Sequence record: PZ496580.1
Strand: one strand, 5' to 3'
Length of the DNA stretch: 64,000 nucleotides
Origin: a phage
Shown: piece after piece, positions 1 through 64,000 of the stretch
Layout: each line of letters opens with the position of its first letter
Position numbering within the stretch: position 1 is the stretch's first letter
Made by a program: the position numbers and the translations under genes
Notes under the pieces: model-generated
Told to the model about the DNA's origin: nothing
Seen by the model: the letters and a program-made list of their open reading frames with translations, nothing else
The model's database searches: none

Positions 1-1827
<1,827 letters not shown>

Positions 1828-1858
1828 CGATAATGCATAAAAAGATGAGGAAATTCTA

Positions 1859-3865
1859 ATGACTCTATTATCACCGGGTTTCGAAACGAAAGAAACTACT
1901 CTCTCCACTACCATTGTGCAATCTGCGACTGGTCGCGCGGCACTGGTGGGTAAATTCCAATGGGGTCCAGCTTTCCAGATTGTTCAAGTAACTAATGAAG
2001 TTGAATTAGTTAATAAATTTGGTCAGCCGGATAATAACACCGCAGACTATTTCATGAGTGGGGCTAACTTCCTCCAGTATGGTAATGATCTGCGTGTTGT
2101 TCGTGTACTGAATAAAGAAAAAGCAAAAAACGCAACTGCACTGGCTGGTAACGTAGAGTTTGAAATCACAAACGAAGGTTCAAACTATGAAGTTGGAGAC
2201 ACTATCAAGATTAAACATAACCGTCAAGATATTGAAACGGCGGGTAAAGTAACTAAAGTTGATGGTGATGGTAAAGTTAAGGGCGTATTTATCCCAACTG
2301 GTAAAATTATCGCTCACGCTAAAGCAATCGGTGTATATCCAGAACTTGGTGGCGGTTGGACGGCAGAGTTCACTTCTTCGTCAGGTAACGGTAGTGCGGC
2401 GCTGTCAGTAACTAAAATTGTTACTGATTCCGGTCTTCTGTTAACGGATCTGGAAACTTCCCGCGCCAATATCACAAATCAAACTTTCTTGACTAAACTC
2501 AAGAAGTATGATATGCCAGCGGTAAGCGCGATCTATGCTGGTGAGATTGGCAACTCGCTGGAAGTTGAAATTCTGGCGCGTAGTGCGTTTAAGAACACTG
2601 CACCGGATCTGACCATGTATCCTTATGGTGGCGAGCGCACCGCAGCACGCAACCTGATTCCATATGCACCGCAGAATGATAATCAATATGCATTTATTGT
2701 TCGTCGCGATGGTGTTGTGGTAGAATCCTATGTACTGTCTACTCTGAAAGGGGATAAAGACGTATATGGCAATTCTATCTATATGGACGACTTCTTTGCT
2801 CGTGGTTCTAGCCAGTACATCTATGCAACCGCTCAAGGGTGGGTAGATGGTTTCAGTGGCATTATCTCTCTTGCTGGTGGTGTTTCTGCTAACGAATCCG
2901 CAACTGCTGGTGTTGGTGTTGGTGCTGATCCGTTCATTGGCGCAATGATGAAAGGATGGGATCTGTTTGCTGAACGTGAATCTATTCACGTAAACCTGTT
3001 GATTGCTGGTGCATGTGCTGGCGAAGGCGATGCGTTCTCTACCGTACAGAAACATGCTGTTTCCATCGGTGATGAGCGTCAGGATTGCTTAGTGATGGTT
3101 TCTCCGCCACGTAGCACTGTTGTTAATATTCCGGTCACTACCGCAATTGATAACCTGATTGCATGGCGAGAAGGAAAGAGCAATTATTCAGAAAACAACA
3201 TGAACATTAATACCACTTACGCGGTTATTGATGGTAACTACAAGTATCAGTATGACAAATATAACGATGTAAACCGTTGGGTTCCGTTGGCTGCTGATAT
3301 TGCCGGTTTGTGTGCTCGCACTGATGCTGTATCTCAGCCGTGGATGAGTCCGGCAGGTTATAACCGTGGTCAGATCATGAACGTGGTTAAACTGGCAATC
3401 GAGCCTCGCAAGGCGCACCGTGATCGTCTGTATCAGGCCGCAATTAACCCGGTAATCGGTGCTGGTGGTGAAGGGTTTATCCTGATGGGCGATAAAACCG
3501 CTACGACTGTTCCTAGCCCGTTTGACCGCATTAACGTTCGTCGTCTGTTTAATATGCTGAAAAAGAATATCGGCGATTCAAGCAAATACAAACTGTTTGA
3601 AAACAACGATAACTTTACTCGCGCTTCCTTCCGTATGGAGGTTTCGCAATATCTCAGCACGATTCGCTCTCTGGGTGGCATTTATGACTTCCGAGTACAA
3701 TGCGACACCACGAACAACACGCCGGATGTAATTGATCGTAACGAATTTGTTGCTAGTATGTTCATCAAACCAGCAAAATCGATCAACTATATCATGCTCA
3801 ATTTCACTGCTGTTGCAACTGGTGCTGATTTTGACGAAATTATCGGTCCAGCTAACCAGGCATAA
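1859..3865 (+). CDS. 18: Tail sheath protein (gp18)
   Basis: 668 aa; size and position match T4 gp18; N-terminal MTLLSPGFETKE sheath-like start. Confidence 0.9.
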   Translation: MTLLSPGFETKETTLSTTIVQSATGRAALVGKFQWGPAFQIVQVTNEVELVNKFGQPDNNTADYFMSGANFLQYGNDLRVVRVLNKEKAKNATALAGNVEFEITNEGSNYEVGDTIKIKHNRQDIETAGKVTKVDGDGKVKGVFIPTGKIIAHAKAIGVYPELGGGWTAEFTSSSGNGSAALSVTKIVTDSGLLLTDLETSRANITNQTFLTKLKKYDMPAVSAIYAGEIGNSLEVEILARSAFKNTAPDLTMYPYGGERTAARNLIPYAPQNDNQYAFIVRRDGVVVESYVLSTLKGDKDVYGNSIYMDDFFARGSSQYIYATAQGWVDGFSGIISLAGGVSANESATAGVGVGADPFIGAMMKGWDLFAERESIHVNLLIAGACAGEGDAFSTVQKHAVSIGDERQDCLVMVSPPRSTVVNIPVTTAIDNLIAWREGKSNYSENNMNINTTYAVIDGNYKYQYDKYNDVNRWVPLAADIAGLCARTDAVSQPWMSPAGYNRGQIMNVVKLAIEPRKAHRDRLYQAAINPVIGAGGEGFILMGDKTATTVPSPFDRINVRRLFNMLKKNIGDSSKYKLFENNDNFTRASFRMEVSQYLSTIRSLGGIYDFRVQCDTTNNTPDVIDRNEFVASMFIKPAKSINYIMLNFTAVATGADFDEIIGPANQA

Positions 3866-3899
3866 TCAGTAAATTAGCATAGATTAAAAGTTAAATCAA

Positions 3900-3924
3900 G
3901 CGGGGAGAAAATCCCCGCTCTATT
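3900..3924 (+). terminator. Hairpin GCGGGGAGAAAATCCCCGC plus T-rich tail after gene 18
   Basis: Perfect inverted repeat followed by TCTATT. Confidence 0.5.
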
Positions 3925-3938
3925 AAGGAATATCAATT

Positions 3939-4433
3939 ATGGCACTCGATTTGAATGATATTACACGCGGTTTCGAGTCTGGCGATTTTGCTCGTCCTAA
4001 CCTGTTTGAAGTTGAGATCCCTTATCTGGGGCAAAACTTTAAGCTGATGTGTAAAGCGGCAACTGTCCCTGCTGCAACCGTAGAAAAAATCGCTATAGGT
4101 TATCAAAACCGTAAAATTAACATCGCTGGCGACCGTGTATATGACGACTGGACCATCACTGTATTCAACGATGACGCGCACAAGATCCGTGATGCTATCG
4201 TTGCATGGAGCGATCAGACACATGGCACTGGATCGGCGATCACTGGCGCAACTCCTGCACAATATAAGAAACAAGCTATTGTTCGTCAACTTAACCGTAA
4301 CACCGAATCAACTAGCGAAAAAACATTGTACGGTATTTTCCCGACCAACGTTGGTGAAGTAACCCTAGATTGGGAACAAAACAACGAAGTTGAAACGTTT
4401 GAAGTTACTTTTGCTATCGATTGGGTAGAATAA
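3939..4433 (+). CDS. 19: Tail tube protein (gp19)
   Basis: 164 aa; size and synteny with T4 gp19. Confidence 0.85.
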   Translation: MALDLNDITRGFESGDFARPNLFEVEIPYLGQNFKLMCKAATVPAATVEKIAIGYQNRKINIAGDRVYDDWTITVFNDDAHKIRDAIVAWSDQTHGTGSAITGATPAQYKKQAIVRQLNRNTESTSEKTLYGIFPTNVGEVTLDWEQNNEVETFEVTFAIDWVE

Positions 4434-4445
4434 ATATATTATCAT

Positions 4446-4471
4446 GCGGGGAGAAGTTCCCCGCTTAATTT
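4446..4471 (+). terminator. Hairpin GCGGGGAGAAGTTCCCCGC after gene 19
   Basis: Inverted repeat followed by TTAATTT; near-copy of the hairpin after gene 18. Confidence 0.5.
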
Positions 4472-4491
4472 CTCCCAATTCGAGGTGAATA

Positions 4492-6057
4492 ATGTTTAGT
4501 AGATTAAAAATGCTTGCGCGTTGGGCTGATTTTGACAACGACAAATACGAAGAACAAATTAAAGATAAAGCAGAGTCTATCGCCGCACCTAAAAACAATG
4601 ATGGTGCTACGGAAGTAGAAATTAATGATAACTCCCCGGCTAGCGCATGGAACTCTCTTACCCAGCAATTTTACAGCACCGACCAGAAAATCAGTACAAC
4701 TAAGCAATTAGTTAACACATATCGCGGTTTGATGAATAACCATGAAGTCGAAAACGCTGTACAAAATATCGTTAACGATGCGATTGTATTTGAAGAAGGT
4801 CATGACGTTGTTTCATTAAATCTTGAGGCGACTGGTTTTAGTGAATCTGTAAAAGAGCGCATTCATGAAGAATTTAAAGATCTTTTAAACACTATCCAGT
4901 TTGATAAGCGCGGTCAGGATATGTTCCGTCGCTGGTATGTCGATTCGCGTATTTTCTTCCATAAGATCATCGGTAAAAATCCAAAAGATGGTATCGTAGA
5001 ATTACGCCAGCTTGATCCACGAAATCTTGAATATGTTCGCGAGATCATTACAGAAGACACGCCAGAAGGTAAAATTTATAAAGCAACGAAAGAATATTTC
5101 ATTTACACTGTAGGCAATAGCTCTTATTGCGCAGGTGGTCAAGTATTCTCTCCTAATAGTCGCGTTAAAATCCCGCGTAGTGCTATTACATACGCTCACA
5201 GCGGCTTGATGGATTGCGATGATAAATATATCATTGGTTATTTGCATCGGGCTGTTAAGCCAGCAAACCAGCTTAAATTGTTGGAAGACGCAATGGTCGT
5301 TTATCGTATCACGCGTGCACCGGAACGCCGAGTGTTCTTTATTGATACCGGAAACATGAACAACCGCAAGGCTGCACAGCACATGAACTCAGTGGCACAG
5401 TCTTTTAAAAACCGCGTTGTTTATGATGCATCGACTGGTAAACTTAAAAACCAGCAAGCAAATCTATCAATGACAGAGGACTACTGGTTACAGCGTCGAG
5501 ATGGTAAAGCAATCACCGATGTTACTACTTTACCGGGTGCCTCCGGTATGAGTGATATCGATGATATTCGCTACTTTAACCGTAAATTGTATGAAGCGTT
5601 GCGTGTACCATTGTCACGTAGCAATCTCTCCGATGCTAATATGGTGATCGGTGGTGACGGTTCAGAAATTACTCGCGATGAGTTGGAATTTTCGAAATTC
5701 ATTAGAACTCTGCAATCACAATTTTCGGAAGTATTGCGCGATCCGCTTAAATATAATCTGATTCTCAAAAATGTAATTACGGAAGACGATTGGGATCGTG
5801 AAATAAATAATATCAAGGTGGTTTTCCATCGGGACTCTTATTATACAGAAGTTAAAGACGCGGAAATTTTAGAACGTCGAATCGGTCTAATCGAACGTAT
5901 CGCCCCTTACATTGGTAAGTATTTCTCCAACCAGACAGTGATGCGTGACATTCTGAAATATACCGATGACCAGATGGACACCGAGAAGAAACAGATCGAA
6001 GAAGAAGCGAACGATCCGCGCTTTAAACAAACTCCCGATGAAATAGAGGATTTTTAA
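4492..6057 (+). CDS. 20: Portal vertex protein (gp20)
   Basis: 521 aa; size and position as T4 gp20. Confidence 0.9.
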   Translation: MFSRLKMLARWADFDNDKYEEQIKDKAESIAAPKNNDGATEVEINDNSPASAWNSLTQQFYSTDQKISTTKQLVNTYRGLMNNHEVENAVQNIVNDAIVFEEGHDVVSLNLEATGFSESVKERIHEEFKDLLNTIQFDKRGQDMFRRWYVDSRIFFHKIIGKNPKDGIVELRQLDPRNLEYVREIITEDTPEGKIYKATKEYFIYTVGNSSYCAGGQVFSPNSRVKIPRSAITYAHSGLMDCDDKYIIGYLHRAVKPANQLKLLEDAMVVYRITRAPERRVFFIDTGNMNNRKAAQHMNSVAQSFKNRVVYDASTGKLKNQQANLSMTEDYWLQRRDGKAITDVTTLPGASGMSDIDDIRYFNRKLYEALRVPLSRSNLSDANMVIGGDGSEITRDELEFSKFIRTLQSQFSEVLRDPLKYNLILKNVITEDDWDREINNIKVVFHRDSYYTEVKDAEILERRIGLIERIAPYIGKYFSNQTVMRDILKYTDDQMDTEKKQIEEEANDPRFKQTPDEIEDF

Positions 6058-6276
6058 ATGAAACAATTTATCGAAGCAATTAAAACTCGCGATCTAACGC
6101 TGATCGAAAAAGAATTTGATAAGATCATGGAGGCTAAAAAAGCCCAGATCATCGAATCCCAGCGTGTCGAAATCGCATCCAGTGTCATGATCGAAGGTGA
6201 AGAAGAAAAAGACCGCGATGATGAGGACGACGAAGATCACAAAGACGATAAAAAAGACAAAGAAGACGACGAATAA
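6058..6276 (+). CDS. 67: Prohead core protein (gp67-like), acidic C-terminus
   Basis: 72 aa; position between 20 and 68; highly acidic tail. Confidence 0.6.
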   Translation: MKQFIEAIKTRDLTLIEKEFDKIMEAKKAQIIESQRVEIASSVMIEGEEEKDRDDEDDEDHKDDKKDKEDDE

Positions 6277-6288
6277 TAGGAAGCCAAC

Positions 6289-6696
6289 ATGATTAAAGAT
6301 TTTACTCCTAAAGCTGACTTGGAAACTTTTCTGCCGGAAGCACAGGAAAAATTGGACATGTTGGCTATGTTTGAGTCAGAAGAACTATTGAAAATCGTTG
6401 AAGGTATCTCCGAAGATGAGCCAGAATTGGCTGTAGCAATGTTGTCTATTATCGACGGAATTACTGTAAACGAAGCAATGGTTAAACATGTAAACGCACG
6501 CGGGGAAGTTGCACGTAAGAAAGATCGCAAAACCCGTGAGCGTAATGCTTACATGACTACTGGCCTAAGCAAAGCTAAACGCCGTCAAATTGCCCGTCGT
6601 GCTGCAAAAACCAAACGTGCAAATCCATCTATCGAACGTCATGCGGAACGTAAACGCAAAAAAGCAATGCGCAAACGTAAGGCGTTAGGATTATAA
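6289..6696 (+). CDS. 68: Prohead core protein (gp68-like), basic C-terminus
   Basis: 135 aa; synteny; Lys/Arg-rich C-terminal tail. Confidence 0.6.
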   Translation: MIKDFTPKADLETFLPEAQEKLDMLAMFESEELLKIVEGISEDEPELAVAMLSIIDGITVNEAMVKHVNARGEVARKKDRKTRERNAYMTTGLSKAKRRQIARRAAKTKRANPSIERHAERKRKKAMRKRKALGL

Positions 6697-6707
6697 CAGG
6701 AAACAAC

Positions 6708-7403
6708 ATGGAAAAGAACGAATTACTGATCGAACAATGGGGCGTTCCTTGTGCTCGCGGTAGTTCGTCATTGCTTGAATCATTTGATGATAAGGCTACA
6801 GGAAATCTCTATATTCAAGGGATTTTCCTGCAAGCCGAAACGGTAAACCGTAATAAACGCTGGTATCCTCGCAGTGTTCTAGAAAATGCGGTTACTAAAT
6901 ACATACATGAACAAGTTGAGACACATCAAGCTCTAGGCGAACTTAATCACCCAGCAAGAGCAATGCCAGATCCATCTAATGCTTGCATCATAATTGAAAA
7001 ATTGTGGTGGGAAGGTAATAACGTGATGGGTAAAGCCCGTGTTATTGAAGGGGATAAAGGCGCAGGTGATAAACTTGCTGCACTGATTCGCGCTGGCTGG
7101 ATTCCTGGCGTTTCATCCCGTGGGTTGGGTCGTTTAAAAGACTCTGGTCGCGGATACAATATTGTACAGGAAGGTTTTGTGTTGACGGTTGGTGTTGATG
7201 TTGTATGGGGTCCGAGCGCACCAGATGCGTGGGTAACTCCGGTGGTTGAGTCAACGGATAGCGATTCTAGCGCGTCAGACGCACCAGAAAGCGATAAAAC
7301 CGAAAAAGTGACTAACACTACAGCCTCACAACAAAACATCGTAGAATCGAATAATAGCGCGTTTATGGCGCTCGCAGAAGCGTTATCTAAACGCTATAAA
7401 TAA
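6708..7403 (+). CDS. 21: Prohead core scaffold protein and protease (gp21)
   Basis: 231 aa; strong similarity to T4 gp21 (LLIEQWG..GIFLQAE.VNRNKR.YP..ALGELNHP..). Confidence 0.85.
   Translation: MEKNELLIEQWGVPCARGSSSLLESFDDKATGNLYIQGIFLQAETVNRNKRWYPRSVLENAVTKYIHEQVETHQALGELNHPARAMPDPSNACIIIEKLWWEGNNVMGKARVIEGDKGAGDKLAALIRAGWIPGVSSRGLGRLKDSGRGYNIVQEGFVLTVGVDVVWGPSAPDAWVTPVVESTDSDSSASDAPESDKTEKVTNTTASQQNIVESNNSAFMALAEALSKRYK
7395..7402 (+). promoter_or_regulatory. Late promoter TATAAATA upstream of gene 22
   Basis: Exact TATAAATA about 33 nt upstream of ATG. Confidence 0.45.
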
Positions 7404-7434
7404 TAACGTCGTTATCAACAAGAAGGTTATAACC

Positions 7435-8229
7435 ATGCTTAAAGAAATGCTGCTCGAAGAAGCAAAACAGATCACCGTAGACGTTGCTCTCGATGACCTG
7501 TTTGAATCCGTCGAACTGTCGCCGGAAGTAAAAGAAAATTTTGGTACTATCTACGCTCAAGCGGTAAAAGCTAATGCTGTTGCACTGGCAGAAAGCCACA
7601 TTGAAAAAATCGCCGCTAAAGCCGATGAACTGGTAGAATCAAAGGTCGAAGAAGCACGCACCGAGATCGAAACCAAACTGTACGAAGATGCGGATAAATT
7701 CCTGAATCACTTAGGAGCTAAATGGCTGGCAGAAAATAAAGAAGCCGTTACCCGTAATATTAAAGCGGATCTGTGCGAATCCCTGATTGGTTCTCTGAAA
7801 GATGTTTTCGTTACTCACAATGTTGTAGTACCGGAAGAATCTGTAGACGTTGTTGCTGAACTTGACGAAGCACTCAAAGAAGAAAAAGAAAAAACATCTG
7901 AACTCTTTGATGCCAAACTGCAACTTGAAAGCGAAATTCGTGGCATGAAGCGCGAACAAGCGATCAATGAAAGCACTCGTGATCTTTCCGATACTCAGAA
8001 AGAAAAAGTAACCGCGCTGATTGAAGGTCTGGAATATAGCGAAACTTTCGATAAGAAATTAACTGCAATTGTCGAAATGGTTGCTAAGAAAGAAGACAAA
8101 CCAGCGAAGATTGAAGAATCACTAAATACTGATGCCGACAAGCTGAATGTTATTGCAGAAGCTGTCGAAGAATCAGAGAAAAAGGCAACTGTAGATTCCG
8201 GCGTATCCCGCTACCTGAATTTCATCTAA
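7435..8229 (+). CDS. 22: Prohead core scaffold protein (gp22)
   Basis: 264 aa; acidic coiled-coil-like composition; synteny. Confidence 0.8.
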   Translation: MLKEMLLEEAKQITVDVALDDLFESVELSPEVKENFGTIYAQAVKANAVALAESHIEKIAAKADELVESKVEEARTEIETKLYEDADKFLNHLGAKWLAENKEAVTRNIKADLCESLIGSLKDVFVTHNVVVPEESVDVVAELDEALKEEKEKTSELFDAKLQLESEIRGMKREQAINESTRDLSDTQKEKVTALIEGLEYSETFDKKLTAIVEMVAKKEDKPAKIEESLNTDADKLNVIAEAVEESEKKATVDSGVSRYLNFI

Positions 8230-8247
8230 TGTAATTCAAATCTACTT

Positions 8248-8255
8248 TATAAATA
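8248..8255 (+). promoter_or_regulatory. Late promoter TATAAATA upstream of gene 23
   Basis: Exact TATAAATA about 34 nt upstream of ATG. Confidence 0.55.
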
Positions 8256-8288
8256 CTTTAGGTTAACAACAAACAAGGTTTAAAGAAC

Positions 8289-9875
8289 ATGAAAACTACC
8301 AAAGAACTGATGGAAAAATGGTCCCCGCTGCTGGAGAACGAAAAACTGCCGGAAATCGCAACTGCGTCTAAGCAGAAACTGGTTGCTAAAATTCTGGAAT
8401 CTCAGGAAGCGGATTTTGCTGTAGATCCGATCTATAAGGATGAAAAAGTTGTTGAAGCATTTGGCGGCTTTATCACCGAAGCAGAAGTTGCTGGCGACCA
8501 CGGTTATGATGCATCCAAAATCGCCGCAGGTCAGACTACTGGTGCAATCACCAACGTAGGTCCGGCTGTTATCGGTATGGTTCGCCGTGCTATTCCTAAC
8601 CTGATCGCATTTGATATTTGTGGCGTTCAGCCGATGAGCACCCCGACTAGCCAGATCTTTGCAATCCGTTCTGTGTACGGTGGTGATCCGCTGGCTGAAC
8701 ACGCTAAAGAAGCATTCCATCCGATGTACTCTCCGAATGCGTTCCATAGCTCTCTGGCTGCTAAAGGTGCAACCACTGGTTCCCCTACTGGTACTGCATT
8801 TGGTAAATTAACTCTGCAAACTGCTATTCCTACTGGCGATATTGTATATCACGTATTCGCAGAAACTGGTATTGCATATCTGCAAAACGTAACTGGTGAA
8901 TCTGTAACACCACAGAAAGCAGGTAGCGAATCCGAAGATGAAGTAGTAATGAAGCTGATGGAAGAAGGTAAACTGGTAGAAATCGCTTTCGGTATGGCTA
9001 CCTCTATTGCCGAAATTCAGGAAGGCTTTAACGGTTCTCGTAATAACCCGTGGGCTGAAATGTCAATGCGTATTGACAAACAGGTTGTTGAAGCGAAATC
9101 TCGCCAACTGAAAGCCCGTTATTCTATCGAAGTTGCGCAGGATCTGCGTGCTGTACACGGTATGGATGCTGACGCTGAACTGAATGCTATCCTGGCTAAC
9201 GAAGTTCTGCTGGAAATCAACCGTGAAATCGTTGACGTTATCAACTTTACCGCACAGGTTGGTAAGACTGGCATGACTCAGACCGTTGGTTCTAAAGCTG
9301 GTGTATTTGACCTGCAAGACCCGATCGATACTCGCGGTGCTCGTTGGGCTGGTGAATCCTTCAAATCTCTGATCTACCAGATCGACAAAGAAGCTGCTGA
9401 AATCGCTCGTCAGACTGGTCGCGGTGCTGGTAACTTTGTTATCGCTTCCCGTAACGTTGTAAACATTCTGGCTTCTGCTGATCAGGGTATCAGTGTTGCT
9501 ATGCAGGGTGCTGCAAAAGGTCTGAATACCGACACCACTAAAGCTGTTTTCGCTGGTGTTCTGGCTGGTAAGTACAAAGTATTCATCGACCAGTATGCTC
9601 GTCAAGACTACTTCACCGTAGGTTACAAAGGCGACAACGAAATGGATGCTGGTATCTACTATGCGCCGTATGTTGCTCTGACTCCGCTGCGTGCGACTGA
9701 TCCGCAGTCTTTCCACCCGGTTCTGGGCTTCAAGACTCGCTACGGTATCGGTATTAACCCGTTTGCAGACAGCAAAACCCAGGCACCGTCCGCTCGCATC
9801 ACCTCCGGTATGTTGAGCAAAGACAGCGTAGGTAAAAACGCATACTTCCGCCGTGTATGGGTTAAAGGTTGCTAA
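8289..9875 (+). CDS. 23: Major capsid protein (gp23)
   Basis: 528 aa; size, composition and position match T4 gp23. Confidence 0.95.
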   Translation: MKTTKELMEKWSPLLENEKLPEIATASKQKLVAKILESQEADFAVDPIYKDEKVVEAFGGFITEAEVAGDHGYDASKIAAGQTTGAITNVGPAVIGMVRRAIPNLIAFDICGVQPMSTPTSQIFAIRSVYGGDPLAEHAKEAFHPMYSPNAFHSSLAAKGATTGSPTGTAFGKLTLQTAIPTGDIVYHVFAETGIAYLQNVTGESVTPQKAGSESEDEVVMKLMEEGKLVEIAFGMATSIAEIQEGFNGSRNNPWAEMSMRIDKQVVEAKSRQLKARYSIEVAQDLRAVHGMDADAELNAILANEVLLEINREIVDVINFTAQVGKTGMTQTVGSKAGVFDLQDPIDTRGARWAGESFKSLIYQIDKEAAEIARQTGRGAGNFVIASRNVVNILASADQGISVAMQGAAKGLNTDTTKAVFAGVLAGKYKVFIDQYARQDYFTVGYKGDNEMDAGIYYAPYVALTPLRATDPQSFHPVLGFKTRYGIGINPFADSKTQAPSARITSGMLSKDSVGKNAYFRRVWVKGC

Positions 9876-9945
9876 TTAAACTCCGGTCGGGTGCAATGCC
9901 CGACTTATCATAAACCTTATGACAGTGTAAAGTGTTAATTCCAAA

Positions 9946-9977
9946 GGGAAGACTCGAAAGGGTCTTCCCTTTTTGCG
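9946..9977 (+). terminator. Rho-independent terminator after gene 23
   Basis: GGAAGACTCGAAAGGGTCTTCC hairpin followed by CTTTTTG; a second hairpin lies at about 9885-9905. Confidence 0.6.
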
Positions 9978-9990
9978 TATTATATCCCGT

Positions 9991-9998
9991 TATAAATA
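9991..9998 (+). promoter_or_regulatory. Late promoter TATAAATA upstream of the inserted fibre-like module
   Basis: Exact TATAAATA about 38 nt upstream of the ATG at 10037. Confidence 0.45.
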
Positions 9999-10036
9999 AG
10001 GTTGCAAGCCTATATTCTAAGGGGAGCGAAAATTAG

Positions 10037-10345
10037 ATGCACACACTTATAAAGACCAAAACTCCAGCCGTTTCCGCGTCGGTAAACTGCGTTCATAGTA
10101 CGCACATGACAGTACAGATGACCGTAGAAGGTGCGCGGGAAGGGCAAAAAGTCATTGCGGAAGCCTCGTTAGAAGGTTCTCTAGATGGCAAAGGTTGGTT
10201 CACTATTTCAGAATTGAAAGCTGATGGTAATGAATATGCAACTGATGGTGGAGCGTTTGAAACATTATGGTCATTTATTAGGGCAAAAGTAAAATCTGTT
10301 TCTAATGATTCTACTGTAACCGTGTATCTTGCTAAACGGGGGTAA
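10037..10345 (+). CDS. Hypothetical late protein (102 aa)
   Basis: ORF with SD GGGGAG; first gene of the module inserted between 23 and 24. Confidence 0.5.
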   Translation: MHTLIKTKTPAVSASVNCVHSTHMTVQMTVEGAREGQKVIAEASLEGSLDGKGWFTISELKADGNEYATDGGAFETLWSFIRAKVKSVSNDSTVTVYLAKRG

Positions 10346-10352
10346 TTATTAT

Positions 10353-12083
10353 ATGAAGCTAAATCCACAAGCTATCATTAATGCTGGTTCCGTGAGTGGT
10401 GGTTGTTCTGGTGGTGGTATTCAGATCGGAACTAACGTACCTAGTGGAATTAAAAATACTCACCGTTTCGAAAATGAAGAAGCTAGGGATGCATATTTTA
10501 CCGAACATTTTCCAGAATTGGAGAGACTAAAAACAATTATTGTTTGTGGCGAAAAACTCCAATTATGGACGGGTAAAACAGCACAATCTCCCTACGATAA
10601 ATCAAAATGGGTCGATATGACCTGGGTTATTCAGGGTGAACAGGGTATTCCTGGTGAGAAGGGCGAAAATGGTCGTGGTATTGCTAAAATCGAAGCGAAT
10701 TTGTCCGAGGACGATCGCAACTGGACTCTAGAAGTCACGTACTCAGACGGAACACAGGAGTCTCTTGTATTTCCAGTACCAGAAGTATTAGCTAACGTTG
10801 CGCAGCGTCTATCTGCAATTGAAGTAAAATGGACTACGACGAATCCGATTAATAATCTGGATGTAACCACATCACCCGGACGCTATCCGGTAGGTGATGC
10901 AACCTATGGCAAACCTCCAATGATGGCGAATAAGGGGTCCGCAGATGTATATGTCGTTGATGGTAGCATTCTTCAAGTGGTCCGTTCTATTGATGGTGGT
11001 GTTTACTCTCGTATCCGACACAATGGTGCATGGCGTGAGTGGAACTCTCAAAGCGGGGAAGGAAGTGGTGGCGGTGGTTTAAATGGTGATCAGGAGGCGA
11101 TGTTAACCAGTCTGGGTAAACGTCTACCTGAAATTTCACCCGAAACACTGGACCTAAACACCTTGACTAAACAAGGCCGTTTCTGTTACTTTGAGGGGTC
11201 GGCAAACCGTCCAAATGGAACACAAACACATGGTTCTGTAGATGTTCATGCATGTAAAGATCATGTATTGCAGATCGCAACAAGCATTGATGGCGTAATG
11301 TATCACCGTTCCTATACAAAGAGAACTGATCTATGGACCGAATGGTTGCAGATCAGCGATCACACTGGCGGTGCTACCATTTATGCATTCCCTCGTGTAT
11401 CAAGCGTGTTTACTACGGCACAAAACCTGATAGAAGTAACTAATCCAGGAACAGGGAACGGTTCATTTTATATTCCGTGGAAATATGTTATTCATGATAA
11501 CTATGGATGCACACCACAAATAAAAGAGCCACAAAGACAGGAAGACGCTGATCATTGGTGGGTCGCGCCTAAATCCGGTAGCTATGATATGGAATTGCTT
11601 TTTGATGTTGGATTTATTAAAACACAACAAACAATTCCACCAATTTTCGTAGTAACTGCATGGCACAGGACCAATGAAGGAAATGAGCGATTAGCCGCTC
11701 GTTATAATATCGGTTTTGACGTATCAACAAAAAACCAAAAAACCAAATCTCTAAAATTGAGATTGAATCAAATACCATCCGGTGAGATGTTCCGCTGGCA
11801 AGTTACATTTAGCGGTGGTAGTTGGTCATCAAACGATAACCCAGATGTTTCACTTGTACCATTCCGCACATTGCTGATGGTCGACGAAGTAGAACACGAC
11901 ACAGCAAAACGAGTTGGTGCATTGGCGTATAACACATGGGCTAACTTCCAAGCTAAAAAAGGTCTCGCGGCAACCGTAGGTGAGGATGAACTACAAAAAG
12001 CTCGTCTTAACGCGGTTAAATGGGGTGCTATCATCGAAAGCGTTGAAGCAACTCCACAACCAGGCCAGCAACCAGTGCAATAA
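10353..12083 (+). CDS. Fibre-like protein with collagen-like Gly-X-Y run and repeated knob-like segments
   Basis: ATG at 10353 with SD GGGGG (track ORF begins at an upstream TTG); GEQGIPGEKGENG triplets; two similar segments (SILQVVRSIDGGVYSRIRHNGAWREW and HVLQIATSIDGVMYHRSYTKRTDLWTEW). Confidence 0.55.
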   Translation: MKLNPQAIINAGSVSGGCSGGGIQIGTNVPSGIKNTHRFENEEARDAYFTEHFPELERLKTIIVCGEKLQLWTGKTAQSPYDKSKWVDMTWVIQGEQGIPGEKGENGRGIAKIEANLSEDDRNWTLEVTYSDGTQESLVFPVPEVLANVAQRLSAIEVKWTTTNPINNLDVTTSPGRYPVGDATYGKPPMMANKGSADVYVVDGSILQVVRSIDGGVYSRIRHNGAWREWNSQSGEGSGGGGLNGDQEAMLTSLGKRLPEISPETLDLNTLTKQGRFCYFEGSANRPNGTQTHGSVDVHACKDHVLQIATSIDGVMYHRSYTKRTDLWTEWLQISDHTGGATIYAFPRVSSVFTTAQNLIEVTNPGTGNGSFYIPWKYVIHDNYGCTPQIKEPQRQEDADHWWVAPKSGSYDMELLFDVGFIKTQQTIPPIFVVTAWHRTNEGNERLAARYNIGFDVSTKNQKTKSLKLRLNQIPSGEMFRWQVTFSGGSWSSNDNPDVSLVPFRTLLMVDEVEHDTAKRVGALAYNTWANFQAKKGLAATVGEDELQKARLNAVKWGAIIESVEATPQPGQQPVQ

Positions 12084-12099
12084 TTAGCGGGGGTGATTG

Positions 12100-13032
12100 A
12101 TGACCGATATTAAAGCAAAGATCAGTAAGTTGCAAAATGATTTTGTTCAAGGTGAAATTACACATTTCACTGGTAATGAGTCTAATGCTCTAATGGAAAG
12201 TGATGTTGAAAGAATTTCAAATTCAATCAACACTCAGTTAATAGATCCTGTAATTGATTTTGTTATTGCGTGTGATGACGTAATATCAGAAACAGCAAGT
12301 TCGGCACACCGAACGGCAGAAGTCGCAAAAAATACGGCTGATGTTGCGGATCGAACGGCTGGGCAATCTATGAGCAAAGCAACTGATGCACTGACTAAAG
12401 CGACTACCGCAGAATCGGAGGCAGCACGAGCACACAGCCGATTAGATGGATTGAATATTCCACAATTGCCAAACCTAGACAATCAAACATGGAATTGGCT
12501 ATCACGTTCATTTGATAGTGTCAGTATTAAGCCAGCCGTAGGTGTGACTCTTGTCGATCCTGTAAGCGGAAAACCACACATCACATGGACACCAATTAGA
12601 CAAAACTTTGAAACTGGTCGGTATTACGTGGAAGGGCGTTTTGAGGCTAGATTTAAGGTTATGCTAATGGACTGGACACAATCTTCACAAGGTGGTCATA
12701 TTCATTATCTAGGTGGTGGTCAAAGTCTGGCGTCATTTAATGGACGAGTAGAACTATCTGGTTTGTCTAACGATGTAATGAAACCAACCAACATACAGGT
12801 CAATGCATATACGGCAAAAGATACTCAAGTAATTTTTGGTGCATGTGCTGACGCTGCGATCTCAAATTCTAATGAGATTAAATTAGCGTTCATGGTTGAT
12901 ATTGGGTCGGATCGATTTGATAGATTTACAGATCCGGTTTATGTCGACCTTGTTATGACATTCCAGCGTGACGCTAGCGGTAATTTTGGTTTTGGTACGC
13001 TGTTCCCTGAATTAACCCCAAATTCTCCATAA
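12100..13032 (+). CDS. Fibre-like protein with Ala/Thr/Ser-rich N-terminal repeats
   Basis: ATG at 12100; N-terminal TAEVAKNTADVADRTAGQSMSKATDALTKATTAESEAARA resembles tail-fibre stalk repeats. Confidence 0.5.
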   Translation: MTDIKAKISKLQNDFVQGEITHFTGNESNALMESDVERISNSINTQLIDPVIDFVIACDDVISETASSAHRTAEVAKNTADVADRTAGQSMSKATDALTKATTAESEAARAHSRLDGLNIPQLPNLDNQTWNWLSRSFDSVSIKPAVGVTLVDPVSGKPHITWTPIRQNFETGRYYVEGRFEARFKVMLMDWTQSSQGGHIHYLGGGQSLASFNGRVELSGLSNDVMKPTNIQVNAYTAKDTQVIFGACADAAISNSNEIKLAFMVDIGSDRFDRFTDPVYVDLVMTFQRDASGNFGFGTLFPELTPNSP

Positions 13033-13203
13033 GGAGGAATGCATGAGTAAGAAAGAAAACAGCTATGTTATGACTCGTAAGGAATACGACGAATTGATGT
13101 TAGCATTAGCTTATGCAATTATTCGTTCTGATCATGCAATTAATCTGGTAAACAAAGTTAACCGTAGCGTTGATAATGTTTCTAGGAAGAAGTAATTTTA
13201 TTT

Positions 13204-13234
13204 GGGAATCCTTCGGGATTCCCTTTTCTTTTTG
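13204..13234 (+). terminator. Hairpin GGGAATCCTTCGGGATTCCC plus T-run after the fibre-like module
   Basis: Perfect inverted repeat followed by TTTTCTTTTTG. Confidence 0.55.
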
Positions 13235-13242
13235 TATAAATA
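13235..13242 (+). promoter_or_regulatory. Late promoter TATAAATA upstream of gene 24
   Basis: Exact TATAAATA 38 nt upstream of ATG 13280. Confidence 0.5.
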
Positions 13243-13279
13243 TGATATATCCATTAAGGCAAATACAGGATTCATAAAC

Positions 13280-14521
13280 ATGACTCATATTTTTACTGAA
13301 CTGTTGCGGGAATCTACTTCCTCAGTAGCTAACCAGACAGCGCGACCGCAACTATTATCATTAACTCGCGCGGTAAACAACCTGATTTTCTCTGATCTGG
13401 TAGCAATCCAGCCAACGGATCAACCAGTGTCTGCATTGTACGGCCTACGCTATCTTAACCGTGATGGTCAGATGACTTTCCGGTCCGCTGCAACCTATGG
13501 TGGCGCGGCTGGCGATCGCACAGAGATCGAAGAGTTTTCAAAAGAAAAATCTTATGACGAAGGCGCATTATTCAAATCAGGCGATGTTGTATACGAAGTT
13601 GTGACCGCTGGTACAGTCGGTGAAGATGCCGCAACTCCAGAAGCTGCGATCTTTAAAGGCGTAATGACGAATAAAATTCGTTTCTATAGCGATTGTGCAT
13701 CGGTAGAATACTTTGAAGATAAAAACACAGAAATTGCGTCTACCTCTATGCAGTTTGACAAGTGGCAAGTTAATGTAGGTTCTCGTAAACTGAAAACCTC
13801 GTTCACCACTGAATTAATGCAGGATCTTGAAGCAAGCCAAATCAACTCGGAAAACTCTGTAATTGATCTTCTGGCTACTGTCGCTTCCGAAGAGATCAAC
13901 AAAGATATTATACAGAAGTTGATCACTGTATCATCTCGCTATAAAATTAAAGGAATCACCCCTGATGGCGTACTTTCTCTAGTTAGCGTTCAGGATGCAC
14001 CGAAACAAGCTCGAGAACTTTACCGCTACGCGTGCGAAATGAGCAATCAAATGTTGCGTACTTCCTCCTTTGCTGGTACATACGTTTTGGCGTCTTCTCG
14101 CGTGGTTGGCCTCCTGCAATCTACCGGATGGATGGAAGAAACCGACAACGCTCTAAGCGAAGGTCGTCTACGTTGCGGTCTGGAAGTGTACGCAGACACG
14201 ACAACACCTTTCGATTATATGCTCGTTGGTTGTAAGCACATGATCGGTGATATGGAGAGTGTAGGTTCTCTGTTCTACTCCCCATATACAGAAGCCGACG
14301 GCGCTGGCGCGTATAAGAGCGTAATTGACCCTAATAGCTTCCAGCATCATGTAGCTATTATGAATCGTTATTCACTCTCTGTCAACCCATACACATCAAA
14401 AGTTGATCAGGAAGCACACCAGATCATCAAGGGTGACGATTGGGGTAAAATGGCTGGACGTTCAGAAATGTCCTACATTTTAGGAATCGAACTGCCACCG
14501 CTTGAGATTGACAACGCTTAA
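13280..14521 (+). CDS. 24: Capsid vertex protein (gp24)
   Basis: 413 aa from ATG 13280 (SD AGGA); similarity to T4 gp24 (ELLRES..RP.L..LTRA...L..SD.VA.QPT.QPV). Confidence 0.85.
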   Translation: MTHIFTELLRESTSSVANQTARPQLLSLTRAVNNLIFSDLVAIQPTDQPVSALYGLRYLNRDGQMTFRSAATYGGAAGDRTEIEEFSKEKSYDEGALFKSGDVVYEVVTAGTVGEDAATPEAAIFKGVMTNKIRFYSDCASVEYFEDKNTEIASTSMQFDKWQVNVGSRKLKTSFTTELMQDLEASQINSENSVIDLLATVASEEINKDIIQKLITVSSRYKIKGITPDGVLSLVSVQDAPKQARELYRYACEMSNQMLRTSSFAGTYVLASSRVVGLLQSTGWMEETDNALSEGRLRCGLEVYADTTTPFDYMLVGCKHMIGDMESVGSLFYSPYTEADGAGAYKSVIDPNSFQHHVAIMNRYSLSVNPYTSKVDQEAHQIIKGDDWGKMAGRSEMSYILGIELPPLEIDNA

Positions 14522-15109
14522 CTAAATATCTAACCAAGACAAGTCAGATCCGCCCAAGATTTTTTCGACGGCGGATCTATTTTCTTGATGATATAAGTTA
14601 AAACATGGTATCCCATGTCTACGGGCAACATAAACAGCAATTCGAGTCCCGCCAGAAACAATCCCATTAACTTCTTTCGCCCAGAATAACACACAATCTA
14701 CAGGATCATCAAGTGTCTCACCTAAGACTTGAGCAACATTTCTAGAAAACAGATTTTGCATGTATAACGGTATAGAACGAGGATTATCATAAACGTGTTC
14801 TAATTCATCCATCGCCAGATCTTTTTGTTCTAAGGTTTGCCATGCAATCACATCATGACCGTTATGCTTGTGGTCATAAAACTTCCAATTTGGAATGAAA
14901 ATTTTTCTATAATCTGGATCGTAATACTTCATGAAAGCATTGTCCATACCGTAAGCCCCTCCAGAATGCGCTACAACGCGATTTTCTGACAATACCCTCC
15001 CAATGGTACTAGCCATTATCAAAATGTCGCTAGGAGCTTTTCTAGAGCCGATTAAAGCACATCTACGAAGTGGTTTTACTCCAAATAGATCTTGTAACTG
15101 GTCAAACAT
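14522..15109 (-). CDS. DprA/Smf-like (SLOG-fold) Rossmann protein
   Basis: 195 aa; IGSRKAP...HSGGAYGMD and VSGGTRIAVYVA motifs resemble the DprA/LOG nucleotide-binding core; SD GGAGG. Confidence 0.45.
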   Translation of the reverse strand: MFDQLQDLFGVKPLRRCALIGSRKAPSDILIMASTIGRVLSENRVVAHSGGAYGMDNAFMKYYDPDYRKIFIPNWKFYDHKHNGHDVIAWQTLEQKDLAMDELEHVYDNPRSIPLYMQNLFSRNVAQVLGETLDDPVDCVLFWAKEVNGIVSGGTRIAVYVARRHGIPCFNLYHQENRSAVEKILGGSDLSWLDI

Positions 15110-15261
15110 AATATTTCCTCCATAGAAAGCAATATCATACTACAAGTTAATAACAAATACAAGTATCCGCGTAGCGGAAGCGAGCACAGCGAGCAATAAA
15201 ACACTTCCAGTAATTGATTAATAAATGTTCGAAACAAATTTTTATTATTCTATAAGATAAG

Positions 15262-15287
15262 TCTTCGTTTTGATCATAATTTAATCA
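15262..15287. repeat. 26 bp direct repeat copy 1 (TCTTCGTTTTGATCATAATTTAATCA) in a 410 bp non-coding region
   Basis: Identical 26-mer recurs at 15411-15436; both are followed by CACATGTAAA(A)CT. Confidence 0.6.
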
Positions 15288-15410
15288 CACATGTAAAACT
15301 ACACAAAAAGGATATCGCTTCGCGAACTCCTACGGAGTATAACATTTGTGTTACATTATGTGGTGATTAATAATTAATCAAAGATACATTTTCTATGTTC
15401 TAAAGATCTT

Positions 15411-15436
15411 TCTTCGTTTTGATCATAATTTAATCA
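15411..15436. repeat. 26 bp direct repeat copy 2
   Basis: Identical to 15262-15287. Confidence 0.6.
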
Positions 15437-15489
15437 AACAGTATTAATATTGTCCACATGTAAACTAAAATTATGTCAATAATAGATAC

Positions 15490-15513
15490 AAAAAAGCCGC
15501 CCAGAAGGACGGC
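15490..15513 (-). terminator. Rho-independent terminator after ORF 15523-15960
   Basis: Minus-strand hairpin GCCGTCCTTCTGGGCGGC followed by TTTTTT. Confidence 0.55.
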
Positions 15514-15522
15514 TAATGTTAA

Positions 15523-15960
15523 TTATTTGTTGATAACGATCTGATTTCGGCGAATGGTAACATTACTCTTAGAGATGATCAGATCATCCGGCACTACGTT
15601 AGTTTTGTATGGCTGGAAGCGAACAAGCATCTGATTGCGTTTAGACCCTTCCTTAATCTTGATTTCCATCTGGATATTGTTGCCTACGTGAGCAACCGCA
15701 ATTTCACCTTTATTCTCATAGACCCACTTGCTGGTAACGTCGCCAGCAAAAGCCTTAATAACTTGCAATGCTTCGTCGTATGCGGTAGAGCTGTGAACTT
15801 TCAGAAGGCCAGCCGTAGCAAGACGGGAGCAGGTGATCGCCGGAGATTGCCAAACATCAACATTAATTTGCTCAATCAGAGTAACACCGCCCTGATCAAC
15901 TGCTTTGAATGCTTCGAACATTGCTTTTTTCATTGCTACGTGATTTTTACGGAATTTCAT
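15523..15960 (-). CDS. Hypothetical protein (145 aa)
   Basis: ORF with SD GAGGTG; no recognised motif. Confidence 0.5.
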   Translation of the reverse strand: MKFRKNHVAMKKAMFEAFKAVDQGGVTLIEQINVDVWQSPAITCSRLATAGLLKVHSSTAYDEALQVIKAFAGDVTSKWVYENKGEIAVAHVGNNIQMEIKIKEGSKRNQMLVRFQPYKTNVVPDDLIISKSNVTIRRNQIVINK

Positions 15961-16006
15961 AATTAGTCACCTCTATTGATTAGTTATTCAGAATATTAAT
16001 TACAAA

Positions 16007-16282
16007 TTAGGACATTGCCCGTTTGAATGCGTCCATTATAACAGTGTTATTTGGCTTGTCAACACGTTTTTGAACTTTATTTTTAAATTTTTTGTTGATG
16101 TGGTGTTTACGATAAACAACCTTTTCACGGTTGGCGTAAGCCTCTCGTGCATCTTTTACCATCAACCATGCCTTAGCCGCATCTTGTCCGCTGATCCCGC
16201 CAATCTTTTTAGCAATATCAACAAAATTAAGACCGTGGTCTTCACGTAGCATGTAAACCATTAACGCTGTTTTCTTGTCCAT
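16007..16282 (-). CDS. Hypothetical basic protein (91 aa)
   Basis: ATG overlaps stop of the upstream ORF (TGATG coupling); Lys/Arg-rich C-terminus. Confidence 0.4.
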   Translation of the reverse strand: MDKKTALMVYMLREDHGLNFVDIAKKIGGISGQDAAKAWLMVKDAREAYANREKVVYRKHHINKKFKNKVQKRVDKPNNTVIMDAFKRAMS

Positions 16283-16479
16283 CACTTCGCCCCATTGACG
16301 ATTAACAGGATAGTGATCAGTACCGGAAACTGGATCATGACAGTACCAAAAAACCGGATAAACGCATTTTCTGACTTCCACACATGACATGCGACTAGCT
16401 GATAGACCATTGTTGCAACCAAAGCCAGAAAATACATCTCGATTGGTGCTTCTTTGATCAATCGTACAATCTCATTCAT
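16282..16479 (-). CDS. Small membrane protein (65 aa)
   Basis: Two hydrophobic segments; SD GAGGTG. Confidence 0.4.
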   Translation of the reverse strand: MNEIVRLIKEAPIEMYFLALVATMVYQLVACHVWKSENAFIRFFGTVMIQFPVLITILLIVNGAK

Positions 16480-16624
16480 ACTTCACCTCATACATTCATA
16501 AACACAACAACGAATAGGACAGTAACAGTTATTAAAGCCATTTTCAACCCCATATTCATAATATTTTCCTCATAGGGTAACGCCCTGTTGATGTTTGCCA
16601 TTATAAGCCACTAAATCACACTGT

Positions 16625-16653
16625 CAAGCACTAAAAACAAAAAAGCCACCCCG
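16625..16653 (-). terminator. Rho-independent terminator after the short Hoc paralog
   Basis: Hairpin GCCATCCTTCGGGGTGGC plus T-run on minus strand. Confidence 0.55.
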
Positions 16654-16674
16654 AAGGATGGCTGATAAATTTCA

Positions 16675-17901
16675 TTAAGCAGGAGGCGTTTCACGAATCC
16701 GTAGGACACGCTCTAATGTCTCGCGATCCAGCTTGTGGAACTCTTTGGACTGATACATGAAACCATTGCGAGATTCCATGCAAGTGCAATCACTATATTT
16801 TTCTTCCGCTGCCGCGATTGTCTCCAGATCTTTGGCGTACTTGCTGGTTGAATAAACTTCTCGGTGACGCCACTCTAAACCAGCCTCATTGAATTTAACA
16901 ATCTCGTCAAATACCCACCATCCAATATAGATGAATGAAGTTTTGCGCCACGGGATCGGGTGCACGTAACGGAACATTTTATGAAGAGATTCAACAACTT
17001 CCATTGAACACTTTCTGCTTGTACGTGCTGCAAGTTCTACTGTTGCGTCTTCGATCTGTTGATATAGTTTAGCAACACACCAGAATTTGGCTGTATCATC
17101 GTAAGTAGCACGCTCTTTGAACAGATGACCGTCTGGCATGATAGAAAATCCTTCCAGTGCTTCGCCGACCTCACTACCGATCAGAGTCGGTGACGGTTGC
17201 CCTTCGCGCTGCAAATACCAGTTATGTTTGATCGTCAATTTAGGCATACCGCTAGAATCGCCTACAATGTCCTCTGACACAACATAATTAAGTAAGATCT
17301 CCTTACCTAGTGCTACGGTCTTTGATTCCACCACATCCTGATCTACGCTCATTGTAGCCAGCATGATTTTAGTGGATGCGCTATCGGCTGAATCTTCCGA
17401 TTCGCCCCATACTTTGACAGTATACACGCCGTTGTTATCTGCTGTAAATTCTTGGATCGTGATATCCTGTGTCGTGTCTATAACTTCTTCGCCCTTACTC
17501 CAACTATAATGTAGTTCATAATTGTCTGTTGGAGTCTTCCCGCCAGAAAATTTTACTGTTGCATGTAATTCTACGTCTGTTTGTGTTGGTACGTAGAATT
17601 GCGGCGGTTCGGTGATCTTAACGATTAATTCAGCTTCTTCCATACGGAAAACGTCAGATTCTACCGATTCCCCGCTATCGGTATCTTGCACAGTGACTTT
17701 ATAGTTACCCGCATTTTCACTTGTTGCACCTGCTACAGTTAGCGTAGCGGTGTTATTTTCGTGTGGTTTGTTGTCTTTTGTCCATGTATAGGTCAAATTG
17801 CTGGGTAATGGTTCGTCACCTGCTACCGTCGCTGTTAATGTGAAACCATCTCCAGCAAGAAAACATCTTTTGTCAGATTTAATTGATACTGTGAAAGCCA
17901 T
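16675..17901 (-). CDS. hoc: Hoc-like outer capsid protein (3 Ig-like domains)
   Basis: N-terminus MAFTVSIKSDK resembles T4 Hoc MTFTVDITPK; C-terminal YVHPIPWRKTSFIYIGWWVFDEI...ESRNGF matches the T4 Hoc capsid-binding domain; start placed at second ATG with SD. Confidence 0.8.
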   Translation of the reverse strand: MAFTVSIKSDKRCFLAGDGFTLTATVAGDEPLPSNLTYTWTKDNKPHENNTATLTVAGATSENAGNYKVTVQDTDSGESVESDVFRMEEAELIVKITEPPQFYVPTQTDVELHATVKFSGGKTPTDNYELHYSWSKGEEVIDTTQDITIQEFTADNNGVYTVKVWGESEDSADSASTKIMLATMSVDQDVVESKTVALGKEILLNYVVSEDIVGDSSGMPKLTIKHNWYLQREGQPSPTLIGSEVGEALEGFSIMPDGHLFKERATYDDTAKFWCVAKLYQQIEDATVELAARTSRKCSMEVVESLHKMFRYVHPIPWRKTSFIYIGWWVFDEIVKFNEAGLEWRHREVYSTSKYAKDLETIAAAEEKYSDCTCMESRNGFMYQSKEFHKLDRETLERVLRIRETPPA

Positions 17902-17916
17902 ATAAAGCCACTCCAT

Positions 17917-17940
17917 AGAAAAGCCGCCCCGAAGGACGGC
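17917..17940 (-). terminator. Hairpin terminator after the large Hoc paralog
   Basis: GCCGTCCTTCGGGGCGGC hairpin with short T-run on minus strand. Confidence 0.4.
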
Positions 17941-17950
17941 ATTTAATTAA

Positions 17951-20491
17951 TTAAAATAGTTGAGTACCATCAACCAGATAACCATTACGAGATTCCAATA
18001 CATGAGTATTAGAATAGTGATGCAACGAGGCTGCAATAGTCTCGATCTCGTCCGGGTATTTGGTATGTTCAAAGTCTTCTAACCAGTTAAGCCCTTCTCG
18101 GTTGCAACGATCAATTTCATCAAGTACCCAATAGCCTTGATACTGGAACGAAGTACGACGCCACGGAATCGGGTGTACATAGCGTTTTAATTTCGCGGTA
18201 GTAAACACTACACGAACTTTTTCACTATGTTTAACATGTCCTTCGTCGTCAGTAATTTCTGCATAATAGGTTGCTTGATGTGTCTCCTTGCTAATTTGTT
18301 CTTTAGGAATAGTATACACCTTACTATTAGCACCCTCAATAACAGTATCTTTACCGCCCTGAATTTTATGCCACTTCCATTGAACTTCTTTTTCATCATC
18401 AACGTGTTCGGCATGAGCTTCTAAGGTAATATCCTGTTTCTGTCCTTCTTTAGCAACCACATCCACCGGATGTTTCAGAATATTGATATTTGAATGATGA
18501 GTCATTGTCACTAATGCAGGATTAGATTCAATGGTATTCTCACCAGCCGTAATTACCGCTGTGTAGCTGCCTACGTCAGACGGTTTTGCGTGTTCAATAA
18601 TCAATACATCTGAATTTGCACCAGGAATAATCTCACCGTCTTTTTTCCATTGATATGATGGTTTAATACCAATAGATGTTTGTGCGGCAGCGTGTAACAT
18701 AATTTTTTCATTATATTTCACATGCGCATCTTGTGGGTGAGTTGTGACTGCTAGGTCATTTGGAACAACCGTCACATCGTCGGAGATCAATACCCTAACC
18801 GCCTCTGACATTTTAGAAACTCGATGTTCACCGAATCCAGCCGATACACGGCATGTATAAACGCCAGTAGATGTTAATTGTGCATGGTCTTCGCCGTATA
18901 CGTTTCGTTGTTCAATTCCTGCTGGGAAAAGATCCTCACCATCTTTAAACCAACGGTAGCGAACTGGTAAAGCATCGTTAGACGTTGCTTTGATCGTCAG
19001 CGCCCATTGTCCACCTGAACGAACTTTAACGGCTTTAGGTTGTACAGTGATTTCAAGATTAGCCTTTGAGTTGTCTACCGTCACCTGAACTTCGTTAGAT
19101 TCCTTAGAAATACGATGATTCTGTATACCCATAGAAACCTTACATTTATAACGTCCTTCGTCAGATTTGGCGATTGAAGAGAAATGTAATGTTTTAGCAG
19201 TTTTACCCGGTAATAGTTCATCGTCTTTATACCACTGATAATCAAGTTTATAATGCTCGTAGGTAGTTTCTGCCTCACAAATTAAAGTTTGTGAAGAACT
19301 AACGCGAACGTTATTGATTGCTTGTGGTTGTTTCGTGATTCTAATTTCAGGTGCAGCACCAACTAAAAGATCGGCCTCGTCCGAGTCTGCGACTTGATTG
19401 TCGCCATAAGTGACTTTAGCCTTATATTTCGCCTGATTTAATTCTTGCGTAGCAGGTGTAATATGAAGATCTTTATTTGTTGCGCCAACAATTGGTTTAA
19501 ATTCCGGTTCCCCATTTTTCTTGATGTACCATTGAACTTTTACCGGTTCGTAGTTGGTTGCAAAATCAACACTGAACAAACCTAAAGCACCAGCACCAAC
19601 ATTTATTGTGAGTGGTTGTTTAGTGAAGCGGAAAAACGCTCGTCCTTGTATTGTAACATGACAATCTTTCGAATAGACCGTAGTTTCTGCTTGACGAACT
19701 TCAAGACGCCAAACACCCTCGTCTTTTTTGGTTACATGTGGTATGATCAGTGCGGTCCCGTCTTGTTCCAGCACCATCCTGTCATTATGAATCCACACGT
19801 AAGACAATGGTCGCGTTTTATCGTCTGTCGTGACAGACACTTCAAGATCCAATCGCGTGTCCTCTGCCACTGTAACCGCTGATGGGTAATGTTCCTGAAT
19901 ATGAACTTTAGGAGCATCTTTATTTTGTTCCACTACTACCGGACTGATCCAATAGTGAGAACGTGCATCATCGGTAACAAATACCTTACAAGTATAGTTA
20001 CCAAAATCCTCATAACCAACTCGATCTACATGGACGTTTTTTTCTCTAACTTTATTAGGATCTAACTGAATGTGGTTTTTATACCAAATAGTATCAAATT
20101 GCTTGTTATCTTCGATGAACGGAGTAACAAAAATATCCAATTCTTCGCCTAAACGCTTATAAATGTAGGTCGGAGATTGATCCTGTGGTGCAAGGAAGGT
20201 GCGACGTTCAACAAGAATAGGCTTAATATCAACCGATTCAAGCGGATTATCTTTCAGCTTAACTTTCGCTGTATACGTGCCGAATTGATCTTGAGTCATT
20301 TCAGCAATATACAGAGATTGATCTGGTTCTGCAACCTGATCTGATGGTACGCTTTGACCGTTTAGCTTCCATTCTACGATATAGTCTTTAAAATCTGCGG
20401 TACTTACTACGAGCTTAAGAACAAGTTCATGTCCTACAGACGCGTAGACCGGACCCATAGTTTGATGTAAAATGTTGATTTTATCAGACAT
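17951..20491 (-). CDS. Giant Hoc-like protein with expanded Ig-like array (about 846 aa)
   Basis: Repeated Ig-like segments (recurring W-x-K/R-D/N-G and Y-x-C-x-V patterns) and C-terminal Hoc capsid-binding domain YVHPIPWRRTSFQYQGYWVLDEI...ESRNGY; start at ATG 20491 with SD AGAGGA. Confidence 0.75.
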   Translation of the reverse strand: MSDKINILHQTMGPVYASVGHELVLKLVVSTADFKDYIVEWKLNGQSVPSDQVAEPDQSLYIAEMTQDQFGTYTAKVKLKDNPLESVDIKPILVERRTFLAPQDQSPTYIYKRLGEELDIFVTPFIEDNKQFDTIWYKNHIQLDPNKVREKNVHVDRVGYEDFGNYTCKVFVTDDARSHYWISPVVVEQNKDAPKVHIQEHYPSAVTVAEDTRLDLEVSVTTDDKTRPLSYVWIHNDRMVLEQDGTALIIPHVTKKDEGVWRLEVRQAETTVYSKDCHVTIQGRAFFRFTKQPLTINVGAGALGLFSVDFATNYEPVKVQWYIKKNGEPEFKPIVGATNKDLHITPATQELNQAKYKAKVTYGDNQVADSDEADLLVGAAPEIRITKQPQAINNVRVSSSQTLICEAETTYEHYKLDYQWYKDDELLPGKTAKTLHFSSIAKSDEGRYKCKVSMGIQNHRISKESNEVQVTVDNSKANLEITVQPKAVKVRSGGQWALTIKATSNDALPVRYRWFKDGEDLFPAGIEQRNVYGEDHAQLTSTGVYTCRVSAGFGEHRVSKMSEAVRVLISDDVTVVPNDLAVTTHPQDAHVKYNEKIMLHAAAQTSIGIKPSYQWKKDGEIIPGANSDVLIIEHAKPSDVGSYTAVITAGENTIESNPALVTMTHHSNINILKHPVDVVAKEGQKQDITLEAHAEHVDDEKEVQWKWHKIQGGKDTVIEGANSKVYTIPKEQISKETHQATYYAEITDDEGHVKHSEKVRVVFTTAKLKRYVHPIPWRRTSFQYQGYWVLDEIDRCNREGLNWLEDFEHTKYPDEIETIAASLHHYSNTHVLESRNGYLVDGTQLF

Positions 20492-20568
20492 GTAATATCC
20501 TCTTTTTAATTGCATAACGGAACTACAATTAAAAACATAACAAATATTTCACAACTTTTACGCTCTTA

Positions 20569-21294
20569 TTATTTAAGAGTGTGGAATTGGCTGTGTTTAG
20601 TCTCTCGCACCTTGACAGACCCATCACGTTTGATATAATAGATCAGTGACTTGAGGGTGTCGTGTACATACGCGTGAGGGAAACGCTCTGGATACTTCTT
20701 CCAATCTGGAGTATTAACGATCCAGTCGAAAATCCACCACGGGCAGGAGTAGTAACCACGACCGCCACCGATCAAGCAAATGGTCGGACGGAAGCCAGTA
20801 AGATCGCAAAATGAATCAGTGTCATGTGCTGGGGAACGATGCTCTGCTTCGTCGGAGAAAATGTTTGCTACCGGAGATTCCACTTTAACTTCCGGTGCTT
20901 CTTCAACATCTGACTTAACTTCTTCGACCACTGGTTCAACTGCTGGAGATTCTTCTTTTGTTTCTTCAATGACGATCTCAGGTTCTTTCATTGCTTCAAC
21001 CAGAGACGGATCAACTTCGTCGAATACCACTTTATCATCTGCGGTGTCTGCTGCCAGAATAAGATCGTTAATACTGGTTCCTTCTTCTTGGGTTTCTTCT
21101 TCCATTTCGGAAGCCAGTTTAGTTAATTCGGTTTCTACGAACTCGATCATGTTCTCTAGCGATAGCGTCTTTTTGACCTTGATATCAAATTGTTTTGCAT
21201 AGTCAGCTAATTCTGTTTTAGCTGTTTTCTGTGCTTCTTTGTCGTCGGACGCCGCAATAGCGCGGAGTTCTTCGAAATATTCTTTATCAAACAT
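20569..21294 (-). CDS. Acidic protein, Inh-like by position only
   Basis: 241 aa; very acidic middle; lies between hoc and uvsW where T4 has inh; assignment by synteny only. Confidence 0.35.
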   Translation of the reverse strand: MFDKEYFEELRAIAASDDKEAQKTAKTELADYAKQFDIKVKKTLSLENMIEFVETELTKLASEMEEETQEEGTSINDLILAADTADDKVVFDEVDPSLVEAMKEPEIVIEETKEESPAVEPVVEEVKSDVEEAPEVKVESPVANIFSDEAEHRSPAHDTDSFCDLTGFRPTICLIGGGRGYYSCPWWIFDWIVNTPDWKKYPERFPHAYVHDTLKSLIYYIKRDGSVKVRETKHSQFHTLK

Positions 21295-21320
21295 GTTATT
21301 CTCCTGATTGGGGGTGTTTG

Positions 21321-21328
21321 TATAAATA
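21321..21328 (+). promoter_or_regulatory. Late promoter TATAAATA upstream of uvsW
   Basis: Exact TATAAATA 37 nt upstream of ATG 21365. Confidence 0.45.
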
Positions 21329-21364
21329 TTTGTATACTGTATTTATTGAGTGAGGCTATTCGCT

Positions 21365-22867
21365 ATGCAAGATATTAAAATTCACTTTCTGAACTACTCC
21401 CATGTTCAAATTGAATGTAGCGATTCAATTTTATTAGAAATGCGAGATTATTTTAGTTTTGAAGTCGAGGGAGCAAGATTTCAAAAACGATTTAAGTACG
21501 GCGGTTGGGATGGGCGTATTCGTCTTTTAGATTACAATGGAAAGCTGCCAATCGGCCTAACTAAAACCGTGGGAATTTTCGCTAAAAATATGGGCTATAG
21601 CGTATGGGTAGACCCTCGCTTATTCGAGAAAGAACAGGTTACAGAAGAAGAGATCACAAAATGGTGTAACGACTTAGAATTATATTCCGGTGCTAACAGG
21701 ATCACCCCGCATTGGTATCAATCAAAGGCTGTCTTTGAAGGTATTCATCATAAACGCCGTATGTTAGTTTTGCCTACGTCCGCTGGTAAATCTGCGATTG
21801 CTTGTATGTTGTCTCGCTGGTACTTAGAGAACTACGAAGGGAAAGTGCTGATCATCGTTCCTACCACGTCGCTAGTGCTGCAAATGCGTGATGATTTTGT
21901 TGATTATCGCCAGTTTCCTTATGAAGCAATTCATACTATCATGAGCGGTACTAGTAAACACGTAGGTGATCGCCTGATCGTTGTTAGTACGTGGCAGTCT
22001 GCATGTAAACAACCTCGTGAGTGGTTCCAACAATTCGGGATGGTTATTGTTGACGAATGTCACAAGGCCACTGCTAAAAACCTGCTAAACATCGTTACTG
22101 ATATGGAACATTGCCAATTTAAGATCGGTATGACTGGTTCCCCTCGTGACGGGAAAGCTAACATGATGCAGTATGTCGGGCTGTTCGGTGATATTTCTAA
22201 GATCGTGAGTATTGACCGCCTGATGGAAGAAGGCCAAGTTACGAAACTGAAAATTAACTGTCTTTTCCTTCGTTATACCGATGAGGAATGTAGCGCGGTT
22301 AAGGGGAGAGAATATGCGGAAGAGATCAAGTATATTACATCTAACCCACGACGAAATAAGTTTGCTTGCAATTTGGCGCTAAAACTCGCTAAGAAGGGCG
22401 AAAACGTATTCCTGATGTTCCGCAACACTAAGCACGGAAAACTTATGTATGATGCGTTACAGAAGGTACACGACAAGGTTTATTATATTGACGGTGGAGT
22501 TAAGACAGAAGAACGTGATGAATTTAAGAAAATGGCGGAGGGTGACACCGGGATCATCTGTGTTGCGTCTTATGGTGTGTTCTCTACTGGTGTTTCAATT
22601 AAGAATTTGCACCATGTTATTTTCGGTCATCCAGTGAAGGAATCAACTATCGTTCGTCAGAGTATCGGTCGTGCATTGCGTAAACATGGTTCTAAAGACA
22701 TTGCAACGGTCTGGGATCTTATCGATCATTTGGCGGTTAAGACAAAGAGCAAGAATGCTAAGAAACAGTTTAGCCACCTTAATTATGCTCTTAAACATGC
22801 GCTTGAAAGAATAAAAATTTACAACACCGATCGATTCGAATATGTCACGAAAACAATCGAGATTTAA
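21365..22867 (+). CDS. uvsW: UvsW helicase
   Basis: MQDIKIHF start matches T4 UvsW MDIKVHF; helicase motifs PTSAGKS, DECH, GSLRDGKAN conserved. Confidence 0.9.
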   Translation: MQDIKIHFLNYSHVQIECSDSILLEMRDYFSFEVEGARFQKRFKYGGWDGRIRLLDYNGKLPIGLTKTVGIFAKNMGYSVWVDPRLFEKEQVTEEEITKWCNDLELYSGANRITPHWYQSKAVFEGIHHKRRMLVLPTSAGKSAIACMLSRWYLENYEGKVLIIVPTTSLVLQMRDDFVDYRQFPYEAIHTIMSGTSKHVGDRLIVVSTWQSACKQPREWFQQFGMVIVDECHKATAKNLLNIVTDMEHCQFKIGMTGSPRDGKANMMQYVGLFGDISKIVSIDRLMEEGQVTKLKINCLFLRYTDEECSAVKGREYAEEIKYITSNPRRNKFACNLALKLAKKGENVFLMFRNTKHGKLMYDALQKVHDKVYYIDGGVKTEERDEFKKMAEGDTGIICVASYGVFSTGVSIKNLHHVIFGHPVKESTIVRQSIGRALRKHGSKDIATVWDLIDHLAVKTKSKNAKKQFSHLNYALKHALERIKIYNTDRFEYVTKTIEI

Positions 22868-22873
22868 TAAATA

Positions 22874-22896
22874 GGGGCTTTAATGCCCCTTTATTC
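22874..22896 (+). terminator. Hairpin GGGGCTTTAATGCCCC plus TTTATT after uvsW
   Basis: Inverted repeat followed by T-rich tract. Confidence 0.45.
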
Positions 22897-22910
22897 TACG
22901 GAGATTAAAA

Positions 22911-23147
22911 ATGATTAGCTTTAAACGTTTTTTGGTTGAGGCCGCTATTGACGGTTTCATGAGTAAGATTTATTCTTGTAATACTATCGAGGGATTAAAT
23001 GAACTTGAGGCATATTATGAGAAGCGCAAGAAAGAAACAGAATTGAAACCTGCTGATGACATTTCGATCCGTGATGCCATCGCTGGACGCCGTAAGCAAT
23101 TGGAAGCGGACAACGAGCCAGAAGAGGAGCCGGAAGAGGATTTTTAA
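22911..23147 (+). CDS. uvsW.1: UvsW.1-like small protein
   Basis: 78 aa ORF directly after uvsW as in T4; acidic C-terminus. Confidence 0.55.
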   Translation: MISFKRFLVEAAIDGFMSKIYSCNTIEGLNELEAYYEKRKKETELKPADDISIRDAIAGRRKQLEADNEPEEEPEEDF

Positions 23148-23152
23148 GATAT

Positions 23153-23177
23153 AAAAAAGCCCCATCAATGATGGGGC
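23153..23177 (-). terminator. Terminator closing the uvsY transcription unit
   Basis: Minus-strand hairpin GCCCCATCATTGATGGGGC followed by TTTTTT. Confidence 0.5.
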
Positions 23178-23211
23178 AAAATAAACCAATTAAAATCGGT
23201 TATCAACAAAT

Positions 23212-23388
23212 TACATTAACAGCATTGTTTGCTCTACGAGTTGTTCTTGTTCTTCGCCGTTCGCATCTTCACTAATCGAACGTTCTGTTACTAGCTGTAA
23301 GCAGTAGCCAGTGTGAACAACGCCGTTTTCTGTCTGGACGGCTAACGCATCCTCGACAGGTTGTTTACAACAAATACAGATTTTCATA
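23212..23388 (-). CDS. Small Cys-rich ORF downstream of uvsY (58 aa)
   Basis: MKICICCKQP...; below the track length cutoff; position of T4 uvsY.-1. Confidence 0.3.
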
Positions 23389-23407
23389 AAATTCCTCCTG
23401 CATGTAT

Positions 23408-23815
23408 TTAGCGACCAGATTCCAGCATACGCAATTCTATAGCATTCTTGATCGCAAATCCACGAGATTTAACGATATCAAGTGCGCGACCAGCGAAATC
23501 CATTACCATCTGGTAATATGCAATTTTCGTATCAAGTGGTAAGATCTCGTCGTCTGCTGCCATGACAACTTTCAATTCTGATTTCTCATACTCGGCGCGA
23601 CACCAGTCATCACTACGGTTAGTGTAAAAGTCAAGACGATTTTTCATAGCCTTTTTCTTTTTAGCCTCAAGAGCAATCGTCTCTCTTTTCGCCTCGCTGT
23701 AAATCCTTAACCACTTTGAGTATACTACCGGATTATTCAGCGCCTCCCATTGCAACTTAGTAGCATCGATCTTCATGTCAGCTTCTAATTGTTCTTTCAA
23801 ATCGTTTAGGTCCAT
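23408..23815 (-). CDS. uvsY: UvsY recombination mediator
   Basis: 135 aa; similarity to T4 UvsY incl. C-terminal KSRGFAIK. Confidence 0.9.
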   Translation of the reverse strand: MDLNDLKEQLEADMKIDATKLQWEALNNPVVYSKWLRIYSEAKRETIALEAKKKKAMKNRLDFYTNRSDDWCRAEYEKSELKVVMAADDEILPLDTKIAYYQMVMDFAGRALDIVKSRGFAIKNAIELRMLESGR

Positions 23816-23862
23816 AATATCCCCTTATTCACACTAAGACCTATATCATATCACACACAAAA

Positions 23863-24249
23863 TCACTTTGCAAGTCTTATGCGTAGTTGTTCAAGATCAT
23901 CCGGGTTATCTATTACTGAAAAGTAGATTGATACTATGATTGAATTATCGTCGTACTGCGGAGTTACTTCTACTGTCAGGTTTCGGACCCGTGGTTCATA
24001 GTTTCGGATCGCCTCATTGATGTTTTTTGATAAGGTATCCACCGTTAGTGGGTTCATGTTCTCAAACAGTGATTTATTGAGATCGCATCCAAACAGTGGA
24101 TCAAATGGACGAGATCCCTTGCGAGTAGTCACGATCAGTAGAATAGAATCCTTAACCGCTTTAATCCCTATGTTCTTTTTAACGTCGTTATTCCACGATC
24201 TGGATATATTGAGATCCAAATCAGTATACATCTGATTAATAGTTGCCAT
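23863..24249 (-). CDS. 25: Baseplate wedge subunit (gp25)
   Basis: TTRKGSRPFDP.FGCDL...SVIDNPDD matches T4 gp25; start at MATINQ. Confidence 0.85.
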   Translation of the reverse strand: MATINQMYTDLDLNISRSWNNDVKKNIGIKAVKDSILLIVTTRKGSRPFDPLFGCDLNKSLFENMNPLTVDTLSKNINEAIRNYEPRVRNLTVEVTPQYDDNSIIVSIYFSVIDNPDDLEQLRIRLAK

Positions 24250-24257
24250 GTTATACC

Positions 24258-24887
24258 TCAAAGAATTTTAAGGAAACTGGATAGACCTGATAATGAATAT
24301 ACACCAGATTCCCCGCATTCGCACTTGATCGGTACTGCCAGCGTGATTTGATTTCTTGTTAGCTCGTCGATCACTTCTTCCACTTTATCAGTGGTAAGCA
24401 TATCCAGAACGCGGTCAAAGTCCTGTGCGTTCAGGTCGTCTATATTGAATTGCTGATCGCCGATCACGATATATTCGATACATGCAATTACCATCTGCAT
24501 AATATCAACATCTTCTGTAAACTTAGGTTGACGAAACTTGATTTTTATTTGTCCTAAGTCTAGAATATACGGTTCGACTTCTGGTATCTGTGTGCGTGAA
24601 ACATCAAGAGAATATACTTTCTCTTTATTGCATACACCACATACCCAAGTAGCATCAATTTTCATCTTATTGAGGCTGTGACACCATAAGAGAAGAAAAA
24701 TATATTCTGCTTCGCATTTCTCTAGCTCTAATGCATTGATCCCCGTACATTCATGTATGATCTCTATAACAACCTCTGACAGCTTGCCAGTCTCTTTTGC
24801 TGCTACCAGTTTTTGAAATTCGCCGAAGGTGAAAGCACGGGCGTGTATCAACTTTTCGCCTAATTGGATCTTGAAAAAGTATTGCAT
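24258..24887 (-). CDS. 26: Baseplate hub subunit (gp26)
   Basis: 209 aa; synteny between 25 and 51; opposite orientation to 51-27-28 as in T4. Confidence 0.65.
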   Translation of the reverse strand: MQYFFKIQLGEKLIHARAFTFGEFQKLVAAKETGKLSEVVIEIIHECTGINALELEKCEAEYIFLLLWCHSLNKMKIDATWVCGVCNKEKVYSLDVSRTQIPEVEPYILDLGQIKIKFRQPKFTEDVDIMQMVIACIEYIVIGDQQFNIDDLNAQDFDRVLDMLTTDKVEEVIDELTRNQITLAVPIKCECGESGVYSLSGLSSFLKIL

Positions 24888-24929
24888 AATAAAACACCCT
24901 TTATAAACACATAGAATTATTTAGTATTT

Positions 24930-24937
24930 TATAAATA
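24930..24937 (+). promoter_or_regulatory. Late promoter TATAAATA upstream of gene 51
   Basis: Exact TATAAATA 21 nt upstream of ATG 24958. Confidence 0.45.
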
Positions 24938-24957
24938 CCCGAAAGGGGGATTATACC

Positions 24958-25728
24958 ATGAATATTATCCGAATAAAACTGCCGGAAGGTGTGCAGAGAT
25001 TTAAACCATTCACGGTAAAAGATTATAGAGATTTCCTTCTGGTGTCAACTGAAATTAAGATGAATCCAGAAGAAGAACAAACGATTCTGGATGAGCTATT
25101 AGAAGAAATATATCCAGAAGTAGATCCGGCATTTCGTGAATATATTTTCCTGAATGTCTTTACTAGTTCAATTGGTAAAACTAAGATACCGCTTTGCTTT
25201 ACTTGCCCGACTTGCAACAAAGAAAGAAAAATGTTGCTTAACTTACAGGTTGAAGCACTAAAACCAATCGTTCTAGAGGCCGCAGGGCTTAAAATAACTT
25301 TCCGGTATGTTAAACCATCAACCGACTATGCAAAAACGTTTCTTGATGCGATAGAGCGTGTATCTGATGGTATTAATGATTATCTATGGACTGAATTACC
25401 GGAAGAAGTTAGAGAACAGGTTATCGATTCAATCTCATTTGCTGAATTTGAAGAAGTTGTTAAGCAGATGCACACAATCAAGATCGAACAAAAGATATCT
25501 TGTTGTGAAAGTCATGACCTGAAATACATAGGTCTTCTTCCATTATTCAAATTGTTGTTGAATCCAGATGAGTTATTCATCTTTTATCGAATAAACCATT
25601 TATTGGCAAAATCAAATTATTCTATCAGTGATCTTATGGACATGTTACCAGTCGAGAGAAACATTGCACTGACACTGGTCGAGAAAGACGTAAAAGAGGC
25701 AAATAATGCAAAGAACGGGGTTTCCTAA
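24958..25728 (+). CDS. 51: Baseplate hub assembly catalyst (gp51)
   Basis: 256 aa; synteny. Confidence 0.65.
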   Translation: MNIIRIKLPEGVQRFKPFTVKDYRDFLLVSTEIKMNPEEEQTILDELLEEIYPEVDPAFREYIFLNVFTSSIGKTKIPLCFTCPTCNKERKMLLNLQVEALKPIVLEAAGLKITFRYVKPSTDYAKTFLDAIERVSDGINDYLWTELPEEVREQVIDSISFAEFEEVVKQMHTIKIEQKISCCESHDLKYIGLLPLFKLLLNPDELFIFYRINHLLAKSNYSISDLMDMLPVERNIALTLVEKDVKEANNAKNGVS

Positions 25729-26815
25729 TGTCTCAATAAAACTTTATCAGGATTATGAGGCATTTCTAAATCATCGCTTTATAGAATTGGGTGCTACCTT
25801 TGTTACAATGACTCTGCGTGATTCGATTCGTGGGGTGAACGAAGGATTGTTGCAATTCTATGATAATAAGGCGATGCATACAAAATTAAACGGGAGAGAG
25901 ATCATTCAGATTTCGCTATCCACTGCTAATACAGATGAAGTGTTTAACCGAATCTATGGGATCTCTCATAGTAATGTAACAATTGACCAAAAATCCGACA
26001 ACATTTTAACATTCCAGTTAAAGAGCTATCACGAAACACTAAACCTTAAATTTTCTCGCTCATTGACAAATAACGCTGTTAATAACGTAACTAGCATGAT
26101 TGATGCCATCTATAAGGAAGTTCCTTTATGGAAACCTACTATAAAGGGTGATAACGTTGTTATTCCTCGTTGTCCGTGGGTTAGTACCATAAATGACTAT
26201 ATGGATTATGTGAGGGCATACGGGCAAAGCGTAGAAACCGAGTCTTTCGTGTATTGCTGGGAAGATTTTGATGGTATAACGATCGCTGGACACGATACAA
26301 TATTAAAAAATGAGCCAATACCAGCTATAATCTGTGAGCCTCGACTCATGGGGCAATTTATTGATATGTCGCCTAATCTGATGGTTTTTAATTTCGAGTG
26401 GCAGACTAAGAGCAATGCTAAAGTTAAAAATTCATTTAGCAATGTGACATACACAACTATTGATTTTGTTACTAAGCAGTATAATAAAATTGTTGTTGGT
26501 AATGGGGATAATATTGCACACTTTGCTCATGGTGGCGCTTATGGCGATTTAACTTATAAGAATGCGTTTTTGGAAGGTTCTAAACTTGCCACAATAGAAC
26601 AATATGATTCATATGCTACCGCCGTGTGTCACGGTAATTTTTCGTTGCGCCCTGGTATGGTTATTCGATTCTTTGATGAGAAGCAACAAGCACGCAATGA
26701 TTTTATTGTTGACGAAGTGGTGCATGAAATTAGCCGAGAGCAATCATTAACTCACCTGTATATGATCGGTAACAGCGAAGAATTACAGGAAGTCAAATTT
26801 GAAGGTAAGATATAA
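25706..26815 (+). CDS. 27: Baseplate hub subunit (gp27)
   Basis: MQRTGFPNVSIKLY... matches T4 gp27 N-terminus (MLQRPGYPNLSVKLF). Confidence 0.85.
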   Translation: MQRTGFPNVSIKLYQDYEAFLNHRFIELGATFVTMTLRDSIRGVNEGLLQFYDNKAMHTKLNGREIIQISLSTANTDEVFNRIYGISHSNVTIDQKSDNILTFQLKSYHETLNLKFSRSLTNNAVNNVTSMIDAIYKEVPLWKPTIKGDNVVIPRCPWVSTINDYMDYVRAYGQSVETESFVYCWEDFDGITIAGHDTILKNEPIPAIICEPRLMGQFIDMSPNLMVFNFEWQTKSNAKVKNSFSNVTYTTIDFVTKQYNKIVVGNGDNIAHFAHGGAYGDLTYKNAFLEGSKLATIEQYDSYATAVCHGNFSLRPGMVIRFFDEKQQARNDFIVDEVVHEISREQSLTHLYMIGNSEELQEVKFEGKI

Positions 26816-27333
26816 TGACAGAAACTAAACCTATGTTAAAATTTGTTGTTCCTGTAAAAAAATTAGAGATAAACGGGAAATATATCAAGATCCCAAAAAT
26901 GGGGATTAAGCAACATCGATTATTAAAAGATGTTCGTAGCTGTGATGAAACATTAAAGATTCTTCTTGATTCAATCTGTCCTGGGTTAAACGCTGCCGAG
27001 TCTGAATTAGTTATGCTTAACCTTTGTGCGTTTAATGGTAAGTGTCTGGAAGAAAAAGATGGTCTTAAGCTGTCTGATGTGTATATTTGTACAGAGACGG
27101 AATTTACTTTAAATGGTAAAGTCTTTAAATTTAAAAATCCAATGTATACTTCTGACCCCATTATCGATGACGCTGATTTCTTGAGTCATCATTATCACGA
27201 TCCTAGTGTAGACTTCCATGATTTCCCAGCTTTTATTATGGATTGGGCTACAGGATTAAGAAAAACTATTGCACTGGATACACCGGAAGGTACTATCTAT
27301 GGTGGAATTAACATATTGGATCGCCTATCATGA
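26815..27333 (+). CDS. 28: Baseplate hub distal subunit (gp28)
   Basis: 172 aa; TAATG coupling to gp27; synteny. Confidence 0.65.
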   Translation: MTETKPMLKFVVPVKKLEINGKYIKIPKMGIKQHRLLKDVRSCDETLKILLDSICPGLNAAESELVMLNLCAFNGKCLEEKDGLKLSDVYICTETEFTLNGKVFKFKNPMYTSDPIIDDADFLSHHYHDPSVDFHDFPAFIMDWATGLRKTIALDTPEGTIYGGINILDRLS

Positions 27334-29063
27334 ATGACGCATTAACATCATTTCGCGGGATGCGCAAGGAAGCGGAAGAAAACCCGATTGATAAACTTAA
27401 CAAATTAGATAAACTTGATTCTATTGATAATTTGCAAGCCGCTACCGAATTGGTGGCGGAGACAGTAGAACAAAAATCTAATGAAGTTGTTGGTGCGGTA
27501 GAGGATAACACCGCAGCCAATGAATTGACGGCAGAGAATACCCAATCTACCGCTGGCAATACCCAAAAAACTTATGAAGAATTGCAAAAACTCAATAATT
27601 TCTCTTCTCAGATGAATGAGAAATTACGTGGTTTTGGTGTTATGATGGAACGTAGATTTGGTGTTGTCAGTAAAATGGCTAGCGGTATTGGTGCGATTGA
27701 AGAAGCACTGAAAAAACCGGAACAACCGCAAACAATGCCATCACCTCAGCCAGTTTTGCCTACTGTACCGGAACAGCCTAATAATGACAACTATCAAGGT
27801 CTTCCAAAGAAAAAACCAGATGTTGAGGAACGGAAGAAAAAGAACGCCGCAGATAAGCGCAATGCGGATTCTATGGAAAATCTTCTTAAAGTTGTTCGTG
27901 GAGGATTTAAAGAAACCATAGGTATCTCTAATAAGGTCTTAGGGATGTTATTTAAGATCACCTTGACCGCTATGGCAGAAGCCGCAAAATGGGGCGCTAT
28001 TTTGATGGGTATTGTTTTTGCCATTGATACCCTTATGATTCATTTCAGATATTGGAGTGATTTATTCGAAACAAAATTTGATGAATTTATGGATAAAGCC
28101 GGAGAATGGGCTGGACCAATTAGTGATATTCTAACAACTATTCGTCAAGTTCGAGATTATTGGTCTAAAGGTGAATATGGAGAATTAATTAAATCTCTTG
28201 TTATGGGTATTGGTGATGCATTCTATAAAACCTTTATCCAACTTGATCGAATTATCACTACTGGTATTGCTAAAATTCTTCGCATGATCCCTGGTATGGG
28301 TGATTATGCCGATAAGTTAGAATATGGTGCTTTAAAATCTGCTGTCGCTCAAGGCTATACGCCAAATGAAAGAGAACTCGAATTAATGGATAAGGTCGAG
28401 TCTGAACACGAAGAAGACAAATACGGGGAGCGTACTGGTTGGACCGGAAAAGCCCGTGATATTGGTGAGGCTATCGGTGACTCCATTAAAGATAAAGTTA
28501 ACGAGGGTCTTGTTAGTCTGGGCTGGAGAGATCAAAAGGATGTTGACGCAGAGAAGCGACAAGAAGAATTAAAGCGCGGAGAATATGAGTCTGTTTCTGC
28601 TGAACAACGATCTGCTAGTCGTAAACTTAGAATTAAAAGTGAGGGCGCGATCAACAATATTAATGAAGTTATGGAGAATTTGAGCGGTGACTATGACAAA
28701 GAAAGAATTGGAGAGTTGAAAAAGGATATTGATGTTTACCGTGAGAAAGTTCAAGATCCTACATTAGTTGAAAGTGATCGTTCTCAGTTAGAGCGTCTTA
28801 TTGAAAAATTTGATGAGATGTATGCTGATAAAACTAAGGGTGTGGTTCCAACTAAACCTGTTCCTGCAACTGAAACGGAAACAGCAAGACAAGCGGAACG
28901 TACTGAACAAATGCAGAAACAAGCTGCAATCCAGCAACAAACGACAAATCAGACCTCAAACGTAAATAATACACAGATTGTAACAAACAATAGAACTATT
29001 AAACAGGGTGCACCAACAACTAGAATTGATGCCCCTGGTACAATTAATATGGGGAACTTTTAA
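27330..29063 (+). CDS. 29: Baseplate hub / tail length determinator (gp29)
   Basis: 577 aa; synteny and size. Confidence 0.75.
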   Translation: MNDALTSFRGMRKEAEENPIDKLNKLDKLDSIDNLQAATELVAETVEQKSNEVVGAVEDNTAANELTAENTQSTAGNTQKTYEELQKLNNFSSQMNEKLRGFGVMMERRFGVVSKMASGIGAIEEALKKPEQPQTMPSPQPVLPTVPEQPNNDNYQGLPKKKPDVEERKKKNAADKRNADSMENLLKVVRGGFKETIGISNKVLGMLFKITLTAMAEAAKWGAILMGIVFAIDTLMIHFRYWSDLFETKFDEFMDKAGEWAGPISDILTTIRQVRDYWSKGEYGELIKSLVMGIGDAFYKTFIQLDRIITTGIAKILRMIPGMGDYADKLEYGALKSAVAQGYTPNERELELMDKVESEHEEDKYGERTGWTGKARDIGEAIGDSIKDKVNEGLVSLGWRDQKDVDAEKRQEELKRGEYESVSAEQRSASRKLRIKSEGAINNINEVMENLSGDYDKERIGELKKDIDVYREKVQDPTLVESDRSQLERLIEKFDEMYADKTKGVVPTKPVPATETETARQAERTEQMQKQAAIQQQTTNQTSNVNNTQIVTNNRTIKQGAPTTRIDAPGTINMGNF

Positions 29064-30121
29064 TGAAAATTAGTGTTATCAATGATGCCGTTGATAGCTT
29101 TAAAGCGGGGGTTAAAACCTCCGCTGGTTTTACCTCAAAAAATAAAGGGAAAACATTAACCGCTCAATTCCCCGCTGAACGTGCTAGCGGTAATGATGCT
29201 AGCGGTTATTATATCAACGACTTATATAATAATGGTCTGTTATTCACTGCATACGATTACACATCTCGTACTACTGGATCGCTGCGTGATTTCAGGAAAA
29301 AGAAAAATGTTGCTGGCGGTTTTGGTGGTAGCGTTAATATCGCTGGTTTTGATTTAAATTTGGGAGGGAGAAATGCTGCATTTGACCGCGAGGCAATTGC
29401 TAATATTCTTCTTCCTCGTAGTCAATCTGACGTTGACGCTGCTAGCCATAAGTTTAATGATGTTGGTGAATCTGTTATTTCTCGCGGCGGTGGTACTTTA
29501 GGCGGTGCTCTTTCTAATATGGCATCTACTGCCGTTTTTGGTGGTATCGAAAGTATTACTGGTGGATACCTTGCCGATCACGGTGAACAGATTTATAATA
29601 CTGCAAGAAGCATGTATGCTGGTGCTGACGCACGAACTAAAAACTACGTATGGCATCTAACCCCACGTAGTATTGAAGACCTTCGTAATATTCTGATCAT
29701 ATACGAAACGTTTTTAGAGTTGTCTTATGGTTCTAGTGGTATTTCCAGCACCGCAAAAGAATTAAAAGCGGAAGTTGATGCGTGGTATAAAAATACACTA
29801 TTGAGCAAATCCACTCCAGCCGAGGCAAAGAGAAATGATACGCTGTTTGAAGGGATCACCGATTTTCTATCCAACGTAATTACTGTATCTAACCCGACAA
29901 TATGGATGATCTCTAACTTCGGTAAGCGTACATCATTTGAAGGGCGTAGCGATGCATTTGGTCCCGCTCAGATCTCAAGTGTACGTCTGGACAAGTCGCC
30001 TGATGGTAAGTTTAATGGCCTTGCTATTTCTCCTAACTTGCCTAGTACCTTTGTTCTGGAAGTATCATTTAGAGAGATCTTGACACTTTCCCGTGGTACT
30101 ATATTTGGGAGTGCGGCATAA
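29063..30121 (+). CDS. 48: Baseplate tail tube cap (gp48)
   Basis: 352 aa; synteny and size. Confidence 0.75.
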   Translation: MKISVINDAVDSFKAGVKTSAGFTSKNKGKTLTAQFPAERASGNDASGYYINDLYNNGLLFTAYDYTSRTTGSLRDFRKKKNVAGGFGGSVNIAGFDLNLGGRNAAFDREAIANILLPRSQSDVDAASHKFNDVGESVISRGGGTLGGALSNMASTAVFGGIESITGGYLADHGEQIYNTARSMYAGADARTKNYVWHLTPRSIEDLRNILIIYETFLELSYGSSGISSTAKELKAEVDAWYKNTLLSKSTPAEAKRNDTLFEGITDFLSNVITVSNPTIWMISNFGKRTSFEGRSDAFGPAQISSVRLDKSPDGKFNGLAISPNLPSTFVLEVSFREILTLSRGTIFGSAA

Positions 30122-31053
30122 TGTTTGATTTAAATGATTTTAACGAACAAGCCGCTAACCTTGACTTTCAGCGATCTAACTTATTCAGCGTGGCATTTGC
30201 CACCACTCCAAGTAATAAGACACAAGCGATCCTAGAAAGTATGGGTGGTGCGGTATATGATATTATACCAAATGCATTAAATGACTATTTCGGGATTACT
30301 CGCGGTGATTATACGGACGCATTAACAAATCTTGCTGTACAGGGCGTTAGGCGTGCTGTTGATTCATCCGGCGTCAAAAAGTATCTTTTAGGTGCAATGT
30401 CATCCCGCGTAGTTCAATCTCTTCTGGGGCAATTTGATGTTGGTACATATGCGCTTGATTGGTTCAATATGGCATATAAGACAAGCGGTCTTCTGGTGTA
30501 TGCTGTTAAGGTTCCAGAAAACAGATTGAGTTATGAAATGGACCGTAACCACAATGCGCCAAACATTCGAATTACCGGACGTGATTTTGATCCGCTTGTA
30601 TTGAGCTTTAGAATGGACTCTAGCGCATCAAACTATAGAGCAATGCAGGATTGGGTTAACTCAGTAGAAGACCCCGTTACAGGGCTTCGTGCGCTTCCTG
30701 TTGACGTTGAAGCAGATATTCAGGTTAACTTACATAACCGAATGGGAGTTCCTCACACGATCATGATGTTTAACGGTTGTGTTCCTGTTGGTGTGAGTGC
30801 ACCGGAATTAACCTATGAAAATAACAACGAAATCACAACATTCGATGTTACTTTTGCATATCGTTCTATGCAAACTGGTGCTGTGGGAGAGCAAGCCGCG
30901 CGAGAATGGATTGAGGATAAGGCAATAAACGCAATAACAAACACTTTCGGCAATAATTTACTTGATAGTGGGTTATCTGCTGCTGGTAATGCTTTATCGC
31001 GTCTAAATGGCGTTGGTGGGCGTGTGGTGAATACTGTCACTAACTGGTTCTGA
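30121..31053 (+). CDS. 54: Baseplate tail tube initiator (gp54)
   Basis: 310 aa; synteny and size. Confidence 0.75.
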   Translation: MFDLNDFNEQAANLDFQRSNLFSVAFATTPSNKTQAILESMGGAVYDIIPNALNDYFGITRGDYTDALTNLAVQGVRRAVDSSGVKKYLLGAMSSRVVQSLLGQFDVGTYALDWFNMAYKTSGLLVYAVKVPENRLSYEMDRNHNAPNIRITGRDFDPLVLSFRMDSSASNYRAMQDWVNSVEDPVTGLRALPVDVEADIQVNLHNRMGVPHTIMMFNGCVPVGVSAPELTYENNNEITTFDVTFAYRSMQTGAVGEQAAREWIEDKAINAITNTFGNNLLDSGLSAAGNALSRLNGVGGRVVNTVTNWF

Positions 31054-31060
31054 TAAGCGA

Positions 31061-31092
31061 AAGGCGGGGATTATCCCCCGCCTTTTTATTTT
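31061..31092 (+). terminator. Terminator after gene 54
   Basis: GGCGGGGATTATCCCCCGCC hairpin followed by TTTTTATTTT. Confidence 0.6.
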
Positions 31093-31571
31093 GCTAAATC
31101 ATTGCAATATTTTAGTGCCTTAGTTTGAAATTCTGCGCTGTTAAGTTCTTCATAACGGTCATAATCACCGTTTAATGCTGCCTTTCTTGCTTCTTGCTCT
31201 ATCTGCATGTCAGACATGATAATACAGCGATCCCGTGCTTTCATCTTCTCAAGTTGTATAGACTCTTCTTTCTGCTTGCGCAATTCTTCTTGACGCTTCT
31301 TTTCTTCTTGTGCTTTCTCTTCCCGCGCTTCTTTGATTGCATCCTTGAACATCTGCGTTTGTGGTGCTAAACCAACTTTAACGCGATCCACGTCTCGACG
31401 TTCCATTTTAGAAATAAAGCATGATTCGATCTGATCATCGCTTGCATATGCTGCTTTACATTCACGAAGCAAGAAAACCGGATCTGATTTAGCATTCATC
31501 ATAGCTTCCATGTTAGCACAACCAGTAAGCATGAATGCAGCCGCAAGACCAATCAGTTTAATCATTTTCAT
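31086..31571 (-). CDS. Putative lipoprotein (161 aa)
   Basis: Signal peptide with lipobox LTGC; charged coiled-coil region. Confidence 0.55.
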   Translation of the reverse strand: MKMIKLIGLAAAFMLTGCANMEAMMNAKSDPVFLLRECKAAYASDDQIESCFISKMERRDVDRVKVGLAPQTQMFKDAIKEAREEKAQEEKKRQEELRKQKEESIQLEKMKARDRCIIMSDMQIEQEARKAALNGDYDRYEELNSAEFQTKALKYCNDLAK

Positions 31572-32392
31572 TTAGTCACCTCACCGAAAATTGTAAATTG
31601 TCTACGATTCTCATCGCCGAAGGATTCTACTACGTCGTTTACCTTGATGCAAGTCCCGCGCGGTAAAATTACTTCACATTCGCAAGGATTCCATGCAATA
31701 GACCCAACAACAAAACCTTTATGATCTTTTACGTCAATTACCCATGATACATTACAAGAATGTTGCATCTTTCCGGTCATTGATTCATATCGATTCTCAC
31801 AATAAAGGCTAGTGCTGTTTGAAAGCCATCCTCCAAAGATGATCGGTGTCATGCTGGTCGACACAAAGTTTTTAAAGGTAAACTCCTTATCTTCAATGAT
31901 ACGCTCTATTGTCTGAATGTCAAGATGTTGACCACGATAAAGAGTACCGTTTAACTTTTCGGTTTTATCCATGACGCAATCCATCAAATCAACAATTTCT
32001 GATATCTCGTCGGTCATGTCTTCTTCCCCTAAGAGAGCACCATTTACCCATTCGTATTGTTCAGACACATAATCACAGATTGCATTATATTCTGCTGGGG
32101 TTATGTTGTTATGTTTGTAATGTTTGAATACATTATCTCCAAAGTCTTCGGAGTGTACTTCATACATCACATTAATGATTTTCTTGACAAATCCATAATC
32201 TTGCGTCTCACGCTCAAGGAAGCGAATAACCTTCACGTAATCATCAAAGTTAATCTGATCGCTGATCATCTCAGTGATCATGTAACCATTAATCCCCTCA
32301 ATGCCATATGTTTCGATGTAATTATCCATACGTTCCATCATTGATTCGCGTGATTCTTCTGAAAGACGAAAATCCTGTAATTGTTTGAACAT
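31568..32392 (-). CDS. Alt-like ADP-ribosyltransferase paralog (274 aa)
   Basis: R-S-E triad: LYRG, FVSTS, CECEVILPRG. Confidence 0.7.
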   Translation of the reverse strand: MFKQLQDFRLSEESRESMMERMDNYIETYGIEGINGYMITEMISDQINFDDYVKVIRFLERETQDYGFVKKIINVMYEVHSEDFGDNVFKHYKHNNITPAEYNAICDYVSEQYEWVNGALLGEEDMTDEISEIVDLMDCVMDKTEKLNGTLYRGQHLDIQTIERIIEDKEFTFKNFVSTSMTPIIFGGWLSNSTSLYCENRYESMTGKMQHSCNVSWVIDVKDHKGFVVGSIAWNPCECEVILPRGTCIKVNDVVESFGDENRRQFTIFGEVTK

Positions 32393-32410
32393 TTTAAACC
32401 TCCCATATAA

Positions 32411-32446
32411 CAGAAAACGGGGCTAGTATAAAACTAGTCCCCGTTT
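32411..32446 (-). terminator. Terminator after alt
   Basis: Minus-strand hairpin ACGGGGACTAGTTTTATACTAGCCCCGT followed by TTTTCTG. Confidence 0.5.
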
Positions 32447-32470
32447 GAGTCAACCATTATTTCTTAAAAA

Positions 32471-34522
32471 TTACATTTTAAATTTATCTGGCATTGCGTC
32501 TACAGATACCAGATCAGCGATAAGCTGACGTAGAGTTGCCTTATCTGCTTTCTTACGTTCGGTTTTAGCTTCGGTAATGAAGCTGGAGAAAGAAAGGTCA
32601 GAAGCAGGTTTAACAACACCTTCACGGATGAATGCATCACCGTCCGCGATCATCTCGCCAGATTCTTGTAATGCTGCCAGTTCATTTTTGTTCATAATAT
32701 GTGCCTCAATGTAATAAGTTTCTTGTGAATCCGTTGATGCCGTAGCACGAGTTACCGTATCAAAGGATAACACAACACCGCGAGGAAGTAAAATCTCGCA
32801 TTCTTTGTAAGCAAATGCCTTGTTACCTACTGGCAATACAGGGATGTTTTCCGCGCCAGCGATAGAGAAAGCAACATTAGCGCCACCTTCACCGCGAGAT
32901 CCCGCCATAGAATCAACACCAGCAACGGCACTAGCCACGTTTGCATTCCACCCACCAAAAATATTAGGTGCAAGGGAAGTGCTCACATAGTTTTTAAAGT
33001 AAAACGCTTTTTGCTTACGTGCAGTTTCCCACATTTGAGACCGGAAGTCCATACCACGATACAGAATAGTACCAGGATCAAGTTTAACGCCATAGTTAGA
33101 GAAGGCATTATCCAGTGCATCACACATCTTGACCAATTCTTCTGGGTCTGCGATGCCATCAAACTCTTCCAGCTTACGATCGGTTAGGAAGTTGTTCATA
33201 TTGATGTATGCTGCATCGGCATATTCGCTCAACACAAAACCTTCCGCGCCAGGCAGGTCAAGATCAATATCTGCCATCATTTCACCCATGTTGCTAGCAA
33301 TTGCTTCAAACATACCGGAAGCAACATTACGCAGGGCATCGGTTTTAATCTGCGTGATGTGACTACGAAGCATTTCAGCTTTTACATCTGCTGGCATAGA
33401 CTGGTCTACTCGATCCATTGCTAAGGCAGTGATCTTGTTTTCGAATACTTCCTCGTTCATGATTTCTTTTAAGCGTTTGATTGATGCTGCGATAACTTCC
33501 GCAGACAACGGATCATATTGATCCTGAACTTTTACCAGTTCGCTTACTGCGTATTTTGCATCGGCCTCGCTTTCAAAAATAGTACGCATGAAACCATAGC
33601 GAGTGATAATATCACTTGTCCAATCATTCAGAGAACGCGCGGTTGAACGTTCTAAGGCTTGACGGTCAATCAGAGTATTAAACTGTTTCTTAGGTTCGGC
33701 TTCGGTGATATCTTCTTCCGGTTTAAGATTAATTTTTTCTGGATGATTCACATAGTCGCTGTTATAGGTCGCTTGAGTTTTCAGCATTTCTTCTTTAGTC
33801 AAACGAGATTTAGCCGCTACGCGTTGTTCTGCTTCCGCGTTTCGTTCTTCTTCTGACACAAGACTAGCCGCATACGCTTCATCTTTAGTCAGAGATTCGC
33901 CAGTAGCCTTAGATACCCAGCGATCACCTAAATCACTTTCTACTTTAGTGAACAAGGATTCATCAAGTTTAATCCCTTTAATCTTATCAATCGCCATCCC
34001 GCGACGTTTGACAACAACTAAAGCGATCTTTTTGCTGGTCATTACTTCCTGCTGGAATACTTCAAACTTCGGTGTACGACGCACCAAACGCTCTATAACG
34101 CGCTTAACCAGTTCGGTCTTACCTTTCATGCGGGATACGTTAAAACGGAACATAACAGCGTCTAATTGCGCTTTACGGGCTGTTTCCATAACCACATCAA
34201 AAGCACTTGCCATAACTGCAATCGGGTTATCGCCTAGACCATTTTTAAGCTGTACAATACGACCGCTTTTGTTCATTTCGCACAGTACAACATGTGCGGT
34301 CTTGTCACCCATACGAATGATTTTAGGTGTTTTGTTGGTGAAGTTACAAAGACGGACAATCACATCTTTATCGCGTGTCTGTACTGCAAAAAGCTGTTTA
34401 GGATTCTGCTTAGGCTTTAAGCACTGTACCGGGGCAATACTGCCAAAGTTTTCTTCCTCTTCTGTCAACAGCCATTTCTCGAAAGATTCAATCATTAGAT
34501 CGTCGATTTCTAAGTTAAACAT
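32471..34522 (-). CDS. alt: Alt ADP-ribosyltransferase
   Basis: 683 aa (T4 Alt 682); R-S-E triad ILYRG, YVSTS, ECEILLPRG. Confidence 0.85.
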   Translation of the reverse strand: MFNLEIDDLMIESFEKWLLTEEEENFGSIAPVQCLKPKQNPKQLFAVQTRDKDVIVRLCNFTNKTPKIIRMGDKTAHVVLCEMNKSGRIVQLKNGLGDNPIAVMASAFDVVMETARKAQLDAVMFRFNVSRMKGKTELVKRVIERLVRRTPKFEVFQQEVMTSKKIALVVVKRRGMAIDKIKGIKLDESLFTKVESDLGDRWVSKATGESLTKDEAYAASLVSEEERNAEAEQRVAAKSRLTKEEMLKTQATYNSDYVNHPEKINLKPEEDITEAEPKKQFNTLIDRQALERSTARSLNDWTSDIITRYGFMRTIFESEADAKYAVSELVKVQDQYDPLSAEVIAASIKRLKEIMNEEVFENKITALAMDRVDQSMPADVKAEMLRSHITQIKTDALRNVASGMFEAIASNMGEMMADIDLDLPGAEGFVLSEYADAAYINMNNFLTDRKLEEFDGIADPEELVKMCDALDNAFSNYGVKLDPGTILYRGMDFRSQMWETARKQKAFYFKNYVSTSLAPNIFGGWNANVASAVAGVDSMAGSRGEGGANVAFSIAGAENIPVLPVGNKAFAYKECEILLPRGVVLSFDTVTRATASTDSQETYYIEAHIMNKNELAALQESGEMIADGDAFIREGVVKPASDLSFSSFITEAKTERKKADKATLRQLIADLVSVDAMPDKFKM

Positions 34523-34561
34523 TTTATATCCTCTAGTTGATAACCTATAAACCTATATTTA

Positions 34562-34587
34562 TGAAAAAGGGGCTTAACGCCCCTTTT
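34562..34587 (-). terminator. Terminator GGGGCGTTAAGCCCC plus T-run
   Basis: Same hairpin recurs at 39020-39040. Confidence 0.5.
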
Positions 34588-34588
34588 A

Positions 34589-34801
34589 TTATAATGCACC
34601 ATCAAGCAATTGCTCTAAGGTGTATCCTGAATAGTCTTTTTCAATCAGGATATATTTTCCTACTCGTTTAATCCAACCGCGCATTTCAACGTATTCTGCG
34701 TAGTTGATGGTACGAGTTGTTCCATCTTCCAGTAATGCAGTACCGATTTCGTTGATGCGGTCATAAGTTACGTCGGTAATGATGATTTCGATGTTAGCCA
34801 T
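34589..34801 (-). CDS. Hypothetical protein (70 aa, MANIE start)
   Basis: ATG 9 nt after SD AAGGAG of promoter cassette 34838-34866; shares first five codons with ORF 36856-37107. Confidence 0.45.
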   Translation of the reverse strand: MANIEIIITDVTYDRINEIGTALLEDGTTRTINYAEYVEMRGWIKRVGKYILIEKDYSGYTLEQLLDGAL

Positions 34802-34837
34802 TTGATACTCCTTAGTAGTTCGTTTCGGTATGTGTGC

Positions 34838-34866
34838 ATTATAGGGGATCACCGATCCCCTGTCAA
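34838..34866 (-). promoter_or_regulatory. Early promoter cassette (PeSL-type): TTGACA-N17-TATAAT with palindromic spacer
   Basis: Minus strand reads TTGACAGGGGATCGGTGATCCCCTATAAT; spacer is a perfect inverted repeat. Confidence 0.7.
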
Positions 34867-34874
34867 CAACTTTT

Positions 34875-35393
34875 TTAGTTATTTTTTAATTGCTCATCTT
34901 GCAATAGGGCAATCACATGCTGGCGATGTTCTTCCGATTGAGGCACACCGAAAAAGTTTGTTTTGTAGAAATACTCTAATCGGTCTTCTCGTGTGCTCTC
35001 TTCCATCATGATCGCTGGTAGACCAAGATTGCGGAAACGTCGCTTTTCTGCTGGCGTAAAATCGCTGTAATACAGCATAGAATCATCATTACCAGCAATG
35101 CTAAACTCATCCTTCATGAAGGAGAATATTGCGTTTAAACGCTGTTTACCGTCCACGATTTCGATCTCATAGCGAGAGCCATCATCAATCTTAGCCATTG
35201 CGATAGCGCCTACCGGAAAATCATTAATCAGGTTTTCGATAAACATACGTTTGTTTTCTGTGTCCCATACCAAAGGACGCTGATAATCTGGGTTCATGTT
35301 GATATAGCCATCTTCTAACCATGCTTCGTAAACAGAGATGACAAAGTTTTTAGTATTGGTATAGTAACGGCGTTTAGGCGTTAAACGGTTCAT
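34875..35393 (-). CDS. DUF262 / ParB-like nuclease-domain protein
   Basis: DYQRPLVW...FPVGAI...IVDGKQRL matches the DUF262 (GmrSD N-terminal) signature. Confidence 0.6.
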   Translation of the reverse strand: MNRLTPKRRYYTNTKNFVISVYEAWLEDGYINMNPDYQRPLVWDTENKRMFIENLINDFPVGAIAMAKIDDGSRYEIEIVDGKQRLNAIFSFMKDEFSIAGNDDSMLYYSDFTPAEKRRFRNLGLPAIMMEESTREDRLEYFYKTNFFGVPQSEEHRQHVIALLQDEQLKNN

Positions 35394-35569
35394 AATGTGC
35401 TTACCTTTTCAATATATGCGTCCGCATACTGGCGAATGCTCATTTCTTCTCGTACTGCTGCTACAAATTCTTTCATGGATTCAAACCATTTGTAGGTGTC
35501 GCGATACATGACCAACTCTTCCCAAGTAAGATCGCAAATCTCTTTACCGTGTAGTTGTGGTGTTATCAT
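35390..35569 (-). CDS. Small ORF (59 aa), translationally coupled
   Basis: ATGA overlap with the downstream DUF262 gene; below track length cutoff. Confidence 0.3.
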   Translation of the reverse strand: MITPQLHGKEICDLTWEELVMYRDTYKWFESMKEFVAAVREEMSIRQYADAYIEKVSTL

Positions 35570-35901
35570 AATATAGTTCTCCTGAATGGATCATCACGTA
35601 AATCAATATCTTTTAAGAACTCATCCCATGAATGGCGGATATTGTTCTTAATTCTCCAGATAAGCGCAGGGATTGAACGCTCACCCATCTGGAAGTAAGG
35701 ATCATATGATCCGTATGCCCAATATGCTACTACAATTCCACAATCAGCGCAATAGTATTCTATCTCGCTTGCTGGCGACCAAAGTCCATCAATATGATCG
35801 GTGATCTTGCTTTCAATGTTATGACTATGGCAATTAGGGCAACGTATGCAATGACCTTGTTTATCGTAATTTGACGTTAGAGAATACTTAAACAATCTCA
35901 T
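35566..35901 (-). CDS. Zinc-ribbon protein (111 aa)
   Basis: CIRCPNCH ... CADCG four-Cys arrangement; TAATG coupling to the upstream MTase-like gene. Confidence 0.5.
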   Translation of the reverse strand: MRLFKYSLTSNYDKQGHCIRCPNCHSHNIESKITDHIDGLWSPASEIEYYCADCGIVVAYWAYGSYDPYFQMGERSIPALIWRIKNNIRHSWDEFLKDIDLRDDPFRRTIL

Positions 35902-36617
35902 TATAGATCCTTATTGGCTTCAAATACTGCCTTTGCGAATCCTCGCGGGGTAAGTGACCTGATAGTCTTTGTTCTGGTTCCTTTCCCGCCTAGCTTAGAA
36001 TGCTGTTTGCTGTACCCTTTATTAATCGGCAACGGTTTCTTTTCTGGCATTATAAAGCCTTGTCCGGTCCACAAGCAAGTCTTTTTCGGGTACATATCAC
36101 GGGAGGCAATATACTCAGGAAACGTAGGATGTATATCATCTTCCGGCAAATAACCGCCATATTCCCACGGATGGAACATGTAATCAGGCTTACGCCACAT
36201 GCTAGAGATAACGCTTACAGGATTCTCTATCATGTAGGGAACTCCTAGCCATTCACCCAAATAAGCGGTTATTTTAGCTGCCCTTACATCATGAATTTGA
36301 ATTAATGGTCCTTGCTCTCGTTTCTTTCGTTCAAAGTGTGCAGCGCCACTAACAGCTAAATTGGTGCATGGTGGGAATGCAAATATAATATCCGGTTTCC
36401 CCCATTCAAGGTCCATTGCTCTTTCCAGCCAGTTCAAATCAATCCATGTGTTTACATAGGTAATGTTTGGATGTTCAAATCGGGTATTATATTTTTTGTA
36501 TGTACCGTGGTCGCCATCGTCAGCATTAAAGCAGATCACCTTATGACCTGCTTTAGCCCATTCTAGCCCCATTATCCCCGATCCGTCAAAGTTGCAGAAT
36601 ATTAATTTTTGTTTCAT
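35901..36617 (-). CDS. Minimal C5-cytosine methyltransferase-like protein (238 aa)
   Basis: Motif I-like FDGSGIMG, motif IV DIIFAFPPC, motif VI ENP, motif IX-like RSLTPRG; no room for a target-recognition domain. Confidence 0.55.
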   Translation of the reverse strand: MKQKLIFCNFDGSGIMGLEWAKAGHKVICFNADDGDHGTYKKYNTRFEHPNITYVNTWIDLNWLERAMDLEWGKPDIIFAFPPCTNLAVSGAAHFERKKREQGPLIQIHDVRAAKITAYLGEWLGVPYMIENPVSVISSMWRKPDYMFHPWEYGGYLPEDDIHPTFPEYIASRDMYPKKTCLWTGQGFIMPEKKPLPINKGYSKQHSKLGGKGTRTKTIRSLTPRGFAKAVFEANKDL

Positions 36618-36859
36618 ATACGCCCCTTTAACCCAACACAGATTTTAGAAGGTTCTTTACCGTGCCACATTAAGTAAAGTCCGTTAGTGCGGCCTTGTTT
36701 TGTATATGATTCTTTTCTAATCTTCTTATAGTGTCGTGCTTCCTCAACCGATTGTTTAGAATACCAATCATAAAGGAAGATGAACAAAGGCCAACCATTA
36801 GCGGCCTTAATGCAGTTATTAAGAAATTCCTTATTGCGTTTAATTAATTTTCTTTTCAC
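36614..36859 (-). CDS. Hypothetical basic protein (81 aa)
   Basis: Probable GTG start overlapping upstream stop; hydrophobic core segment. Confidence 0.35.
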   Translation of the reverse strand: MKRKLIKRNKEFLNNCIKAANGWPLFIFLYDWYSKQSVEEARHYKKIRKESYTKQGRTNGLYLMWHGKEPSKICVGLKGRI

Positions 36860-37107
36860 GCTGCCCCCGTTGGTTTGATAGTAACAGAATCTAAAAGACC
36901 TTTGTTAGCCAGTTCGCGGCAAGTTTTCAGATCCGCAACTTCCCAGCCAGCCGCAATCAGGTTATCAATCAGGCTGTTAGCAACTTCTTCGCTCATGAAA
37001 GAGCACTGTTTGCCGATGGTGTAGCGTACACGCTGTAATTTCAGTTTACGGAAGCCTTTAACGTTCAGGTCTTTAGCGATTTTCTTTGCGGTTTCGATGT
37101 TAGCCAT
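36856..37107 (-). CDS. Hypothetical protein (83 aa, MANIE start)
   Basis: First gene behind promoter cassette 37148-37176. Confidence 0.5.
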   Translation of the reverse strand: MANIETAKKIAKDLNVKGFRKLKLQRVRYTIGKQCSFMSEEVANSLIDNLIAAGWEVADLKTCRELANKGLLDSVTIKPTGAA

Positions 37108-37147
37108 TGTTTGATTCTCCTAAGTAGTATCTCGTCTTGATGTGTGT

Positions 37148-37176
37148 ATTATAGGGGATGGTGTCTCCCCTGTCAA
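37148..37176 (-). promoter_or_regulatory. Early promoter cassette (PeSL-type)
   Basis: TTGACA-GGGGAGACACCATCCCC-TATAAT on minus strand. Confidence 0.7.
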
Positions 37177-37190
37177 CACTTTTTATAAAA

Positions 37191-37358
37191 TTATTTGTTA
37201 ATTTCCGGTGCGTTGCTCGGATAGTAACCTTCTTTAACTCCGAGGTATTTCGCAACCATCCCTACAATCTTCTGTGCTACTACAATGTCAAATTTCAGAT
37301 AATCTTCGCCGTGGGTTTCAATGATATATGCTTCACATGCTGCTTTAGTCTCGAACAT
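37191..37358 (-). CDS. Small protein (55 aa), paralog of 40945-41112
   Basis: MFETKAACEAYIIETHGEDYLKFDIVVAQKIVGMVAKYLGVKEGYYPSNAPEINK; about 85 percent identical to the copy at 40945-41112. Confidence 0.45.
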   Translation of the reverse strand: MFETKAACEAYIIETHGEDYLKFDIVVAQKIVGMVAKYLGVKEGYYPSNAPEINK

Positions 37359-37391
37359 TTTGATTCTCCTATTTCGTTTCGGTATGTGTGT

Positions 37392-37421
37392 ATTATAGGG
37401 GATCTCCCGATCCCCGTCAAC
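37392..37421 (-). promoter_or_regulatory. Early promoter cassette (PeSL-type)
   Basis: GTTGAC-GGGGATCGGGAGATCCCC-TATAAT. Confidence 0.65.
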
Positions 37422-37434
37422 AACTTTTTTAAAA

Positions 37435-37716
37435 TTATTCGTGATTAGTTTCGATATTGTACATTTTGCACCAGTTCAGCCAATCGCCCAGATCTTGATA
37501 GTTGATGCTTTTATCTGCTGCCATAGTTTTTGTCTTGATACCCATATGTGCGTTATGAGTAAGCATTTTTACAGTGAACTCGATTTTATCGCCTTTAGCT
37601 TTAACATCAACCAGTTTGGTCCACTGGCTACCAGCGCCGCGAATGTTCATACCAACGATGTTTCCGATGTATGCTTCTTTGTTTTTCAGGATTTCGGTTG
37701 CTTTGATGAATTTCAT
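37435..37716 (-). CDS. Hypothetical protein (93 aa)
   Basis: ORF behind promoter cassette 37750-37778. Confidence 0.5.
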   Translation of the reverse strand: MKFIKATEILKNKEAYIGNIVGMNIRGAGSQWTKLVDVKAKGDKIEFTVKMLTHNAHMGIKTKTMAADKSINYQDLGDWLNWCKMYNIETNHE

Positions 37717-37749
37717 TTTTGATTCTCCAGTTCGTTTCGGTATGTGTGT

Positions 37750-37778
37750 ATTATGCTATGTTCTTACTTTGGTGTCAA
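37750..37778 (-). promoter_or_regulatory. Early promoter cassette (variant, -10 CATAAT)
   Basis: TTGACA-N17-CATAAT plus conserved UTR ACCGAAACGAACTGGAGAATCAAAA. Confidence 0.6.
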
Positions 37779-37786
37779 CAACTTTT

Positions 37787-38056
37787 TTAGATATTTTCAG
37801 AAATAAATTTTAAAACTTGACGTAAATGTTTCTCATCTTTGATAGTCGCCGGAAGTTCTTCTTTTACTTCCTGTGCAAGATAGATATTTCCGTTCCAAGT
37901 GAAAGATCCGTCTTCGTTTACGCGATAGCTGAACATCCACTCGCAATCATTTTCGATTTCATATACACACAGAAGGGTGTAATCATTAAAGCTGTTGATT
38001 TCAAGGTCGAGGCCGTGACGTTTTGCAAAGTTGGTAGTGGTTTTAGTCAATGCCAT
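37787..38056 (-). CDS. Hypothetical protein (89 aa)
   Basis: ORF behind promoter cassette 38097-38125. Confidence 0.5.
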   Translation of the reverse strand: MALTKTTTNFAKRHGLDLEINSFNDYTLLCVYEIENDCEWMFSYRVNEDGSFTWNGNIYLAQEVKEELPATIKDEKHLRQVLKFISENI

Positions 38057-38096
38057 TGTTTGATTCTCCTAAGTGGTATCTCGTTTCGATAGGTGT

Positions 38097-38125
38097 ATTA
38101 TGATATAGGCGTGATCTGGTGTCAA
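38097..38125 (-). promoter_or_regulatory. Early promoter cassette (variant)
   Basis: TTGACA-N17-CATAAT. Confidence 0.6.
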
Positions 38126-38145
38126 CAACTTTTTTAAAATTTAGG

Positions 38146-38172
38146 CAATAAAAAGCCGACACTAAGGTCGGC
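38146..38172 (-). terminator. Terminator GCCGACCTTAGTGTCGGC plus TTTTTATT
   Basis: Hairpin plus T-run; duplicated at 38653-38679. Confidence 0.6.
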
Positions 38173-38177
38173 ACATT

Positions 38178-38432
38178 TTAAAAATTCTTGCTATATATGC
38201 AAGCCTCATAATCTAGAGGATGACCGCCAATCCTACCAGGCTTAATATTCCAACCGCATCGATATTTGCTGACCATGCTAACCGTTTCGGTTCTTAGAGC
38301 ATTTCTTTGCAAATCATACCCCCTAAATTCTTGTCTATAAGGACAGTCCGCTTTGCAAGTTGGCGGTTCTACGTCATTTAGCGGGTCAGAAGCAGTTGGC
38401 TTTATTATCAATTCTTTGTTTGCAATAATCAT
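38178..38432 (-). CDS. Hypothetical protein (about 84 aa), overlapping the preceding ORF
   Basis: Start placed at internal ATG (MIIANKEL); overlaps the 3' end of ORF 38386-38565 in another frame; start uncertain. Confidence 0.3.
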   Translation of the reverse strand: MIIANKELIIKPTASDPLNDVEPPTCKADCPYRQEFRGYDLQRNALRTETVSMVSKYRCGWNIKPGRIGGHPLDYEACIYSKNF

Positions 38433-38565
38433 AAGCACATCCCATTGAAGGCAATTTAACATCTTCGCAATAAGTGTTGAATCCGTCAAATACAATCACT
38501 TCGTATTTGACTCCATCGGCGATAGCTTTTACTTTATACCATCCATGCTTGTATAAAATCTTCAT
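38386..38565 (-). CDS. Hypothetical Cys-containing protein (59 aa)
   Basis: ATG at 38565 after promoter cassette 38599-38627. Confidence 0.4.
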   Translation of the reverse strand: MKILYKHGWYKVKAIADGVKYEVIVFDGFNTYCEDVKLPSMGCAYDYCKQRIDNKANCF

Positions 38566-38598
38566 CTTTATTTCCCTCAATCTCGTTTCGATGGGTGT

Positions 38599-38627
38599 AT
38601 TATGCTATAGGCGTGATCTGGTGTCAA
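38599..38627 (-). promoter_or_regulatory. Early promoter cassette (variant)
   Basis: TTGACA-N17-CATAAT. Confidence 0.6.
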
Positions 38628-38652
38628 TGCCTTTTTTTTTAAAAATTTTATG

Positions 38653-38679
38653 CAATAAAAAGCCGACACTAAGGTCGGC
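38653..38679 (-). terminator. Terminator GCCGACCTTAGTGTCGGC plus T-run
   Basis: Copy of 38146-38172. Confidence 0.6.
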
Positions 38680-38687
38680 TAATAAAA

Positions 38688-38997
38688 TCATTTAGACAAA
38701 TAATCATTCTGTGCAATCCGGTCGGCGTATGCTGGTGTTATGTCAATCGCCAGCACTTTAACGCGTGCTTTCTTGCGACCTGAGTTTTCTCGTAACCAGT
38801 GCTCATGACCGTGAACATTTTTATACTTTGATGCTGTTTCGAAAGTACGGATCGGACCTGGGTAATCAGCGTAAAGGATCTCTAGGTCTTCGGTGATGTA
38901 AAAATATACATCATAATTACTGTTCTCTAGTTTAAGCAGAGAGTTGCGTAATTGTGGTAAATTCTCGCGGGTAAATTCAACTACAAGATTTTTCATA
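38688..38997 (-). CDS. Small protein, HxHW family member A (102 aa)
   Basis: C-terminal GHEHW...VKVLAIDI signature shared with four or five other ORFs; start at MKNLVV. Confidence 0.5.
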
Positions 38998-39019
38998 GTG
39001 ATATCCTCATTCAGATAGA

Positions 39020-39040
39020 TTAAAAGGGGCTTAACGCCCC
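39020..39040 (-). terminator. Terminator GGGGCGTTAAGCCCC plus T-run
   Basis: Same hairpin as 34562-34587. Confidence 0.5.
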
Positions 39041-39045
39041 ATATA

Positions 39046-39333
39046 TTAAAACAGTCCTTCCTGTACACCGTAGTAGAGTTCATCGCTGATAATTTCATTA
39101 ATGCGACGGTGTGCATATTCCTGATTTGCGAAGTTGTCAGCAAGTTCTACTTTAGTTTCGCCGTCATGAGTCCATTTAGTGATAACTTTACCATCTGCAA
39201 ATTTGAAGTTGAACTCTTTAGCTACTGCATCGCGTACCAGACGTGCAAACTTGTTGTTACGGATTGCATTATCGGTCTCGTGTGCAGCGTGAGCAAATTT
39301 GTTAACTTTCAGCGTGATAGTGATGTATGCCAT
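39046..39333 (-). CDS. Hypothetical protein (95 aa)
   Basis: ORF behind promoter cassette 39374-39402. Confidence 0.5.
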   Translation of the reverse strand: MAYITITLKVNKFAHAAHETDNAIRNNKFARLVRDAVAKEFNFKFADGKVITKWTHDGETKVELADNFANQEYAHRRINEIISDELYYGVQEGLF

Positions 39334-39373
39334 TGTTTGATTCTCCTAAGTGGTATCTCGTTTCGATGGGTGT

Positions 39374-39402
39374 ATTATGCTATACACCCGATCTTATGTC
39401 AA
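39374..39402 (-). promoter_or_regulatory. Early promoter cassette (variant)
   Basis: TTGACA-N17-CATAAT. Confidence 0.6.
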
Positions 39403-39407
39403 CACTT

Positions 39408-39686
39408 TTATAAAATAATTTTTTGATATTTTTCTATGATGTTTGAGTAGGTCACATCAACCGCTAGCACCGTTGCTTCGAATCCACCGTCTAGCCAATG
39501 GCTATGGTCATGATCGTGAAAGAAACCAAGACCAGTACGAAGACCTTCTTTATATTCGGCGCGTACATTCAGTTTGTCGTCGATAAACAGATAAAACCAT
39601 GAATTTTTACTAGGATTGATGATACAACCTTTCAGATTAGGGAGAATATCACGACTAAGAATAAACTTATCACCTACTTTGAACAT
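39408..39686 (-). CDS. Small protein, HxHW family member B (92 aa)
   Basis: FYLFIDDK ... HDHDHSHW ... TVLAVDV; SD GAGGA. Confidence 0.5.
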   Translation of the reverse strand: MFKVGDKFILSRDILPNLKGCIINPSKNSWFYLFIDDKLNVRAEYKEGLRTGLGFFHDHDHSHWLDGGFEATVLAVDVTYSNIIEKYQKIIL

Positions 39687-39709
39687 AATATTGTCCTCAC
39701 TTATAAAGT

Positions 39710-40009
39710 TTAACTGTTGTTTTTCTCGTAATGCTGCATACGTGCTTGATCTGCTTCCGCTGGTGATAGATTCCATGCGATCACTACAACTTCTGACGCA
39801 TCATGATCATTATCACTTACCCAATGATTATGATTCATACAATTGTTTGCTATCGCGTGAGCAAATGATCTCATTACAGGAGACGTATAATCATAGTAAC
39901 GGATTTTCAGATTTTCATCAACGTACAAATAGATCGTATAAGGTTTATATTCAGTAACCAGTAACAGACAGTTACGCAATTCTGGGAAAATCTTTTTAGT
40001 TAATTTCAT
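39710..40009 (-). CDS. Small protein, HxHW family member C (99 aa)
   Basis: YLYVDENL ... NHNHW ... VVVIAWNL. Confidence 0.5.
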   Translation of the reverse strand: MKLTKKIFPELRNCLLLVTEYKPYTIYLYVDENLKIRYYDYTSPVMRSFAHAIANNCMNHNHWVSDNDHDASEVVVIAWNLSPAEADQARMQHYEKNNS

Positions 40010-40211
40010 ATTCTAGTTCTCCGTAATACACGGTAATCCATTTTTCTTCATACTTTGTATCTTTCCAGCACACAATCCCGTTTACTGCGCAATCTTTGGA
40101 ATTGACGAATGATTCATATTGTTCTGCATCTTCCATCATTGCATGAGCGGTCTTTTCATCGAATATATCGCAGATCGCTTTATATGCTCGATAATCTTTA
40201 AATTTGCTCAT
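39996..40211 (-). CDS. Small protein, MSKFKDY family copy 1 (71 aa)
   Basis: MSKFKDYRAYKAICDIFDEKTAHAMMEDAEQ; tandem paralog of 40214-40423. Confidence 0.45.
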   Translation of the reverse strand: MSKFKDYRAYKAICDIFDEKTAHAMMEDAEQYESFVNSKDCAVNGIVCWKDTKYEEKWITVYYGELEYEIN

Positions 40212-40213
40212 AA

Positions 40214-40423
40214 TTAACACCATTCAAGAGTTTTTGAAAACACGTCTATCCATTGTTGAGTGTAGCATGTTTCTTTCCATGATACAATACGAGTAGAATA
40301 ATGGTTTTTGTTTCCAGAAAAGGACGGGCATTTTGATGCATCTTCCATCATCTTTTCGGCGAACTCTGGTTCGTATACCCGCAGGATCTGTTGATATGCT
40401 TTATAATCTTTAAATTTGCTCAT
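40214..40423 (-). CDS. Small protein, MSKFKDY family copy 2 (69 aa)
   Basis: MSKFKDYKAYQQILRVYEPEFAEKMMEDASK. Confidence 0.45.
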   Translation of the reverse strand: MSKFKDYKAYQQILRVYEPEFAEKMMEDASKCPSFSGNKNHYSTRIVSWKETCYTQQWIDVFSKTLEWC

Positions 40424-40688
40424 AATTGTTAACTACCTTATCAGCTTCTTTTATTGTTTTTACATCAACTGCGATAATCCGTAAAGGTTCGTCGAAGGTC
40501 CACCAATGATCGTGAATATCAGCTTGTGATTTATCACCAAAGGAATCACGAATATCATTTTTACATTTATAGCTAATATGGCCTTCATAGTCAACATAAA
40601 GGTAATTATCGAAAATCGGCGTTTTTAAGATCATACCGAAAAATCTTTCTTTGTGTGTCTTATCCAGCGTTGCAGTAATTCGCATCAT
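40410..40688 (-). CDS. Small protein, HxHW family member D (92 aa)
   Basis: YLYVDYEG ... DIHDHWW ... RIIAVDV. Confidence 0.5.
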   Translation of the reverse strand: MMRITATLDKTHKERFFGMILKTPIFDNYLYVDYEGHISYKCKNDIRDSFGDKSQADIHDHWWTFDEPLRIIAVDVKTIKEADKVVNNYEQI

Positions 40689-40700
40689 AATATATTCCTC

Positions 40701-40880
40701 TTAGAAAGGGATGGTCATTTCTTGAGCTTGTACATTCTCATTAGGATTAAACTTCATCCAGCCGATATTGTCTACCAGCATATGCACATTTTTATCATAT
40801 CCTACGTGGGTAGTCAATACTGTATGTGCTTTACCTTCAATTATGAGTTCCATGTACTTCTGAACTTCGATAGCTTTCAT
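40701..40880 (-). CDS. Small ORF (59 aa)
   Basis: MKAIEVQKYMELIIEGKAH...; ATG after promoter cassette 40913-40941; below track cutoff. Confidence 0.35.
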   Translation of the reverse strand: MKAIEVQKYMELIIEGKAHTVLTTHVGYDKNVHMLVDNIGWMKFNPNENVQAQEMTIPF

Positions 40881-40912
40881 TTTGATTCTCCGTTTGTTGT
40901 CTTGATGGGAGT

Positions 40913-40941
40913 ATCTTACTACTCCCTTTAATCATTGTCAA
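40913..40941 (-). promoter_or_regulatory. Early promoter cassette (variant, stem-loop overlapping -10 TAAGAT)
   Basis: TTGACA-N17-TAAGAT with GGGAGTAGTAAGATACTCCC palindrome. Confidence 0.5.
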
Positions 40942-40944
40942 CTA

Positions 40945-41112
40945 TTATTTGTTAATTTCTGGTGCGTTGCTCGGATAGTAACCTTCTTTAACACCCAGAT
41001 ATTTTGCAACCATTCCGGTGATCTTCTGTGCTACTACGATATCGAATTTCAGGTAGTCTTCACCGTGGTTTGCTACAATGTATGCTTCGCATTCTGCTTT
41101 AGTCTGGAACAT
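40945..41112 (-). CDS. Small protein (55 aa), paralog of 37191-37358
   Basis: MFQTKAECEAYIVANHGEDYLKFDIVVAQKITGMVAKYLGVKEGYYPSNAPEINK. Confidence 0.45.
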   Translation of the reverse strand: MFQTKAECEAYIVANHGEDYLKFDIVVAQKITGMVAKYLGVKEGYYPSNAPEINK

Positions 41113-41147
41113 TTTTTGATTCTCCTATATCTCGTTGGTATGTGTGC

Positions 41148-41176
41148 ATTATAGGGGATCACCGATCCCCTGTCAA
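41148..41176 (-). promoter_or_regulatory. Early promoter cassette (PeSL-type)
   Basis: Core is a reverse-complement copy of 34838-34866 (spacer GGGGATCGGTGATCCCC). Confidence 0.7.
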
Positions 41177-41181
41177 CAACT

Positions 41182-41475
41182 TTATAATGCTTTATATGCG
41201 TATTTCATAAATTTGTCTGCCACTTCATTGGCATGTTCAGCTTCTACGCCTGATTCGAGAACAATAGCTAGGTCGGTTTCGTCATTCCCGCCGTACCAAT
41301 GATTTGATGTTCGATTTTTTTCAATTGGAAATTGGTCACTTTTATCTGTGCGACAAAATACATCTAAATGCTCGTCGATGTAAAAGATCCAATCTTCATA
41401 AAGAATAACGGTATTAGCCAGATTTTTATTGCCTTCAACGAAAGGTTCGGCTACAAACAAATTAGTATGTTCCAT
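41182..41475 (-). CDS. Small protein, divergent HxHW-family member F (97 aa)
   Basis: ILYEDWIFYIDEHLD ... NHWYGG ... LAIVLE; start at MEHTNL with SD GAGGAA. Confidence 0.4.
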   Translation of the reverse strand: MEHTNLFVAEPFVEGNKNLANTVILYEDWIFYIDEHLDVFCRTDKSDQFPIEKNRTSNHWYGGNDETDLAIVLESGVEAEHANEVADKFMKYAYKAL

Positions 41476-41491
41476 AACAATTTCCTCAAAA

Positions 41492-41683
41492 TTATACAAC
41501 TTCGTAAACTTCCCAATGTTCAGCGCCAGCACGCTTAACGAAAAGGTTTTCTTTGATGTTATTCATAAACGTATGAATGGATTTAATGCGGTTGGAAGGT
41601 TTCCAGTCTTCGTTAGCATTGCGGCGATACATTATAACATTACCAGATCGCTTATATTCAGCAACCATTTTAAGACCACACAT
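41492..41683 (-). CDS. Hypothetical basic protein (63 aa)
   Basis: ORF with SD GAGGAT. Confidence 0.4.
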   Translation of the reverse strand: MCGLKMVAEYKRSGNVIMYRRNANEDWKPSNRIKSIHTFMNNIKENLFVKRAGAEHWEVYEVV

Positions 41684-41740
41684 AATATTATCCTCAATTT
41701 GTGGGAGAGTATTACCCCTCCCGATGTTTGTTATATTACA

Positions 41741-42061
41741 TTACACAAAATGGCGTGTCAATGCTTCTTTTGCTGTTCCGCTAAGACTTTCGATCTCGCC
41801 TGGCATAACATCAACTGCCAGAACTTCTACAACATCCTCGGACCCTAACCAGTGAGTATGACCTTTGTAGAACTTGATGACCAGACTACCTTCCTCGTCC
41901 CATTTAACGCTATCGCTAGCCCACCACACATCACCGTCGATAAAGTTGATGTAAAGCACACTACGCCACATTGAATTAATTACTTTCAATACTGCGCCTT
42001 TCATCTCTTCCACGGTATGGTCTTCCATTTTGAAGACCTCACCTACCTGAACTTTTGCCAT
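41741..42061 (-). CDS. Small protein, HxHW family member E (106 aa)
   Basis: VLYINFIDGD ... KGHTHW ... VEVLAVDV. Confidence 0.5.
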   Translation of the reverse strand: MAKVQVGEVFKMEDHTVEEMKGAVLKVINSMWRSVLYINFIDGDVWWASDSVKWDEEGSLVIKFYKGHTHWLGSEDVVEVLAVDVMPGEIESLSGTAKEALTRHFV

Positions 42062-42081
42062 TTAGTTTTACCTCTCGTTAA

Positions 42082-42261
42082 TTACATTACGATCACGCCA
42101 GCCGTTGAAAGTTGATGTTTCAACTGAGCATTTTCTGCTACCGTCAAATCAATGATTTCTTGTGACGCTGCAATCATATAGCCATTGGTGATATTGTTTT
42201 GCATCAGTTCAATGGTTTCTTCGTTGTAGCGGATTTTAGCGATGATTTCGTTGAAGTTCAT
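42082..42261 (-). CDS. Hypothetical protein (59 aa)
   Basis: ATG behind promoter cassette 42296-42324. Confidence 0.4.
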   Translation of the reverse strand: MNFNEIIAKIRYNEETIELMQNNITNGYMIAASQEIIDLTVAENAQLKHQLSTAGVIVM

Positions 42262-42295
42262 AATTGATTCTCCTAGTTCGTTTCGGTATGTGTGT

Positions 42296-42324
42296 AGTAT
42301 AGGGGATCGGTGATCCCCTGTCAA
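42296..42324 (-). promoter_or_regulatory. Early promoter cassette (PeSL-type)
   Basis: TTGACA-GGGGATCACCGATCCCC-TATACT. Confidence 0.65.
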
Positions 42325-42337
42325 CAACTTTTTTGAA

Positions 42338-42814
42338 TTATTTTTCTTGATGCTCGCGCTCGTACTTTTCGAAATAAAATTCTACTGGCTGGTCGTGGAT
42401 TGAAAGCAAGCCAAAGCGTTTAGCCGCTCGTAATCCCATATTGCGCTGAATGTACTTCTGGAAGTTCTCGCGTATACACTTACGCCAGTATTCTAAGCCC
42501 ATACAGCTTTTATAAAGATTGCATTGCACACATGCCGGATTCATGTTATCAAGTATATCATGCTCCGGTTTATGCATTCCTACAACCTTATACTTCCACG
42601 ATCCATCATCGTTACGGGAAATGCGCCCATTTTCATCATAGACTACTTTTGAGCGTCGTAATACTGGTTTGATATGATCCGCGTGCCAGCGTTCTCCTAG
42701 TACCTCTCCGCAATAGGCACAACGTCCACCGTATTTCATTTTCAGGATCTGGCGTTGCTCTTTCTTTGACAATTTTTTAGGTTTAGGGGCTTTCGCCCCT
42801 TCATTATCACACAT
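42338..42814 (-). CDS. HNH endonuclease
   Basis: CAYCG...HADHIKP...NMNPACVQCN HNH motif; overlaps the ligase 3' end by 8 nt. Confidence 0.7.
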   Translation of the reverse strand: MCDNEGAKAPKPKKLSKKEQRQILKMKYGGRCAYCGEVLGERWHADHIKPVLRRSKVVYDENGRISRNDDGSWKYKVVGMHKPEHDILDNMNPACVQCNLYKSCMGLEYWRKCIRENFQKYIQRNMGLRAAKRFGLLSIHDQPVEFYFEKYEREHQEK

Positions 42815-44309
42815 CGAATACCTCTTTTACTGTATTTGCAGTGGTCTTGTCGTAGCGAATACGTTTGATGATCGGGAGAAATAAAGAGAACTCCGGTTCA
42901 TCTTCTTTACGTGATTTGCTGCGGATATACCCGTTGCATGTCATCTCAATGACTTTTCCGATCAGGTTATGACGGTCAGCCCATAACATTTCTCGGTCAA
43001 GTTCATTTCGACGATCGAACGGAATTACACGTTCAATACCATCATCACCTTTTTCGGTTGTGGTGTCGGTCAATCCCGATCCGGTGTTAGTCATCATTCG
43101 TCCGCACGCACTACGGACAGTAAAACCGCCTACCTTATTAGGATCTTTACTATGCGGATATACATCAACAATTTCCGCGTCGAAGTCAATCACTTCTTTA
43201 AATTTAACCTGATCTTTACTGCGACGATCTTCAAATACACCATGTAAATTTTTAAGGATAATACCTTCTAAGCCCATGTTTACATAGCGATGATATACTT
43301 CGCGAGCTTCATCTATATTGTTAACTACAGTGTTTTCGATTATCTGAACACGAGGATCGTTAAGTTCTTCAACAATCTGTTTTAGTTCTTCGAATCGATC
43401 TTTATATTGCTTCGTTGCTTTCTCGTTTCCGTAATACACATCACGGTCGATAACATCCCAGACAGTGTAAACAATACATTGGGCTTCTTCTTTTGGAATA
43501 GTTCCTTTCAGTGATTTGTTGAGGATGCCATTTCCGGTCTGACGATCTGCAACAACGGATTCTTTCACTGCTTCCGCTACTGGCGTTAATGGCATTTCCT
43601 CTTCTTCAAATATCCATGACAGAGTACCGTCATAAACGCTCTCAACGAAGTTCTGCGCTGGTGTTTGCGAAAGGGTAGGCATATATACCAATTCGCCATC
43701 TAGAACAATTCCACGTCCTCGTAGACGCTCTAAAACCGCAAACAAATCATCAAGCCCCTGATAGGTATTACCTGAACGGGTATAGATTGCTAATGTTTCC
43801 CCGTCAATATCAGCCATACCACGAGCGCCATCGCTTTTAAGTTGTGCATATGCAGGATATTTGATATTAGCAATGGCCTTATCAGAATATGACGATGCAA
43901 GGTGGCACGGTTGCTGGGGGATCAGTTTCTTCCATACCTTGTTTGCAGTGGTAGCGGAACAACCGCATTCCAGGTCACGATTCAGGACCATCATTGCAAC
44001 TTTAGCATCATCTTCTGACAAGCAAGTCAGAGTATCGGTAACTAGCTGTAATGCTGCATTGCCAGTTACTTGACGTGTGGCAAGTTTATTTTTAAAGACT
44101 TGTAATGCACCGGATAAAGACAATACAGACGAATATCGCGATGGTTTATCGTATTTCTTTACGCCAAACGTAACCTGTTTGCAATATGCCAGATAAAAGC
44201 ATTCTTTCAGAGTGTCATTGCTTGCTGATTCTTTCAGGATCTTTTCTTTCAGCGATGTTTTGTCTGTTGCTGCAAGCTGATTAATGATATTAAGAATTGA
44301 CATTTTCAC
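42807..44309 (-). CDS. 30: ATP-dependent DNA ligase (gp30)
   Basis: 500 aa; adenylation motif AQLKSDGAR and overall similarity to T4 ligase. Confidence 0.9.
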   Translation of the reverse strand: MKMSILNIINQLAATDKTSLKEKILKESASNDTLKECFYLAYCKQVTFGVKKYDKPSRYSSVLSLSGALQVFKNKLATRQVTGNAALQLVTDTLTCLSEDDAKVAMMVLNRDLECGCSATTANKVWKKLIPQQPCHLASSYSDKAIANIKYPAYAQLKSDGARGMADIDGETLAIYTRSGNTYQGLDDLFAVLERLRGRGIVLDGELVYMPTLSQTPAQNFVESVYDGTLSWIFEEEEMPLTPVAEAVKESVVADRQTGNGILNKSLKGTIPKEEAQCIVYTVWDVIDRDVYYGNEKATKQYKDRFEELKQIVEELNDPRVQIIENTVVNNIDEAREVYHRYVNMGLEGIILKNLHGVFEDRRSKDQVKFKEVIDFDAEIVDVYPHSKDPNKVGGFTVRSACGRMMTNTGSGLTDTTTEKGDDGIERVIPFDRRNELDREMLWADRHNLIGKVIEMTCNGYIRSKSRKEDEPEFSLFLPIIKRIRYDKTTANTVKEVFDV

Positions 44310-44769
44310 CTCGTTTTGTTAAACGTTCACGAATATCATTGAGGATACTACAAAATTCTGATTCGGTCAATATGGTCTTTAACGGATCAGTTCCACCTAT
44401 GCTATGACGTAATTTCTTATTTCCGGTAGCGAGTAACGCTTTACAAAATTCCGGGTTATTCCTTGCCATCGTAACAAATGCCAGATGTACCAGTCTGTAA
44501 TAATGCTCACTCATTCGATGAATCGGGCGACCCTGAAAATATAACATGTGATTCTCTATCTTTTCAGTCCTTCCGGTTCTTTTTGCTTTGCCACCGTACA
44601 TCAAAAAGATTTCTCTTTGTCTCTGAGGGTTCTTAAATCTTAGCCCCTGTAAAAATCCTTCTGTGCTGTTAATATCGCAACCAAATAGACGGAATGGTCT
44701 TTTATTGAAATTACTCAATTCACCAGATGGATAAGGTCCACCCGCATAGATATCAATTTCAGAAGTCAT
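44290..44769 (-). CDS. NADAR / YbiA-like domain protein
   Basis: GELSNF ... EFCKALLATGNKKLRH resemble E. coli YbiA (GDFSNF ... ELRALLLAT) landmarks. Confidence 0.55.
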   Translation of the reverse strand: MTSEIDIYAGGPYPSGELSNFNKRPFRLFGCDINSTEGFLQGLRFKNPQRQREIFLMYGGKAKRTGRTEKIENHMLYFQGRPIHRMSEHYYRLVHLAFVTMARNNPEFCKALLATGNKKLRHSIGGTDPLKTILTESEFCSILNDIRERLTKRGENVNS

Positions 44770-45006
44770 TGAAACTAATCTCGCTAATCAGAGAGAACGG
44801 ATCATAATCGTCATGAGGAATATCGATAGTAATCGAATGAGGATTTACCCATACACCAAACTGGTCTTCTTCGGTGAATACTTCGGTATGGATTTCGTGG
44901 ATGTTTACATTCATAGTTTTCATAATAAAAATTCCTTAATAATCAATAACTTACAAAATCATATAGCCAAAATATAGGCGGGATTATTACCCGCCGTTTA
45001 AAATCA

Positions 45007-45330
45007 TTAACCGTAAACTACCACAATATTCTGTTTGTGCGTTACAGTCCATTTCAGGTCGATCTCTTCTTCCTTCTTAACGCCGTTAATAACGTCTGGA
45101 TGAGGAACTTTATTCATCTTTCCATGTGGCAGTAGAACAGTTTTACCCAGCAATTCTTTATCTACCGTTTCACCAATATCAATAATCTTACCTACCAGCG
45201 GAATCTCGCCCATAGTGCGCTTTTGCTCAATAATGATCCCCATAGAGCTTTTTACTTCGGTCCCTGCGCTTTCTGCTTTAGCTTCGATAATTACATAATC
45301 ACCAAGTGCTTTAGGAGTTTTAACGGTCAT
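45007..45330 (-). CDS. 31: Co-chaperonin (gp31, GroES-like)
   Basis: 107 aa; GDYVII ... KVPHP match T4 gp31 landmarks; synteny. Confidence 0.75.
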   Translation of the reverse strand: MTVKTPKALGDYVIIEAKAESAGTEVKSSMGIIIEQKRTMGEIPLVGKIIDIGETVDKELLGKTVLLPHGKMNKVPHPDVINGVKKEEEIDLKWTVTHKQNIVVVYG

Positions 45331-45371
45331 AATTTTATTACCTCTTCAAATCAATACAGTTTAATGATGAA

Positions 45372-45686
45372 TTATTTATAAATTTCGACGATCTGCGCTG
45401 GCGTCAATCCGTCTACATGAATCAGGCTATCAAGACCAAAACTACGAAAACCTTCAACTGCAATTTCATATACTGGCAAAGATGTTTCTGATTCTTTACG
45501 CGGTTTTTCAACATTCGGAACTAACCATTTTTCGTATGTTTCGAAAGGCATCAGTGCCGGATCTCGCGTGGCGATCATCTCGCGGACAGTACCATCTTTC
45601 TTAGTAAACTGCAAAGAGTGAGTACCGACCGAAAACATTTTCTTTAGTGCTTCACGAAGTGCGATATTATCAATTTGTTCAGTCAT
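45372..45686 (-). CDS. Hypothetical protein (104 aa)
   Basis: ORF between cd and 31; start at MTEQID. Confidence 0.45.
   Translation of the reverse strand: MTEQIDNIALREALKKMFSVGTHSLQFTKKDGTVREMIATRDPALMPFETYEKWLVPNVEKPRKESETSLPVYEIAVEGFRSFGLDSLIHVDGLTPAQIVEIYK
45373..45380 (-). promoter_or_regulatory. Possible late promoter (TATAAATA on minus strand) upstream of gene 31
   Basis: Plus-strand TATTTATA about 43 nt upstream of the gp31 ATG. Confidence 0.3.
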
Positions 45687-46185
45687 TATCAATACCCTTC
45701 AAATCAGTCAATAATGCTTTTGGAATACGCGTGATCGTAATATCTGCATTATTCAGAATATCAGCCCAATCACGCCCACCATTTCGATCATATGTGTCGC
45801 AATAGTATAGATGTTTAATTCCACTGTTTGCAATTGCTTTAGCGCAATCTGGACACGGTGAAGCAGTACACCACATACTAGCGCCTTCAATCGATACACC
45901 GCTACGGGCAGCAAACAAAATAGCATTTAATTCAGCATGGATCTCGTTTTTCTGTGACCATGCACTATGTTCTGGTCGTTTTTCTGGGATCATTTTGCCG
46001 TCATCATCCAGCCAACCGCTTTTATGTGCATGACAGCTACAATTTACTTGCCCTGCTGGAGTGCCGTTAAATCCAGTAGAAATGATTCGCCCGTCTTTTT
46101 CAATTAGTGCGCCTACCTTCCACGAAACGCATTTAGAGTTCTTTGCGATTAGATAGGCGATCTGCATGTAAGTTTGTGACAACAT
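45679..46185 (-). CDS. cd: dCMP deaminase
   Basis: HAELNAI and CTASPCPDCAKAI zinc-binding motifs. Confidence 0.85.
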   Translation of the reverse strand: MLSQTYMQIAYLIAKNSKCVSWKVGALIEKDGRIISTGFNGTPAGQVNCSCHAHKSGWLDDDGKMIPEKRPEHSAWSQKNEIHAELNAILFAARSGVSIEGASMWCTASPCPDCAKAIANSGIKHLYYCDTYDRNGGRDWADILNNADITITRIPKALLTDLKGIDND

Positions 46186-46206
46186 AATATAATCCTCACA
46201 TATTAA

Positions 46207-46410
46207 TTAACCGTATACGCGAAAGTATTCTACCGATCCGTCGCTATACTGTTTTACATTGAATGTATTCACACCATGATCATTGCTCATAATGACATAT
46301 ACACTGCGACGCTCATCACCAAACGGGTTAACTGGTGCGGGTTCAATTTCAACATTAAAACCACGTTTAGCAAGTGCTTCGCCTAATTGCTTGAGTTTAT
46401 CGGTAAACAT
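46207..46410 (-). CDS. Hypothetical protein (67 aa)
   Basis: ORF between pseT and cd. Confidence 0.4.
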   Translation of the reverse strand: MFTDKLKQLGEALAKRGFNVEIEPAPVNPFGDERRSVYVIMSNDHGVNTFNVKQYSDGSVEYFRVYG

Positions 46411-47288
46411 TAAAAGTCTCCGTAGTTAACCTGAAAACATTCTACACCAATTGAGCGGTACATGTCAACCACTTGATCACGGTCATCTACTGCCAAAACA
46501 ACATGATAACGCGGTGCAATTTCAGAGAAGAAAATCTCTTTCTTTACTTCATGATCAGGACGACGATCATTAGTTTCACGCTGGAAGTGATCGCTAGGTT
46601 CAATACCCTGTTCACGCAGCCATTGCAGAGTATCTTCTTCGCAAACATCCTCACGCCCTGAGCATGTAATGATACGATAACCATTATCACGATACAGTTT
46701 AAGCATTTCGATCACTTGCGGACGCGGTTTATCTTCTTTGACCTTTGTCCAGTCAAACGGATGACGACCGCCCTTATCCGCTAATGTACCATCAATATCA
46801 AAGATCACTGCCTTTGGCAGCATGGTATTAGGTTTGTATACTTCTTGACCCATATATTCCTGCATCAGATAAAATTGGTTACGCAAATGAGATAGCGGAA
46901 TTGCTTTCTCTCCGCGATAGAAATTACGTTTCTTTAGTGTCTCAAACGGTTCATTGAACACTTGTTCAGTATACACCGCGTTAAATTCTTTTGCAAGTTC
47001 TTTGTAGAATACACGATGTTTTTCTTTCAGGTTGGTATCAGAGATAATGATACTCAATCCGCGTGATAGAGTCTCACGAGCAATCATTCTCTGAATAGAC
47101 TCTACCAGCTTTTCTTTTTCCTTAGTATACTTGTATTTCAAAAGTGAGTCAACACCAAACAACATAAGACGAAGATCATCACGATTCACATTACGATAAT
47201 TACTAAACCGTTTACATGTTTCCATAGCCCATGTAGTTTTACCGGACCCAGAACAACCAACGGTTAAAATCACTTCACATTTCGGCAT
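46410..47288 (-). CDS. pseT: Polynucleotide kinase / 3'-phosphatase (PseT)
   Basis: Kinase P-loop GCSGSGKTTW and phosphatase motif FDIDGTL; C-terminal GVECFQVNYGDF matches T4 Pnk; start at MPKCEV. Confidence 0.9.
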   Translation of the reverse strand: MPKCEVILTVGCSGSGKTTWAMETCKRFSNYRNVNRDDLRLMLFGVDSLLKYKYTKEKEKLVESIQRMIARETLSRGLSIIISDTNLKEKHRVFYKELAKEFNAVYTEQVFNEPFETLKKRNFYRGEKAIPLSHLRNQFYLMQEYMGQEVYKPNTMLPKAVIFDIDGTLADKGGRHPFDWTKVKEDKPRPQVIEMLKLYRDNGYRIITCSGREDVCEEDTLQWLREQGIEPSDHFQRETNDRRPDHEVKKEIFFSEIAPRYHVVLAVDDRDQVVDMYRSIGVECFQVNYGDF

Positions 47289-47740
47289 TATTTCTCCTTC
47301 GGTTTGCACCTTTCCTCATTAAGTTCTTTGCGATAATAACACATGATCATCTTACTTTCAAGTGTATATCTCTTAATATCCGCAAGCCAGACTCTGAATT
47401 TTTGGGAGTCCTCCCACGACATAGAAACTCTAGGTTTACCGTCTATTGTATCCACTTTCAGGTCAATGTCAACTTTTTCTATTGGTGCTGGTAGTGGTGG
47501 ATGTAATTTCGGTTCCTGTGAATAATGGTCCATTGTACACGAAGAAAGAGCAAATACAATAGGTACAGCGAAGACATGGATTATGGCGGTCTGAAAATTC
47601 TTATGTGCTTTCTTAAACATCCAGTGTATCACGAAAATTGAAAACACCATCAGGATAATAATGCTTGCACCTATCCCCAGATAATCAACCAGATTAAAAT
47701 TGCTTATCTGCTCTTGCGTAGGCAATATTTCTATGCTCAT
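47288..47740 (-). CDS. Membrane protein (150 aa)
   Basis: Two hydrophobic helices; TAATG coupling to pseT. Confidence 0.45.
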   Translation of the reverse strand: MSIEILPTQEQISNFNLVDYLGIGASIIILMVFSIFVIHWMFKKAHKNFQTAIIHVFAVPIVFALSSCTMDHYSQEPKLHPPLPAPIEKVDIDLKVDTIDGKPRVSMSWEDSQKFRVWLADIKRYTLESKMIMCYYRKELNEERCKPKEK

Positions 47741-48060
47741 TTAGTCGCCTCCTTTAATTCTTCGGTAAACTCCTTAAATGAATCATTAAGCTGTTTCTCT
47801 ACCAACTTGGGTTTTTGTGCTACTACATAGCCTCGTGTAGCGTCTTTCATTGCTTTGTTTTGTTCTTCTGCAAACTTAGTTCTTATTCCGTACATCTCCT
47901 TTTGCAGCGAGTCTACAATCTTCATCTTCTCATCTGTCTTTTTCTTATATTCTGTAAATTCCTGATTCAGTCGATCTACCTCCTTTTTATTTTCCCACCA
48001 CATATTGCCACCTACCCCCAGCAACACAGATATGATAACAATGTATATCAGCTTTGACAT
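47737..48060 (-). CDS. Membrane-anchored coiled-coil protein (about 107 aa)
   Basis: N-terminal TM segment; start at MSKLIY with SD GGGGGT. Confidence 0.4.
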   Translation of the reverse strand: MSKLIYIVIISVLLGVGGNMWWENKKEVDRLNQEFTEYKKKTDEKMKIVDSLQKEMYGIRTKFAEEQNKAMKDATRGYVVAQKPKLVEKQLNDSFKEFTEELKEATK

Positions 48061-48073
48061 ATTACCCCCAACG

Positions 48074-48098
48074 ACAAAAGGCGGGGAACTAGCCCCGC
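48074..48098 (-). terminator. Terminator after rnlA
   Basis: Minus-strand hairpin GCGGGGCTAGTTCCCCGC followed by CTTTTGT. Confidence 0.5.
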
Positions 48099-48104
48099 TT
48101 ATTA

Positions 48105-49274
48105 TTACCAATCAATCTTATCAGCCGGAATCAGTTTCTTATAATTCCGTAGATAGTAAGTTTTCATTGAAGCCAGAATACGGTCATAATCAAGACCATC
48201 AAATGCAATCATCAGACACATGAAAATATATGCTTGTGCATCACCATGTTTACGTGATTCGATAGTCGCATTGGATGCATATGTCTTTCTGTCTTCTCCC
48301 GCGTGCGCGTTATAAAATTCTGTTGCTGTCGTAAAGGCATTGCGAAGAATGGACCTGAATGCTTCCTCGAATAGCTCGATTCGTTCCAGTGCTTCCGGTT
48401 CGCCTTCATATGCAGCACGCAAATCATCGGTTTCACTTTCTACGACATAGTAGATCAGGTTATTAGGAAACATCGATGTGTTTTTAATGTTATGCACACC
48501 AATATACCATTCACTCTTCACCTTGAACATTTGACCGTCTTTAGTGCGTGCAACAATTCCTTCGATACCTTCTGCGGTCCGAACTTCATCAAGAATATTG
48601 CTAAACCGCGCTGAATCAACCTGTAACGCGTTTACCAGATGAGGACGTAGGATTGCATCGGCGAATAGCATTTGATGCGGTACATACTCTCCTGTGACGT
48701 TATGGCGTACATTCAGAAGTGTTAGCGACGGTTCAGAATATTCTACAACAATTCGGTTGCTGGGTGCTGTATATTCAAAGTTGAAAGTATAATCAGATCC
48801 AATATCGGCGATCTTAGCGCGTAGATCCGCATACTTCTCGGAATACAGAAGACCGTTTGCTCTCTCTGCCTGGCTTGAGTACAAGGCCGCTTTAGACTTC
48901 AACTGAACATAGCCGTTATCAATGTATGTGCTTACTAGACTACCGTCCATTTTGTCCATGACCATTTCCACATCTTCCGGCTTAAAGCGAGCGCGATCAT
49001 TCTCACCTAAATTAAAAAACTTCTCCATAGGACGAGATGCAATGCGGACAGGTCGGTCTTTATCATCGATTTCAAACATGATCCCTCGACACTCTAACGC
49101 GTCTGGTTTATTCCACATTTCCGGTTTGCTCAAGTACAGATAACTAAAAATGCGCATACGGGTTTGCATCGCCGTAATTTCATCTTTGTAATAGAACGTA
49201 TCAGATCCGTTACATAGTGCCATCAGATTTTTGAACAATGCTAAAACTTTTTTGTTGTTTTCTTTTGTTGACAT
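48105..49274 (-). CDS. rnlA: RNA ligase 1 (RnlA, gene 63)
   Basis: PDALECRGIMFE ... VRIASRPMEKFFNL matches T4 Rnl1. Confidence 0.85.
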   Translation of the reverse strand: MSTKENNKKVLALFKNLMALCNGSDTFYYKDEITAMQTRMRIFSYLYLSKPEMWNKPDALECRGIMFEIDDKDRPVRIASRPMEKFFNLGENDRARFKPEDVEMVMDKMDGSLVSTYIDNGYVQLKSKAALYSSQAERANGLLYSEKYADLRAKIADIGSDYTFNFEYTAPSNRIVVEYSEPSLTLLNVRHNVTGEYVPHQMLFADAILRPHLVNALQVDSARFSNILDEVRTAEGIEGIVARTKDGQMFKVKSEWYIGVHNIKNTSMFPNNLIYYVVESETDDLRAAYEGEPEALERIELFEEAFRSILRNAFTTATEFYNAHAGEDRKTYASNATIESRKHGDAQAYIFMCLMIAFDGLDYDRILASMKTYYLRNYKKLIPADKIDW

Positions 49275-49671
49275 AATTTGTGTTCCATTCTGGTTTAAAT
49301 TTGGTGATCAAAACAGGTTCTTCGATATCGGCAGTGCTTATAATATCCTTACCCGTTGGATTCTCGATGTACAACTCAAAGCACTGGCGGTAATAGAATG
49401 TTACTGTCTTACCTTCCTCTAGCGCCTTATGAATATTCTTACTCTTGCGAGTATCCGCCGTTGGTGTTTGTCTGTTAATGCTAGTCCGGTAATAATTGAT
49501 CCGCTTTCTGAGATTAACAGTCTGACCAATGTATACCAGTTCATCATCAACCGCAATAGCGTAAAGAACATTTAAACGGTTCTTCTGAGGCGGTAGAATC
49601 ACATCACCATCTTTACACTCTAAACATGAATATTTAACGAATCCATAGTTTTCTATTAGCTCATTAATCAT
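49210..49671 (-). CDS. denA: GIY-YIG endonuclease (DenA / endonuclease II-like)
   Basis: VLYAIAVDDELVYIGQT ... RKRINYYRT GIY-YIG motif; position between nrdB and rnlA as T4 denA. Confidence 0.7.
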   Translation of the reverse strand: MINELIENYGFVKYSCLECKDGDVILPPQKNRLNVLYAIAVDDELVYIGQTVNLRKRINYYRTSINRQTPTADTRKSKNIHKALEEGKTVTFYYRQCFELYIENPTGKDIISTADIEEPVLITKFKPEWNTNYVNKRKQQKSFSIVQKSDGTM

Positions 49672-49689
49672 TATCCTTTCCTCACGTCA

Positions 49690-49718
49690 CAACAAAGGCG
49701 GGATTTCTCCCGCCCGCC
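49690..49718 (-). terminator. Terminator after ORF 49722-50120
   Basis: Hairpin GGCGGGCGGGAGAAATCCCGCC followed by TTTGTTGT. Confidence 0.5.
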
Positions 49719-49721
49719 TTA

Positions 49722-50120
49722 TTAACTTTCCAGAATATCTCGAGCTTCGTTACGCTCCTTGATGATTTTCAGGACAAATTCCAGTTTTTCTTTGTTCAGT
49801 GTTCCGTTTTCCATTGCTTCTTTGACGGTAAACACTCCGCCACCTTGCCCGTATACAGTGACAGTGATTTCACCTAACATCGTGGTATGAAAACCGCCAA
49901 TTTTCGGTGATTCGAAAGAAACAATTACCTCGCGGACAGTATTACCGTCGTTGATTTCTGAGAGGGTAATGTCGTTTTTGTAGGCGGTTGCTTTAACCAT
50001 ACGGATCAGCATAGTCTGATCTGGGGAGATGGTCATTTTGTCCATTGCATGTTGCAATGCAGCGTAACCGAAAACTTTAACGAAGTCCAGAACGTCTTTG
50101 CGAGTTTGAAATTTAATCAT
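49722..50120 (-). CDS. Hypothetical protein (132 aa)
   Basis: ORF behind promoter cassette 50162-50190. Confidence 0.5.
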   Translation of the reverse strand: MIKFQTRKDVLDFVKVFGYAALQHAMDKMTISPDQTMLIRMVKATAYKNDITLSEINDGNTVREVIVSFESPKIGGFHTTMLGEITVTVYGQGGGVFTVKEAMENGTLNKEKLEFVLKIIKERNEARDILES

Positions 50121-50161
50121 CTTGATACTCCTTAGTAAGTGTGTTTCGTTTCGATGGGGGT

Positions 50162-50190
50162 ATATTACTACCCCCGTTTCATGCTGTCAA
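50162..50190 (-). promoter_or_regulatory. Early promoter cassette (variant, -10 TAATAT)
   Basis: TTGACA-N17-TAATAT with GGGGGTAGTAATATACCCCC palindrome. Confidence 0.55.
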
Positions 50191-50409
50191 CTACTTTTTA
50201 ATGACAAGTTCGAATTTTGCTACCTTACGTCCTCGTTTATTGAAAGCAACCCACGGACGGTTTTCAATGTAGAACAATTCTTCACCAATAATGAATACTG
50301 GCTGATTGTAAAGGCGACCCATCAGGTCACGCTGGCGAATGGTAGTAGATTCGTATACTTCGCCTACTACAAAGTGTTTGCTGATAGAGTCGGTGCAGAT
50401 AAATTTCAT
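50191..50409 (-). CDS. Hypothetical protein (72 aa)
   Basis: ORF behind promoter cassette 50443-50471. Confidence 0.45.
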   Translation of the reverse strand: MKFICTDSISKHFVVGEVYESTTIRQRDLMGRLYNQPVFIIGEELFYIENRPWVAFNKRGRKVAKFELVIKK

Positions 50410-50442
50410 TTTGATTCTCCTTTGTTTCGTTTCGATGGGAGT

Positions 50443-50471
50443 ATCTTACTACCCCCGTTATTCAGTGTCAA
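50443..50471 (-). promoter_or_regulatory. Early promoter cassette (variant, -10 TAAGAT)
   Basis: TTGACA-N17-TAAGAT with palindrome across the -10. Confidence 0.5.
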
Positions 50472-50478
50472 CTACTTT

Positions 50479-50697
50479 TTACTTGTTGTATTCATTCCAC
50501 CATTGGGTTAACTTATCAATTATTTTTGTGTTTCTATCCAACTTATCCCACCGTTTTCGAGGGTTTATCAACCGGAATAGGTAAGGTGTACTTGTTAAGT
50601 GAACTCGGTCAATATAGTGATTGATGTACTGCTTTTCGATTCTAAGTTTCATCTTTTTACGATGAAAATATGCAATGACTTGTTCTTCTGTTTCCAT
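50479..50697 (-). CDS. Hypothetical basic protein (72 aa)
   Basis: ORF behind promoter cassette 50722-50750. Confidence 0.45.
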   Translation of the reverse strand: METEEQVIAYFHRKKMKLRIEKQYINHYIDRVHLTSTPYLFRLINPRKRWDKLDRNTKIIDKLTQWWNEYNK

Positions 50698-50721
50698 ATG
50701 TTCCTCCGTTTCGATGTGCGT

Positions 50722-50750
50722 ATTATGCTATGGCAAGATCCGATTGTCAA
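50722..50750 (-). promoter_or_regulatory. Early promoter cassette (variant, -10 CATAAT)
   Basis: TTGACA-N17-CATAAT. Confidence 0.55.
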
Positions 50751-50761
50751 CACCCAATAAC

Positions 50762-50786
50762 AAAAAAGTCGCCACTATGGGCGACT
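50762..50786 (-). terminator. Terminator after the HAD-like gene
   Basis: Hairpin GTCGCCCATAGTGGCGAC followed by TTTTTTG. Confidence 0.55.
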
Positions 50787-50797
50787 TTGAACAAACA

Positions 50798-51274
50798 TTA
50801 ATCATGACCGTGATTTGCAATATCCGCTCGCGTCTTATCTTTGTGATTTCCTACGTCAAAGACACGATAACCATTTTCACGCAAAACTTTAATCACTTCT
50901 GGGTTATCCTCAAAGACTCCCACCACTTCATCTTTATCAAAGGATTTAATTACCTCTAATTTGATGTGATAGTCTTTACGAGAATCGGTACGGCCTCTCA
51001 TAAAGATTTTATCAAAACACACCCCGTTAGAAATTAACCAATCAATTGTTTCCATGTAAGCATGTGAACTTCGTCCGGTGAGGATGTAAATCAAATGCCC
51101 GTTGTCGGAAAGAGCATTAATAACACGAATTACATCGTAAATGGGGGAATCTCCCCCACATGCCTTGTTATATTCGATCCATGACTCGACTTTATCAAGA
51201 TTTTCGGTTGGCATCTTTGCTAGTCGATGTGTTGGATCTGTGATCGTAAAATCTAAATCGACAAAATATATCAT
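50798..51274 (-). CDS. HAD-superfamily phosphatase-like protein
   Basis: DLDFT (DxDxT motif I), ILTGR (motif II), FEDNP (motif IV); ATGA coupling to nrdB. Confidence 0.55.
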   Translation of the reverse strand: MIYFVDLDFTITDPTHRLAKMPTENLDKVESWIEYNKACGGDSPIYDVIRVINALSDNGHLIYILTGRSSHAYMETIDWLISNGVCFDKIFMRGRTDSRKDYHIKLEVIKSFDKDEVVGVFEDNPEVIKVLRENGYRVFDVGNHKDKTRADIANHGHD

Positions 51275-52431
51275 AGATATTTCCCGAATCGGTTGTAGTC
51301 ATCGTCTGTTAAATCGGTATTAACCTGAGATACCAGATACATGATCTCTACTTCTTGCGCCGCGTTTTGAACTTCGTCAGAGTTTAACCACTTACGCATC
51401 CACGGTAAAGGATGACGACGAACACTAAACGGGCTTTTCAGTCCGGCAGCACGCATACGGGAATCTGCCAAATATTCTACATAGGTTTTCAGAATTTCCG
51501 GTGATAGGTTAGGAATTGCCCCCATTGCGAATAGGTGGTCTACCCATTCTTTTTCTTGCTCGACAACATCCAGAAAGATTTTCGTTGCTTCGTCTTCAAG
51601 TTCTTCCGCAATCTGTTTCCACTCATCACCATCAGCCCCCGTTTGCCATTGACGAATAATGTATTGTGTGCCTTTTAAGTGAAGTTGTTCATCACGCGCA
51701 ATAAATTTCATGATCTTCGCGTTACCTTCCAGTAAACCACGTTCGGCAAAGCTGAAAGTACATGCAAAGGACACATAAAAACGGATTGCTTCCAGTGCAT
51801 TAACGCAGTGTGCACACAGATAAATCGAAGCCATCAGATCTCGTTTTGTATCTTCAAAAAATCTTCTTGCATCATCTAATGCTGTCTGGTCGTCTCGTTC
51901 TTCCCAATAGCGGAGATCTTCTTTTGCATTCTCATACTTACGAATCCAATAGAGAACATCATCATAATATTGCCCGATAGATTCCGCTCGCTTCATGATA
52001 GCAGGGTTATCGATGATCTGGTCAAACTCACTAGCCGGATCAATGAAACAGTTACGCATGATGTGTGTATAGCTTCGGCTATGAATCGTTTCGCTGAATG
52101 TCCATGTTTGCAACCATGTATCAAGAGTTGGATCAGATACAATTGGACCAAATGCTGCGGACGGTGCGCGACCTTGAATAGAATCAAGTAATGTCTGATA
52201 CTTCAAGTTTTCTGTAAAGAAACGTTTTTCAACATCGCCCATATTCAGATATTGAATGCGGTCGGTTGCAAGTGAAATCTCTTCTGGACGCCAGAAAAAT
52301 GACAATTGCTTTTCGATCAGTTCTTCAAATACTTGATGACGCTGAATATCATAGCGAGCGATACCCAACCCACTACCCAGAAACATCGGTTCGTTCATAA
52401 TATCAACATGTTCGCGGTTAAATACGCTCAT
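51271..52431 (-). CDS. nrdB: Ribonucleotide reductase beta subunit (NrdB)
   Basis: 386 aa; similarity to class Ia R2; uninterrupted. Confidence 0.9.
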   Translation of the reverse strand: MSVFNREHVDIMNEPMFLGSGLGIARYDIQRHQVFEELIEKQLSFFWRPEEISLATDRIQYLNMGDVEKRFFTENLKYQTLLDSIQGRAPSAAFGPIVSDPTLDTWLQTWTFSETIHSRSYTHIMRNCFIDPASEFDQIIDNPAIMKRAESIGQYYDDVLYWIRKYENAKEDLRYWEERDDQTALDDARRFFEDTKRDLMASIYLCAHCVNALEAIRFYVSFACTFSFAERGLLEGNAKIMKFIARDEQLHLKGTQYIIRQWQTGADGDEWKQIAEELEDEATKIFLDVVEQEKEWVDHLFAMGAIPNLSPEILKTYVEYLADSRMRAAGLKSPFSVRRHPLPWMRKWLNSDEVQNAAQEVEIMYLVSQVNTDLTDDDYNRFGKYL

Positions 52432-52446
52432 TAATTCACCTCACTA

Positions 52447-52614
52447 TCACTTTTTAACACAAAAGAACTTAGTATTTCTGTTTATTTCGTTATCCTGTTG
52501 CAATTCCTGCACGGCTTCAAAACAACTTTGATGTGATGAAAACTCCACGCTGGTAACAGTTCCTTTATTATATGATCCTACGCTAACGGAAAGCAATAAC
52601 CATATTGTAGCCAT
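52447..52614 (-). CDS. Small hydrophobic-N-terminus protein (55 aa), tandem paralog
   Basis: MATIWLLLSVSVGSYNKG...; TAATG coupling. Confidence 0.4.
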   Translation of the reverse strand: MATIWLLLSVSVGSYNKGTVTSVEFSSHQSCFEAVQELQQDNEINRNTKFFCVKK

Positions 52615-52787
52615 TAGTTCACCTTCTGCTTTTCAATGCAATACAGATTCATAAAGCGTTTATTGTCTTCGCGGATAATCTCGCGAGCTTTAACGCAATC
52701 CTGCTTTGTTGCAAATTCAATGCTTGACATATTTCCGTAATTATACATTGAATTGCTTATTGCAATCAATAACCATACAGTAGCCAT
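52614..52787 (-). CDS. Small hydrophobic-N-terminus protein (57 aa), tandem paralog
   Basis: MATVWLLIAISNSMYNYG...; TAATG coupling. Confidence 0.4.
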   Translation of the reverse strand: MATVWLLIAISNSMYNYGNMSSIEFATKQDCVKAREIIREDNKRFMNLYCIEKQKVN

Positions 52788-52954
52788 TATCCGACAACCT
52801 CAAAACATTTATCATCAGGAAGAATAGCCCATTCTACGCCGTATTCATCCTCAACGTAGTAGCAAGTCCCATCATGTCGAGCATCATATACATCACCGAC
52901 AACAAAGCTATCAGCTAGTTCAAAATCTACAGCAACACATTTTAATTTGGTCAT
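52787..52954 (-). CDS. Hypothetical protein (55 aa)
   Basis: MTKLKCVAVDF...; SD GAGGAT; first gene behind promoter cassette 52986-53015. Confidence 0.4.
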   Translation of the reverse strand: MTKLKCVAVDFELADSFVVGDVYDARHDGTCYYVEDEYGVEWAILPDDKCFEVVG

Positions 52955-52985
52955 AATAAAATCCTCACTTGTTTTTGATGGTTGA

Positions 52986-53015
52986 ATTATAGCGGGGATT
53001 TCTCCCCGCGTCAAC
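52986..53015 (-). promoter_or_regulatory. Early promoter cassette between nrdA and nrdB
   Basis: GTTGAC-GCGGGGAGAAATCCCCGC-TATAAT. Confidence 0.6.
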
Positions 53016-53022
53016 ACTTATT

Positions 53023-55266
53023 TTACAGTTTACAAGATGAACATTCACTAGAGTCTTCCGTACCATCAGCACCATCACGCACGTTAGCGTAATACAGTGT
53101 CTTGAGGCCGTAATATTGAGCAAACAACATATCATCTAATACATCAGCAATATCGACTTTACCAGTCTTATAAGTGCTTGGATCATAGGATGTGTTGGAA
53201 CTAATCGCCTGATCTACAAACTTCTGCATGATCGCTGCCAGTGTCAGATAAGGCTTGTTACCTTTCTTGATCAGTGTCCAAAGCAGGTCAATAACATCAG
53301 CATTATTCTCTACGTTCGGAATAACCTGATTAAATTGCCCTTCTTTCGATCCTTTAACCGATACAATCCCGCGAGGCGGTTCAATACCGTTTGTGCTGTT
53401 AGATACCTGAGAAGACGACTCACAAGGCATCAGAGCCGAAAGCGTACTGTTACGAATGCCATATTTTTTCAGGTCTTCGCGCAGTTCCTCCCAATCCATC
53501 TCATACACCGGATCAACCAGTTCATCTACTGTCTTTTTGTACCAGTCGATAGGAAGTTCACCGCGACCATAACGTGTTTCGTGCATCAGTTCGCAAGCAC
53601 CCTTCTCTTTAGCCAGTTGCACACTAGCCTTAATCAGAGCATATTGCAAGCGTTCAAACGTTTTATGCGTAAACTCGTTAGCGTCTTCATATGTGAAGAA
53701 ATTATCCGCGAGATACGATGCAAAGTTAGTCACACCAACACCCAGAGATCGACGTTTTTTGGCTGTCAGAGCTTGTTCTACAGGATAATCCTGGTAATCT
53801 AACAAGTTGTCAAGTGCACGCACCATAACCATAGCAATGCGTTCTACTTCTTCCATATTTTCGATATCGAAATTACCTAAAACATATGCTGCCAAAGTAC
53901 ATAGGCTGATCTCTGAATCATCACGACCCATCGGTTTAGTAGGCAGTGCAATTTCACAACACAGGTTAGATTGTTTAATCGGTGCTACATTACGAATAAA
54001 CGCCCCGTGATTGTTCATGTTGTCTGTGAACGCTGGATAGATTCGACCAGTGTTAAAACGTTCAATTGCCACCGCTAAAAACAGGTCTTCGGCTTTAACA
54101 CGAGTTTTACGAACACTCGGATCTTTTTCCAGTTTTTCGTAAAGCTGGCGGAAACCTTCCTCATCTCGGAAGTACAGATCCCACAACAAGCCACCTGCAA
54201 CATCTGGACTAAACAGAGTAATGTAATCCCGTTTAAGGAATCGCTCTACCATCAGGTTATTAATCTGTACGCCGTAATCAAGATGGCGAATGCGGTTATC
54301 TTCTACCCCTTTGTTGTTCTTCAACACAATAAGACTTTCAAACTCTAAATGCCACATTGGGTAATAGAGAGTCGCCGCCCCGCCACGAATACCGCCTTGT
54401 GAGCATGACTTAACGGCAGTCTGAAAATGTTTCCAGAATGGGATAACGCCAGTATGACGAACTTCACCATGCCCGATCTTAGATCCTTCCGCGCGAATCA
54501 TGCCAGCGTTGATACCGATGCCAGCACGCTTACTAATATACTTGATGATTGCATTTGCTGTTTCGTTGATGCCCTGCAATGAGTCATCAGATTCGATCAC
54601 CACACACGAACTAAATTGGCGTGTTGGAGTACGCACACCAGCCATAATCGGAGTAGGAAGAGAAATTTGCTTATTAGCAACAGCATTATAAAAATCAATC
54701 ACATGTTCAAGTCGATTTTCTGTCTCTTCTTGATGTAAACACATACCGATCAGCATATACGCAAATTGCGGTGTTTCGATGATTTTCTTAGTGCTGCGAT
54801 CCTGAACAAGATATTTCTCTTTTAATTGCATCGCACCAGCATAGGTCATTTTAAAATCAAGTTTATGATCGATGAATTTCTCCAGATATTCCACTTCTTC
54901 ACGGGAATACTTTTGCAGAATTTCACGATCATATTTTCCGGTTGCAATATTACGCTCAATGTGGCTATAAAAATCAATAGGTTGGAATTGACCGTATACT
55001 GATTTACGAAGCGCGAACATTGCAAGGTTACTTGCTACATATTGATAATCTGGTGTTTCTACAGTAATGTTATCTGCTGCGACCTTAATCAATACTTTCT
55101 GGATATCATTGGTAGACATACCTTCTGTCAGAAGTGGTTCAACCATATCAAACAATTCATATGGATCAACGTTATGACCTTCGGCTGCCGCTTCCAGAAT
55201 TTTCATTACTTTTTCTTTTTCAAACGGAACAGTCAGACCGGAAGACTTAACAACATTTTTAATCAT
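53023..55266 (-). CDS. nrdA: Ribonucleotide reductase alpha subunit (NrdA)
   Basis: 747 aa; C-terminal CSSCKL; class Ia R1 similarity. Confidence 0.95.
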   Translation of the reverse strand: MIKNVVKSSGLTVPFEKEKVMKILEAAAEGHNVDPYELFDMVEPLLTEGMSTNDIQKVLIKVAADNITVETPDYQYVASNLAMFALRKSVYGQFQPIDFYSHIERNIATGKYDREILQKYSREEVEYLEKFIDHKLDFKMTYAGAMQLKEKYLVQDRSTKKIIETPQFAYMLIGMCLHQEETENRLEHVIDFYNAVANKQISLPTPIMAGVRTPTRQFSSCVVIESDDSLQGINETANAIIKYISKRAGIGINAGMIRAEGSKIGHGEVRHTGVIPFWKHFQTAVKSCSQGGIRGGAATLYYPMWHLEFESLIVLKNNKGVEDNRIRHLDYGVQINNLMVERFLKRDYITLFSPDVAGGLLWDLYFRDEEGFRQLYEKLEKDPSVRKTRVKAEDLFLAVAIERFNTGRIYPAFTDNMNNHGAFIRNVAPIKQSNLCCEIALPTKPMGRDDSEISLCTLAAYVLGNFDIENMEEVERIAMVMVRALDNLLDYQDYPVEQALTAKKRRSLGVGVTNFASYLADNFFTYEDANEFTHKTFERLQYALIKASVQLAKEKGACELMHETRYGRGELPIDWYKKTVDELVDPVYEMDWEELREDLKKYGIRNSTLSALMPCESSSQVSNSTNGIEPPRGIVSVKGSKEGQFNQVIPNVENNADVIDLLWTLIKKGNKPYLTLAAIMQKFVDQAISSNTSYDPSTYKTGKVDIADVLDDMLFAQYYGLKTLYYANVRDGADGTEDSSECSSCKL

Positions 55267-55334
55267 ATTACCTCACTTCATATTTTAGCAGGAACAAGTT
55301 TATCCTCCATAACGGGGGCTTTCGCCCCCTTTGT

Positions 55335-56567
55335 TTATACTGCCATTTGAGCGGTGATTGCTGGATGGCTTTGATAGTTGTGAATTTTAAAGTCTTTCGG
55401 AGTCTTTGTCAATACCTCATCTAAAGATTTAAATTCCGGCAACTCGATTGTTGGTTTATCAAACGGAACACGGCTTAACTGTTCCATAACTTGATCAAAA
55501 TGGTTTTTGTAAATGTGAGTATCTCCACCAGAGAAAATCAGTTCTCCTACCTCAAGATCACACATTTTCGCTATGATGTGAGTTAACAGCGCATAGCTGG
55601 CAACATTAAAGGGCAAGCCCAAAAAGCTGTCTACGCTTCGCTGAAACCACATACAAGACAGTTTACCTTCATTGACATAGAATTGTACGAACGGATGACA
55701 TACACCCAATACAGCATTATGTGTTCCTTGTACGTTCCATGAGTCAATGATGATACGTCGATCCGTTGGATTGTTTTTAATTTGTTCAATCACGTTTTGT
55801 AACTGGTCTTCCCAAATCTTCGGGCGATAGACATATTCTTCATCGTCTTTAGTGCTCGATGTGTCTACGTCCATACTAGCAAAGATCGTGGTATCTGGCG
55901 CTAAAATATCCCCGCCCAGATAATCACTATCAAGCAGATAACCGAAATAACCATCATCTACCCATTCCTGGAATCCCCACAAGCAATATGCATCATTAAC
56001 AAAATTAGATTGAGTCTTCCAGTGGTCTGCTACTAAGAATAGATTATATTCAGAATCAAACTCTTCATAACGCATACCACGCCAGATAGCACATAAACGG
56101 TCTTCTGTTTCATTGGTTGGCGTAAAGTCTTCTACCCACGGGTGCTTAAATGTATGTGTATATTTGCTCTTAACGCGCTTAATTTTGATTTCACCGTGTG
56201 GATGAATCGGTTTGCGTCGCCACGCCATACCATACATATTGCCGACATTATAACCATTGAATCGCAAAGGATTCTTTTCTTTCATATCAAGACAGTTGCC
56301 GCGCCAAATGTCGAAGGCTTCTTCGTCAAACTGACCGCGTGTAATTTCCTGTAAGCGACGGCGGTCAAGTGATCCCTCCATAAACCATAGCAACTCGCCA
56401 ATTACAGAGGCTGTAGCCATCTTTTTAGTGGTCAGTAATGGGAAACCCTTGTTTAAATCGATTCGCATCTCTGCGCCGAATTTAGAGAGCGTACCTACCC
56501 CCGTGCGGTCTTCACGAGGCCAGCCATTATCAAGAACATCACGCAACAGTTTCAAATATTCTTTCAT
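55335..56567 (-). CDS. td: Thymidylate synthase with large small-domain insertion
   Basis: Catalytic VLGVCHPFVQFYV, dUMP-specific FLGLPFNVASY, C-terminal PAITAQMAV; about 135 extra residues between YGMAWRR and DQLQNVIEQ; ORF continuous. Confidence 0.85.
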   Translation of the reverse strand: MKEYLKLLRDVLDNGWPREDRTGVGTLSKFGAEMRIDLNKGFPLLTTKKMATASVIGELLWFMEGSLDRRRLQEITRGQFDEEAFDIWRGNCLDMKEKNPLRFNGYNVGNMYGMAWRRKPIHPHGEIKIKRVKSKYTHTFKHPWVEDFTPTNETEDRLCAIWRGMRYEEFDSEYNLFLVADHWKTQSNFVNDAYCLWGFQEWVDDGYFGYLLDSDYLGGDILAPDTTIFASMDVDTSSTKDDEEYVYRPKIWEDQLQNVIEQIKNNPTDRRIIIDSWNVQGTHNAVLGVCHPFVQFYVNEGKLSCMWFQRSVDSFLGLPFNVASYALLTHIIAKMCDLEVGELIFSGGDTHIYKNHFDQVMEQLSRVPFDKPTIELPEFKSLDEVLTKTPKDFKIHNYQSHPAITAQMAV

Positions 56568-56808
56568 CCCACATCACCTTTTTCTTGTTGATTGCTTTCT
56601 TACGCAGTTTTGCTACTGTCTCGTCAATATTGATAAAGACAACGCCCGGATCGAATACAGTAACAGGTCTTGAAATATCGCTATTTTCCTGTACTGGAAG
56701 CCATGATGCTTTAGCTTCATCATAGAGATATTGTAAACCGTAATAATCTACGGCTACTGCGTAGTTTTCACTGGTAGCTGACCATAATTGAATAATGGTT
56801 ATTTTCAT
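56539..56808 (-). CDS. Hypothetical protein (89 aa)
   Basis: ORF between frd and td; start at MKITII. Confidence 0.4.
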   Translation of the reverse strand: MKITIIQLWSATSENYAVAVDYYGLQYLYDEAKASWLPVQENSDISRPVTVFDPGVVFINIDETVAKLRKKAINKKKVMWDERIFETVA

Positions 56809-56901
56809 TATTGTTCCCGTCCACAATGTAAACACCGACTACCAGCAAACATCAAAGATTCACCACAATGTTTGCACTCATAATCTGTCAGAATTTTCAT
56901 G

Positions 56902-57471
56902 TTACGCCTTCTTACGTTCCAAAATTTGCTCACTGATCAGGTAATCATCAAGGAAGTAATTATGTTCTTCTTTTGTTGCAAAGTCAAAATATAATTCCTG
57001 AATCATTTCCTTAGAGATACCAACATCATATTCGAACGGATCGTTGATTCCTGAACGTTGAACATACGTTAACACAATACGGTCCGCAAAGTCAACCGCT
57101 TTTTCAATCAGGGAAGGTCCGCCGATAACACTTACCAAACCTTGCGTTTTCTCTAGGGCTTTTAACAGATCCTTCAATTCAATTCCAGTGTACACATCTG
57201 GTTGGTCGCCGTTTTTTGTTTTCGGTTCTGGCTTGCTGGTATCGGTACTAACAACCACATTCAAACGTCCCCAAAGTGCTTTAGGCAGACTTTCAAAGGT
57301 ATTACGTCCCATTACTACCGCAGCAAAATCAACCTCGCCAATAGTGCGAATTTTAAAGTTTTCCATATCCTTTTTGATTGGACGACCCCACGGTAAACCG
57401 CCTTTAAAACCAAACGCCCAATTTTCATCTGACATTTTAGTGTCACCAATCGCAAATACACATTGAATCAT
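56902..57471 (-). CDS. frd: Dihydrofolate reductase
   Basis: FGFKGGLPWGRP ... VIGGPSL motifs; similarity to T4 Frd. Confidence 0.85.
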   Translation of the reverse strand: MIQCVFAIGDTKMSDENWAFGFKGGLPWGRPIKKDMENFKIRTIGEVDFAAVVMGRNTFESLPKALWGRLNVVVSTDTSKPEPKTKNGDQPDVYTGIELKDLLKALEKTQGLVSVIGGPSLIEKAVDFADRIVLTYVQRSGINDPFEYDVGISKEMIQELYFDFATKEEHNYFLDDYLISEQILERKKA

Positions 57472-57485
57472 AATATAATCTCCTA

Positions 57486-57815
57486 TTAAATCAGTTTAAA
57501 GAAGTTTTCGTTTACATTTTCTTCGGTGATTGCTGTCTTAAATTCTTGACCGTTATCCGGTGTGATGAAATAACGGTCAGAATAATCACGAAAACGTTTT
57601 AAGTGAGATACTCCAACATTAACACCATTTTCCCAGAAACGAAAGGTAATCATTTTTGGTTCATATCGATAGTCGCTGGTTAACACAGTACCATCACCGC
57701 GACGGGCTTCATAAACCGTAATACACTCACGATTAGCGGCTTTAAGGCATTCTTCAATAGTGCCGCACGAGATAATACTTACTGTTTCATCTACGATTTG
57801 TTCTACTGTCCACAT
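57486..57815 (-). CDS. Hypothetical protein (109 aa)
   Basis: ORF behind promoter cassette 57847-57874. Confidence 0.45.
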   Translation of the reverse strand: MWTVEQIVDETVSIISCGTIEECLKAANRECITVYEARRGDGTVLTSDYRYEPKMITFRFWENGVNVGVSHLKRFRDYSDRYFITPDNGQEFKTAITEENVNENFFKLI

Positions 57816-57846
57816 AATATAATCCTCTCTTTGTTTCGATGTTTGT

Positions 57847-57874
57847 ATTATACATCATCTGTATTCGGTGTCAA
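57847..57874 (-). promoter_or_regulatory. Early promoter cassette (variant)
   Basis: TTGACA-N16-TATAAT. Confidence 0.5.
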
Positions 57875-58200
57875 CCTTTTTGTTCCATGAAAAGCGGTGC
57901 TGTTTCTTCTTTCAGTTTGATAACTAGCGCGGAAACTTCATCAAGAAAATCTTTTTCCATATGAGCAAGCATTGATTTAGAATCTTTGATGACTTTCAAA
58001 GAATATTCACTTAGATTTCCTTTTCCTAACAATAATGCGGGATACACACTATGTGGGATCTCGATTTCGTGATATTCGCTCATAGTATAATATTTGTGAA
58101 TTTTTAAATCTATATTTCTTCGTTGTACGTCTACATCAGCAATGACATACAGAAGTTCGATTTTATCACTTTTCTGGGAAAGGGTAGCATTCAAAAACAT
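57871..58200 (-). CDS. Hypothetical protein (109 aa)
   Basis: ORF behind promoter cassette 58230-58258. Confidence 0.45.
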   Translation of the reverse strand: MFLNATLSQKSDKIELLYVIADVDVQRRNIDLKIHKYYTMSEYHEIEIPHSVYPALLLGKGNLSEYSLKVIKDSKSMLAHMEKDFLDEVSALVIKLKEETAPLFMEQKG

Positions 58201-58229
58201 TGTTAATCCTCCGTTGTTTCGATGCTTGT

Positions 58230-58258
58230 ATTATACAACCTCATCTCAGCATGTCAAT
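58230..58258 (-). promoter_or_regulatory. Early promoter cassette (variant)
   Basis: TTGACA-N17-TATAAT. Confidence 0.55.
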
Positions 58259-58281
58259 ATCTTTTTCATAAAATTTTAGGC

Positions 58282-58309
58282 AATAAAAAAGCCTCCCCGA
58301 AGGGAGGCT
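58282..58309 (-). terminator. Terminator after gene 32
   Basis: Hairpin GCCTCCCTTCGGGGAGGC followed by TTTTTTATT. Confidence 0.6.
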
Positions 58310-58319
58310 GTAAAATTCA

Positions 58320-59288
58320 TTACATCGCTAACAGAGAGTCCAGGTCATCCAGATCAGAAGCGGAGGAAGTACCGCCACCCAGATCCAGTGATGCCATCAG
58401 GTCATCAGCGGAAGAATCTGACGCCGTGCTAGCTGCGTTAATACCAACTACAGTGCTAGCTGCGGTAATACCAGAATCGAATGCATTTAAAGCAGCGTCA
58501 AAATCGTCAAGCTGGCTGTTAATCGCTGCCGCAGCACTGGAAGCCGCAGCACCAGCTACCATAGAAACACCCATAGTTTTCTTAAATTTGGTTTCCAGTT
58601 CGTCAAACGGTTTAAACTGGCTAGGCGCTACAATCTCGCCCAGATCAACCATGTTTTCCATCAGATATTTCTGATATGCTTCGTCTTCAATTTTCGGAAG
58701 CTGTGATTGCTGCATGAAACGAGAATCATCATAGTTCTGGTGTTTATCAACTTTCTTAGCTTTCAGGAGGAAGTTAGAACCGGAGAACACACAAGTTACA
58801 TCTACCGGAACTTCGCCCATGTCGGTATTCACGTTCACCATTGCAACGATCTTATCATAAATTTTCTGACCGAAGCGGAATTTGAATACCTTACCTTCAT
58901 TTTCTGGTGCTTGAGGATCTTTCAGTACCAGAATATTTGCGTAGTAAGACGCTTTACGCTTAATCAGTTGCCATTCGGTTTTATCGGTATTGTACAGGTC
59001 TTTTTCGTTAATATATTTGCACACAGGGCAAGAATCAAAATCACCGTGGGTGCTGGAGCAGTTTTCCCAATACCATTTACCATTAACTTTGAAGGAATGG
59101 TTTACCAGTTTCACAATCGGCAGACCGTCTTCTGTCTTAGACGGCAGGAAGCGAATCAGGGCTTCACCGTTACCCGCTGCATCAGTCTTAATCTTCCACT
59201 CTTTCGGATCTTCTTTGGAGAAACCGTTGCCACCTTTCAGTGCGGCCAGTTGAGCTTGCAGTTTGGAAGAATCTTGGCGTTTAAACAT
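58320..59288 (-). CDS. 32: Single-stranded DNA-binding protein (gp32)
   Basis: IRFLPSK ... [14 protein letters not shown] zinc motif; acidic Ser/Ala/Asp-rich C-terminus; start at MFKRQD. Confidence 0.9.
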
Positions 59289-59348
59289 ATTCACTATTCC
59301 TTCTTTTGATTAATTTACTAGACTATTATACAGATTTAAATTTACTTG

Positions 59349-60029
59349 TCAACTATTTGTTTCGGCTTTTAATTGAGATATTTCTTTACACTCTTTAACT
59401 ACTTTAACAAATAATGCTCTTGCTTTTGCGGCGTCAATAACAAGTAGTTTCTTGTACGCCTTCATTTTAACACTATAAGTTTGCCAAATCAAGTCTTTGG
59501 CTACCTTGTCGTGTTCGTCGATTATATTTAGAAAGCTATCTAACAACATAAACGACTCAAACGATATAATCCGATTTTGCAGTAGTTTAAAGATACCGCT
59601 AGTTTCGGTTGCGGGATTGTATGTAATTAGCTCTTTAAGAGTAACCCCGCGTTTCTCGGAGAAGTATACCAGACTTTTAATGTCATCGTCAAATCTTGTT
59701 GCTGCATCGGTTATCTTTCCTATGTATTCCATATAAAAGCCGTATGCGTCAACATCAGTGATTTCACCTACCCATGCATCGGTATTAGCTACCAGATTGC
59801 TTAGGAATAGGAAGTATAATTCTCTTAGATTGTACTTTTCCGCTAATTTCGCGAAATAATACTTATCTCTGCGTTTATTGAATGCGGCATCAGACAACCG
59901 CATCCTCCAATTGTATTTTACGCAATCATAACGCCCGTTCATATGAGCTTTCATCATGCAATATAACATATACACAGATTTAGCATTAATTCGCATATCT
60001 GGATCTGGAGGAAGACGGTTTCTGATCAT
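59349..60029 (-). CDS. 59: Helicase loader (gp59)
   Basis: GKSVY.LY.M.K.HMNG.YD..KYNW.MR.SDAA..KRRDKY.F.KL.EKY matches T4 gp59. Confidence 0.85.
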   Translation of the reverse strand: MIRNRLPPDPDMRINAKSVYMLYCMMKAHMNGRYDCVKYNWRMRLSDAAFNKRRDKYYFAKLAEKYNLRELYFLFLSNLVANTDAWVGEITDVDAYGFYMEYIGKITDAATRFDDDIKSLVYFSEKRGVTLKELITYNPATETSGIFKLLQNRIISFESFMLLDSFLNIIDEHDKVAKDLIWQTYSVKMKAYKKLLVIDAAKARALFVKVVKECKEISQLKAETNS

Positions 60030-60038
60030 ACATACCCC

Positions 60039-60293
60039 TTAAATATCGAGAGTGTTGGTCGGTTCGTCGATCACTCCCTTCCTGAGCGTTCTATTTACTA
60101 TACATTCTTGTGTGATCTTGTCAATAATGGACACCGGAATATACTTCTGATAGTGACCATATTCGATAGAGTTTTCCTCTACAAACTGCGTTGTCGCTTC
60201 AAGATAAGTCAATCCCTCTTCAACAACCAGTTTTTCGATTGCAAGACCGTTTGCTGTTTTGTTCGCGGCTTTTACCGCATGTTCATTAAGCAT
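60039..60293 (-). CDS. 33: Late transcription accessory protein (gp33)
   Basis: YLEATT.F.EENSI and C-terminal TNTLD match T4 gp33; start at second ATG. Confidence 0.65.
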   Translation of the reverse strand: MLNEHAVKAANKTANGLAIEKLVVEEGLTYLEATTQFVEENSIEYGHYQKYIPVSIIDKITQECIVNRTLRKGVIDEPTNTLDI

Positions 60294-60561
60294 TGAACAC
60301 CCGATCATAGAGTTCTACTGCCTCGTCGCGTTCTGCTTCGAAAGTTTCGCGCTGTTGTTGGTGATACAGTTTAAACAGAATGCCCCACATTTTACCGTCT
60401 ACGCCTAATTCTTCTTTAGCACGCTGCTTGATCTCTTTGATCTTATCGCCATATGCTTCTTGAATGGTTTTCTGATCGCTGGCTTCTTTAATCAGTTGTG
60501 CCAGGGTATTTCCGTGCACTGCTTCGTCAAATACTACTTTTTCTTTTTTCTGTTCAGTCAT
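60286..60561 (-). CDS. dsbA: dsDNA-binding protein (DsbA-like)
   Basis: 91 aa; position between 33 and rnh as in T4. Confidence 0.55.
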   Translation of the reverse strand: MTEQKKEKVVFDEAVHGNTLAQLIKEASDQKTIQEAYGDKIKEIKQRAKEELGVDGKMWGILFKLYHQQQRETFEAERDEAVELYDRVFNA

Positions 60562-60565
60562 AATA

Positions 60566-61165
60566 TTAACCCTCTTTAGTCATTAATTGAAAACCACGTT
60601 CAGCTTTTGAGATTTCGCTAGGACTTAAATCGTCACCCACATATTCTAGCATCATTTCTCGGATAATGTCAAGTGCTTTTTCATCACCTGATTTTAACTC
60701 GAACTCAAGTTCATAGTGAGCAACATCACCAATTGATTCACCAAATTTGCCATAGTAGAACGTGTCTTTGCACATTTCAACTATACCACATCCCATATCT
60801 AGAGTCAATGCCTTGCGATATGTCAATACTTGCAATCGAGGAATGACATGGTCTGAGTTTACGCCTAGACTATCAACATAATGATCAAAATCATCCCATT
60901 TTGAAAATGTCATCTCCTCTCGGTTGAATAGCCCAGATTCAGCACTTCCTACTTTGACCATGACCAATGATCTGTTAAAGTCAAGTCGTGCATAAATTCC
61001 TTTTTGACGTAACGCATGATCTTCGGTATCATAATAAAATTCGTGTTTTAATATGTTATCTCGGTCTACGAGATTGTACCCGTCATACATTGCTACCCAC
61101 AAATCACAGATGGTTTCGACGCCAATTTGTGAGTGTGCATAGTATTTTAATTCAAGTTCTTTCAT
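60566..61165 (-). CDS. CYTH-like (triphosphate tunnel metalloenzyme-like) protein
   Basis: N-terminal ELELKY (ExExK), central FYYDTED ... LRQKGIYARL, C-terminal HYELEFEL acidic beta-strand motifs; absent at this position in T4. Confidence 0.5.
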   Translation of the reverse strand: MKELELKYYAHSQIGVETICDLWVAMYDGYNLVDRDNILKHEFYYDTEDHALRQKGIYARLDFNRSLVMVKVGSAESGLFNREEMTFSKWDDFDHYVDSLGVNSDHVIPRLQVLTYRKALTLDMGCGIVEMCKDTFYYGKFGESIGDVAHYELEFELKSGDEKALDIIREMMLEYVGDDLSPSEISKAERGFQLMTKEG

Positions 61166-61175
61166 ATGTCAACCC

Positions 61176-62123
61176 TTAGAACTCACCAATTTTCTGCAAC
61201 ATTTTAACTAACGCATTTGTTACAAAATAGTTATAAATTTTACCGCGTGGTGCTGGTTTAGATTTTTCCCATGCTAACAAAATTTCATATTCGATGTTAT
61301 CGGGAATAAATTCAAAATCAATAAGTTCGCGGTTTTCGTCAAAACGTCGTGCTTCTTCCTCTGTCATCAAAGACTTTGGATCTTCGGCATCGAAAATTTG
61401 CTCTAACCATTTGGTTGCAATTGGTTTAGCTCGTTCCCCTTCCAGTCGTGAGATAATGAAATCACTACGGCACTTGATAGAAGCTACACCGTCTTTTGCG
61501 TCACCCTTAACACATTTTACCATAAGGTCTTTGTAAGGGCTACCATATTTGCATTTCTTCCATGCTTTCTGTACTGGCGCCCACTGTTTCACGTTTTTGT
61601 ATTTGTGCAACTGTGTGTAGTCACCATCGCCGGAGTTGATCAGCACCTGACGACCTTCTACAGAAAACTTTTTAGTTAGCACAGCGATTATATCATCCGC
61701 TTCAACTTTGTCAACCTTAATAACGTGATAAGGCATGTTCTCTTTAAACTCTTCGGTGATCTTATTGATCGCAGCAAAGATCATCTCCCAATCACGCGGA
61801 TCTGCGTCTCGTTTTTCCTTACGGTTGCGTTTATAGTAAGGTGCGATATCACGTCGCCAGTAACCTTTGCTTGAATCAAAAGCAAGTACAGTAATCGGGT
61901 ATTGCTCTTTGAATTTTGTCATATTATAACGCATGGTGTCAAGAATAAGATGACGGATCATGCCTTCACTAATAGGATCTTCCGGTTTAAAGGTATGAGA
62001 GATAGTAGCAATCATAAGTTGAGACATATCAATCAAATGCACACCTTCCGGTAGTTTATCTTCTGGATCATCAAAAAAATCATTAAGTGTAGCGGTAGTT
62101 TTTGTAAACGGGTTATACGTCAT
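61176..62123 (-). CDS. rnh: RNase H (5'-3' exonuclease)
   Basis: SGDGDYTQLHKY.NVKQW.P ... KGDKKD.VASIK.RSDF ... PPRGKIY.YFV match T4 RNase H. Confidence 0.9.
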   Translation of the reverse strand: MTYNPFTKTTATLNDFFDDPEDKLPEGVHLIDMSQLMIATISHTFKPEDPISEGMIRHLILDTMRYNMTKFKEQYPITVLAFDSSKGYWRRDIAPYYKRNRKEKRDADPRDWEMIFAAINKITEEFKENMPYHVIKVDKVEADDIIAVLTKKFSVEGRQVLINSGDGDYTQLHKYKNVKQWAPVQKAWKKCKYGSPYKDLMVKCVKGDAKDGVASIKCRSDFIISRLEGERAKPIATKWLEQIFDAEDPKSLMTEEEARRFDENRELIDFEFIPDNIEYEILLAWEKSKPAPRGKIYNYFVTNALVKMLQKIGEF

Positions 62124-62125
62124 AA

Positions 62126-62311
62126 TTAAGTTCTCTCCACTCTCACAACAACATATTCGCCAAACGAGTTAGATACTTCACGATCATACCCGTATTTCTC
62201 CATAACTCGCAGAATTGCATTGTTTAATTCGGCACGGAAATAATTGTAATCCTTATCTGGGATTCTGTCAACTATCCATTTTGCACCGTCTGACAAATCA
62301 ACTTTAACCAT
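62126..62311 (-). CDS. Hypothetical protein (61 aa)
   Basis: Small ORF immediately upstream of rnh. Confidence 0.4.
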   Translation of the reverse strand: MVKVDLSDGAKWIVDRIPDKDYNYFRAELNNAILRVMEKYGYDREVSNSFGEYVVVRVERT

Positions 62312-62349
62312 AATATATCATCCTCTTTTGTTTCTATCAAGCCTTATTT

Positions 62350-62357
62350 TATAAATA
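62350..62357 (+). promoter_or_regulatory. Late promoter TATAAATA upstream of gene 34
   Basis: Exact TATAAATA 29 nt upstream of ATG 62386; SD AAGGAGA. Confidence 0.5.
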
Positions 62358-62385
62358 TGAACATACTATAAAAGGAGACCCAATA

Positions 62386-64000
62386 ATGGCAGATTTTTCT
62401 CAACATTTCAAGGCCACATTTGGCTTTGACGCTGGTAATGAAAAGGTCGTCAATGTAGCATTGGCTGATAAGAATGTCAACACCGATGCGGTCAACGTTG
62501 AATTTTTCAATTACCATAATGGTATTACTCAGTATGACACAACTCGCGGTTATGATCAATACGGAACTACAATCTATCAAAACCGCCCGTATTATGCAAA
62601 AGAAGATATCACAAAGCCAGCAGGTGATTTTGACCCGACTAAATGGCAAGCACTGCGCACGGACCCACGTTGGGATTATATTGCAGCAACTTCCGGTGAT
62701 ACTCCTTTAAAGTCTGGTGATTATATCGCAGCAGATGGTCAATTTGCAAACTTGACTTTCTCTATGCCAAATAAACCAGCAGAGGGAGACACTATAACAG
62801 TAAAAGATATCGGTGGCAAGTGTGGTGTTAACGAATTATCGTTCTTGAGTTCAGGACATGAGTTTTACCATAACGGTAATGTGTATAACCGCAAATGGTA
62901 TTGCACTACCCCGTATGCAATGAACTATTTCATCTTTGTTCGTAATCGTTGGCATGTTTATCAGACGGGAACAGAGCCACGCGGTGTGTACGCACAACCA
63001 GCGATTGATGCTATTCAAATGCAGAATGGTGATCAGGTATTTCGTCGTAGTTCGTTGGGTAATATTACCTTAGTGCTTCCTAAGTTTGCCAACAATGGCG
63101 ACATGATCCAAACTACAGATCTTGACGGGTTAACCGCAACCAACCACGTTACGGTTAAAGTTCATGAGCACGCAGAAGAACAATCAATTGGCACGTTCGG
63201 TCTAAAAGAGATTATCGGTAAGCGTAGCGGTCATGGTGTATTCATCTTTGACAAGCCGGAAAACTTATGGCGTGTGTGGGATGGTGATCAGTCTGTTCGT
63301 CTTAAACCGATCATCGATGACACTCGCTTGCAACCTAATAGCTATGTTGCTGTATTTGGTGATCATGATGTTACTCTGACGCTGCCGACCAATGTCGAGC
63401 CGGGTGATCGTATTCAAGTTTCTATGCAGTATATGCACGGAAACCAGAATTGCCGTATTATCACCGCCGCAGAGGATACAAAAATCCTTATGCAGAAAAA
63501 TATGGTTCAGTTTCCTAAGCGTAGCGAGTACCCATTCAACGGGACCGAGACATGGAAGGAAGTGTCTGAATTGTCGTTCAATGCGGCTAGTGATTATGTA
63601 CCTTATCTGGAGTTCTCTTATTCAGAAGGTGATGATGGTAAGAAACATTGGCTGGTAGCACACTCTCATCCGATCGTCGAACGAGTAGACCCTACTCGTA
63701 AAGAGCGTGTTGGTGTAATTGCACTGGCTACCCAGACTGAAACGAATAAAAACCATGAAGAGAATCCTAGCGACGAAGTTGCAGTAACACCAAAAATGCT
63801 GGCTAATAAAACCGCCAACGAAACTCGACGCGGTATTGCTCGTATTGCTACTCAGGCGGAAACGCATCAAGATACTGGTTCCAGCTTCCTGGATGATGTT
63901 ATCGTTACACCTAAAAAGTTAAATGACTGTGTTGCTACCGAAGCCCGTCGTGGTGTGATGGAAATTGCAACCCAGCACGAAACCAATGAAGGTTTAGATG
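62386..64000 (+). CDS. 34: Long tail fibre proximal subunit (gp34), 3' end outside window
   Basis: KVVNVALADKNV, FPKRSEYP, ERVDPTRKERVGVIALATQ, ETRRGIARIATQ, TPKKLND match T4 gp34; no stop before window end. Confidence 0.85.
   Translation, partial: MADFSQHFKATFGFDAGNEKVVNVALADKNVNTDAVNVEFFNYHNGITQYDTTRGYDQYGTTIYQNRPYYAKEDITKPAGDFDPTKWQALRTDPRWDYIAATSGDTPLKSGDYIAADGQFANLTFSMPNKPAEGDTITVKDIGGKCGVNELSFLSSGHEFYHNGNVYNRKWYCTTPYAMNYFIFVRNRWHVYQTGTEPRGVYAQPAIDAIQMQNGDQVFRRSSLGNITLVLPKFANNGDMIQTTDLDGLTATNHVTVKVHEHAEEQSIGTFGLKEIIGKRSGHGVFIFDKPENLWRVWDGDQSVRLKPIIDDTRLQPNSYVAVFGDHDVTLTLPTNVEPGDRIQVSMQYMHGNQNCRIITAAEDTKILMQKNMVQFPKRSEYPFNGTETWKEVSELSFNAASDYVPYLEFSYSEGDDGKKHWLVAHSHPIVERVDPTRKERVGVIALATQTETNKNHEENPSDEVAVTPKMLANKTANETRRGIARIATQAETHQDTGSSFLDDVIVTPKKLNDCVATEARRGVMEIATQHETNEGLD

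Follow-up and report, generated by a model that had tools for sequence, protein, structure and literature searches.

ADP-ribosylation by Alt, ModA, and ModB is a classic case of host transcription and translation being reprogrammed by a phage, and phage ADP-ribosyltransferases (ARTs) have received renewed attention since ModB was reportedly shown to attach RNA to proteins. T4 Alt is present in the virion, where its N-terminus has been trimmed by the prohead protease, and is injected together with the DNA (PMC9958956). A second alt-derived gene can occur directly 3' of alt and before gene 54, namely alt.-2 in T2 and RB51 and the alt.-1/alt.-2 remnants in T4, and the gene considered here occupies the same position. 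In Krischvirus, the group of RB49/Phi1/JSE-like T4-type coliphages, the pairing of alt with a short ART gene is already known from public phage genome annotation: both genes are annotated, as alt and ADP-ribosyltransferase, in RB49 and about 59 related genomes, and the RB49 homolog of the short protein (RB49p183, 98.9% amino acid identity) is described there as 'similar to C-terminal part of T4 Alt protein'. Our finding is hence no new kind of gene, and mainly adds regulatory and evolutionary context to the existing annotation. Literature searches found no expression, proteomic, or enzymatic data on Krischvirus ARTs, and nothing specific on Krischvirus virion proteomes or short Alt paralogs.

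Results

Two Alt-family proteins encoded at one locus

We analyzed a 64,000-nt stretch of phage DNA (PZ496580.1), hereafter the window, which belongs to Krischvirus (98% nucleotide identity). As in T4, alt lies beside genes 54 and 48, and the order Alt, short ART, lipoprotein, gp54 is also kept in one distant metagenomic relative. The preliminary description had placed two Alt-family ARTs here, which the open reading frames (ORFs), Pfam, and PHROG all confirm (Table 1).

Table 1. Features of the alt locus, with positions in the window
Feature	Position	Strand	Basis
Hairpin of intrinsic terminator 5' of alt, AAAAGGGGC-GTTAA-GCCCCTTTTT	34564..34587	-	Sequence, fold, GEC-3S terminator annotation
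Late-promoter-like box CATAAATA (T4 consensus TATAAATA)	34556..34563	-	Position match with T4, RB51, L007
alt, full-length Alt ADP-ribosyltransferase, 683 aa	32471..34522	-	ORF, PHROG 802, PF03496, T4 Alt colinearity; named alt in RB49, GEC-3S
Alt ART catalytic domain, residues about 425-610	32693..33250	-	Pfam PF03496 envelope
Candidate sigma-70 early-type promoter of short ART gene, TTGACT-17 nt-TATACT	32425..32453	-	Promoter scan 10/12; GEC-3S promoter annotation
alt terminator hairpin, 13-bp stem then UUUUCUGUU	32415..32446	-	Folding
Short Alt-like ADP-ribosyltransferase, 274 aa	31568..32392	-	ORF, PF03496, PHROG 15144, AF2 model, Foldseek
Lipoprotein gene, 161 aa	31086..31571	-	Lipobox LTGC, PHROG 16112, ATGA overlap
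Bidirectional terminator, lipoprotein gene / convergent gene 54	31059..31086	.	Terminator scan, 11-bp stem; GEC-3S annotation, both strands

The longer protein matches PHROG 802 ('Alt-like'; E 8e-180, residues 16-683, profile positions 2-674 of 674) and Pfam PF03496 (ADPrib_exo_Tox; E 2.2e-9, 37.4 bits, cut-off 23.4), and the N-terminal region PF26846 (Tevenvirinae_ADPRT) was found on its 99% identical cluster representative. In the alignment to T4 Alt that the preliminary description had proposed, it is colinear with T4 residues 15-679 (26% identity, E 1.6e-57) and has the R/STS/ExE motifs in common with T4 Alt, whereas the short protein aligns with the C-terminal half only (31% identity over 181 aa). 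Judged by its sequence, the 683-aa protein is the ortholog of T4 Alt (gpAlt), an NAD:arginine ADP-ribosyltransferase. A sequence search for solved structures of Alt returned none.

The 274-aa protein matches PF03496 (E 7.9e-16, 58.4 bits, cut-off 23.4) and PHROG 15144 ('ADP-ribosyltransferase', E 7e-197); an NCBIfam search gave no matches. Both proteins contain LYRG, STS, and ECE, as had been noted before, at residues 487-490 (R489), 514-516, and from 574 (ECEILLPRG; E574, E576) in Alt, and at 151-154 (R153), 178-180, and from 238 (ECEVILPRG; E238, E240) in the short protein; the spacing then given, ECE-x-LPRG, was in error, as ECE and LPRG stand two residues apart rather than one. A search of all six-frame ORFs of the window for YRG...STS...ExE retrieved these two proteins only, which are also the only ones matched by the family HMM, and the motif and profile matches of both are far beyond chance.

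The AF2 model of the short protein (pLDDT 84.9, pTM 0.82) retrieved Vis, C3bot, Certhrax, CDTa, and iota Ia with Foldseek at a probability of 1.0 (E 2.7e-11 to 1e-8), and for this protein an ART fold is thereby supported at the level of a predicted structure. The presence of the catalytic Glu, on which the preliminary description had made its claim depend, is borne out by a profile alignment in which LYR and E238-x-E240 fall on the catalytic residues and ExE of BECa, Lmo0066, and Vip2. Homology to Alt spans PHROG 802 positions 331-602 of 674, roughly residues 300-620 in full-length Alts, so that the N-terminal ~320 aa and a C-terminal tail of about 80 aa are missing. The earlier view of the paralog as a catalytic core without the Alt N-terminal region is correct as to the loss but not as to a bare core: the protein is a complete C3-like ART domain, lengthened at its N-terminus by a conserved helical stretch of about 65 aa. 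Sequence comparison thus supports the assignment of both proteins to the Alt/VIP2-family R-S-ExE ADP-ribosyltransferases. The ExE form of the ARTT motif marks the arginine-specific type, such as Vis and iota, whereas C3 has QxE; by this motif, both enzymes are probably specific for arginine.

Regulatory elements upstream of each gene

The terminator upstream of alt, with a hairpin at the same site also in T4, RB51, and L007, ends the preceding early transcription unit. Directly after it, 33 nt before the alt start codon, stands CATAAATA, while the same position holds TATAAATA in T4 and RB51 and AATAAATA in L007. The layout of terminator, late box, and similar ribosome-binding region is common to T4 alt and Krischvirus alt, and RB51 also has a terminator followed by a late box; however, the Krischvirus box begins with C, unlike T4 TATAAATA, this first base being its one mismatch. 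From its sequence and position, CATAAATA is a putative late promoter.

Between alt and the short ART gene, the alt terminator hairpin (-20.9 kcal/mol, z -2.8; z -5.6 for the L007 equivalent) is accompanied by a U-tract, and stem differences among relatives keep the pairing. Minus-strand terminators were missed by the promoter/terminator scan and were checked by folding instead. The -10 box of the candidate promoter of the short gene lies inside this hairpin. The element TTGACW-N3-ACGGGG-N3-AGTTTTATACT occurs only once in the window, where chance would give 0, and hardly varies among four other loci (L007, L011, L012, and L013), whose short-ART proteins are 83-45% identical to the 274-aa protein. 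The promoter call is to be read as a consensus match only. Across the region, the promoter scan gave 12 hits against 10.1 expected from shuffled sequence, which is no enrichment. No TATAAATA-like box was found upstream of the short gene, the late expression of which could nevertheless occur via read-through of the alt terminator.

A conserved and probably old offshoot of Alt

Short ARTs form a small clade of their own, with 65% support for monophyly in a neighbor-joining tree built from 171 columns aligned to the short-family HMM, and their nearest relatives are all Alts. A recent duplication of the adjoining alt was considered and rejected: in that tree, the short family groups with the co-resident Alt in 0 of 100 bootstraps, and the short protein scores 67 bits against its own Alt versus 87 bits against T4 Alt. 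The 274-aa protein is probably an old Alt-derived offshoot, and no specific relationship to RB51/T2 alt.-2 is seen in the tree.

It might be argued that such a truncated copy is what is left of a duplicated alt in decay, as with T4 alt.-1/alt.-2, or else a pseudo-enzyme that has lost catalysis, given that broken remnants of a duplicated alt lie at the equivalent position in T4 and that some Tequatrovirus contigs (P0007) have alt.-2 cut down to a C-terminal ORF of 415 aa. This is very improbable, and largely refuted by the record of selection on the gene, whose dN/dS is 0.10 overall and similarly low in its two parts (0.105 for residues 1-95, 0.085 for residues 96-274). Moreover, 59 phage records hold an intact copy of the ORF at an identity of at least 97%, homologs are full length down to 45% identity, and the R/STS/ExE residues are intact and invariant across homologs of 45-83% identity. 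The confidently predicted ART fold and a dedicated, conserved promoter with a ribosome-binding site also speak against decay. Both alt and the short ART gene are real and look functional.

Relation to the Mod family

T4 has two mod genes and Krischvirus only one (RB49p014), which resembles ModB (E 1e-9) more than ModA (E 3e-5). One could therefore ask whether the short ART is the Krischvirus ortholog of ModA or ModB, the more so as it has the R-S-ExE motifs, an early-type promoter, and a similar size class (274 aa versus 200-207 aa). As homology, however, this is refuted, and we give it practically no credence: with the Mod-family HMM, the short ART reaches only E 4.4 while RB49p014 is found at 5.6e-78, hhalign assigns a probability of 2.4%, the closest relatives of the short ART are all Alts, and the gene sits between alt and gene 54, whereas the mod genes of T4 and RB49 adjoin srd. 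Although not a Mod family member, the short ART could be a functional analog of ModA.

No ART genes beside Alt and the short ART were found in the window, and when a composite Krischvirus genome was searched with HMMs, Alt, the short ART, and one Mod were the only ones returned; beyond the window, the absence of ModA depends on the RB49 sequence. Because there is only one Mod-family gene in Krischviruses, the short enzyme brings the ART count to three, as in T4.

A coupled and fast-evolving lipoprotein gene

Directly downstream of the short ART gene, as the preliminary description had it, is a lipoprotein gene, the start of which overlaps the short ART stop by ATGA; it is translationally coupled to the short ART gene and is predicted to be co-transcribed with it. 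The protein has a lipobox (LTGC, residues 15-18) and four further conserved Cys, and its AF2 model (pLDDT 86) is all-helical and includes a helix of 62 residues (72-133). No informative match came from Pfam, NCBIfam, or Foldseek, and PHROG 16112 is a family without an assigned function. The same gene lies 3' of the short ART gene in L007, L011, L012, and Whisky, the relatives for which downstream sequence is available, and the start/stop overlap is kept in all four.

It is tempting to see in this arrangement a toxin/immunity or exclusion pair, in which the lipoprotein would neutralize the ART or act as its partner, with superinfection exclusion as one example. Strict linkage, very fast evolution, and the swapping of alleles, which is typical of conflict genes, are all in line with this idea, as is a weak PHROG match of the lipoprotein to the Cor exclusion lipoprotein (E 0.0074). 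We nevertheless consider it distinctly improbable. The Cor match covers the signal-peptide region only, the predicted fold has no informative match, and the two proteins are expected in different compartments, as the ART has no signal peptide while the other member of the pair is a lipoprotein that contains four conserved Cys. Furthermore, the lipoprotein alleles are swapped while the ART stays 99% identical, which argues against the tight co-evolution of an interacting pair.

Discussion

Our preferred reading, to which we assign a probability of roughly 0.6, is that the locus encodes two arginine-specific (R-S-ExE) mono-ADP-ribosyltransferases with different deployment times, Alt being late, packaged, and injected, and the short ART being early and unpackaged. 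Under this reading, Alt would be transcribed late from the TATAAATA-like box just 3' of the terminator and, by analogy with T4, would enter the prohead core, be trimmed at its N-terminus, and be injected with the DNA, whereupon it would ADP-ribosylate RNA polymerase alpha, among other proteins of the host. The short ART would have kept the ART domain with its short helical extension and lost the remaining N- and C-terminal parts of Alt. Its gene would be transcribed by unmodified host RNA polymerase from the sigma-70 early promoter within the alt terminator, and for this reason the protein would be newly synthesized within minutes of the onset of infection and stay unpackaged. It would then act as a second-wave cytoplasmic ART, the role of ModA/ModB in T4, and its gene would be co-transcribed and translationally coupled with that of a rapidly diversifying periplasmic lipoprotein. 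We infer the expression timing of both enzymes and the absence of the short protein from the virion, and likewise their enzymatic activity, arginine specificity, and targets.

One point at which this reading might be challenged is packaging. The short ART may also be an internal head protein, that is, a second injected ART like T2/RB51 alt.-2, that would have its own short signal for targeting or cleavage at the N-terminus. The tandem Alt paralogs at the same locus in RB51 and T2 are probably both packaged, and the short gene adjoins alt and baseplate genes. Besides, in T4 the genes of internal proteins are expressed both early and late, and therefore an early promoter is compatible with packaging of the short ART. 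Sites of the T4 prohead protease follow the pattern (L/I)-x-E, and a match occurs within the first 12 residues of the short protein (L-S-E, residues 10-12) and of most family members. By itself, however, this tripeptide is weak evidence of processing, since tripeptides of this kind turn up too often where an N-terminus is rich in Glu, and chance matches to the pattern are fairly frequent. Also at odds with packaging are the complete absence from the short protein of the conserved Alt N-terminal region (PF26846) and C-terminal tail, the terminator between alt and the short gene together with the lack of a TATAAATA-like box 5' of the latter, and the operon and translational coupling with a gene for an exported lipoprotein, which is not a head component. 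Because the determinants of Alt packaging are not established even for T4 (PMC9958956), the loss of the N-terminal region is only suggestive in this respect. On balance, packaging of the short ART appears unlikely, and the suggestion in the preliminary description that the paralog may not be packaged is supported indirectly by the missing N- and C-terminal parts of Alt and by the conserved early-type promoter that the short gene has to itself after the alt terminator.

As an early ART, the short enzyme may have taken over the job of ModA, completing the ADP-ribosylation of RNA polymerase alpha, or may have another host target such as a defense or translation factor, and together with the coupled, allele-swapping lipoprotein it would then form a conserved early 'takeover plus exclusion' cassette. 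We put this forward tentatively, as a proposal that is more likely wrong than right by a good distance.

Were this proposal true, Krischviruses would be a natural experiment in T4-type phages that rebuild a three-ART program from different parts. They have as many ARTs as T4 but arrive at this number in another way, with a presumably packaged Alt, a single Mod, and, behind a predicted early promoter of its own, a truncated enzyme derived from Alt. Provided that the short enzyme is early and unpackaged, RB49 would also be a tractable system in which to learn which parts of Alt are needed in packaging versus catalysis, and how freely ART roles are exchanged between families.

Compared with known systems, the short ART has in common with C3bot, Vis, Certhrax, iota Ia, CDTa, and Vip2 the predicted fold and the Arg/STS/ExE alignment. 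However, sequence identity to these C3-like and binary toxins is only 15-20%, and unlike them it is a phage protein without a secretion or translocation component and with the extra N-terminal helical extension. RB51 alt.-2 is full length (685 aa), begins 3 nt after alt, and has no promoter, whereas the Krischvirus short copy has its own; the T4 alt.-1/alt.-2 remnants, conversely, retain the N-terminal part only and no ART domain, while the Krischvirus copy retains the ART half only. T4 ModA/ModB, which are expressed early and are not packaged, and the short ART are all small stand-alone R-S-ExE ARTs and, with the early promoter predicted for the latter, they therefore likely have the same place in the infection program, although no family-level homology between them was detected and they are encoded at different loci.

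Results

The 3.6-kb region matches 59 phage records at 97.9-98.2% nucleotide identity. Each record is from an RB49-like coliphage in the genus Krischvirus; RB49, Phi1, JSE, GEC-3S and MIZ6 are among them. All three ORFs named in the preliminary description were found in the window (see table), and the plus-strand genes upstream encode gp48, the baseplate tail-tube cap, and gp54, the tail-tube initiator, which is the same neighborhood that alt has in T4.

Coordinates of the alt cassette and of other features discussed in the text (window positions unless another sequence is named)
Feature	Coordinates	Strand	Description
Alt	32471-34522	-	683-aa ORF
Short ADP-ribosyltransferase (ART)	31568-32392	-	274-aa ORF
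Lipoprotein	31086-31571	-	161-aa ORF; ATG overlaps TGA of the short gene (ATGA)
Mature lipoprotein	31086-31515	-	mosaic boundary, window versus phage Whisky
Gene 54	30121-31053	+	mosaic boundary, window versus phage Whisky
Small ORF	34589-34852		87 aa as listed from GTG start
Sigma-70 consensus promoter	34838-34866	-	TTGACA, 17 nt, TATAAT; 12/12
GmrSD-like ORF	34875-35393	-	172-aa early-region ORF
Putative methyltransferase ORF	35901-36617	-	238-aa ORF, early cluster upstream of alt
Tk.4 (outside the window)	RB49 NC_005066 50040-50495 (stretch L015, 40-495)		annotated with A1pp (macro-domain) motif

Both Alt and the short protein score well over the curated threshold of Pfam PF03496 (ADP-ribosyltransferase exoenzyme). 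Alt matches PHROG 802 ('Alt-like RNA polymerase ADP-ribosyltransferase', E 8e-180) and the short protein PHROG 15144 ('ADP-ribosyltransferase', E 7e-197), and the two share 37% identity across the 109 residues surrounding the catalytic core. As had been claimed from the sequence, the R-S-E motifs are intact in both: LYRG / STS / ECEILLPRG in Alt (R489, S514-516, E574, E576) and LYRG / STS / ECEVILPRG in the short protein (R153, S178-180, E238, E240). No other ORF of the window, in any frame, contains the LYRG/STS/ExE pattern or matches a family HMM.

The preliminary description had made its reading depend on the catalytic Glu of the short paralog. The AlphaFold2 model of this protein is confident (mean pLDDT 84.9, pTM 0.82), and a Foldseek search of the PDB returned probability 1.0 only for C3-like and binary-toxin ARTs (Vis, Certhrax, C3bot, CDTa and iota Ia). 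A short-family profile aligned to PDB sequences places LYR on the YR, and E-C-E on the E-x-E, of BECa, Lmo0066 and Vip2. In the model, R153, STS and E240 map to predicted beta-strands (146-158, 177-180 and 240-243), either inside the strand or at its beginning, which is where the C3-like ARTs matched carry these motifs. Because structural matches, profile alignment and strand positions agree, we conclude that the catalytic Glu is present and in place. The ExE rather than QxE form of the motif is indicative of an arginine acceptor, and arginine is thus the acceptor that the motif predicts for the short protein.

The short protein covers positions 331-602 of the 674-position Alt profile and aligns at roughly residues 300-620 of full-length metagenomic Alts; it therefore corresponds to Alt minus both its N-terminal ~320 residues and its ~80-residue C-terminal tail, which in Alt ends in a conserved M-P-x-K-F motif. 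On Alt homologs, the absent N-terminal stretch is listed as PF26846 (Tevenvirinae_ADPRT), and it persists in T4 as the alt.-1/alt.-2 fragments. Since a complete C3-like ART domain is retained together with a conserved helical extension of ~65 aa, the short protein goes a little beyond a bare catalytic core: the proposed absence of the Alt N-terminal region stands, but 'only the catalytic core' does not account for the extension. Outside the window, a truncated alt.-2 protein (P0007), encoded by a 415-aa ORF in some Tequatrovirus-like contigs (14 contigs, up to 166 kb), starts mid-protein and keeps the ART domain and the C-terminal tail; here, too, an Alt paralog is truncated at its N-terminus, independently of the short ART.

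The short ART has a dN/dS of 0.10 against an 83%-identical metagenomic homolog, with similar values in its N-terminal extension (0.105) and catalytic part (0.085), and homologs of 271-288 aa with 45-63% identity retain all catalytic residues. Only 88 matches were found among 1.84 billion representative proteins, three of which are full-length family members and nearly all the others Alts of 600-712 aa. When a neighbor-joining tree was built from the catalytic region, members of the short family formed a separate clade, and the short ART paired with the adjoining Alt in 0 of 100 bootstraps. Selection and conserved homologs mark the short ART as a living gene, and it is an old offshoot, not a recent copy. 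Membership of the Mod (ModA/ModB) family was considered and rejected (Mod HMM E 4.4; hhalign probability 2.4%).

Upstream of alt, a GC hairpin with a T-run is directly followed by CATAAATA at 34556-34563 and then by a T4-like ribosome-binding region. The arrangement is the same in T4 and RB51, where the canonical late promoter TATAAATA is present; a distant relative (L007) has AATAAATA in place of CATAAATA. The gap between alt and the short gene contains a 13-bp hairpin at 32415-32446 followed by UUUUCUGUU, which is predicted to act as the alt terminator. Overlaid on it is a predicted sigma-70 promoter, TTGACT-17 nt-TATACT, whose -10 box lies within the hairpin and which is also annotated in the GEC-3S record. 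The window's -35 form, GTTGAC, fits the RB49 early-promoter consensus (PMC1524935). A transcript from this promoter would lack the 5' hairpin arm and therefore would not terminate there. The composite of promoter and hairpin occurs once in the window. It is nearly unchanged at four more loci, where the short-ART proteins show 83-45% identity to that of the window, and stem differences there keep base pairing. RB51 is unlike the window in this respect, as its second Alt copy is full length and lies three bases after alt without a promoter.

Several other features lie upstream of alt. A perfect sigma-70 consensus promoter precedes a small ORF whose homolog is annotated at 213 bp in GEC-3S and RB49 (implying about 70 aa); the terminator upstream of alt comes after this ORF. 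The 172-aa ORF, which the RB49 and GEC-3S annotations call hypothetical, gives a match to the N-terminal domain of GmrSD type IV restriction enzymes (PF03235, DUF262/ParB-like; E 4e-20) and lacks the C-terminal nuclease part, and the RB49 homolog of the 238-aa ORF, RB49p189, is annotated as a DNA methyltransferase.

A lipoprotein gene had also been placed immediately downstream of the short ART, and this was borne out: its product combines an LTGC lipobox with four additional conserved cysteines and a helix predicted to span 62 residues, and the gene overlaps or abuts the short-ART stop codon in every relative with downstream sequence available. Family and fold searches with the lipoprotein gave no informative match. 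It evolves much faster than the short ART, and in six Krischvirus records a ~29%-identical allele takes the place of the mature lipoprotein, while identity remains 98-99% in the signal peptide and the ART. Phage Whisky is 97.9% identical to the window as far as codon 19 of the lipoprotein gene, a stretch that takes in the short ART gene and the lipoprotein signal peptide; the mature part has no detectable nucleotide similarity (about 29% amino acid identity, with the four cysteines conserved), and gene 54 beyond it is just 83% identical. Along a single contig (L011, Logan SRR24907467), divergence rises in sharp steps: amino acid identity to the window is 98% for Alt (dS 0.31), 83% for the short ART (dS 1.1) and 30% for the lipoprotein. 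Recombination appears to have exchanged the part of the cassette that holds the short ART and the lipoprotein independently of alt. The lipoprotein has the look of a conflict gene or a surface-related one and might serve in exclusion. It would be possible to read the pair as a toxin and its immunity protein; such a direct relation is unlikely because the short ART has no signal peptide.

Discussion

The existence and nature of both enzymes were already known at the annotation level, as is evident from the PHROG family, the RefSeq note on RB49p183, the RB49 counterpart of the short ART ('similar to C-terminal part of T4 Alt protein'), and the many records that annotate the short gene as ADP-ribosyltransferase; one record (W115) annotates its neighbor, RB49p182 in RB49, as a putative lipoprotein. 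The locus is thus unexceptional for RB49-like phages and had already been annotated. In the literature searched, we found no paper on the short enzyme, its timing, packaging or targets. Overall, the preliminary observation is confirmed and its interpretation supported, and our analysis adds a check of the catalytic residues by structure and by profile, evidence that the short gene is under purifying selection, a separate clade, a conserved promoter-in-terminator element, and a conserved but mosaic three-gene cassette together with a count of one Mod.

We suggest a division of labor, in which Alt would be synthesized late and packaged into the virion, whereas the short ART would be synthesized early and stay unpackaged. 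The regulatory anatomy supports this model but does not prove it. Tk.4 of RB49, annotated with an A1pp (macro-domain) motif, might read or remove ADP-ribose and could bear on the ADP-ribosylation program of the phage; a gene named tk.4 also exists in T4.

The ART complement offers a further comparison with T4. RB49 has one Mod-family gene, RB49p014 (167 aa), which adjoins srd; ModB (E 1e-9) is a nearer relative of it than ModA (E 3e-5). An HMM search of a composite genome, consisting of RB49 outside the window and the window itself, found RB49p014, Alt and the short Alt-like gene, exactly three ART genes in all. T4 likewise has three ARTs, namely Alt, ModA and ModB. Because the count is three in both and only one Mod is present here, the short ART may fill the slot of the missing Mod, in role and not by homology. 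The hypothesis that an Alt-derived ART, made early and left out of the virion, may take the place of ModA is testable and modestly interesting.

Follow-up and report, generated by a model that had tools for sequence, protein, structure and literature searches.

Between positions 34,838 and 58,258 of a phage DNA (record PZ496580.1; the whole 64,000-nucleotide stretch analysed is called the window below), a near-consensus promoter, often accompanied by a palindrome, recurs before small genes, which raises the question of what these repeats are and what they might do for the phage. Our analysis indicates that the 16 repeats are very probably promoter-early-stem-loop (PeSL) cassettes of an RB49-like T4-type coliphage, with promoter, hairpin and recombination roles.

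The phage and its relatives

The window is a Krischvirus sequence with about 95% identity to RB49, Phi1, Brandy and other Krischvirus genomes, and its gene order is colinear with RB49 ORF182-240; judged by sequence, its source is thus an RB49-like (Krischvirus) T4-type coliphage. The regions bearing cassettes run from alt to gene 30, from denA to nrdB, at nrdA, and from frd to gene 32. Homologues of RB49 ORF186, ORF192, ORF210/211 and ORF226 are missing from this phage, which has an extra 59-aa ORF (35390-35569) and a 109-aa ORF in the position held by the ORF240 endonuclease in RB49, Phi1, JK32 and Skers.

A family of promoter cassettes

The original prediction placed about 16 promoter cassettes here, and a near-consensus sigma70 promoter was found on the minus strand at 16 of the 16 sites. 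The proposed pattern, TTGACA-N17 followed by TATAAT or CATAAT, was exact at nine sites (0.03 expected), while the others are one or two bases off consensus (TTGACG, TATACT, TAAGAT, TAATAT); at 57847 and 58230 the spacer is 16 nt, not 17, the hexamer having been offset by one. It might be argued that such sites are chance or compositional matches to the consensus in an A/T-rich genome, as loose promoter scans (>=9/12) gave numbers close to those of shuffled sequence (49 versus 41.9 and 69 versus 50.5). This reading, to which we assign a negligible probability, is refuted by the exact-pattern count and by the motif scan of the whole window, where 28 sites (27 on the minus strand) had at least 11 of 12 consensus matches, compared with 2.8+-1.8 after dinucleotide shuffling. 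It is also refuted by an nhmmer profile built on the ~110-nt cassette and scanned for further copies, which returned the same 16 sites and no others (E 4e-21 to 1e-12). The next match had E=0.13, and the list of 16 is therefore complete for this homologous family. Conservation of the sites at orthologous positions in seven other genomes likewise argues against chance.

The 25 nt before the -35 hexamer average 76% A+T, against 59% for the window, and the preceding gene ends close by in 12 of 16 copies, its stop codon 0-14 nt ahead of the -35 and in one case overlapping the hexamer by 4 nt. A Shine-Dalgarno (SD) sequence and an ATG follow 24-41 nt past the -10 in every copy, opening ORFs of 55-132 aa. 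The conserved 5' UTR that had been predicted thus holds as regards the SD and ATG, but its quoted strings are exact in a subset only: ACCGAAACGA in 4/16, CGAAAC in 12/16, GGAG[A/T]ATCAA in 11/16 and AAGGAGAATCAAA in 1/16. Homology reaches past the hexamers, through the region next to the -10 and the leader, as far as the first codons. As had been noted, two genes begin MANIE from identical codons; they have ATGGCTAACATCGAAA in common, and beyond it no similarity between them was found by blastp.

Hairpins within and upstream of the promoters

A palindrome in the spacer, or in the spacer plus -10, had been claimed for most copies, and we found an in-promoter hairpin in ten of 16, of which six sit in the spacer and four span the -10. 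All cassettes described here lie on the minus strand. The first spacer hairpin, GGGGATC-GGT-GATCCCC, is in cassette 1 (34838; 34799-34877; TTGACA-17-TATAAT), with the leader ACCGAAACGA...AAGGAGTATCAA and an ATG at 34801 opening a 70-aa ORF (MANIE...). Cassette 9 (41148; 41110-41184; TTGACA-17-TATAAT; ATG 41112, 55 aa) has the same hairpin, and the spacer of cassette 10 (42296; 42259-42340; TTGACA-17-TATACT; ATG 42261, 59 aa), GGGGATC-ACC-GATCCCC, exactly matches the reverse complement of theirs, a loop flip. Cassette 2 (37148; 37105-37193; TTGACA-17-TATAAT) carries GGGGA-gacacca-TCCCC and precedes the other MANIE gene (ATG 37107, 83 aa), and cassette 3 (37392; 37356-37437; TTGACG-17-TATAAT; ATG 37358, 55 aa) has GGGGATC-GGGA-GATCCCC. 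The last of the six, GCGGGGA-gaaa-TCCCCGC (-15.1 kcal/mol, z=-5.1), belongs to cassette 14 (52986; 52952-53025; TTGACG-17-TATAAT; ATG 52954, 55 aa), which sits immediately downstream of nrdA.

Across the -10 lie an 8-bp hairpin, GGGTGTAT-agcata-ATACACCC (-13.8 kcal/mol, z=-4.4), in cassette 7 (39374; 39331-39410; TTGACA-17-CATAAT; ATG 39333, 95 aa); GGGAGTA-gtaaga-TACTCCC in cassette 8 (40913; 40878-40947; TTGACA-17-TAAGAT; ATG 40880, 59 aa); GGGGGTA-gtaata-TACCCCC in cassette 11 (50162; 50118-50193; TTGACA-17-TAATAT; ATG 50120, 132 aa); and GGGGGTA-gtaaga-TACTCCC, with one G.T pair, in cassette 12 (50443; 50407-50481; TTGACA-17-TAAGAT; ATG 50409, 72 aa). Folding energies of the ten range from -9.9 to -15.1 kcal/mol (z -2.3 to -5.1).

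Hairpin terminators had been predicted to precede the promoter often; a canonical one with a T-run was found there in four of 16. In cassette 5 (38097; 38054-38180; ATG 38056, 89 aa) GCCGACCTTAGTGTCGGC+TTTTT (38155-38172) precedes TTGACA-17-CATAAT, and the same terminator hairpin, here at 38661-38680, precedes TTGACA-17-CATAAT in cassette 6 (38599; 38563-38690; ATG 38565, 59 aa). Cassette 13 (50722; 50695-50800; ATG 50697, 72 aa) has AAAGTCGCC-catagt-GGCGACTTT+TTTG (50765-50788) before TTGACA-17-CATAAT, and cassette 16 (58230; 58198-58322; ATG 58200, 109 aa) has AGCCTCCC-ttcg-GGGAGGCT+TTTTT (58290-58309), downstream of gene 32, before TTGACA-16-TATAAT. When all 16 cassettes were folded no convincing stem was found in cassette 4 (37750; 37714-37789; TTGACA-17-CATAAT; MFE 0.0; ATG 37716, 93 aa) or cassette 15 (57847; 57813-57904; TTGACA-16-TATAAT; weak stem only; ATG 57815, 109 aa).

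None of the ten in-promoter hairpins is followed by a U-tract, the tails being, for example, AUAAUGCACA or AUCGAA. In the TransTerm analysis of Nolan 2006 (PMC1524935) the RB49 orthologues of these hairpins were never called terminators; only upstream T-run hairpins were, including the orthologue of that in cassette 13. Canonical intrinsic termination therefore does not explain most in-promoter hairpins. An alternative is that the palindromes are duplex DNA sites for a dimeric protein, an early-promoter repressor or a site-specific recombination factor, rather than RNA hairpins. The missing U-tracts would fit such a role, as would the GGGGATC-N3-GATCCCC spacer palindrome at the classic operator position and a folding comparison of the two strands that revealed no strand preference, and the PeSL authors (Arbiol et al., PMC2839356) themselves speculated on a specific DNA-binding protein or recombination factor for the GGGG...CCCC motif. 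Even so, we regard this explanation as improbable. The stems (GGGGATC, GGGGAG, GCGGGGA, GGGTGTAT, GGGAGTA, GGGGGTA) remain complementary although their sequence and length, the size of the loop and the placement, either within the spacer or over the -10, all vary, and one protein could hardly read them all. Interior G.T pairs, which occur on the sense strand only (at 50443 and in Phi1 and RB49 variants), keep an RNA or single-strand hairpin and break a duplex palindrome. In four cassettes an ordinary upstream terminator replaces the palindrome, suggesting that termination is the shared need; neither RB49 nor Phi1 has a known recombinase; and one spacer hairpin blocked lacZ expression in uninfected E. 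coli, where phage proteins were absent (PMC2839356).

Many stem variants occur across the eight genomes, and pairwise identity is only 33% in the spacers against 65-67% in the flanks, so that the stems appear to be kept while their sequence varies. Covariation support is thin, with one covarying stem pair (G-C, A-U, G.U) and an observed score that was reached by 7 of 500 shuffles.

Gene-sized indels and chimeric cassettes

Comparison of cassette-flanked gene content between the window and seven relatives, which the original prediction had suggested, gave 12 distinct gene-sized indels. Cassettes account for 6% of the region, and seven of the indels have junctions inside them. Six of these seven junctions show overlapping homology of 42-97 nt. 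The other five comprise two homing-endonuclease insertions and three small in-operon ORFs.

Two cassettes are chimeric. The upstream half of cassette 1 (34838) resembles the RB49 cassette before ORF186 and its downstream half that before ORF185, and ORF186 is absent; cassette 11 (50162) similarly joins the RB49 cassettes before ORF226 and ORF225, and ORF226 is absent. At these two RB49-based deletion junctions, the ones that were aligned, the halves join cleanly within leader sequence that both parent cassettes share, in agreement with the published recombination model. Cassette 2 is the left junction of an ORF191-type module missing in Brandy and JK32, and cassette 3 forms the junction at which RB49 ORF192 is missing. 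Cassettes 5 and 6 form the left and right junctions, with 97 nt of repeated homology, of a ~400-bp block absent in Phi1, ECD7, Skers and pEJ01. ORF210 (in RB49 also ORF211) is missing at the junction formed by cassette 10, where 75 nt of homology are repeated relative to Phi1, ECD7 and pEJ01, and cassettes 15 and 16 are the left and right junctions of one gene replacement, the 109-aa ORF versus the ORF240 endonuclease. The ORFs behind cassettes 3 and 9 are paralogues (89% aa identity), and the module of cassette and ORF is present twice, at 37191-37358 and at 40945-41112 (~85% over 240 nt, the cassette included).

It is conceivable, if unlikely, that these are plain early promoters without mobile-cassette behaviour, alike through selection on the sigma70 consensus, UP tract and SD together with local duplication, and that indels fall there because viable ones must be intergenic and a quarter of intergenic sites carry a cassette. 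The enrichment of indels at cassettes (binomial p=1.9e-6 by base) is modest under a gene-junction null (p=0.027), 5/12 indels used other sites, and for T4-type recombination under 50 bp of homology is enough, without any dedicated enzyme. Against this stand the homology past the functional hexamers into leader and first codons, the significance when both ends of an event must lie in cassettes (p=1.2e-5), the clean chimeras at 34838 and 50162, the 42-97 nt overlaps, the duplication of a whole module at a second locus, and the mini-circles found experimentally in RB49 and Phi1. This explanation and the PeSL interpretation differ only in degree, passive homologous recombination being part of both.

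Relation to known elements

Each of the 18 cassette homologues in RB49 falls on a site of the early promoter (Pe) list of Nolan, Petrov, Bertrand, Krisch and Karam 2006 (PMC1524935, Additional file 3), from Pe:114800 to Pe:139424. RB49 early promoters have a G at -33, C or T at -12 and an A-rich -40 to -44 tract, and the predicted ones agree with 5'-end mapping (PMC1524935). That list covers promoters only; 'stem-loop' and 'palindrom' are absent from the text, and no recombination role was given.

The closest counterparts are the RB49 and Phi1 PeSLs (Arbiol, Comeau, Kutateladze, Adamia and Krisch 2010, PMC2839356), with which the cassettes share all sequence-readable features: a near-perfect TTGACA-N17-TATAAT sigma70 promoter, an A/T-rich upstream tract that contains the preceding stop codon, a stem-loop that is often Gn-loop-Cn and can sit at any of several places, and an SD and start codon on the 3' side. 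Both sets lie in hyperplastic regions before ORFans and are indel-associated, with indels of the same ORFs discussed there (ORF192, ORF210). They occupy the same genomic regions and are positional orthologues, which supports the PeSL identity originally proposed; what differs is the gene content between cassettes and individual hairpin variants. Cassette 9 is identical to RB49 PeSL206/205 at 89 of 90 positions, whose promoter activity was measured at ~13,000 Miller units, and the PeSL211/210 hairpin that was tested as a terminator (GGGGATCACGTATCCCC) belongs to the spacer type, as does the one at 42296 (PMC2839356).

PeSLs of T4/PST and KVP40/nt-1 (Comeau, Arbiol and Krisch 2014, PMC4122927) follow the same composite promoter-terminator idea, also in hyperplastic regions and tied to differential ORFs, but with other promoter consensuses (TTTACW...TAYWAT or TTGYVH...TAWWAT) and other stems (AGNA-loop-TCNT or A3-4G3-loop-C3T3-4). 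By these features the window cassettes are of the RB49 type, not the T4/PST or KVP40/nt-1 type. Like 'morons' (Hendrix et al. 2000) and Botstein-Campbell linkers, they accompany a lone accessory gene with its own promoter and terminator, conserved linkers allowing module exchange at acceptable sites. Morons, however, are without conserved flanks and are not thought to move via regulatory sequences, whereas here the regulatory cassette is the exchange repeat. Integron gene cassettes, an analogy drawn by the PeSL authors, are also small and promoter-associated, with possible circles and a conserved insertion site; membership of that family was rejected, as no integrase or attC-type site is known and each cassette has its own promoter, and exchange here appears to use general homologous recombination.

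The cassettes are thus already published and known, genuine elements but nothing unusual in this group of phages; palindrome loop flips, GATC at a fixed spacer position and in-promoter hairpins without a U-tract are small additions to the published PeSL picture.

Proposed role in the phage

The unit is an intergenic element of ~75-125 bp. It begins with the preceding stop codon inside an A-rich UP-like tract and continues with a near-consensus sigma70 promoter, probably read by unmodified host RNA polymerase immediately after infection; a hairpin sits within the spacer, over the -10 or, as a T-run terminator, further upstream. It ends in a conserved short leader with a strong GGAG-type SD, followed by the start codon of a small accessory ORF. 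The cassette would start the early transcription of that ORF. Since the hairpin precedes the start site of its own cassette, it would be present only in transcripts arriving from upstream, which it may terminate or attenuate, so that every gene or small operon is expressed as a unit of its own. Promoter and terminator activity in this phage rests on the orthologues, from which it seems likely that every copy is active and that the in-promoter hairpins may all terminate; RegB cleavage at the GGAG SD may help to shut off the cassette mRNAs. Finally, as the flanks (UP/-35 and -10/leader) are ~65% alike and in the same orientation, the cassettes would act as dispersed direct repeats, between which homologous recombination by the phage may delete, insert, duplicate or swap genes.

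Promoter sites and cassette anatomy

Sixteen cassettes are present in the window, and each of the 16 coordinates originally claimed proved to hold a promoter-like minus-strand site (34838, 37148, 37392, 37750, 38097, 38599, 39374, 40913, 41148, 42296, 50162, 50443, 50722, 52986, 57847 and 58230). It had been proposed that these sites are composed of TTGACA, a 17-nt spacer and TATAAT or CATAAT. An exact TTGACA-N17-YATAAT was found in nine copies, as compared with 0.03 expected from shuffles, while the rest are off by one or two bases, with the variant hexamers TTGACG, TATACT, TAAGAT and TAATAT. The 17-nt spacing holds in 14 copies, but 57847 and 58230 have 16 nt. All 16 cassettes score at least 10/12 against the sigma70 consensus, and 13 of them at least 11/12. 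A motif scan of the whole window, proposed together with the original prediction, gave 28 matches of at least 11/12 (27 on the minus strand) against 2.8 ± 1.8 in dinucleotide shuffles, and chance matching to the promoter consensus was rejected on this excess as well as on that of the exact copies. When an nhmmer profile made from about 110 nt round the 16 sites was run on the window, it returned exactly these sites, with E values of 4e-21 to 1e-12 and the next match at E=0.13. Thus, the list is complete for this homologous family.

Sigma70 matches of 11-12/12 that have no extended cassette homology were also seen on the minus strand at 59325-59352, 16600-16627, 16035-16062, 46439-46468 and 55384-55412, with five more in 60097-62271; several lie within coding regions at 60-62 kb, while those at 59352, 16627 and 46468 are intergenic with a Shine-Dalgarno (SD) sequence and an ATG. 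The predicted RB49 early promoters Pe:136961 and Pe:140927 (PMC1524935) roughly correspond to 55412 and 59352. The sole plus-strand match (20612-20639, 12/12) is located about 725 nt upstream of uvsW and opposite the inh gene. A literature search for Krischvirus transcription-start or RNA-seq data found nothing relevant.

The cassettes are distributed over three stretches, namely the block of hypothetical genes from alt to DNA ligase (gene 30), denA-nrdB together with the region after nrdA, and frd-gene 32. The 25 nt upstream of the -35 are rich in A+T, with a mean of 76% where the window as a whole has 59%. The stop codon that closes the preceding gene is 0-14 nt from the -35 in 12 cassettes, in one of them with a 4-nt overlap of the hexamer, and 47-62 nt away in the four that have a terminator upstream. 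An SD and an ATG follow 24-41 nt past the -10 in all 16, as had been claimed for the ATG, and open ORFs of 55-132 aa. The profile match extends over about 90-105 model positions in every copy; pairwise identity between copies is 65-67% in the flanks (UP-like tract and -35; -10 and leader) and 33% in the spacers. The conserved leader strings initially quoted are exact in a subset of copies only, and the two genes said to begin MANIE from identical codons have 16 nt in common at their start and nothing beyond. In RB49, Phi1 and other relatives the homologues of the downstream ORFs carry the annotation hypothetical, and a Pfam search with three of them (57871-58200, 57486-57815 and 49722-50120) gave no match. 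An Rfam scan of the whole window at the gathering threshold matched no family.

GGAG is the cleavage motif of RegB in T4. It lies in the SD of 13 of the 16 leaders, and the regB of RB49 is functional though divergent. Taken together, this suggests that early mRNAs transcribed from the cassettes may be inactivated by RegB.

Relation to published elements

A 10-kb query shares 95-96% identity with Brandy, JK32 and RB49 and with about 60 further genomes of Krischvirus (RB49-like, Straboviridae), and the window is colinear with RB49 ORF182-240. Promoter-early stem-loops (PeSLs) were defined in RB49 and Phi1 by Arbiol et al. in 2010 (PMC2839356) as promoters identical to the sigma70 consensus with an A/T-rich region upstream and a 3' end that supplies the next gene, an ORFan, with its SD and start codon. 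The definition includes a stem-loop, frequently with polyG...polyC arms, which may take any of five positions, among them between the boxes, over one of the boxes and upstream in the A/T-rich stretch; conservation extends over ~100 bp. The same study counted 51-52 PeSLs per genome, mostly in hyperplastic regions. Every one of the sequence features of a PeSL is found in the window's cassettes. On the corresponding stretch of RB49 the cassette profile detected 18 copies, all of which are early promoters predicted by Nolan et al. in 2006 (PMC1524935), who, citing Desplats et al. 2002, state that the RB49 early consensus is in agreement with the mapped 5' ends of early transcripts. Judged by sequence and position, the window's elements are positional orthologues of published PeSLs. 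The observation is real, and the PeSL interpretation originally given was correct.

The 41148 cassette is identical at 89 of 90 positions to PeSL206/205, which in a lacZ fusion gave about 13,000 Miller units, and the hairpin of 42296 is close to that of PeSL211/210, likewise of the spacer type, which cut lacZ about as much as rrnB T1 did (PMC2839356). For the window's own cassettes, promoter and terminator or attenuator activity is predicted, being known from orthologues only.

Early promoters of T4 proper have a -35 of GTTTAC with T at -33. The cassettes differ in having (G)TTGAC(A/G), every one of the 16 carrying G at -33, a base that RB49 likewise prefers there (Nolan 2006, PMC1524935). The cassettes would resemble T4 early promoters in the way they work but carry the E. 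coli consensus type. The likeness to integron cassettes, which depend on an integrase and attC/attI sites, is an analogy only; the PeSL authors report that RB49 and Phi1 have no integrase (PMC2839356). When IMG/VR was scanned for exact copies of the GGGGATC-N3-GATCCCC promoter, only two contigs of about 150-165 kb, presumably RB49-like, came up, and at this stringency there was no sign of a spread beyond the RB49-like group.

Stem-loops

It was originally proposed that most copies are palindromic and that they are often preceded by a hairpin terminator. Stem-loops are present in 14 of the 16 cassettes, all on the minus strand, and fall into three types. Spacer-filling G+C-rich hairpins occur in six (34838, 37148, 37392, 41148, 42296 and 52986); in four (39374, 40913, 50162 and 50443) the hairpin spans the -10, with its 5' arm in the spacer and its 3' arm formed by the conserved ACnCCC just past the -10; and in four others (38097, 38599, 50722 and 58230) it lies upstream and is followed by a T-run. 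No convincing stem was seen in 37750 and 57847. The first part of the proposal thus stands for ten copies but not for the other six, and the second for four but not for the remaining 12.

A canonical intrinsic terminator, that is, a G+C-rich hairpin followed by a U-tract, was recognised at the four upstream positions (38155-38172, 38661-38680, 50765-50788 and 58290-58309), and TransTerm terminators have been listed at the corresponding RB49 gene junctions (Nolan 2006, PMC1524935). The ten in-promoter hairpins have tails such as ATAATGCACA, TATAATACAC and ATCGAA, with no T-run, and do not qualify as canonical terminators; the RB49 TransTerm list (PMC1524935) contains only upstream T-run hairpins and none of the in-promoter ones. 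Terminator function of the in-promoter hairpins therefore rests on one published reporter construct. Since the hairpins of all types sit upstream of the cassette's own start site, they could act only on transcripts arriving from upstream.

The palindromes might alternatively be bound as duplex by a single sequence-specific operator protein. In eight genomes compared, stems that differ widely in sequence, loop and register all stay complementary, one stem position being occupied by G-C (7), A-U (4) and G.U (2), and interior G.T pairs (3-4 cases) were found on the sense strand only. One operator common to all palindromes was rejected on these grounds, and the same observations favour hairpins that act when a single strand folds, in the simplest case that of read-through RNA, rather than a protein that recognises the duplex by its sequence. 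A covariation count for the hairpin overlapping the -10 gave a single covarying pair, with the observed score reached by 7 of 500 shuffles, which is supportive, not decisive. When 33 hairpin-bearing cores were folded to weigh function in RNA against function in DNA, the antisense strand looked slightly more stable than the sense strand, but only because fixed bases of the ACA...TAT hexamers add G.U pairs.

GATC sites and loop flips

GATC is found 3-5 nt past the -35 hexamer in eight of the 16 cassettes (34847-34857, 37401-37412, 38113-38116, 38615-38618, 39390-39393, 41157-41167, 42305-42315 and 50737-50740), and is doubled in each GGGGATC-N3-GATCCCC palindrome. The promoter cores hold 12 GATC sites in 462 bp against 2.8 expected from the density of the window, and of 57 distinct cassette cores taken from eight Krischvirus genomes, 28 have GATC at the same spacer position, hairpin-less spacers included. 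Since the cassette copies are related, this position may be due to shared ancestry. That GATC is a functional Dam site in the early-promoter spacer seems to us very improbable. If the methylation state, full on injected DNA and lowered to hemi- or unmethylated once replication has been rapid, tuned promoter strength or hairpin/cruciform formation, the cassettes would have an inbuilt switch from early to late, or their recombination a trigger. Neither GATC nor methylation is mentioned in the PeSL paper (PMC2839356), and the idea of a Dam site was not considered in the PeSL papers. An adjacent gene at 35901-36617 (minus strand) is a homologue of one annotated as "DNA methyltransferase" in RB49 and Phi1. 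Its product gave no Pfam match at E<=0.01, and so the GATC idea is not tied to a phage enzyme.

The 17-nt spacer palindrome of 42296 (42302-42318, GGGGATCACCGATCCCC) is the exact reverse complement of that in 34838 and 41148 (GGGGATCGGTGATCCCC; 34844-34860 and 41154-41170), and the same ACC<->GGT loop flip is seen between orthologous cassettes of different phages, with examples in JK32 (near 24675) and RB49 (near 19090). Crossing over between copies within the stem could produce such flips, as could an inversion at the palindrome; if the spacer did hold a Dam site, exact GGT<->ACC flips might reflect events at the palindrome itself.

Over the window as a whole GGCC is in marked shortage, with 28 sites where trinucleotide frequencies predict 72 (ratio 0.39), and AGCT (0.62) and GCGC (0.70) are low, which may reflect restriction-site avoidance, while GATC is not depleted (1.10). 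A 172-aa protein encoded immediately upstream of the first cassette (34875-35393, minus strand) matches only the N-terminal domain of GmrSD-type restriction endonucleases (PF03235/DUF262, E=4e-20).

Cassettes and gene content

PeSLs were previously associated with the indels that distinguish RB49 from Phi1 (PMC2839356). A comparison of cassette-flanked gene content among relatives had been suggested as a check, and in chained blastn alignments of window positions 30-64 kb with RB49, Phi1, Brandy, JK32, ECD7, Skers and pEJ01 we found 12 distinct gene-sized differences, seven of which have one or both junctions inside cassettes. These are the loss of the ORF186 homologue (34838), the presence or absence of an ORF191-type module (between 37148 and 37392), the loss of ORF192 (37392), a block of about 400 bp (between the 38097 and 38599 cassettes), the loss of ORF210 or ORF210-211 (42296), the loss of ORF226 (50162), and the substitution of a 109-aa ORF for the ORF240 endonuclease (between 57847 and 58230). 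About 6% of the region consists of cassettes, which account for about 28% of its gene junctions. The binomial probability for the indels at cassettes is 1.9e-6 when counted by base, 0.027 when counted by junction and 1.2e-5 when both ends are to lie in cassettes.

Homology overlaps at the junction by 42-97 nt in six of the seven events, and by only about 5 nt at that of ORF192. In three-way alignments the 34838 and 50162 cassettes each proved to be a chimera, built from the pair of RB49 cassettes on either side of the missing gene, with the crossover within the shared leader. In RB49 and Phi1, cassette-bounded mini-circles of ORF192 and of ORF210 have been reported (PMC2839356). One module of cassette and ORF occurs twice, at 37191-37358 and 40945-41112 (both minus strand), each ORF being 55 aa long with its own cassette; the copies have 89% aa identity and about 85% identity over some 240 nt, cassette included, and the first is absent in Brandy and JK32.

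Of the five events away from cassettes, two are insertions of homing endonucleases in relatives, and the other three concern small ORFs inside operons. Among these three is a 59-aa ORF (35390-35569, minus strand) that is not flanked by cassettes and is missing in each of the seven relatives aligned; it is joined to its operon neighbours by overlapping stop and start codons, and a Pfam search with it gave no match. Extra segments of about 640-650 bp are inserted in relatives at window positions ~45353-45381, after gene 31 (ECD7 and pEJ01, with an HNH endonuclease gene in ECD7), and ~59293-59360, between gene 32 and gene 59 (Skers and pEJ01, HNH homing-endonuclease gene); the latter overlaps the consensus promoter at 59325-59352.

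Significance

A published composite class of promoter and hairpin has been re-identified in one more RB49-like genome, and the value of the finding is confirmatory. As far as was checked, the loop flips, the fixed spacer position of GATC and the hairpins without a U-tract go beyond the PeSL paper, and are to be taken as leads, not results. The point sharpened here is that most in-promoter hairpins are not canonical terminators, their mode of action having been tested in one reporter construct only. With seven further genomes the published pattern holds, in that indel junctions fall in cassettes, junction cassettes are chimeric and a module of cassette and gene is duplicated; PeSL-type cassettes account for the way in which accessory genes are expressed and shuffled in T4-type phages.

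Follow-up and report, generated by a model that had tools for sequence, protein, structure and literature searches.

The 238-aa protein encoded on the minus strand of the phage sequence PZ496580.1 is very probably a stand-alone orthologue of the compact Dcm-like C5-cytosine methyltransferases (MTases) of phages. It would most likely methylate a rare, fixed site, and the genes beside it would be separate accessory genes. The region (Table 1), which lies within the 64,000-nt stretch of DNA analysed here (the window), shows nothing unusual: it is an early transcription unit driven by a PeSL promoter, situated in the hyperplastic region adjoining alt of an RB49-like Krischvirus coliphage. The operon is mostly ordinary and holds no new modification machine, because the MTase family is very common, already annotated and partly characterised, the zinc-ribbon protein is unrelated to it, and the DUF262 protein is devoid of a nuclease.

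Table 1. Features of the early operon, in the order of transcription (positions are those of the window)
Feature	Position	Strand	Description
PeSL-type early promoter of the operon	37148..37176	-	TTGACA, 17-nt spacer with GGGGAGACACCATCCCC stem, TATAAT; 12/12 consensus
ORF83	36856..37107	-	Small conserved phage protein; phrog_14908 (E=2.5e-58); GTGA overlap with next start
ORF81	36614..36859	-	GTG start; small protein, phrog_7065; variable accessory gene
238-aa protein	35901..36617	-	Compact, probable Dcm-like C5-cytosine DNA methyltransferase; motifs I, IV, VI, TRD-like block, motif IX-like segment
111-aa zinc-ribbon protein	35566..35901	-	C20-x2-C23 ... C51-x2-C54; phrog_2993; TAATG coupling to the MTase gene
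59-aa ORF	35390..35569	-	Rare accessory insertion in the zinc-ribbon/DUF262 interval; ATGA overlaps at both ends
172-aa stand-alone DUF262 protein	34875..35393	-	GmrSD_N, ParB/Srx fold; putative nucleotide-binding domain, by family; no nuclease
Following PeSL cassette	34838..34866	-	12/12 consensus, GGGGATCGGTGATCCCC stem; 3' boundary of the operon, opens the next unit (ORF87)

A sequence-only reading of this DNA had described six open reading frames behind a single early promoter cassette, joined by overlapping stop and start codons, and this layout was borne out. All six lie on the minus strand, with the coordinates exactly as it gave them, the five junctions read in order GTGA, ATGA, TAATG, ATGA and ATGA, and one cassette with a full sigma-70 consensus and a G/C stem in its spacer stands upstream of the set. 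The window has 15 promoters close to the consensus, every one on the minus strand (15/15), against a chance expectation of 1.04. PeSL cassettes are known from RB49/phi1, that is, from RB49-type (Krischvirus) genomes, and their stems are terminators or attenuators (PMC2839356).

The genes of the operon do not form a constant set. Shigella phage JK32 is devoid of the 81-aa ORF, so that ORF83, which has a weak PADLOC match to the C-terminal part of RT_UG35 (E=2.5e-5), directly adjoins the MTase gene. The DNA of the 59-aa ORF was found in two phage records only (kaaroe and FL04); the ORF is absent from GEC-3S, JK32, TB34, and SAP, and matched no Pfam or PHROG family. The operon would string together accessory genes, each distributed independently.

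The 238-aa protein belongs to phrog_757 (E=8.6e-91), a family found in 1,521 of 50,697 phage records (~3% of sequenced phages). Its homologues number 7,329 and are nearly all of 219-259 aa; the family has 1,977 cluster representatives, and its full-length members span 205-260 aa. The novelty implied by the earlier reading was over-estimated, since many Krischvirus records already label the gene as "DNA methyltransferase", "Dcm" or C5/Dcm methylase. The annotation is settled: in this gene, Krischvirus carries its version of a phage methyltransferase family that is common and already has a name.

The characterised homologue is the Dcm of the phages K42 and KarlJaspers (Bas06), the trigger of retron Ec86 (Retron-Eco1). 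The family member L066, which is 97.5% identical to the KarlJaspers Dcm (MZ501090.1), shares 55% identity with the 238-aa protein over 237 aa (BLASTP, E=6e-91). When K42 Dcm was expressed alone, LC-MS showed a high level of 5mC on msDNA, which was lost in its C82A/E128A/K175A/K176A mutant (bioRxiv 10.1101/2023.08.16.553469). These four residues, of which E128 had been assigned via superposition on DNMT3A, align to C84, E131, K178, and K179 here, and C84, E131, and K178 are invariant in a 41-sequence alignment of the family. The K42/KarlJaspers protein (236 aa) is homologous end to end with the present one, the catalytic Cys and Glu and the Lys-Lys pair are common to both, and both are stand-alone early genes. 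The carriers differ, as K42 and KarlJaspers are T1-like Drexlerviridae whereas Krischvirus is T4-like, and the T1-like gene has neither a zinc-ribbon nor a DUF262 neighbour.

The C5-MTase motifs that had been noticed in the sequence are real and invariant among the 41 aligned family members. They comprise motif I (F10, G12, S13, and G14), motif IV (P82-P83-C84-T85, with the predicted catalytic Cys84), motif VI (E131-N132-P133), and a motif IX-like segment (I219-R-S-L-T-P-R225; R220-R225 in the 238-aa protein). The family alignment was compared by hhalign with the sequence of HhaI, checked at 13 landmark residues. F10/G12/G14 fell on F18/G20/G22 and C84 on C81; the alignment covered motifs I-IV only, ending before E131. 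The 41-sequence alignment holds no RxR pattern for motif VIII (QxRxR), the sole invariant pair being W141-R142, 10 residues past ENP. Likewise, there is no separate copy of motif X (G-N-x-V), and the protein ends soon after the motif IX-like segment.

Database profiles recognise the enzyme in part. The Pfam family PF00145 did match the 238-aa protein (E=0.048), but over residues 10-100 only and at 13.5 bits, below the 22-bit gathering cut-off, and a precomputed PF00145 match is present in a few homologues. Searches of the PDB with the MTase, by phmmer with the sequence and by hmmsearch with the profile, gave nothing at E<=10 and no C5-MTase; NCBIfam has no family for the MTase or for the DUF262 protein. 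Foldseek returned generic class-I MTase and Rossmann matches only (TM 0.3-0.4).

The enzyme shares with M.HhaI, M.HaeIII, and E. coli Dcm (PF00145) the motifs I, IV (PC), and VI (ENV-like), the motif IX-like R-x-L-T-P-R and, probably, the fold class. However, it is shorter than the canonical bacterial C5-MTases by about 90-230 aa, its motif VI-VIII spacing appears collapsed, and neither QxRxR nor a separate motif X is recognisable; whatever its 'Dcm' label says, it is no orthologue of E. coli Dcm. The claim that such a protein leaves no space for a target-recognition domain (TRD) does not hold, since ~70 conserved residues fill the TRD position. Residues ~142-209, which include K178-K179, are conserved to the same degree as the catalytic core. 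The best fold match of the protein is DNMT3, the owner of the smallest TRD, although sequence identity to the catalytic domain of DNMT3A/DNMT3B is just ~16%, and DNMT3 keeps motifs VIII and X and acts on CpG as a DNMT3L-assisted tetramer. The family ranks with the smallest C5-MTases; it lacks motif X, and its TRD measures ~70 aa.

From the conserved residues and the canonical C5-MTase mechanism, a plausible course of the reaction can be outlined. SAM would be bound through motif I (F10-G-S-G14), and the block of residues 142-209 with K178/K179 would contact DNA as a minimal TRD. Cys84 would attack C6 of the flipped-out cytosine, Glu131 would protonate N3, and the methyl group would then go to C5. 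The MTase would act alone, without the zinc-ribbon or the DUF262 protein, and its most likely substrate would be replicating phage DNA, methylated at a rare, fixed site. Such methylation would shield from type II restriction the residual sites left by genome-wide avoidance; the cost would be that the MTase is detectable by sensors of the retron Ec86/Eco1 type.

The target of the family has been taken to be CCWGG, by analogy with E. coli Dcm (bioRxiv 10.1101/2023.08.16.553469); no direct measurement of a phrog_757-family recognition sequence was found in the literature. Restriction-site avoidance is seen genome-wide, and CCWGG is strongly avoided in the window (O/E 0.34) but not in the T1-like loci (O/E 1.32). 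These statistics are ambiguous as to the specificity of the family, and protection does not account equally well for all lineages. Deamination of 5mC was rejected as the source of the CCWGG depletion because CTWGG/CCWAG are likewise depleted. Complete methylation of CCWGG would touch just ~0.19% of C. In TB34, a Krischvirus with the MTase gene, no modified nucleoside was detected by HPLC/MS (PMC13390438), in keeping with a rare target site. The methylome of one member would fix the specificity for thousands of phage genes, and would also shed light on DNA recognition by a minimal C5-MTase.

The zinc-ribbon protein had been proposed as a specificity partner of the MTase, and the MTase, zinc-ribbon, and DUF262 genes as one module; neither proposal is supported. 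The zinc-ribbon protein is a member of phrog_2993 (1e-33), with a Pfam Zn_Ribbon_TF match under the cut-off (E=1.3e-4) and only noise in a PDB search. Homologues of it were found in 296 phage records, among them Nonagvirus and Felixounavirus phages in which no MTase gene lies beside it; for example, VpaE1 carries a homologue and has no MTase in its whole genome, and the zinc-ribbon locus of SP8 has none. None of the 79 non-Krischvirus loci (0/79) has either of the two genes, zinc-ribbon or DUF262, at 3 kb or less from the MTase by tblastn, HMM, and a DGxQR motif scan. No partner gene is conserved in any of these 79 loci, whose surroundings are helicase, polymerase, and primase genes. Together with the unaided methylation by K42 Dcm, this argues against a specificity partner; each of the three genes is found alone in other phages, which speaks against the module. 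The genes for the zinc-ribbon and nuclease-less DUF262 proteins are probably separate accessory genes that are co-transcribed in Krischvirus.

The DUF262 assignment of the 172-aa protein was confirmed by Pfam (GmrSD_N, E=4e-20, over the gathering score). The domain is complete and its three motifs, among them QR..VW and DGKQR (of DGQQR type), are invariant in an alignment that is shallow because the word-indexed homologue search gave 7 proteins. The closest relatives are likewise short (161-176 aa), and short homologues occur in RB43-like and Klebsiella T4-like phages with no linked MTase of the phrog_757 family. One of five AF2 models, the best one, was confident. The protein is structurally near BrxU and SspE; a PDB search gave spurious sliding-clamp matches only. 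It has in common with the N-terminal domain of GmrSD/BrxU/SspE the QR..VW and DGQQR-type motifs and the ParB/Srx fold, but Pfam, NCBIfam, and PADLOC scans found no C-terminal DUF1524/HNH nuclease domain. As it is nuclease-less, phage-encoded, and just 172 aa long, it is no restriction enzyme by itself.

A DUF262 domain on its own could serve as an anti-defence decoy: resembling the part of GmrSD/BrxU/SspE-type enzymes that binds nucleotides and dimerises, or else GmrS1, the partner without a nuclease in two-gene systems, it would poison these enzymes. Phage DNA carrying the 5mC that the upstream MTase makes would thereby be spared modification-dependent restriction. The intact domain without its nuclease, the structural closeness to BrxU and SspE and the predicted early expression are consistent with this role, type IV systems of hosts are known in which one partner consists of ParB_n only (PMC12373910), and TB34 is not restricted by BrxU. 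The resistance of TB34 is more simply explained by its essentially unmodified DNA, however, and the same short family is present in RB43-like and Klebsiella T4-like phages that have no linked MTase of the phrog_757 family. Conservation of the NTP-binding motifs also suggests an active enzyme or switch rather than an inert mimic, and a decoy is on the whole improbable.

It is similarly doubtful that in Krischvirus the DUF262 protein, nuclease-less as it is, pairs with the compact MTase to 'mark and shield' or to 'mark and load'. Under the first version, the DUF262 protein may neutralise GmrSD/BrxU-type nucleases that would attack the 5mC made by the MTase. In the second, by analogy with ParB176 and 5mYOX176, it may be an activator that lets the MTase work on duplex DNA, and the zinc-ribbon protein may serve as adaptor. 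Similar to ParB176, the 172-aa protein is a short ParB-fold protein encoded beside the gene for a phage enzyme that modifies DNA after replication. Unlike the phage ParB activators, it belongs to the DUF262 branch and not to PF02195 ParBc, a C-terminal dimerisation domain is absent, and its linkage to an MTase is limited to one genus.

Another reading makes all three proteins a single Krischvirus machine, in which the MTase would provide catalysis, the zinc-ribbon protein would supply or alter sequence specificity, and the ParB-fold DUF262 protein would load or activate the enzyme on dsDNA. Such a machine would correspond to the phage ParB-MTase fusions, or to the ParB-activated thymine dioxygenase, in unfused form. 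There is precedent for such arrangements: phage DNA MTases often carry fused ParB-fold domains (bioRxiv 10.1101/2025.10.10.680097), the phage enzyme 5mYOX176 needs a ParB homologue as its activator on dsDNA (PMC13229309), and ParBc proteins are frequent on CmoX contigs. The three genes are moreover joined by TAATG/ATGA coupling and kept together in all Krischvirus records inspected, which could mean a genus-specific functional link. The machine is nevertheless distinctly unlikely. The 79 non-Krischvirus loci lack both partners, zinc-ribbon homologues live without an MTase in VpaE1 (whole genome) and SP8 (locus), RB43 has a DUF262 homologue without an MTase neighbour, and the K42 homologue methylates without partners when expressed. 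Longer members of the MTase family show no fusion to ParB or zinc-ribbon domains; the only fusion among them is to a Dam-type DNA MTase, as in P0270, a point in favour of the stand-alone MTase. The zinc-ribbon/DUF262 interval also tolerates insertion of the 59-aa ORF. 

Least probable is the idea that the 238-aa protein begins a cytosine hypermodification pathway by adding a different group to C5 (carboxymethyl from Cx-SAM, or hydroxymethyl), perhaps in connection with the modified DNA described for the Krischvirus SAP, since the product of the K42 homologue by LC-MS is 5mC, motif X is missing, and TB34 has the identical operon yet canonical DNA. The determinant of CmoX is an Arg in place of the motif X Asn (HhaI N304), which binds the Cx-SAM carboxylate (PMC12783734). 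Residue 229, the possible mimic of N304, varies in the MTase family (K, R, A, D, E, N, S), and CmoX-like use of Cx-SAM was rejected because the equivalent position holds no conserved Arg or Lys. The operon likewise does not explain why SAP is modified and TB34 is not, because its coding sequences are identical in the two phages, and all that SAP has in addition is a 79-bp PeSL cassette. The modification profile of SAP is that of the Tequatrovirus phages co-isolated with it, and needs synthesis at the dNTP level.

The 238-aa protein of the operon had been rightly called a C5-methyltransferase (MTase) in the sequence-only reading, as it falls into phrog_757 ('DNA methyltransferase', 8.6e-91), retains the conserved motifs and groups with K42 Dcm, the T1-like phage enzyme that triggers retron Ec86. 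The Pfam PF00145 match is confined to residues 10-100 (E=0.048, under the gathering score), and the PADLOC type II MTase models match the same N-terminal stretch (E=7e-4). A database search returned 7,329 homologues, nearly all of 219-259 aa. An exhaustive profile search gave 1,977 cluster representatives, of which 885 reach E<=1e-10, and its full-length members span 205-260 aa. Since these lengths are uniformly compact, the small size is a property of the family and not a truncation. The family occurs in 1,521 of 50,697 phage records (tblastn), which include phages of Escherichia, Klebsiella, Salmonella, Campylobacter, Vibrio, and Arthrobacter. The enzyme is a new member of a family that is known, abundant, and annotated already, with activity shown in a homologue.

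The homologue is that of K42, a relative of KarlJaspers/Bas06, all of whose Ec86 escapers disrupted a 711-bp 'dcm' gene. This gene is present in 34 of 35 Ec86-sensitive phages, and Dcm produced on its own from pBAD led to high msDNA 5mC by LC-MS, whereas the quadruple mutant of C82, E128, K175, and K176, residues assigned via superposition on DNMT3A, did not (bioRxiv 10.1101/2023.08.16.553469). Later papers treat the K42 Dcm/Ec86 result as established. Members of 236 aa with exactly these four residues are found in four T1-like loci, one of which (L066) encodes a protein 97.5% identical to the KarlJaspers 'Dcm-like C5 cytosine methyltransferase' (MZ501090.1). Across 237 residues the L066 protein and the window MTase are 55% identical (E=6e-91), and C84/E131/K178/K179 line up with the four residues; these comparisons verify that K42/KarlJaspers Dcm and the window MTase belong to the same family.

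Residues invariant in 41 aligned members include F10, G12-S13-G14, P82-P83-C84-T85, E131-N132-P133, W141-R142, K178, and I219-R-S-L222...R225. In hhalign against M.HhaI, F10/G12/G14 fell on F18/G20/G22 (motif I) and C84 on the catalytic C81; the M.HhaI sequence used agrees with 13 published landmark positions. By eye, I219-R-S-L-T-P-R-G-F-A-K-A-V resembles motif IX of M.HhaI (R272-K-L-H-P-R-E-C-A-R-V), and the protein stops at residue 238, which leaves no separate motif X after it. The fold-match ranking placed DNMT3 first, followed by DNMT3A, EhMeth, HhaI, HaeIII, and M.MpeI. Foldseek did not reproduce the ranking, its matches being limited to generic class-I MTase and Rossmann folds (TM 0.3-0.4), and PDB searches by sequence and by profile found no match, which makes the family a very divergent branch. 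The metagenomic protein P0270 (563 aa) fuses an N-terminal compact C5-MTase-like domain to a D12-class Dam N6-adenine DNA MTase (PF02086, E=2.5e-48, residues 303-546), which is further evidence for DNA as the substrate of the family. Two other members, P0259 (414 aa) and P0265 (401 aa), carry N-terminal extensions of ~175 aa with no Pfam match.

The enzyme had been thought to leave no space for a target-recognition domain (TRD), but there is room for one: the block at residues ~142-209 (RKPDYMFHPWEYGGYLPEDDIHPTFPEYIASRDMYPKKTCLWTGQGF...) equals or exceeds the catalytic core in conservation (mean pairwise identity 63% vs 59%), and it includes the Lys-Lys pair to which a role in substrate binding has been ascribed. 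Among C5-MTases the smallest TRD is that of DNMT3, the best structural neighbour. The uniform conservation of the block suggests that one specificity may be common to the whole family. The CCWGG target of phage Dcm was assumed from analogy with E. coli Dcm, the sole specificity data shown being that a CCTGG mutation in msDNA abolishes defence, and 5mC was low on control msDNA from dcm+ MG1655 (bioRxiv 10.1101/2023.08.16.553469). Such low 5mC is unexpected for an ordinary Dcm site, and the real family target may therefore differ from CCWGG. The remaining interest lies in the recognition sequence and the DNA-reading mechanism of this minimal family.

The enzyme cannot be a high-density modifier, since Krischvirus TB34 carries the operon and yet has canonical nucleosides only, according to a 2026 study (PMC13390438). 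Full CCWGG methylation would touch only ~0.19% of cytosines, a share that fits the absence of detectable modification in TB34. In SAP, 99.96% identical to TB34, cytosines are reported as fully modified (5hmdC and gentiobiosyl-5hmdC); the study named no pathway, and the profile is that of co-isolated Tequatrovirus phages (PMC13390438). We suspect that the SAP stock was mixed. The operon was rejected as the cause of the difference because its coding sequences are identical in both; SAP (L086) has an extra 79-bp promoter-early stem-loop (PeSL) cassette directly downstream of the DUF262 gene (2056-2134, vs TB34, L087, 2055), and the other differences here are single-base homopolymer indels.

Restriction-site avoidance in the window is extreme, in line with expectation for a phage whose DNA is essentially unmodified: CTGAAG, TCCGGA, GACATC, GAATTC, ACTGGG, AAGCTT, and GGATCC have zero copies (26-61 expected, both strands pooled), and O/E is 0.39 for GGCC, 0.34 for CCWGG, and 0.61 for AGCT. 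GATC is not avoided (O/E 1.10). Deamination of 5mC was rejected as the source of CCWGG depletion, as CTWGG/CCWAG is likewise depleted. The T1-like loci that carry this MTase family show no CCWGG avoidance (O/E 1.32).

The zinc-ribbon protein had been proposed as a specificity partner, and the operon as a novel three-gene module with DUF262; neither proposal was supported. Among 80 fetched viral-contig loci with MTase-family members at 52-97% identity, 79 lie outside Krischvirus, and in none of these did tblastn find homologues of the zinc-ribbon, DUF262, ORF83, ORF81, or ORF59 within 3 kb. These loci also have no conserved adjoining small CxxC protein, and HMM, phmmer, and DGxQR-motif scans over all 3,237 ORFs of the MTase loci found nothing; the neighbours outside Krischvirus are replication genes (SNF2 and DEAD helicases, PolA, primase-helicase). 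Zinc-ribbon homologues occur in 296 phage records, for example among small ORFs in Nonagvirus SP8 and beside DHFR and thymidylate synthase in Felixounavirus VpaE1, the whole genome of which has no MTase of this family. Likewise, short DUF262 homologues occur in 325 records, including RB43-like and Klebsiella T4-like phages, and the RB43 locus has neither an MTase nor a zinc-ribbon neighbour. The neighbour tests in both directions, with the K42 enzyme active alone, argue that the three are accessory genes independent of one another, with co-transcription in a single genus. The three genes are contiguous in every Krischvirus genome inspected, and a Krischvirus-specific interaction among their proteins is nevertheless very improbable.

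The DUF262 call for the 172-aa protein was borne out by Pfam (GmrSD_N, E=4e-20, over the cut-off), and PADLOC matched NsnA (1e-20) and PD-T4-2_A (5e-12). Its closest relatives also stand alone (161-176 aa), with invariant Y37-Q-R39..V42-W43, D81-G-K-Q-R85 (the equivalent of the DGQQR motif), and N146..G149-V-P-Q-S-E-E-H156. The match and the motifs show the protein to be a complete DUF262 domain of the nucleotide-binding ParB/Srx type, devoid of a nuclease, and not a GmrSD enzyme. Among phage ParB folds the stand-alone form of 100-200 aa predominates, and fusions of ParB folds with phage MTases are frequent; a phage DNA dioxygenase can depend on a ParB homologue for its activation on dsDNA, and host type IV systems can require a nuclease-less GmrS partner. 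On these precedents, rival readings are that the protein might be an activator or a decoy. The role of nuclease-less phage DUF262 proteins remains of interest.

All six ORFs of the sequence-only reading are present at exactly the coordinates it gave, their five junctions reading GTGA, ATGA, TAATG, ATGA, and ATGA, and the early promoter matches TTGACA-17-TATAAT 12/12 with a G/C-rich stem within the spacer. The 3-kb operon region has 96-97% identity to over 55 genomes of Krischvirus (RB49-like, Straboviridae), and the MTase protein is 99.2% identical to that of Shigella phage JK32. With an 87-aa ORF and then alt downstream, this is the variable early region adjoining alt.

Features of the operon and its surroundings
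Feature	Position	Strand	Remark
89-aa ORF	37787-38056	minus	phrog_6147; two promoter cassettes upstream of operon
Early promoter cassette	37176-37148	minus	
ORF83	36856-37107	minus	first operon gene
ORF81	36614-36859	minus	
MTase	35901-36617	minus	238 aa
Zinc-ribbon	35566-35901	minus	111 aa
ORF59	35390-35569	minus	
DUF262	34875-35393	minus	172 aa
Second cassette of same type	34866-34838	minus	after last operon ORF
87-aa ORF			between operon and alt; own promoter
alt	32471-34522		downstream of operon; ADP-ribosyltransferase, phrog_802 at 8e-180

The window holds 15 near-consensus sigma-70 promoters (TTGACA-N17-TATAAT, <=1 mismatch; 14357-62271), all on the minus strand, with 1.04 expected, and six of them (34838, 37148, 37392, 41148, 42296, 52986) have a GGGG...CCCC spacer stem of the PeSL type. 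PeSL cassettes are known from RB49/phi1, where they border ORFan genes of hyperplastic regions and shuffle them (PMC2839356), and the stem-bearing cassettes of the window are of this type. In keeping with such shuffling, gene content varies: ORF59 is missing from GEC-3S, TB34, SAP, and JK32, the last also without ORF81, and in several genomes the DUF262 gene is followed by an additional PeSL+ORF unit.

ORF59 DNA was matched in two phages only, kaaroe (MN850574.1) and FL04 (PP358550.1). The ORF has no family and no PeSL of its own, and is inserted exactly between the genes for the zinc-ribbon protein and DUF262, overlapping each by an ATGA. ORF83 weakly matches (E=2.5e-5, residues 12-75) positions 722-785 of 938 of the PADLOC model RT_UG35, a defence-associated reverse transcriptase. 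A homologue of the 89-aa ORF (47-65% identical) precedes the gene of the same MTase family by 1-2.6 kb, with both on one strand, in ~20 T1-like loci (L031-L033, L046, L050-L057, L062, L066, L067, L070, L071, L073, L075, L076, L078), a co-localisation that recurs across unrelated phage families.
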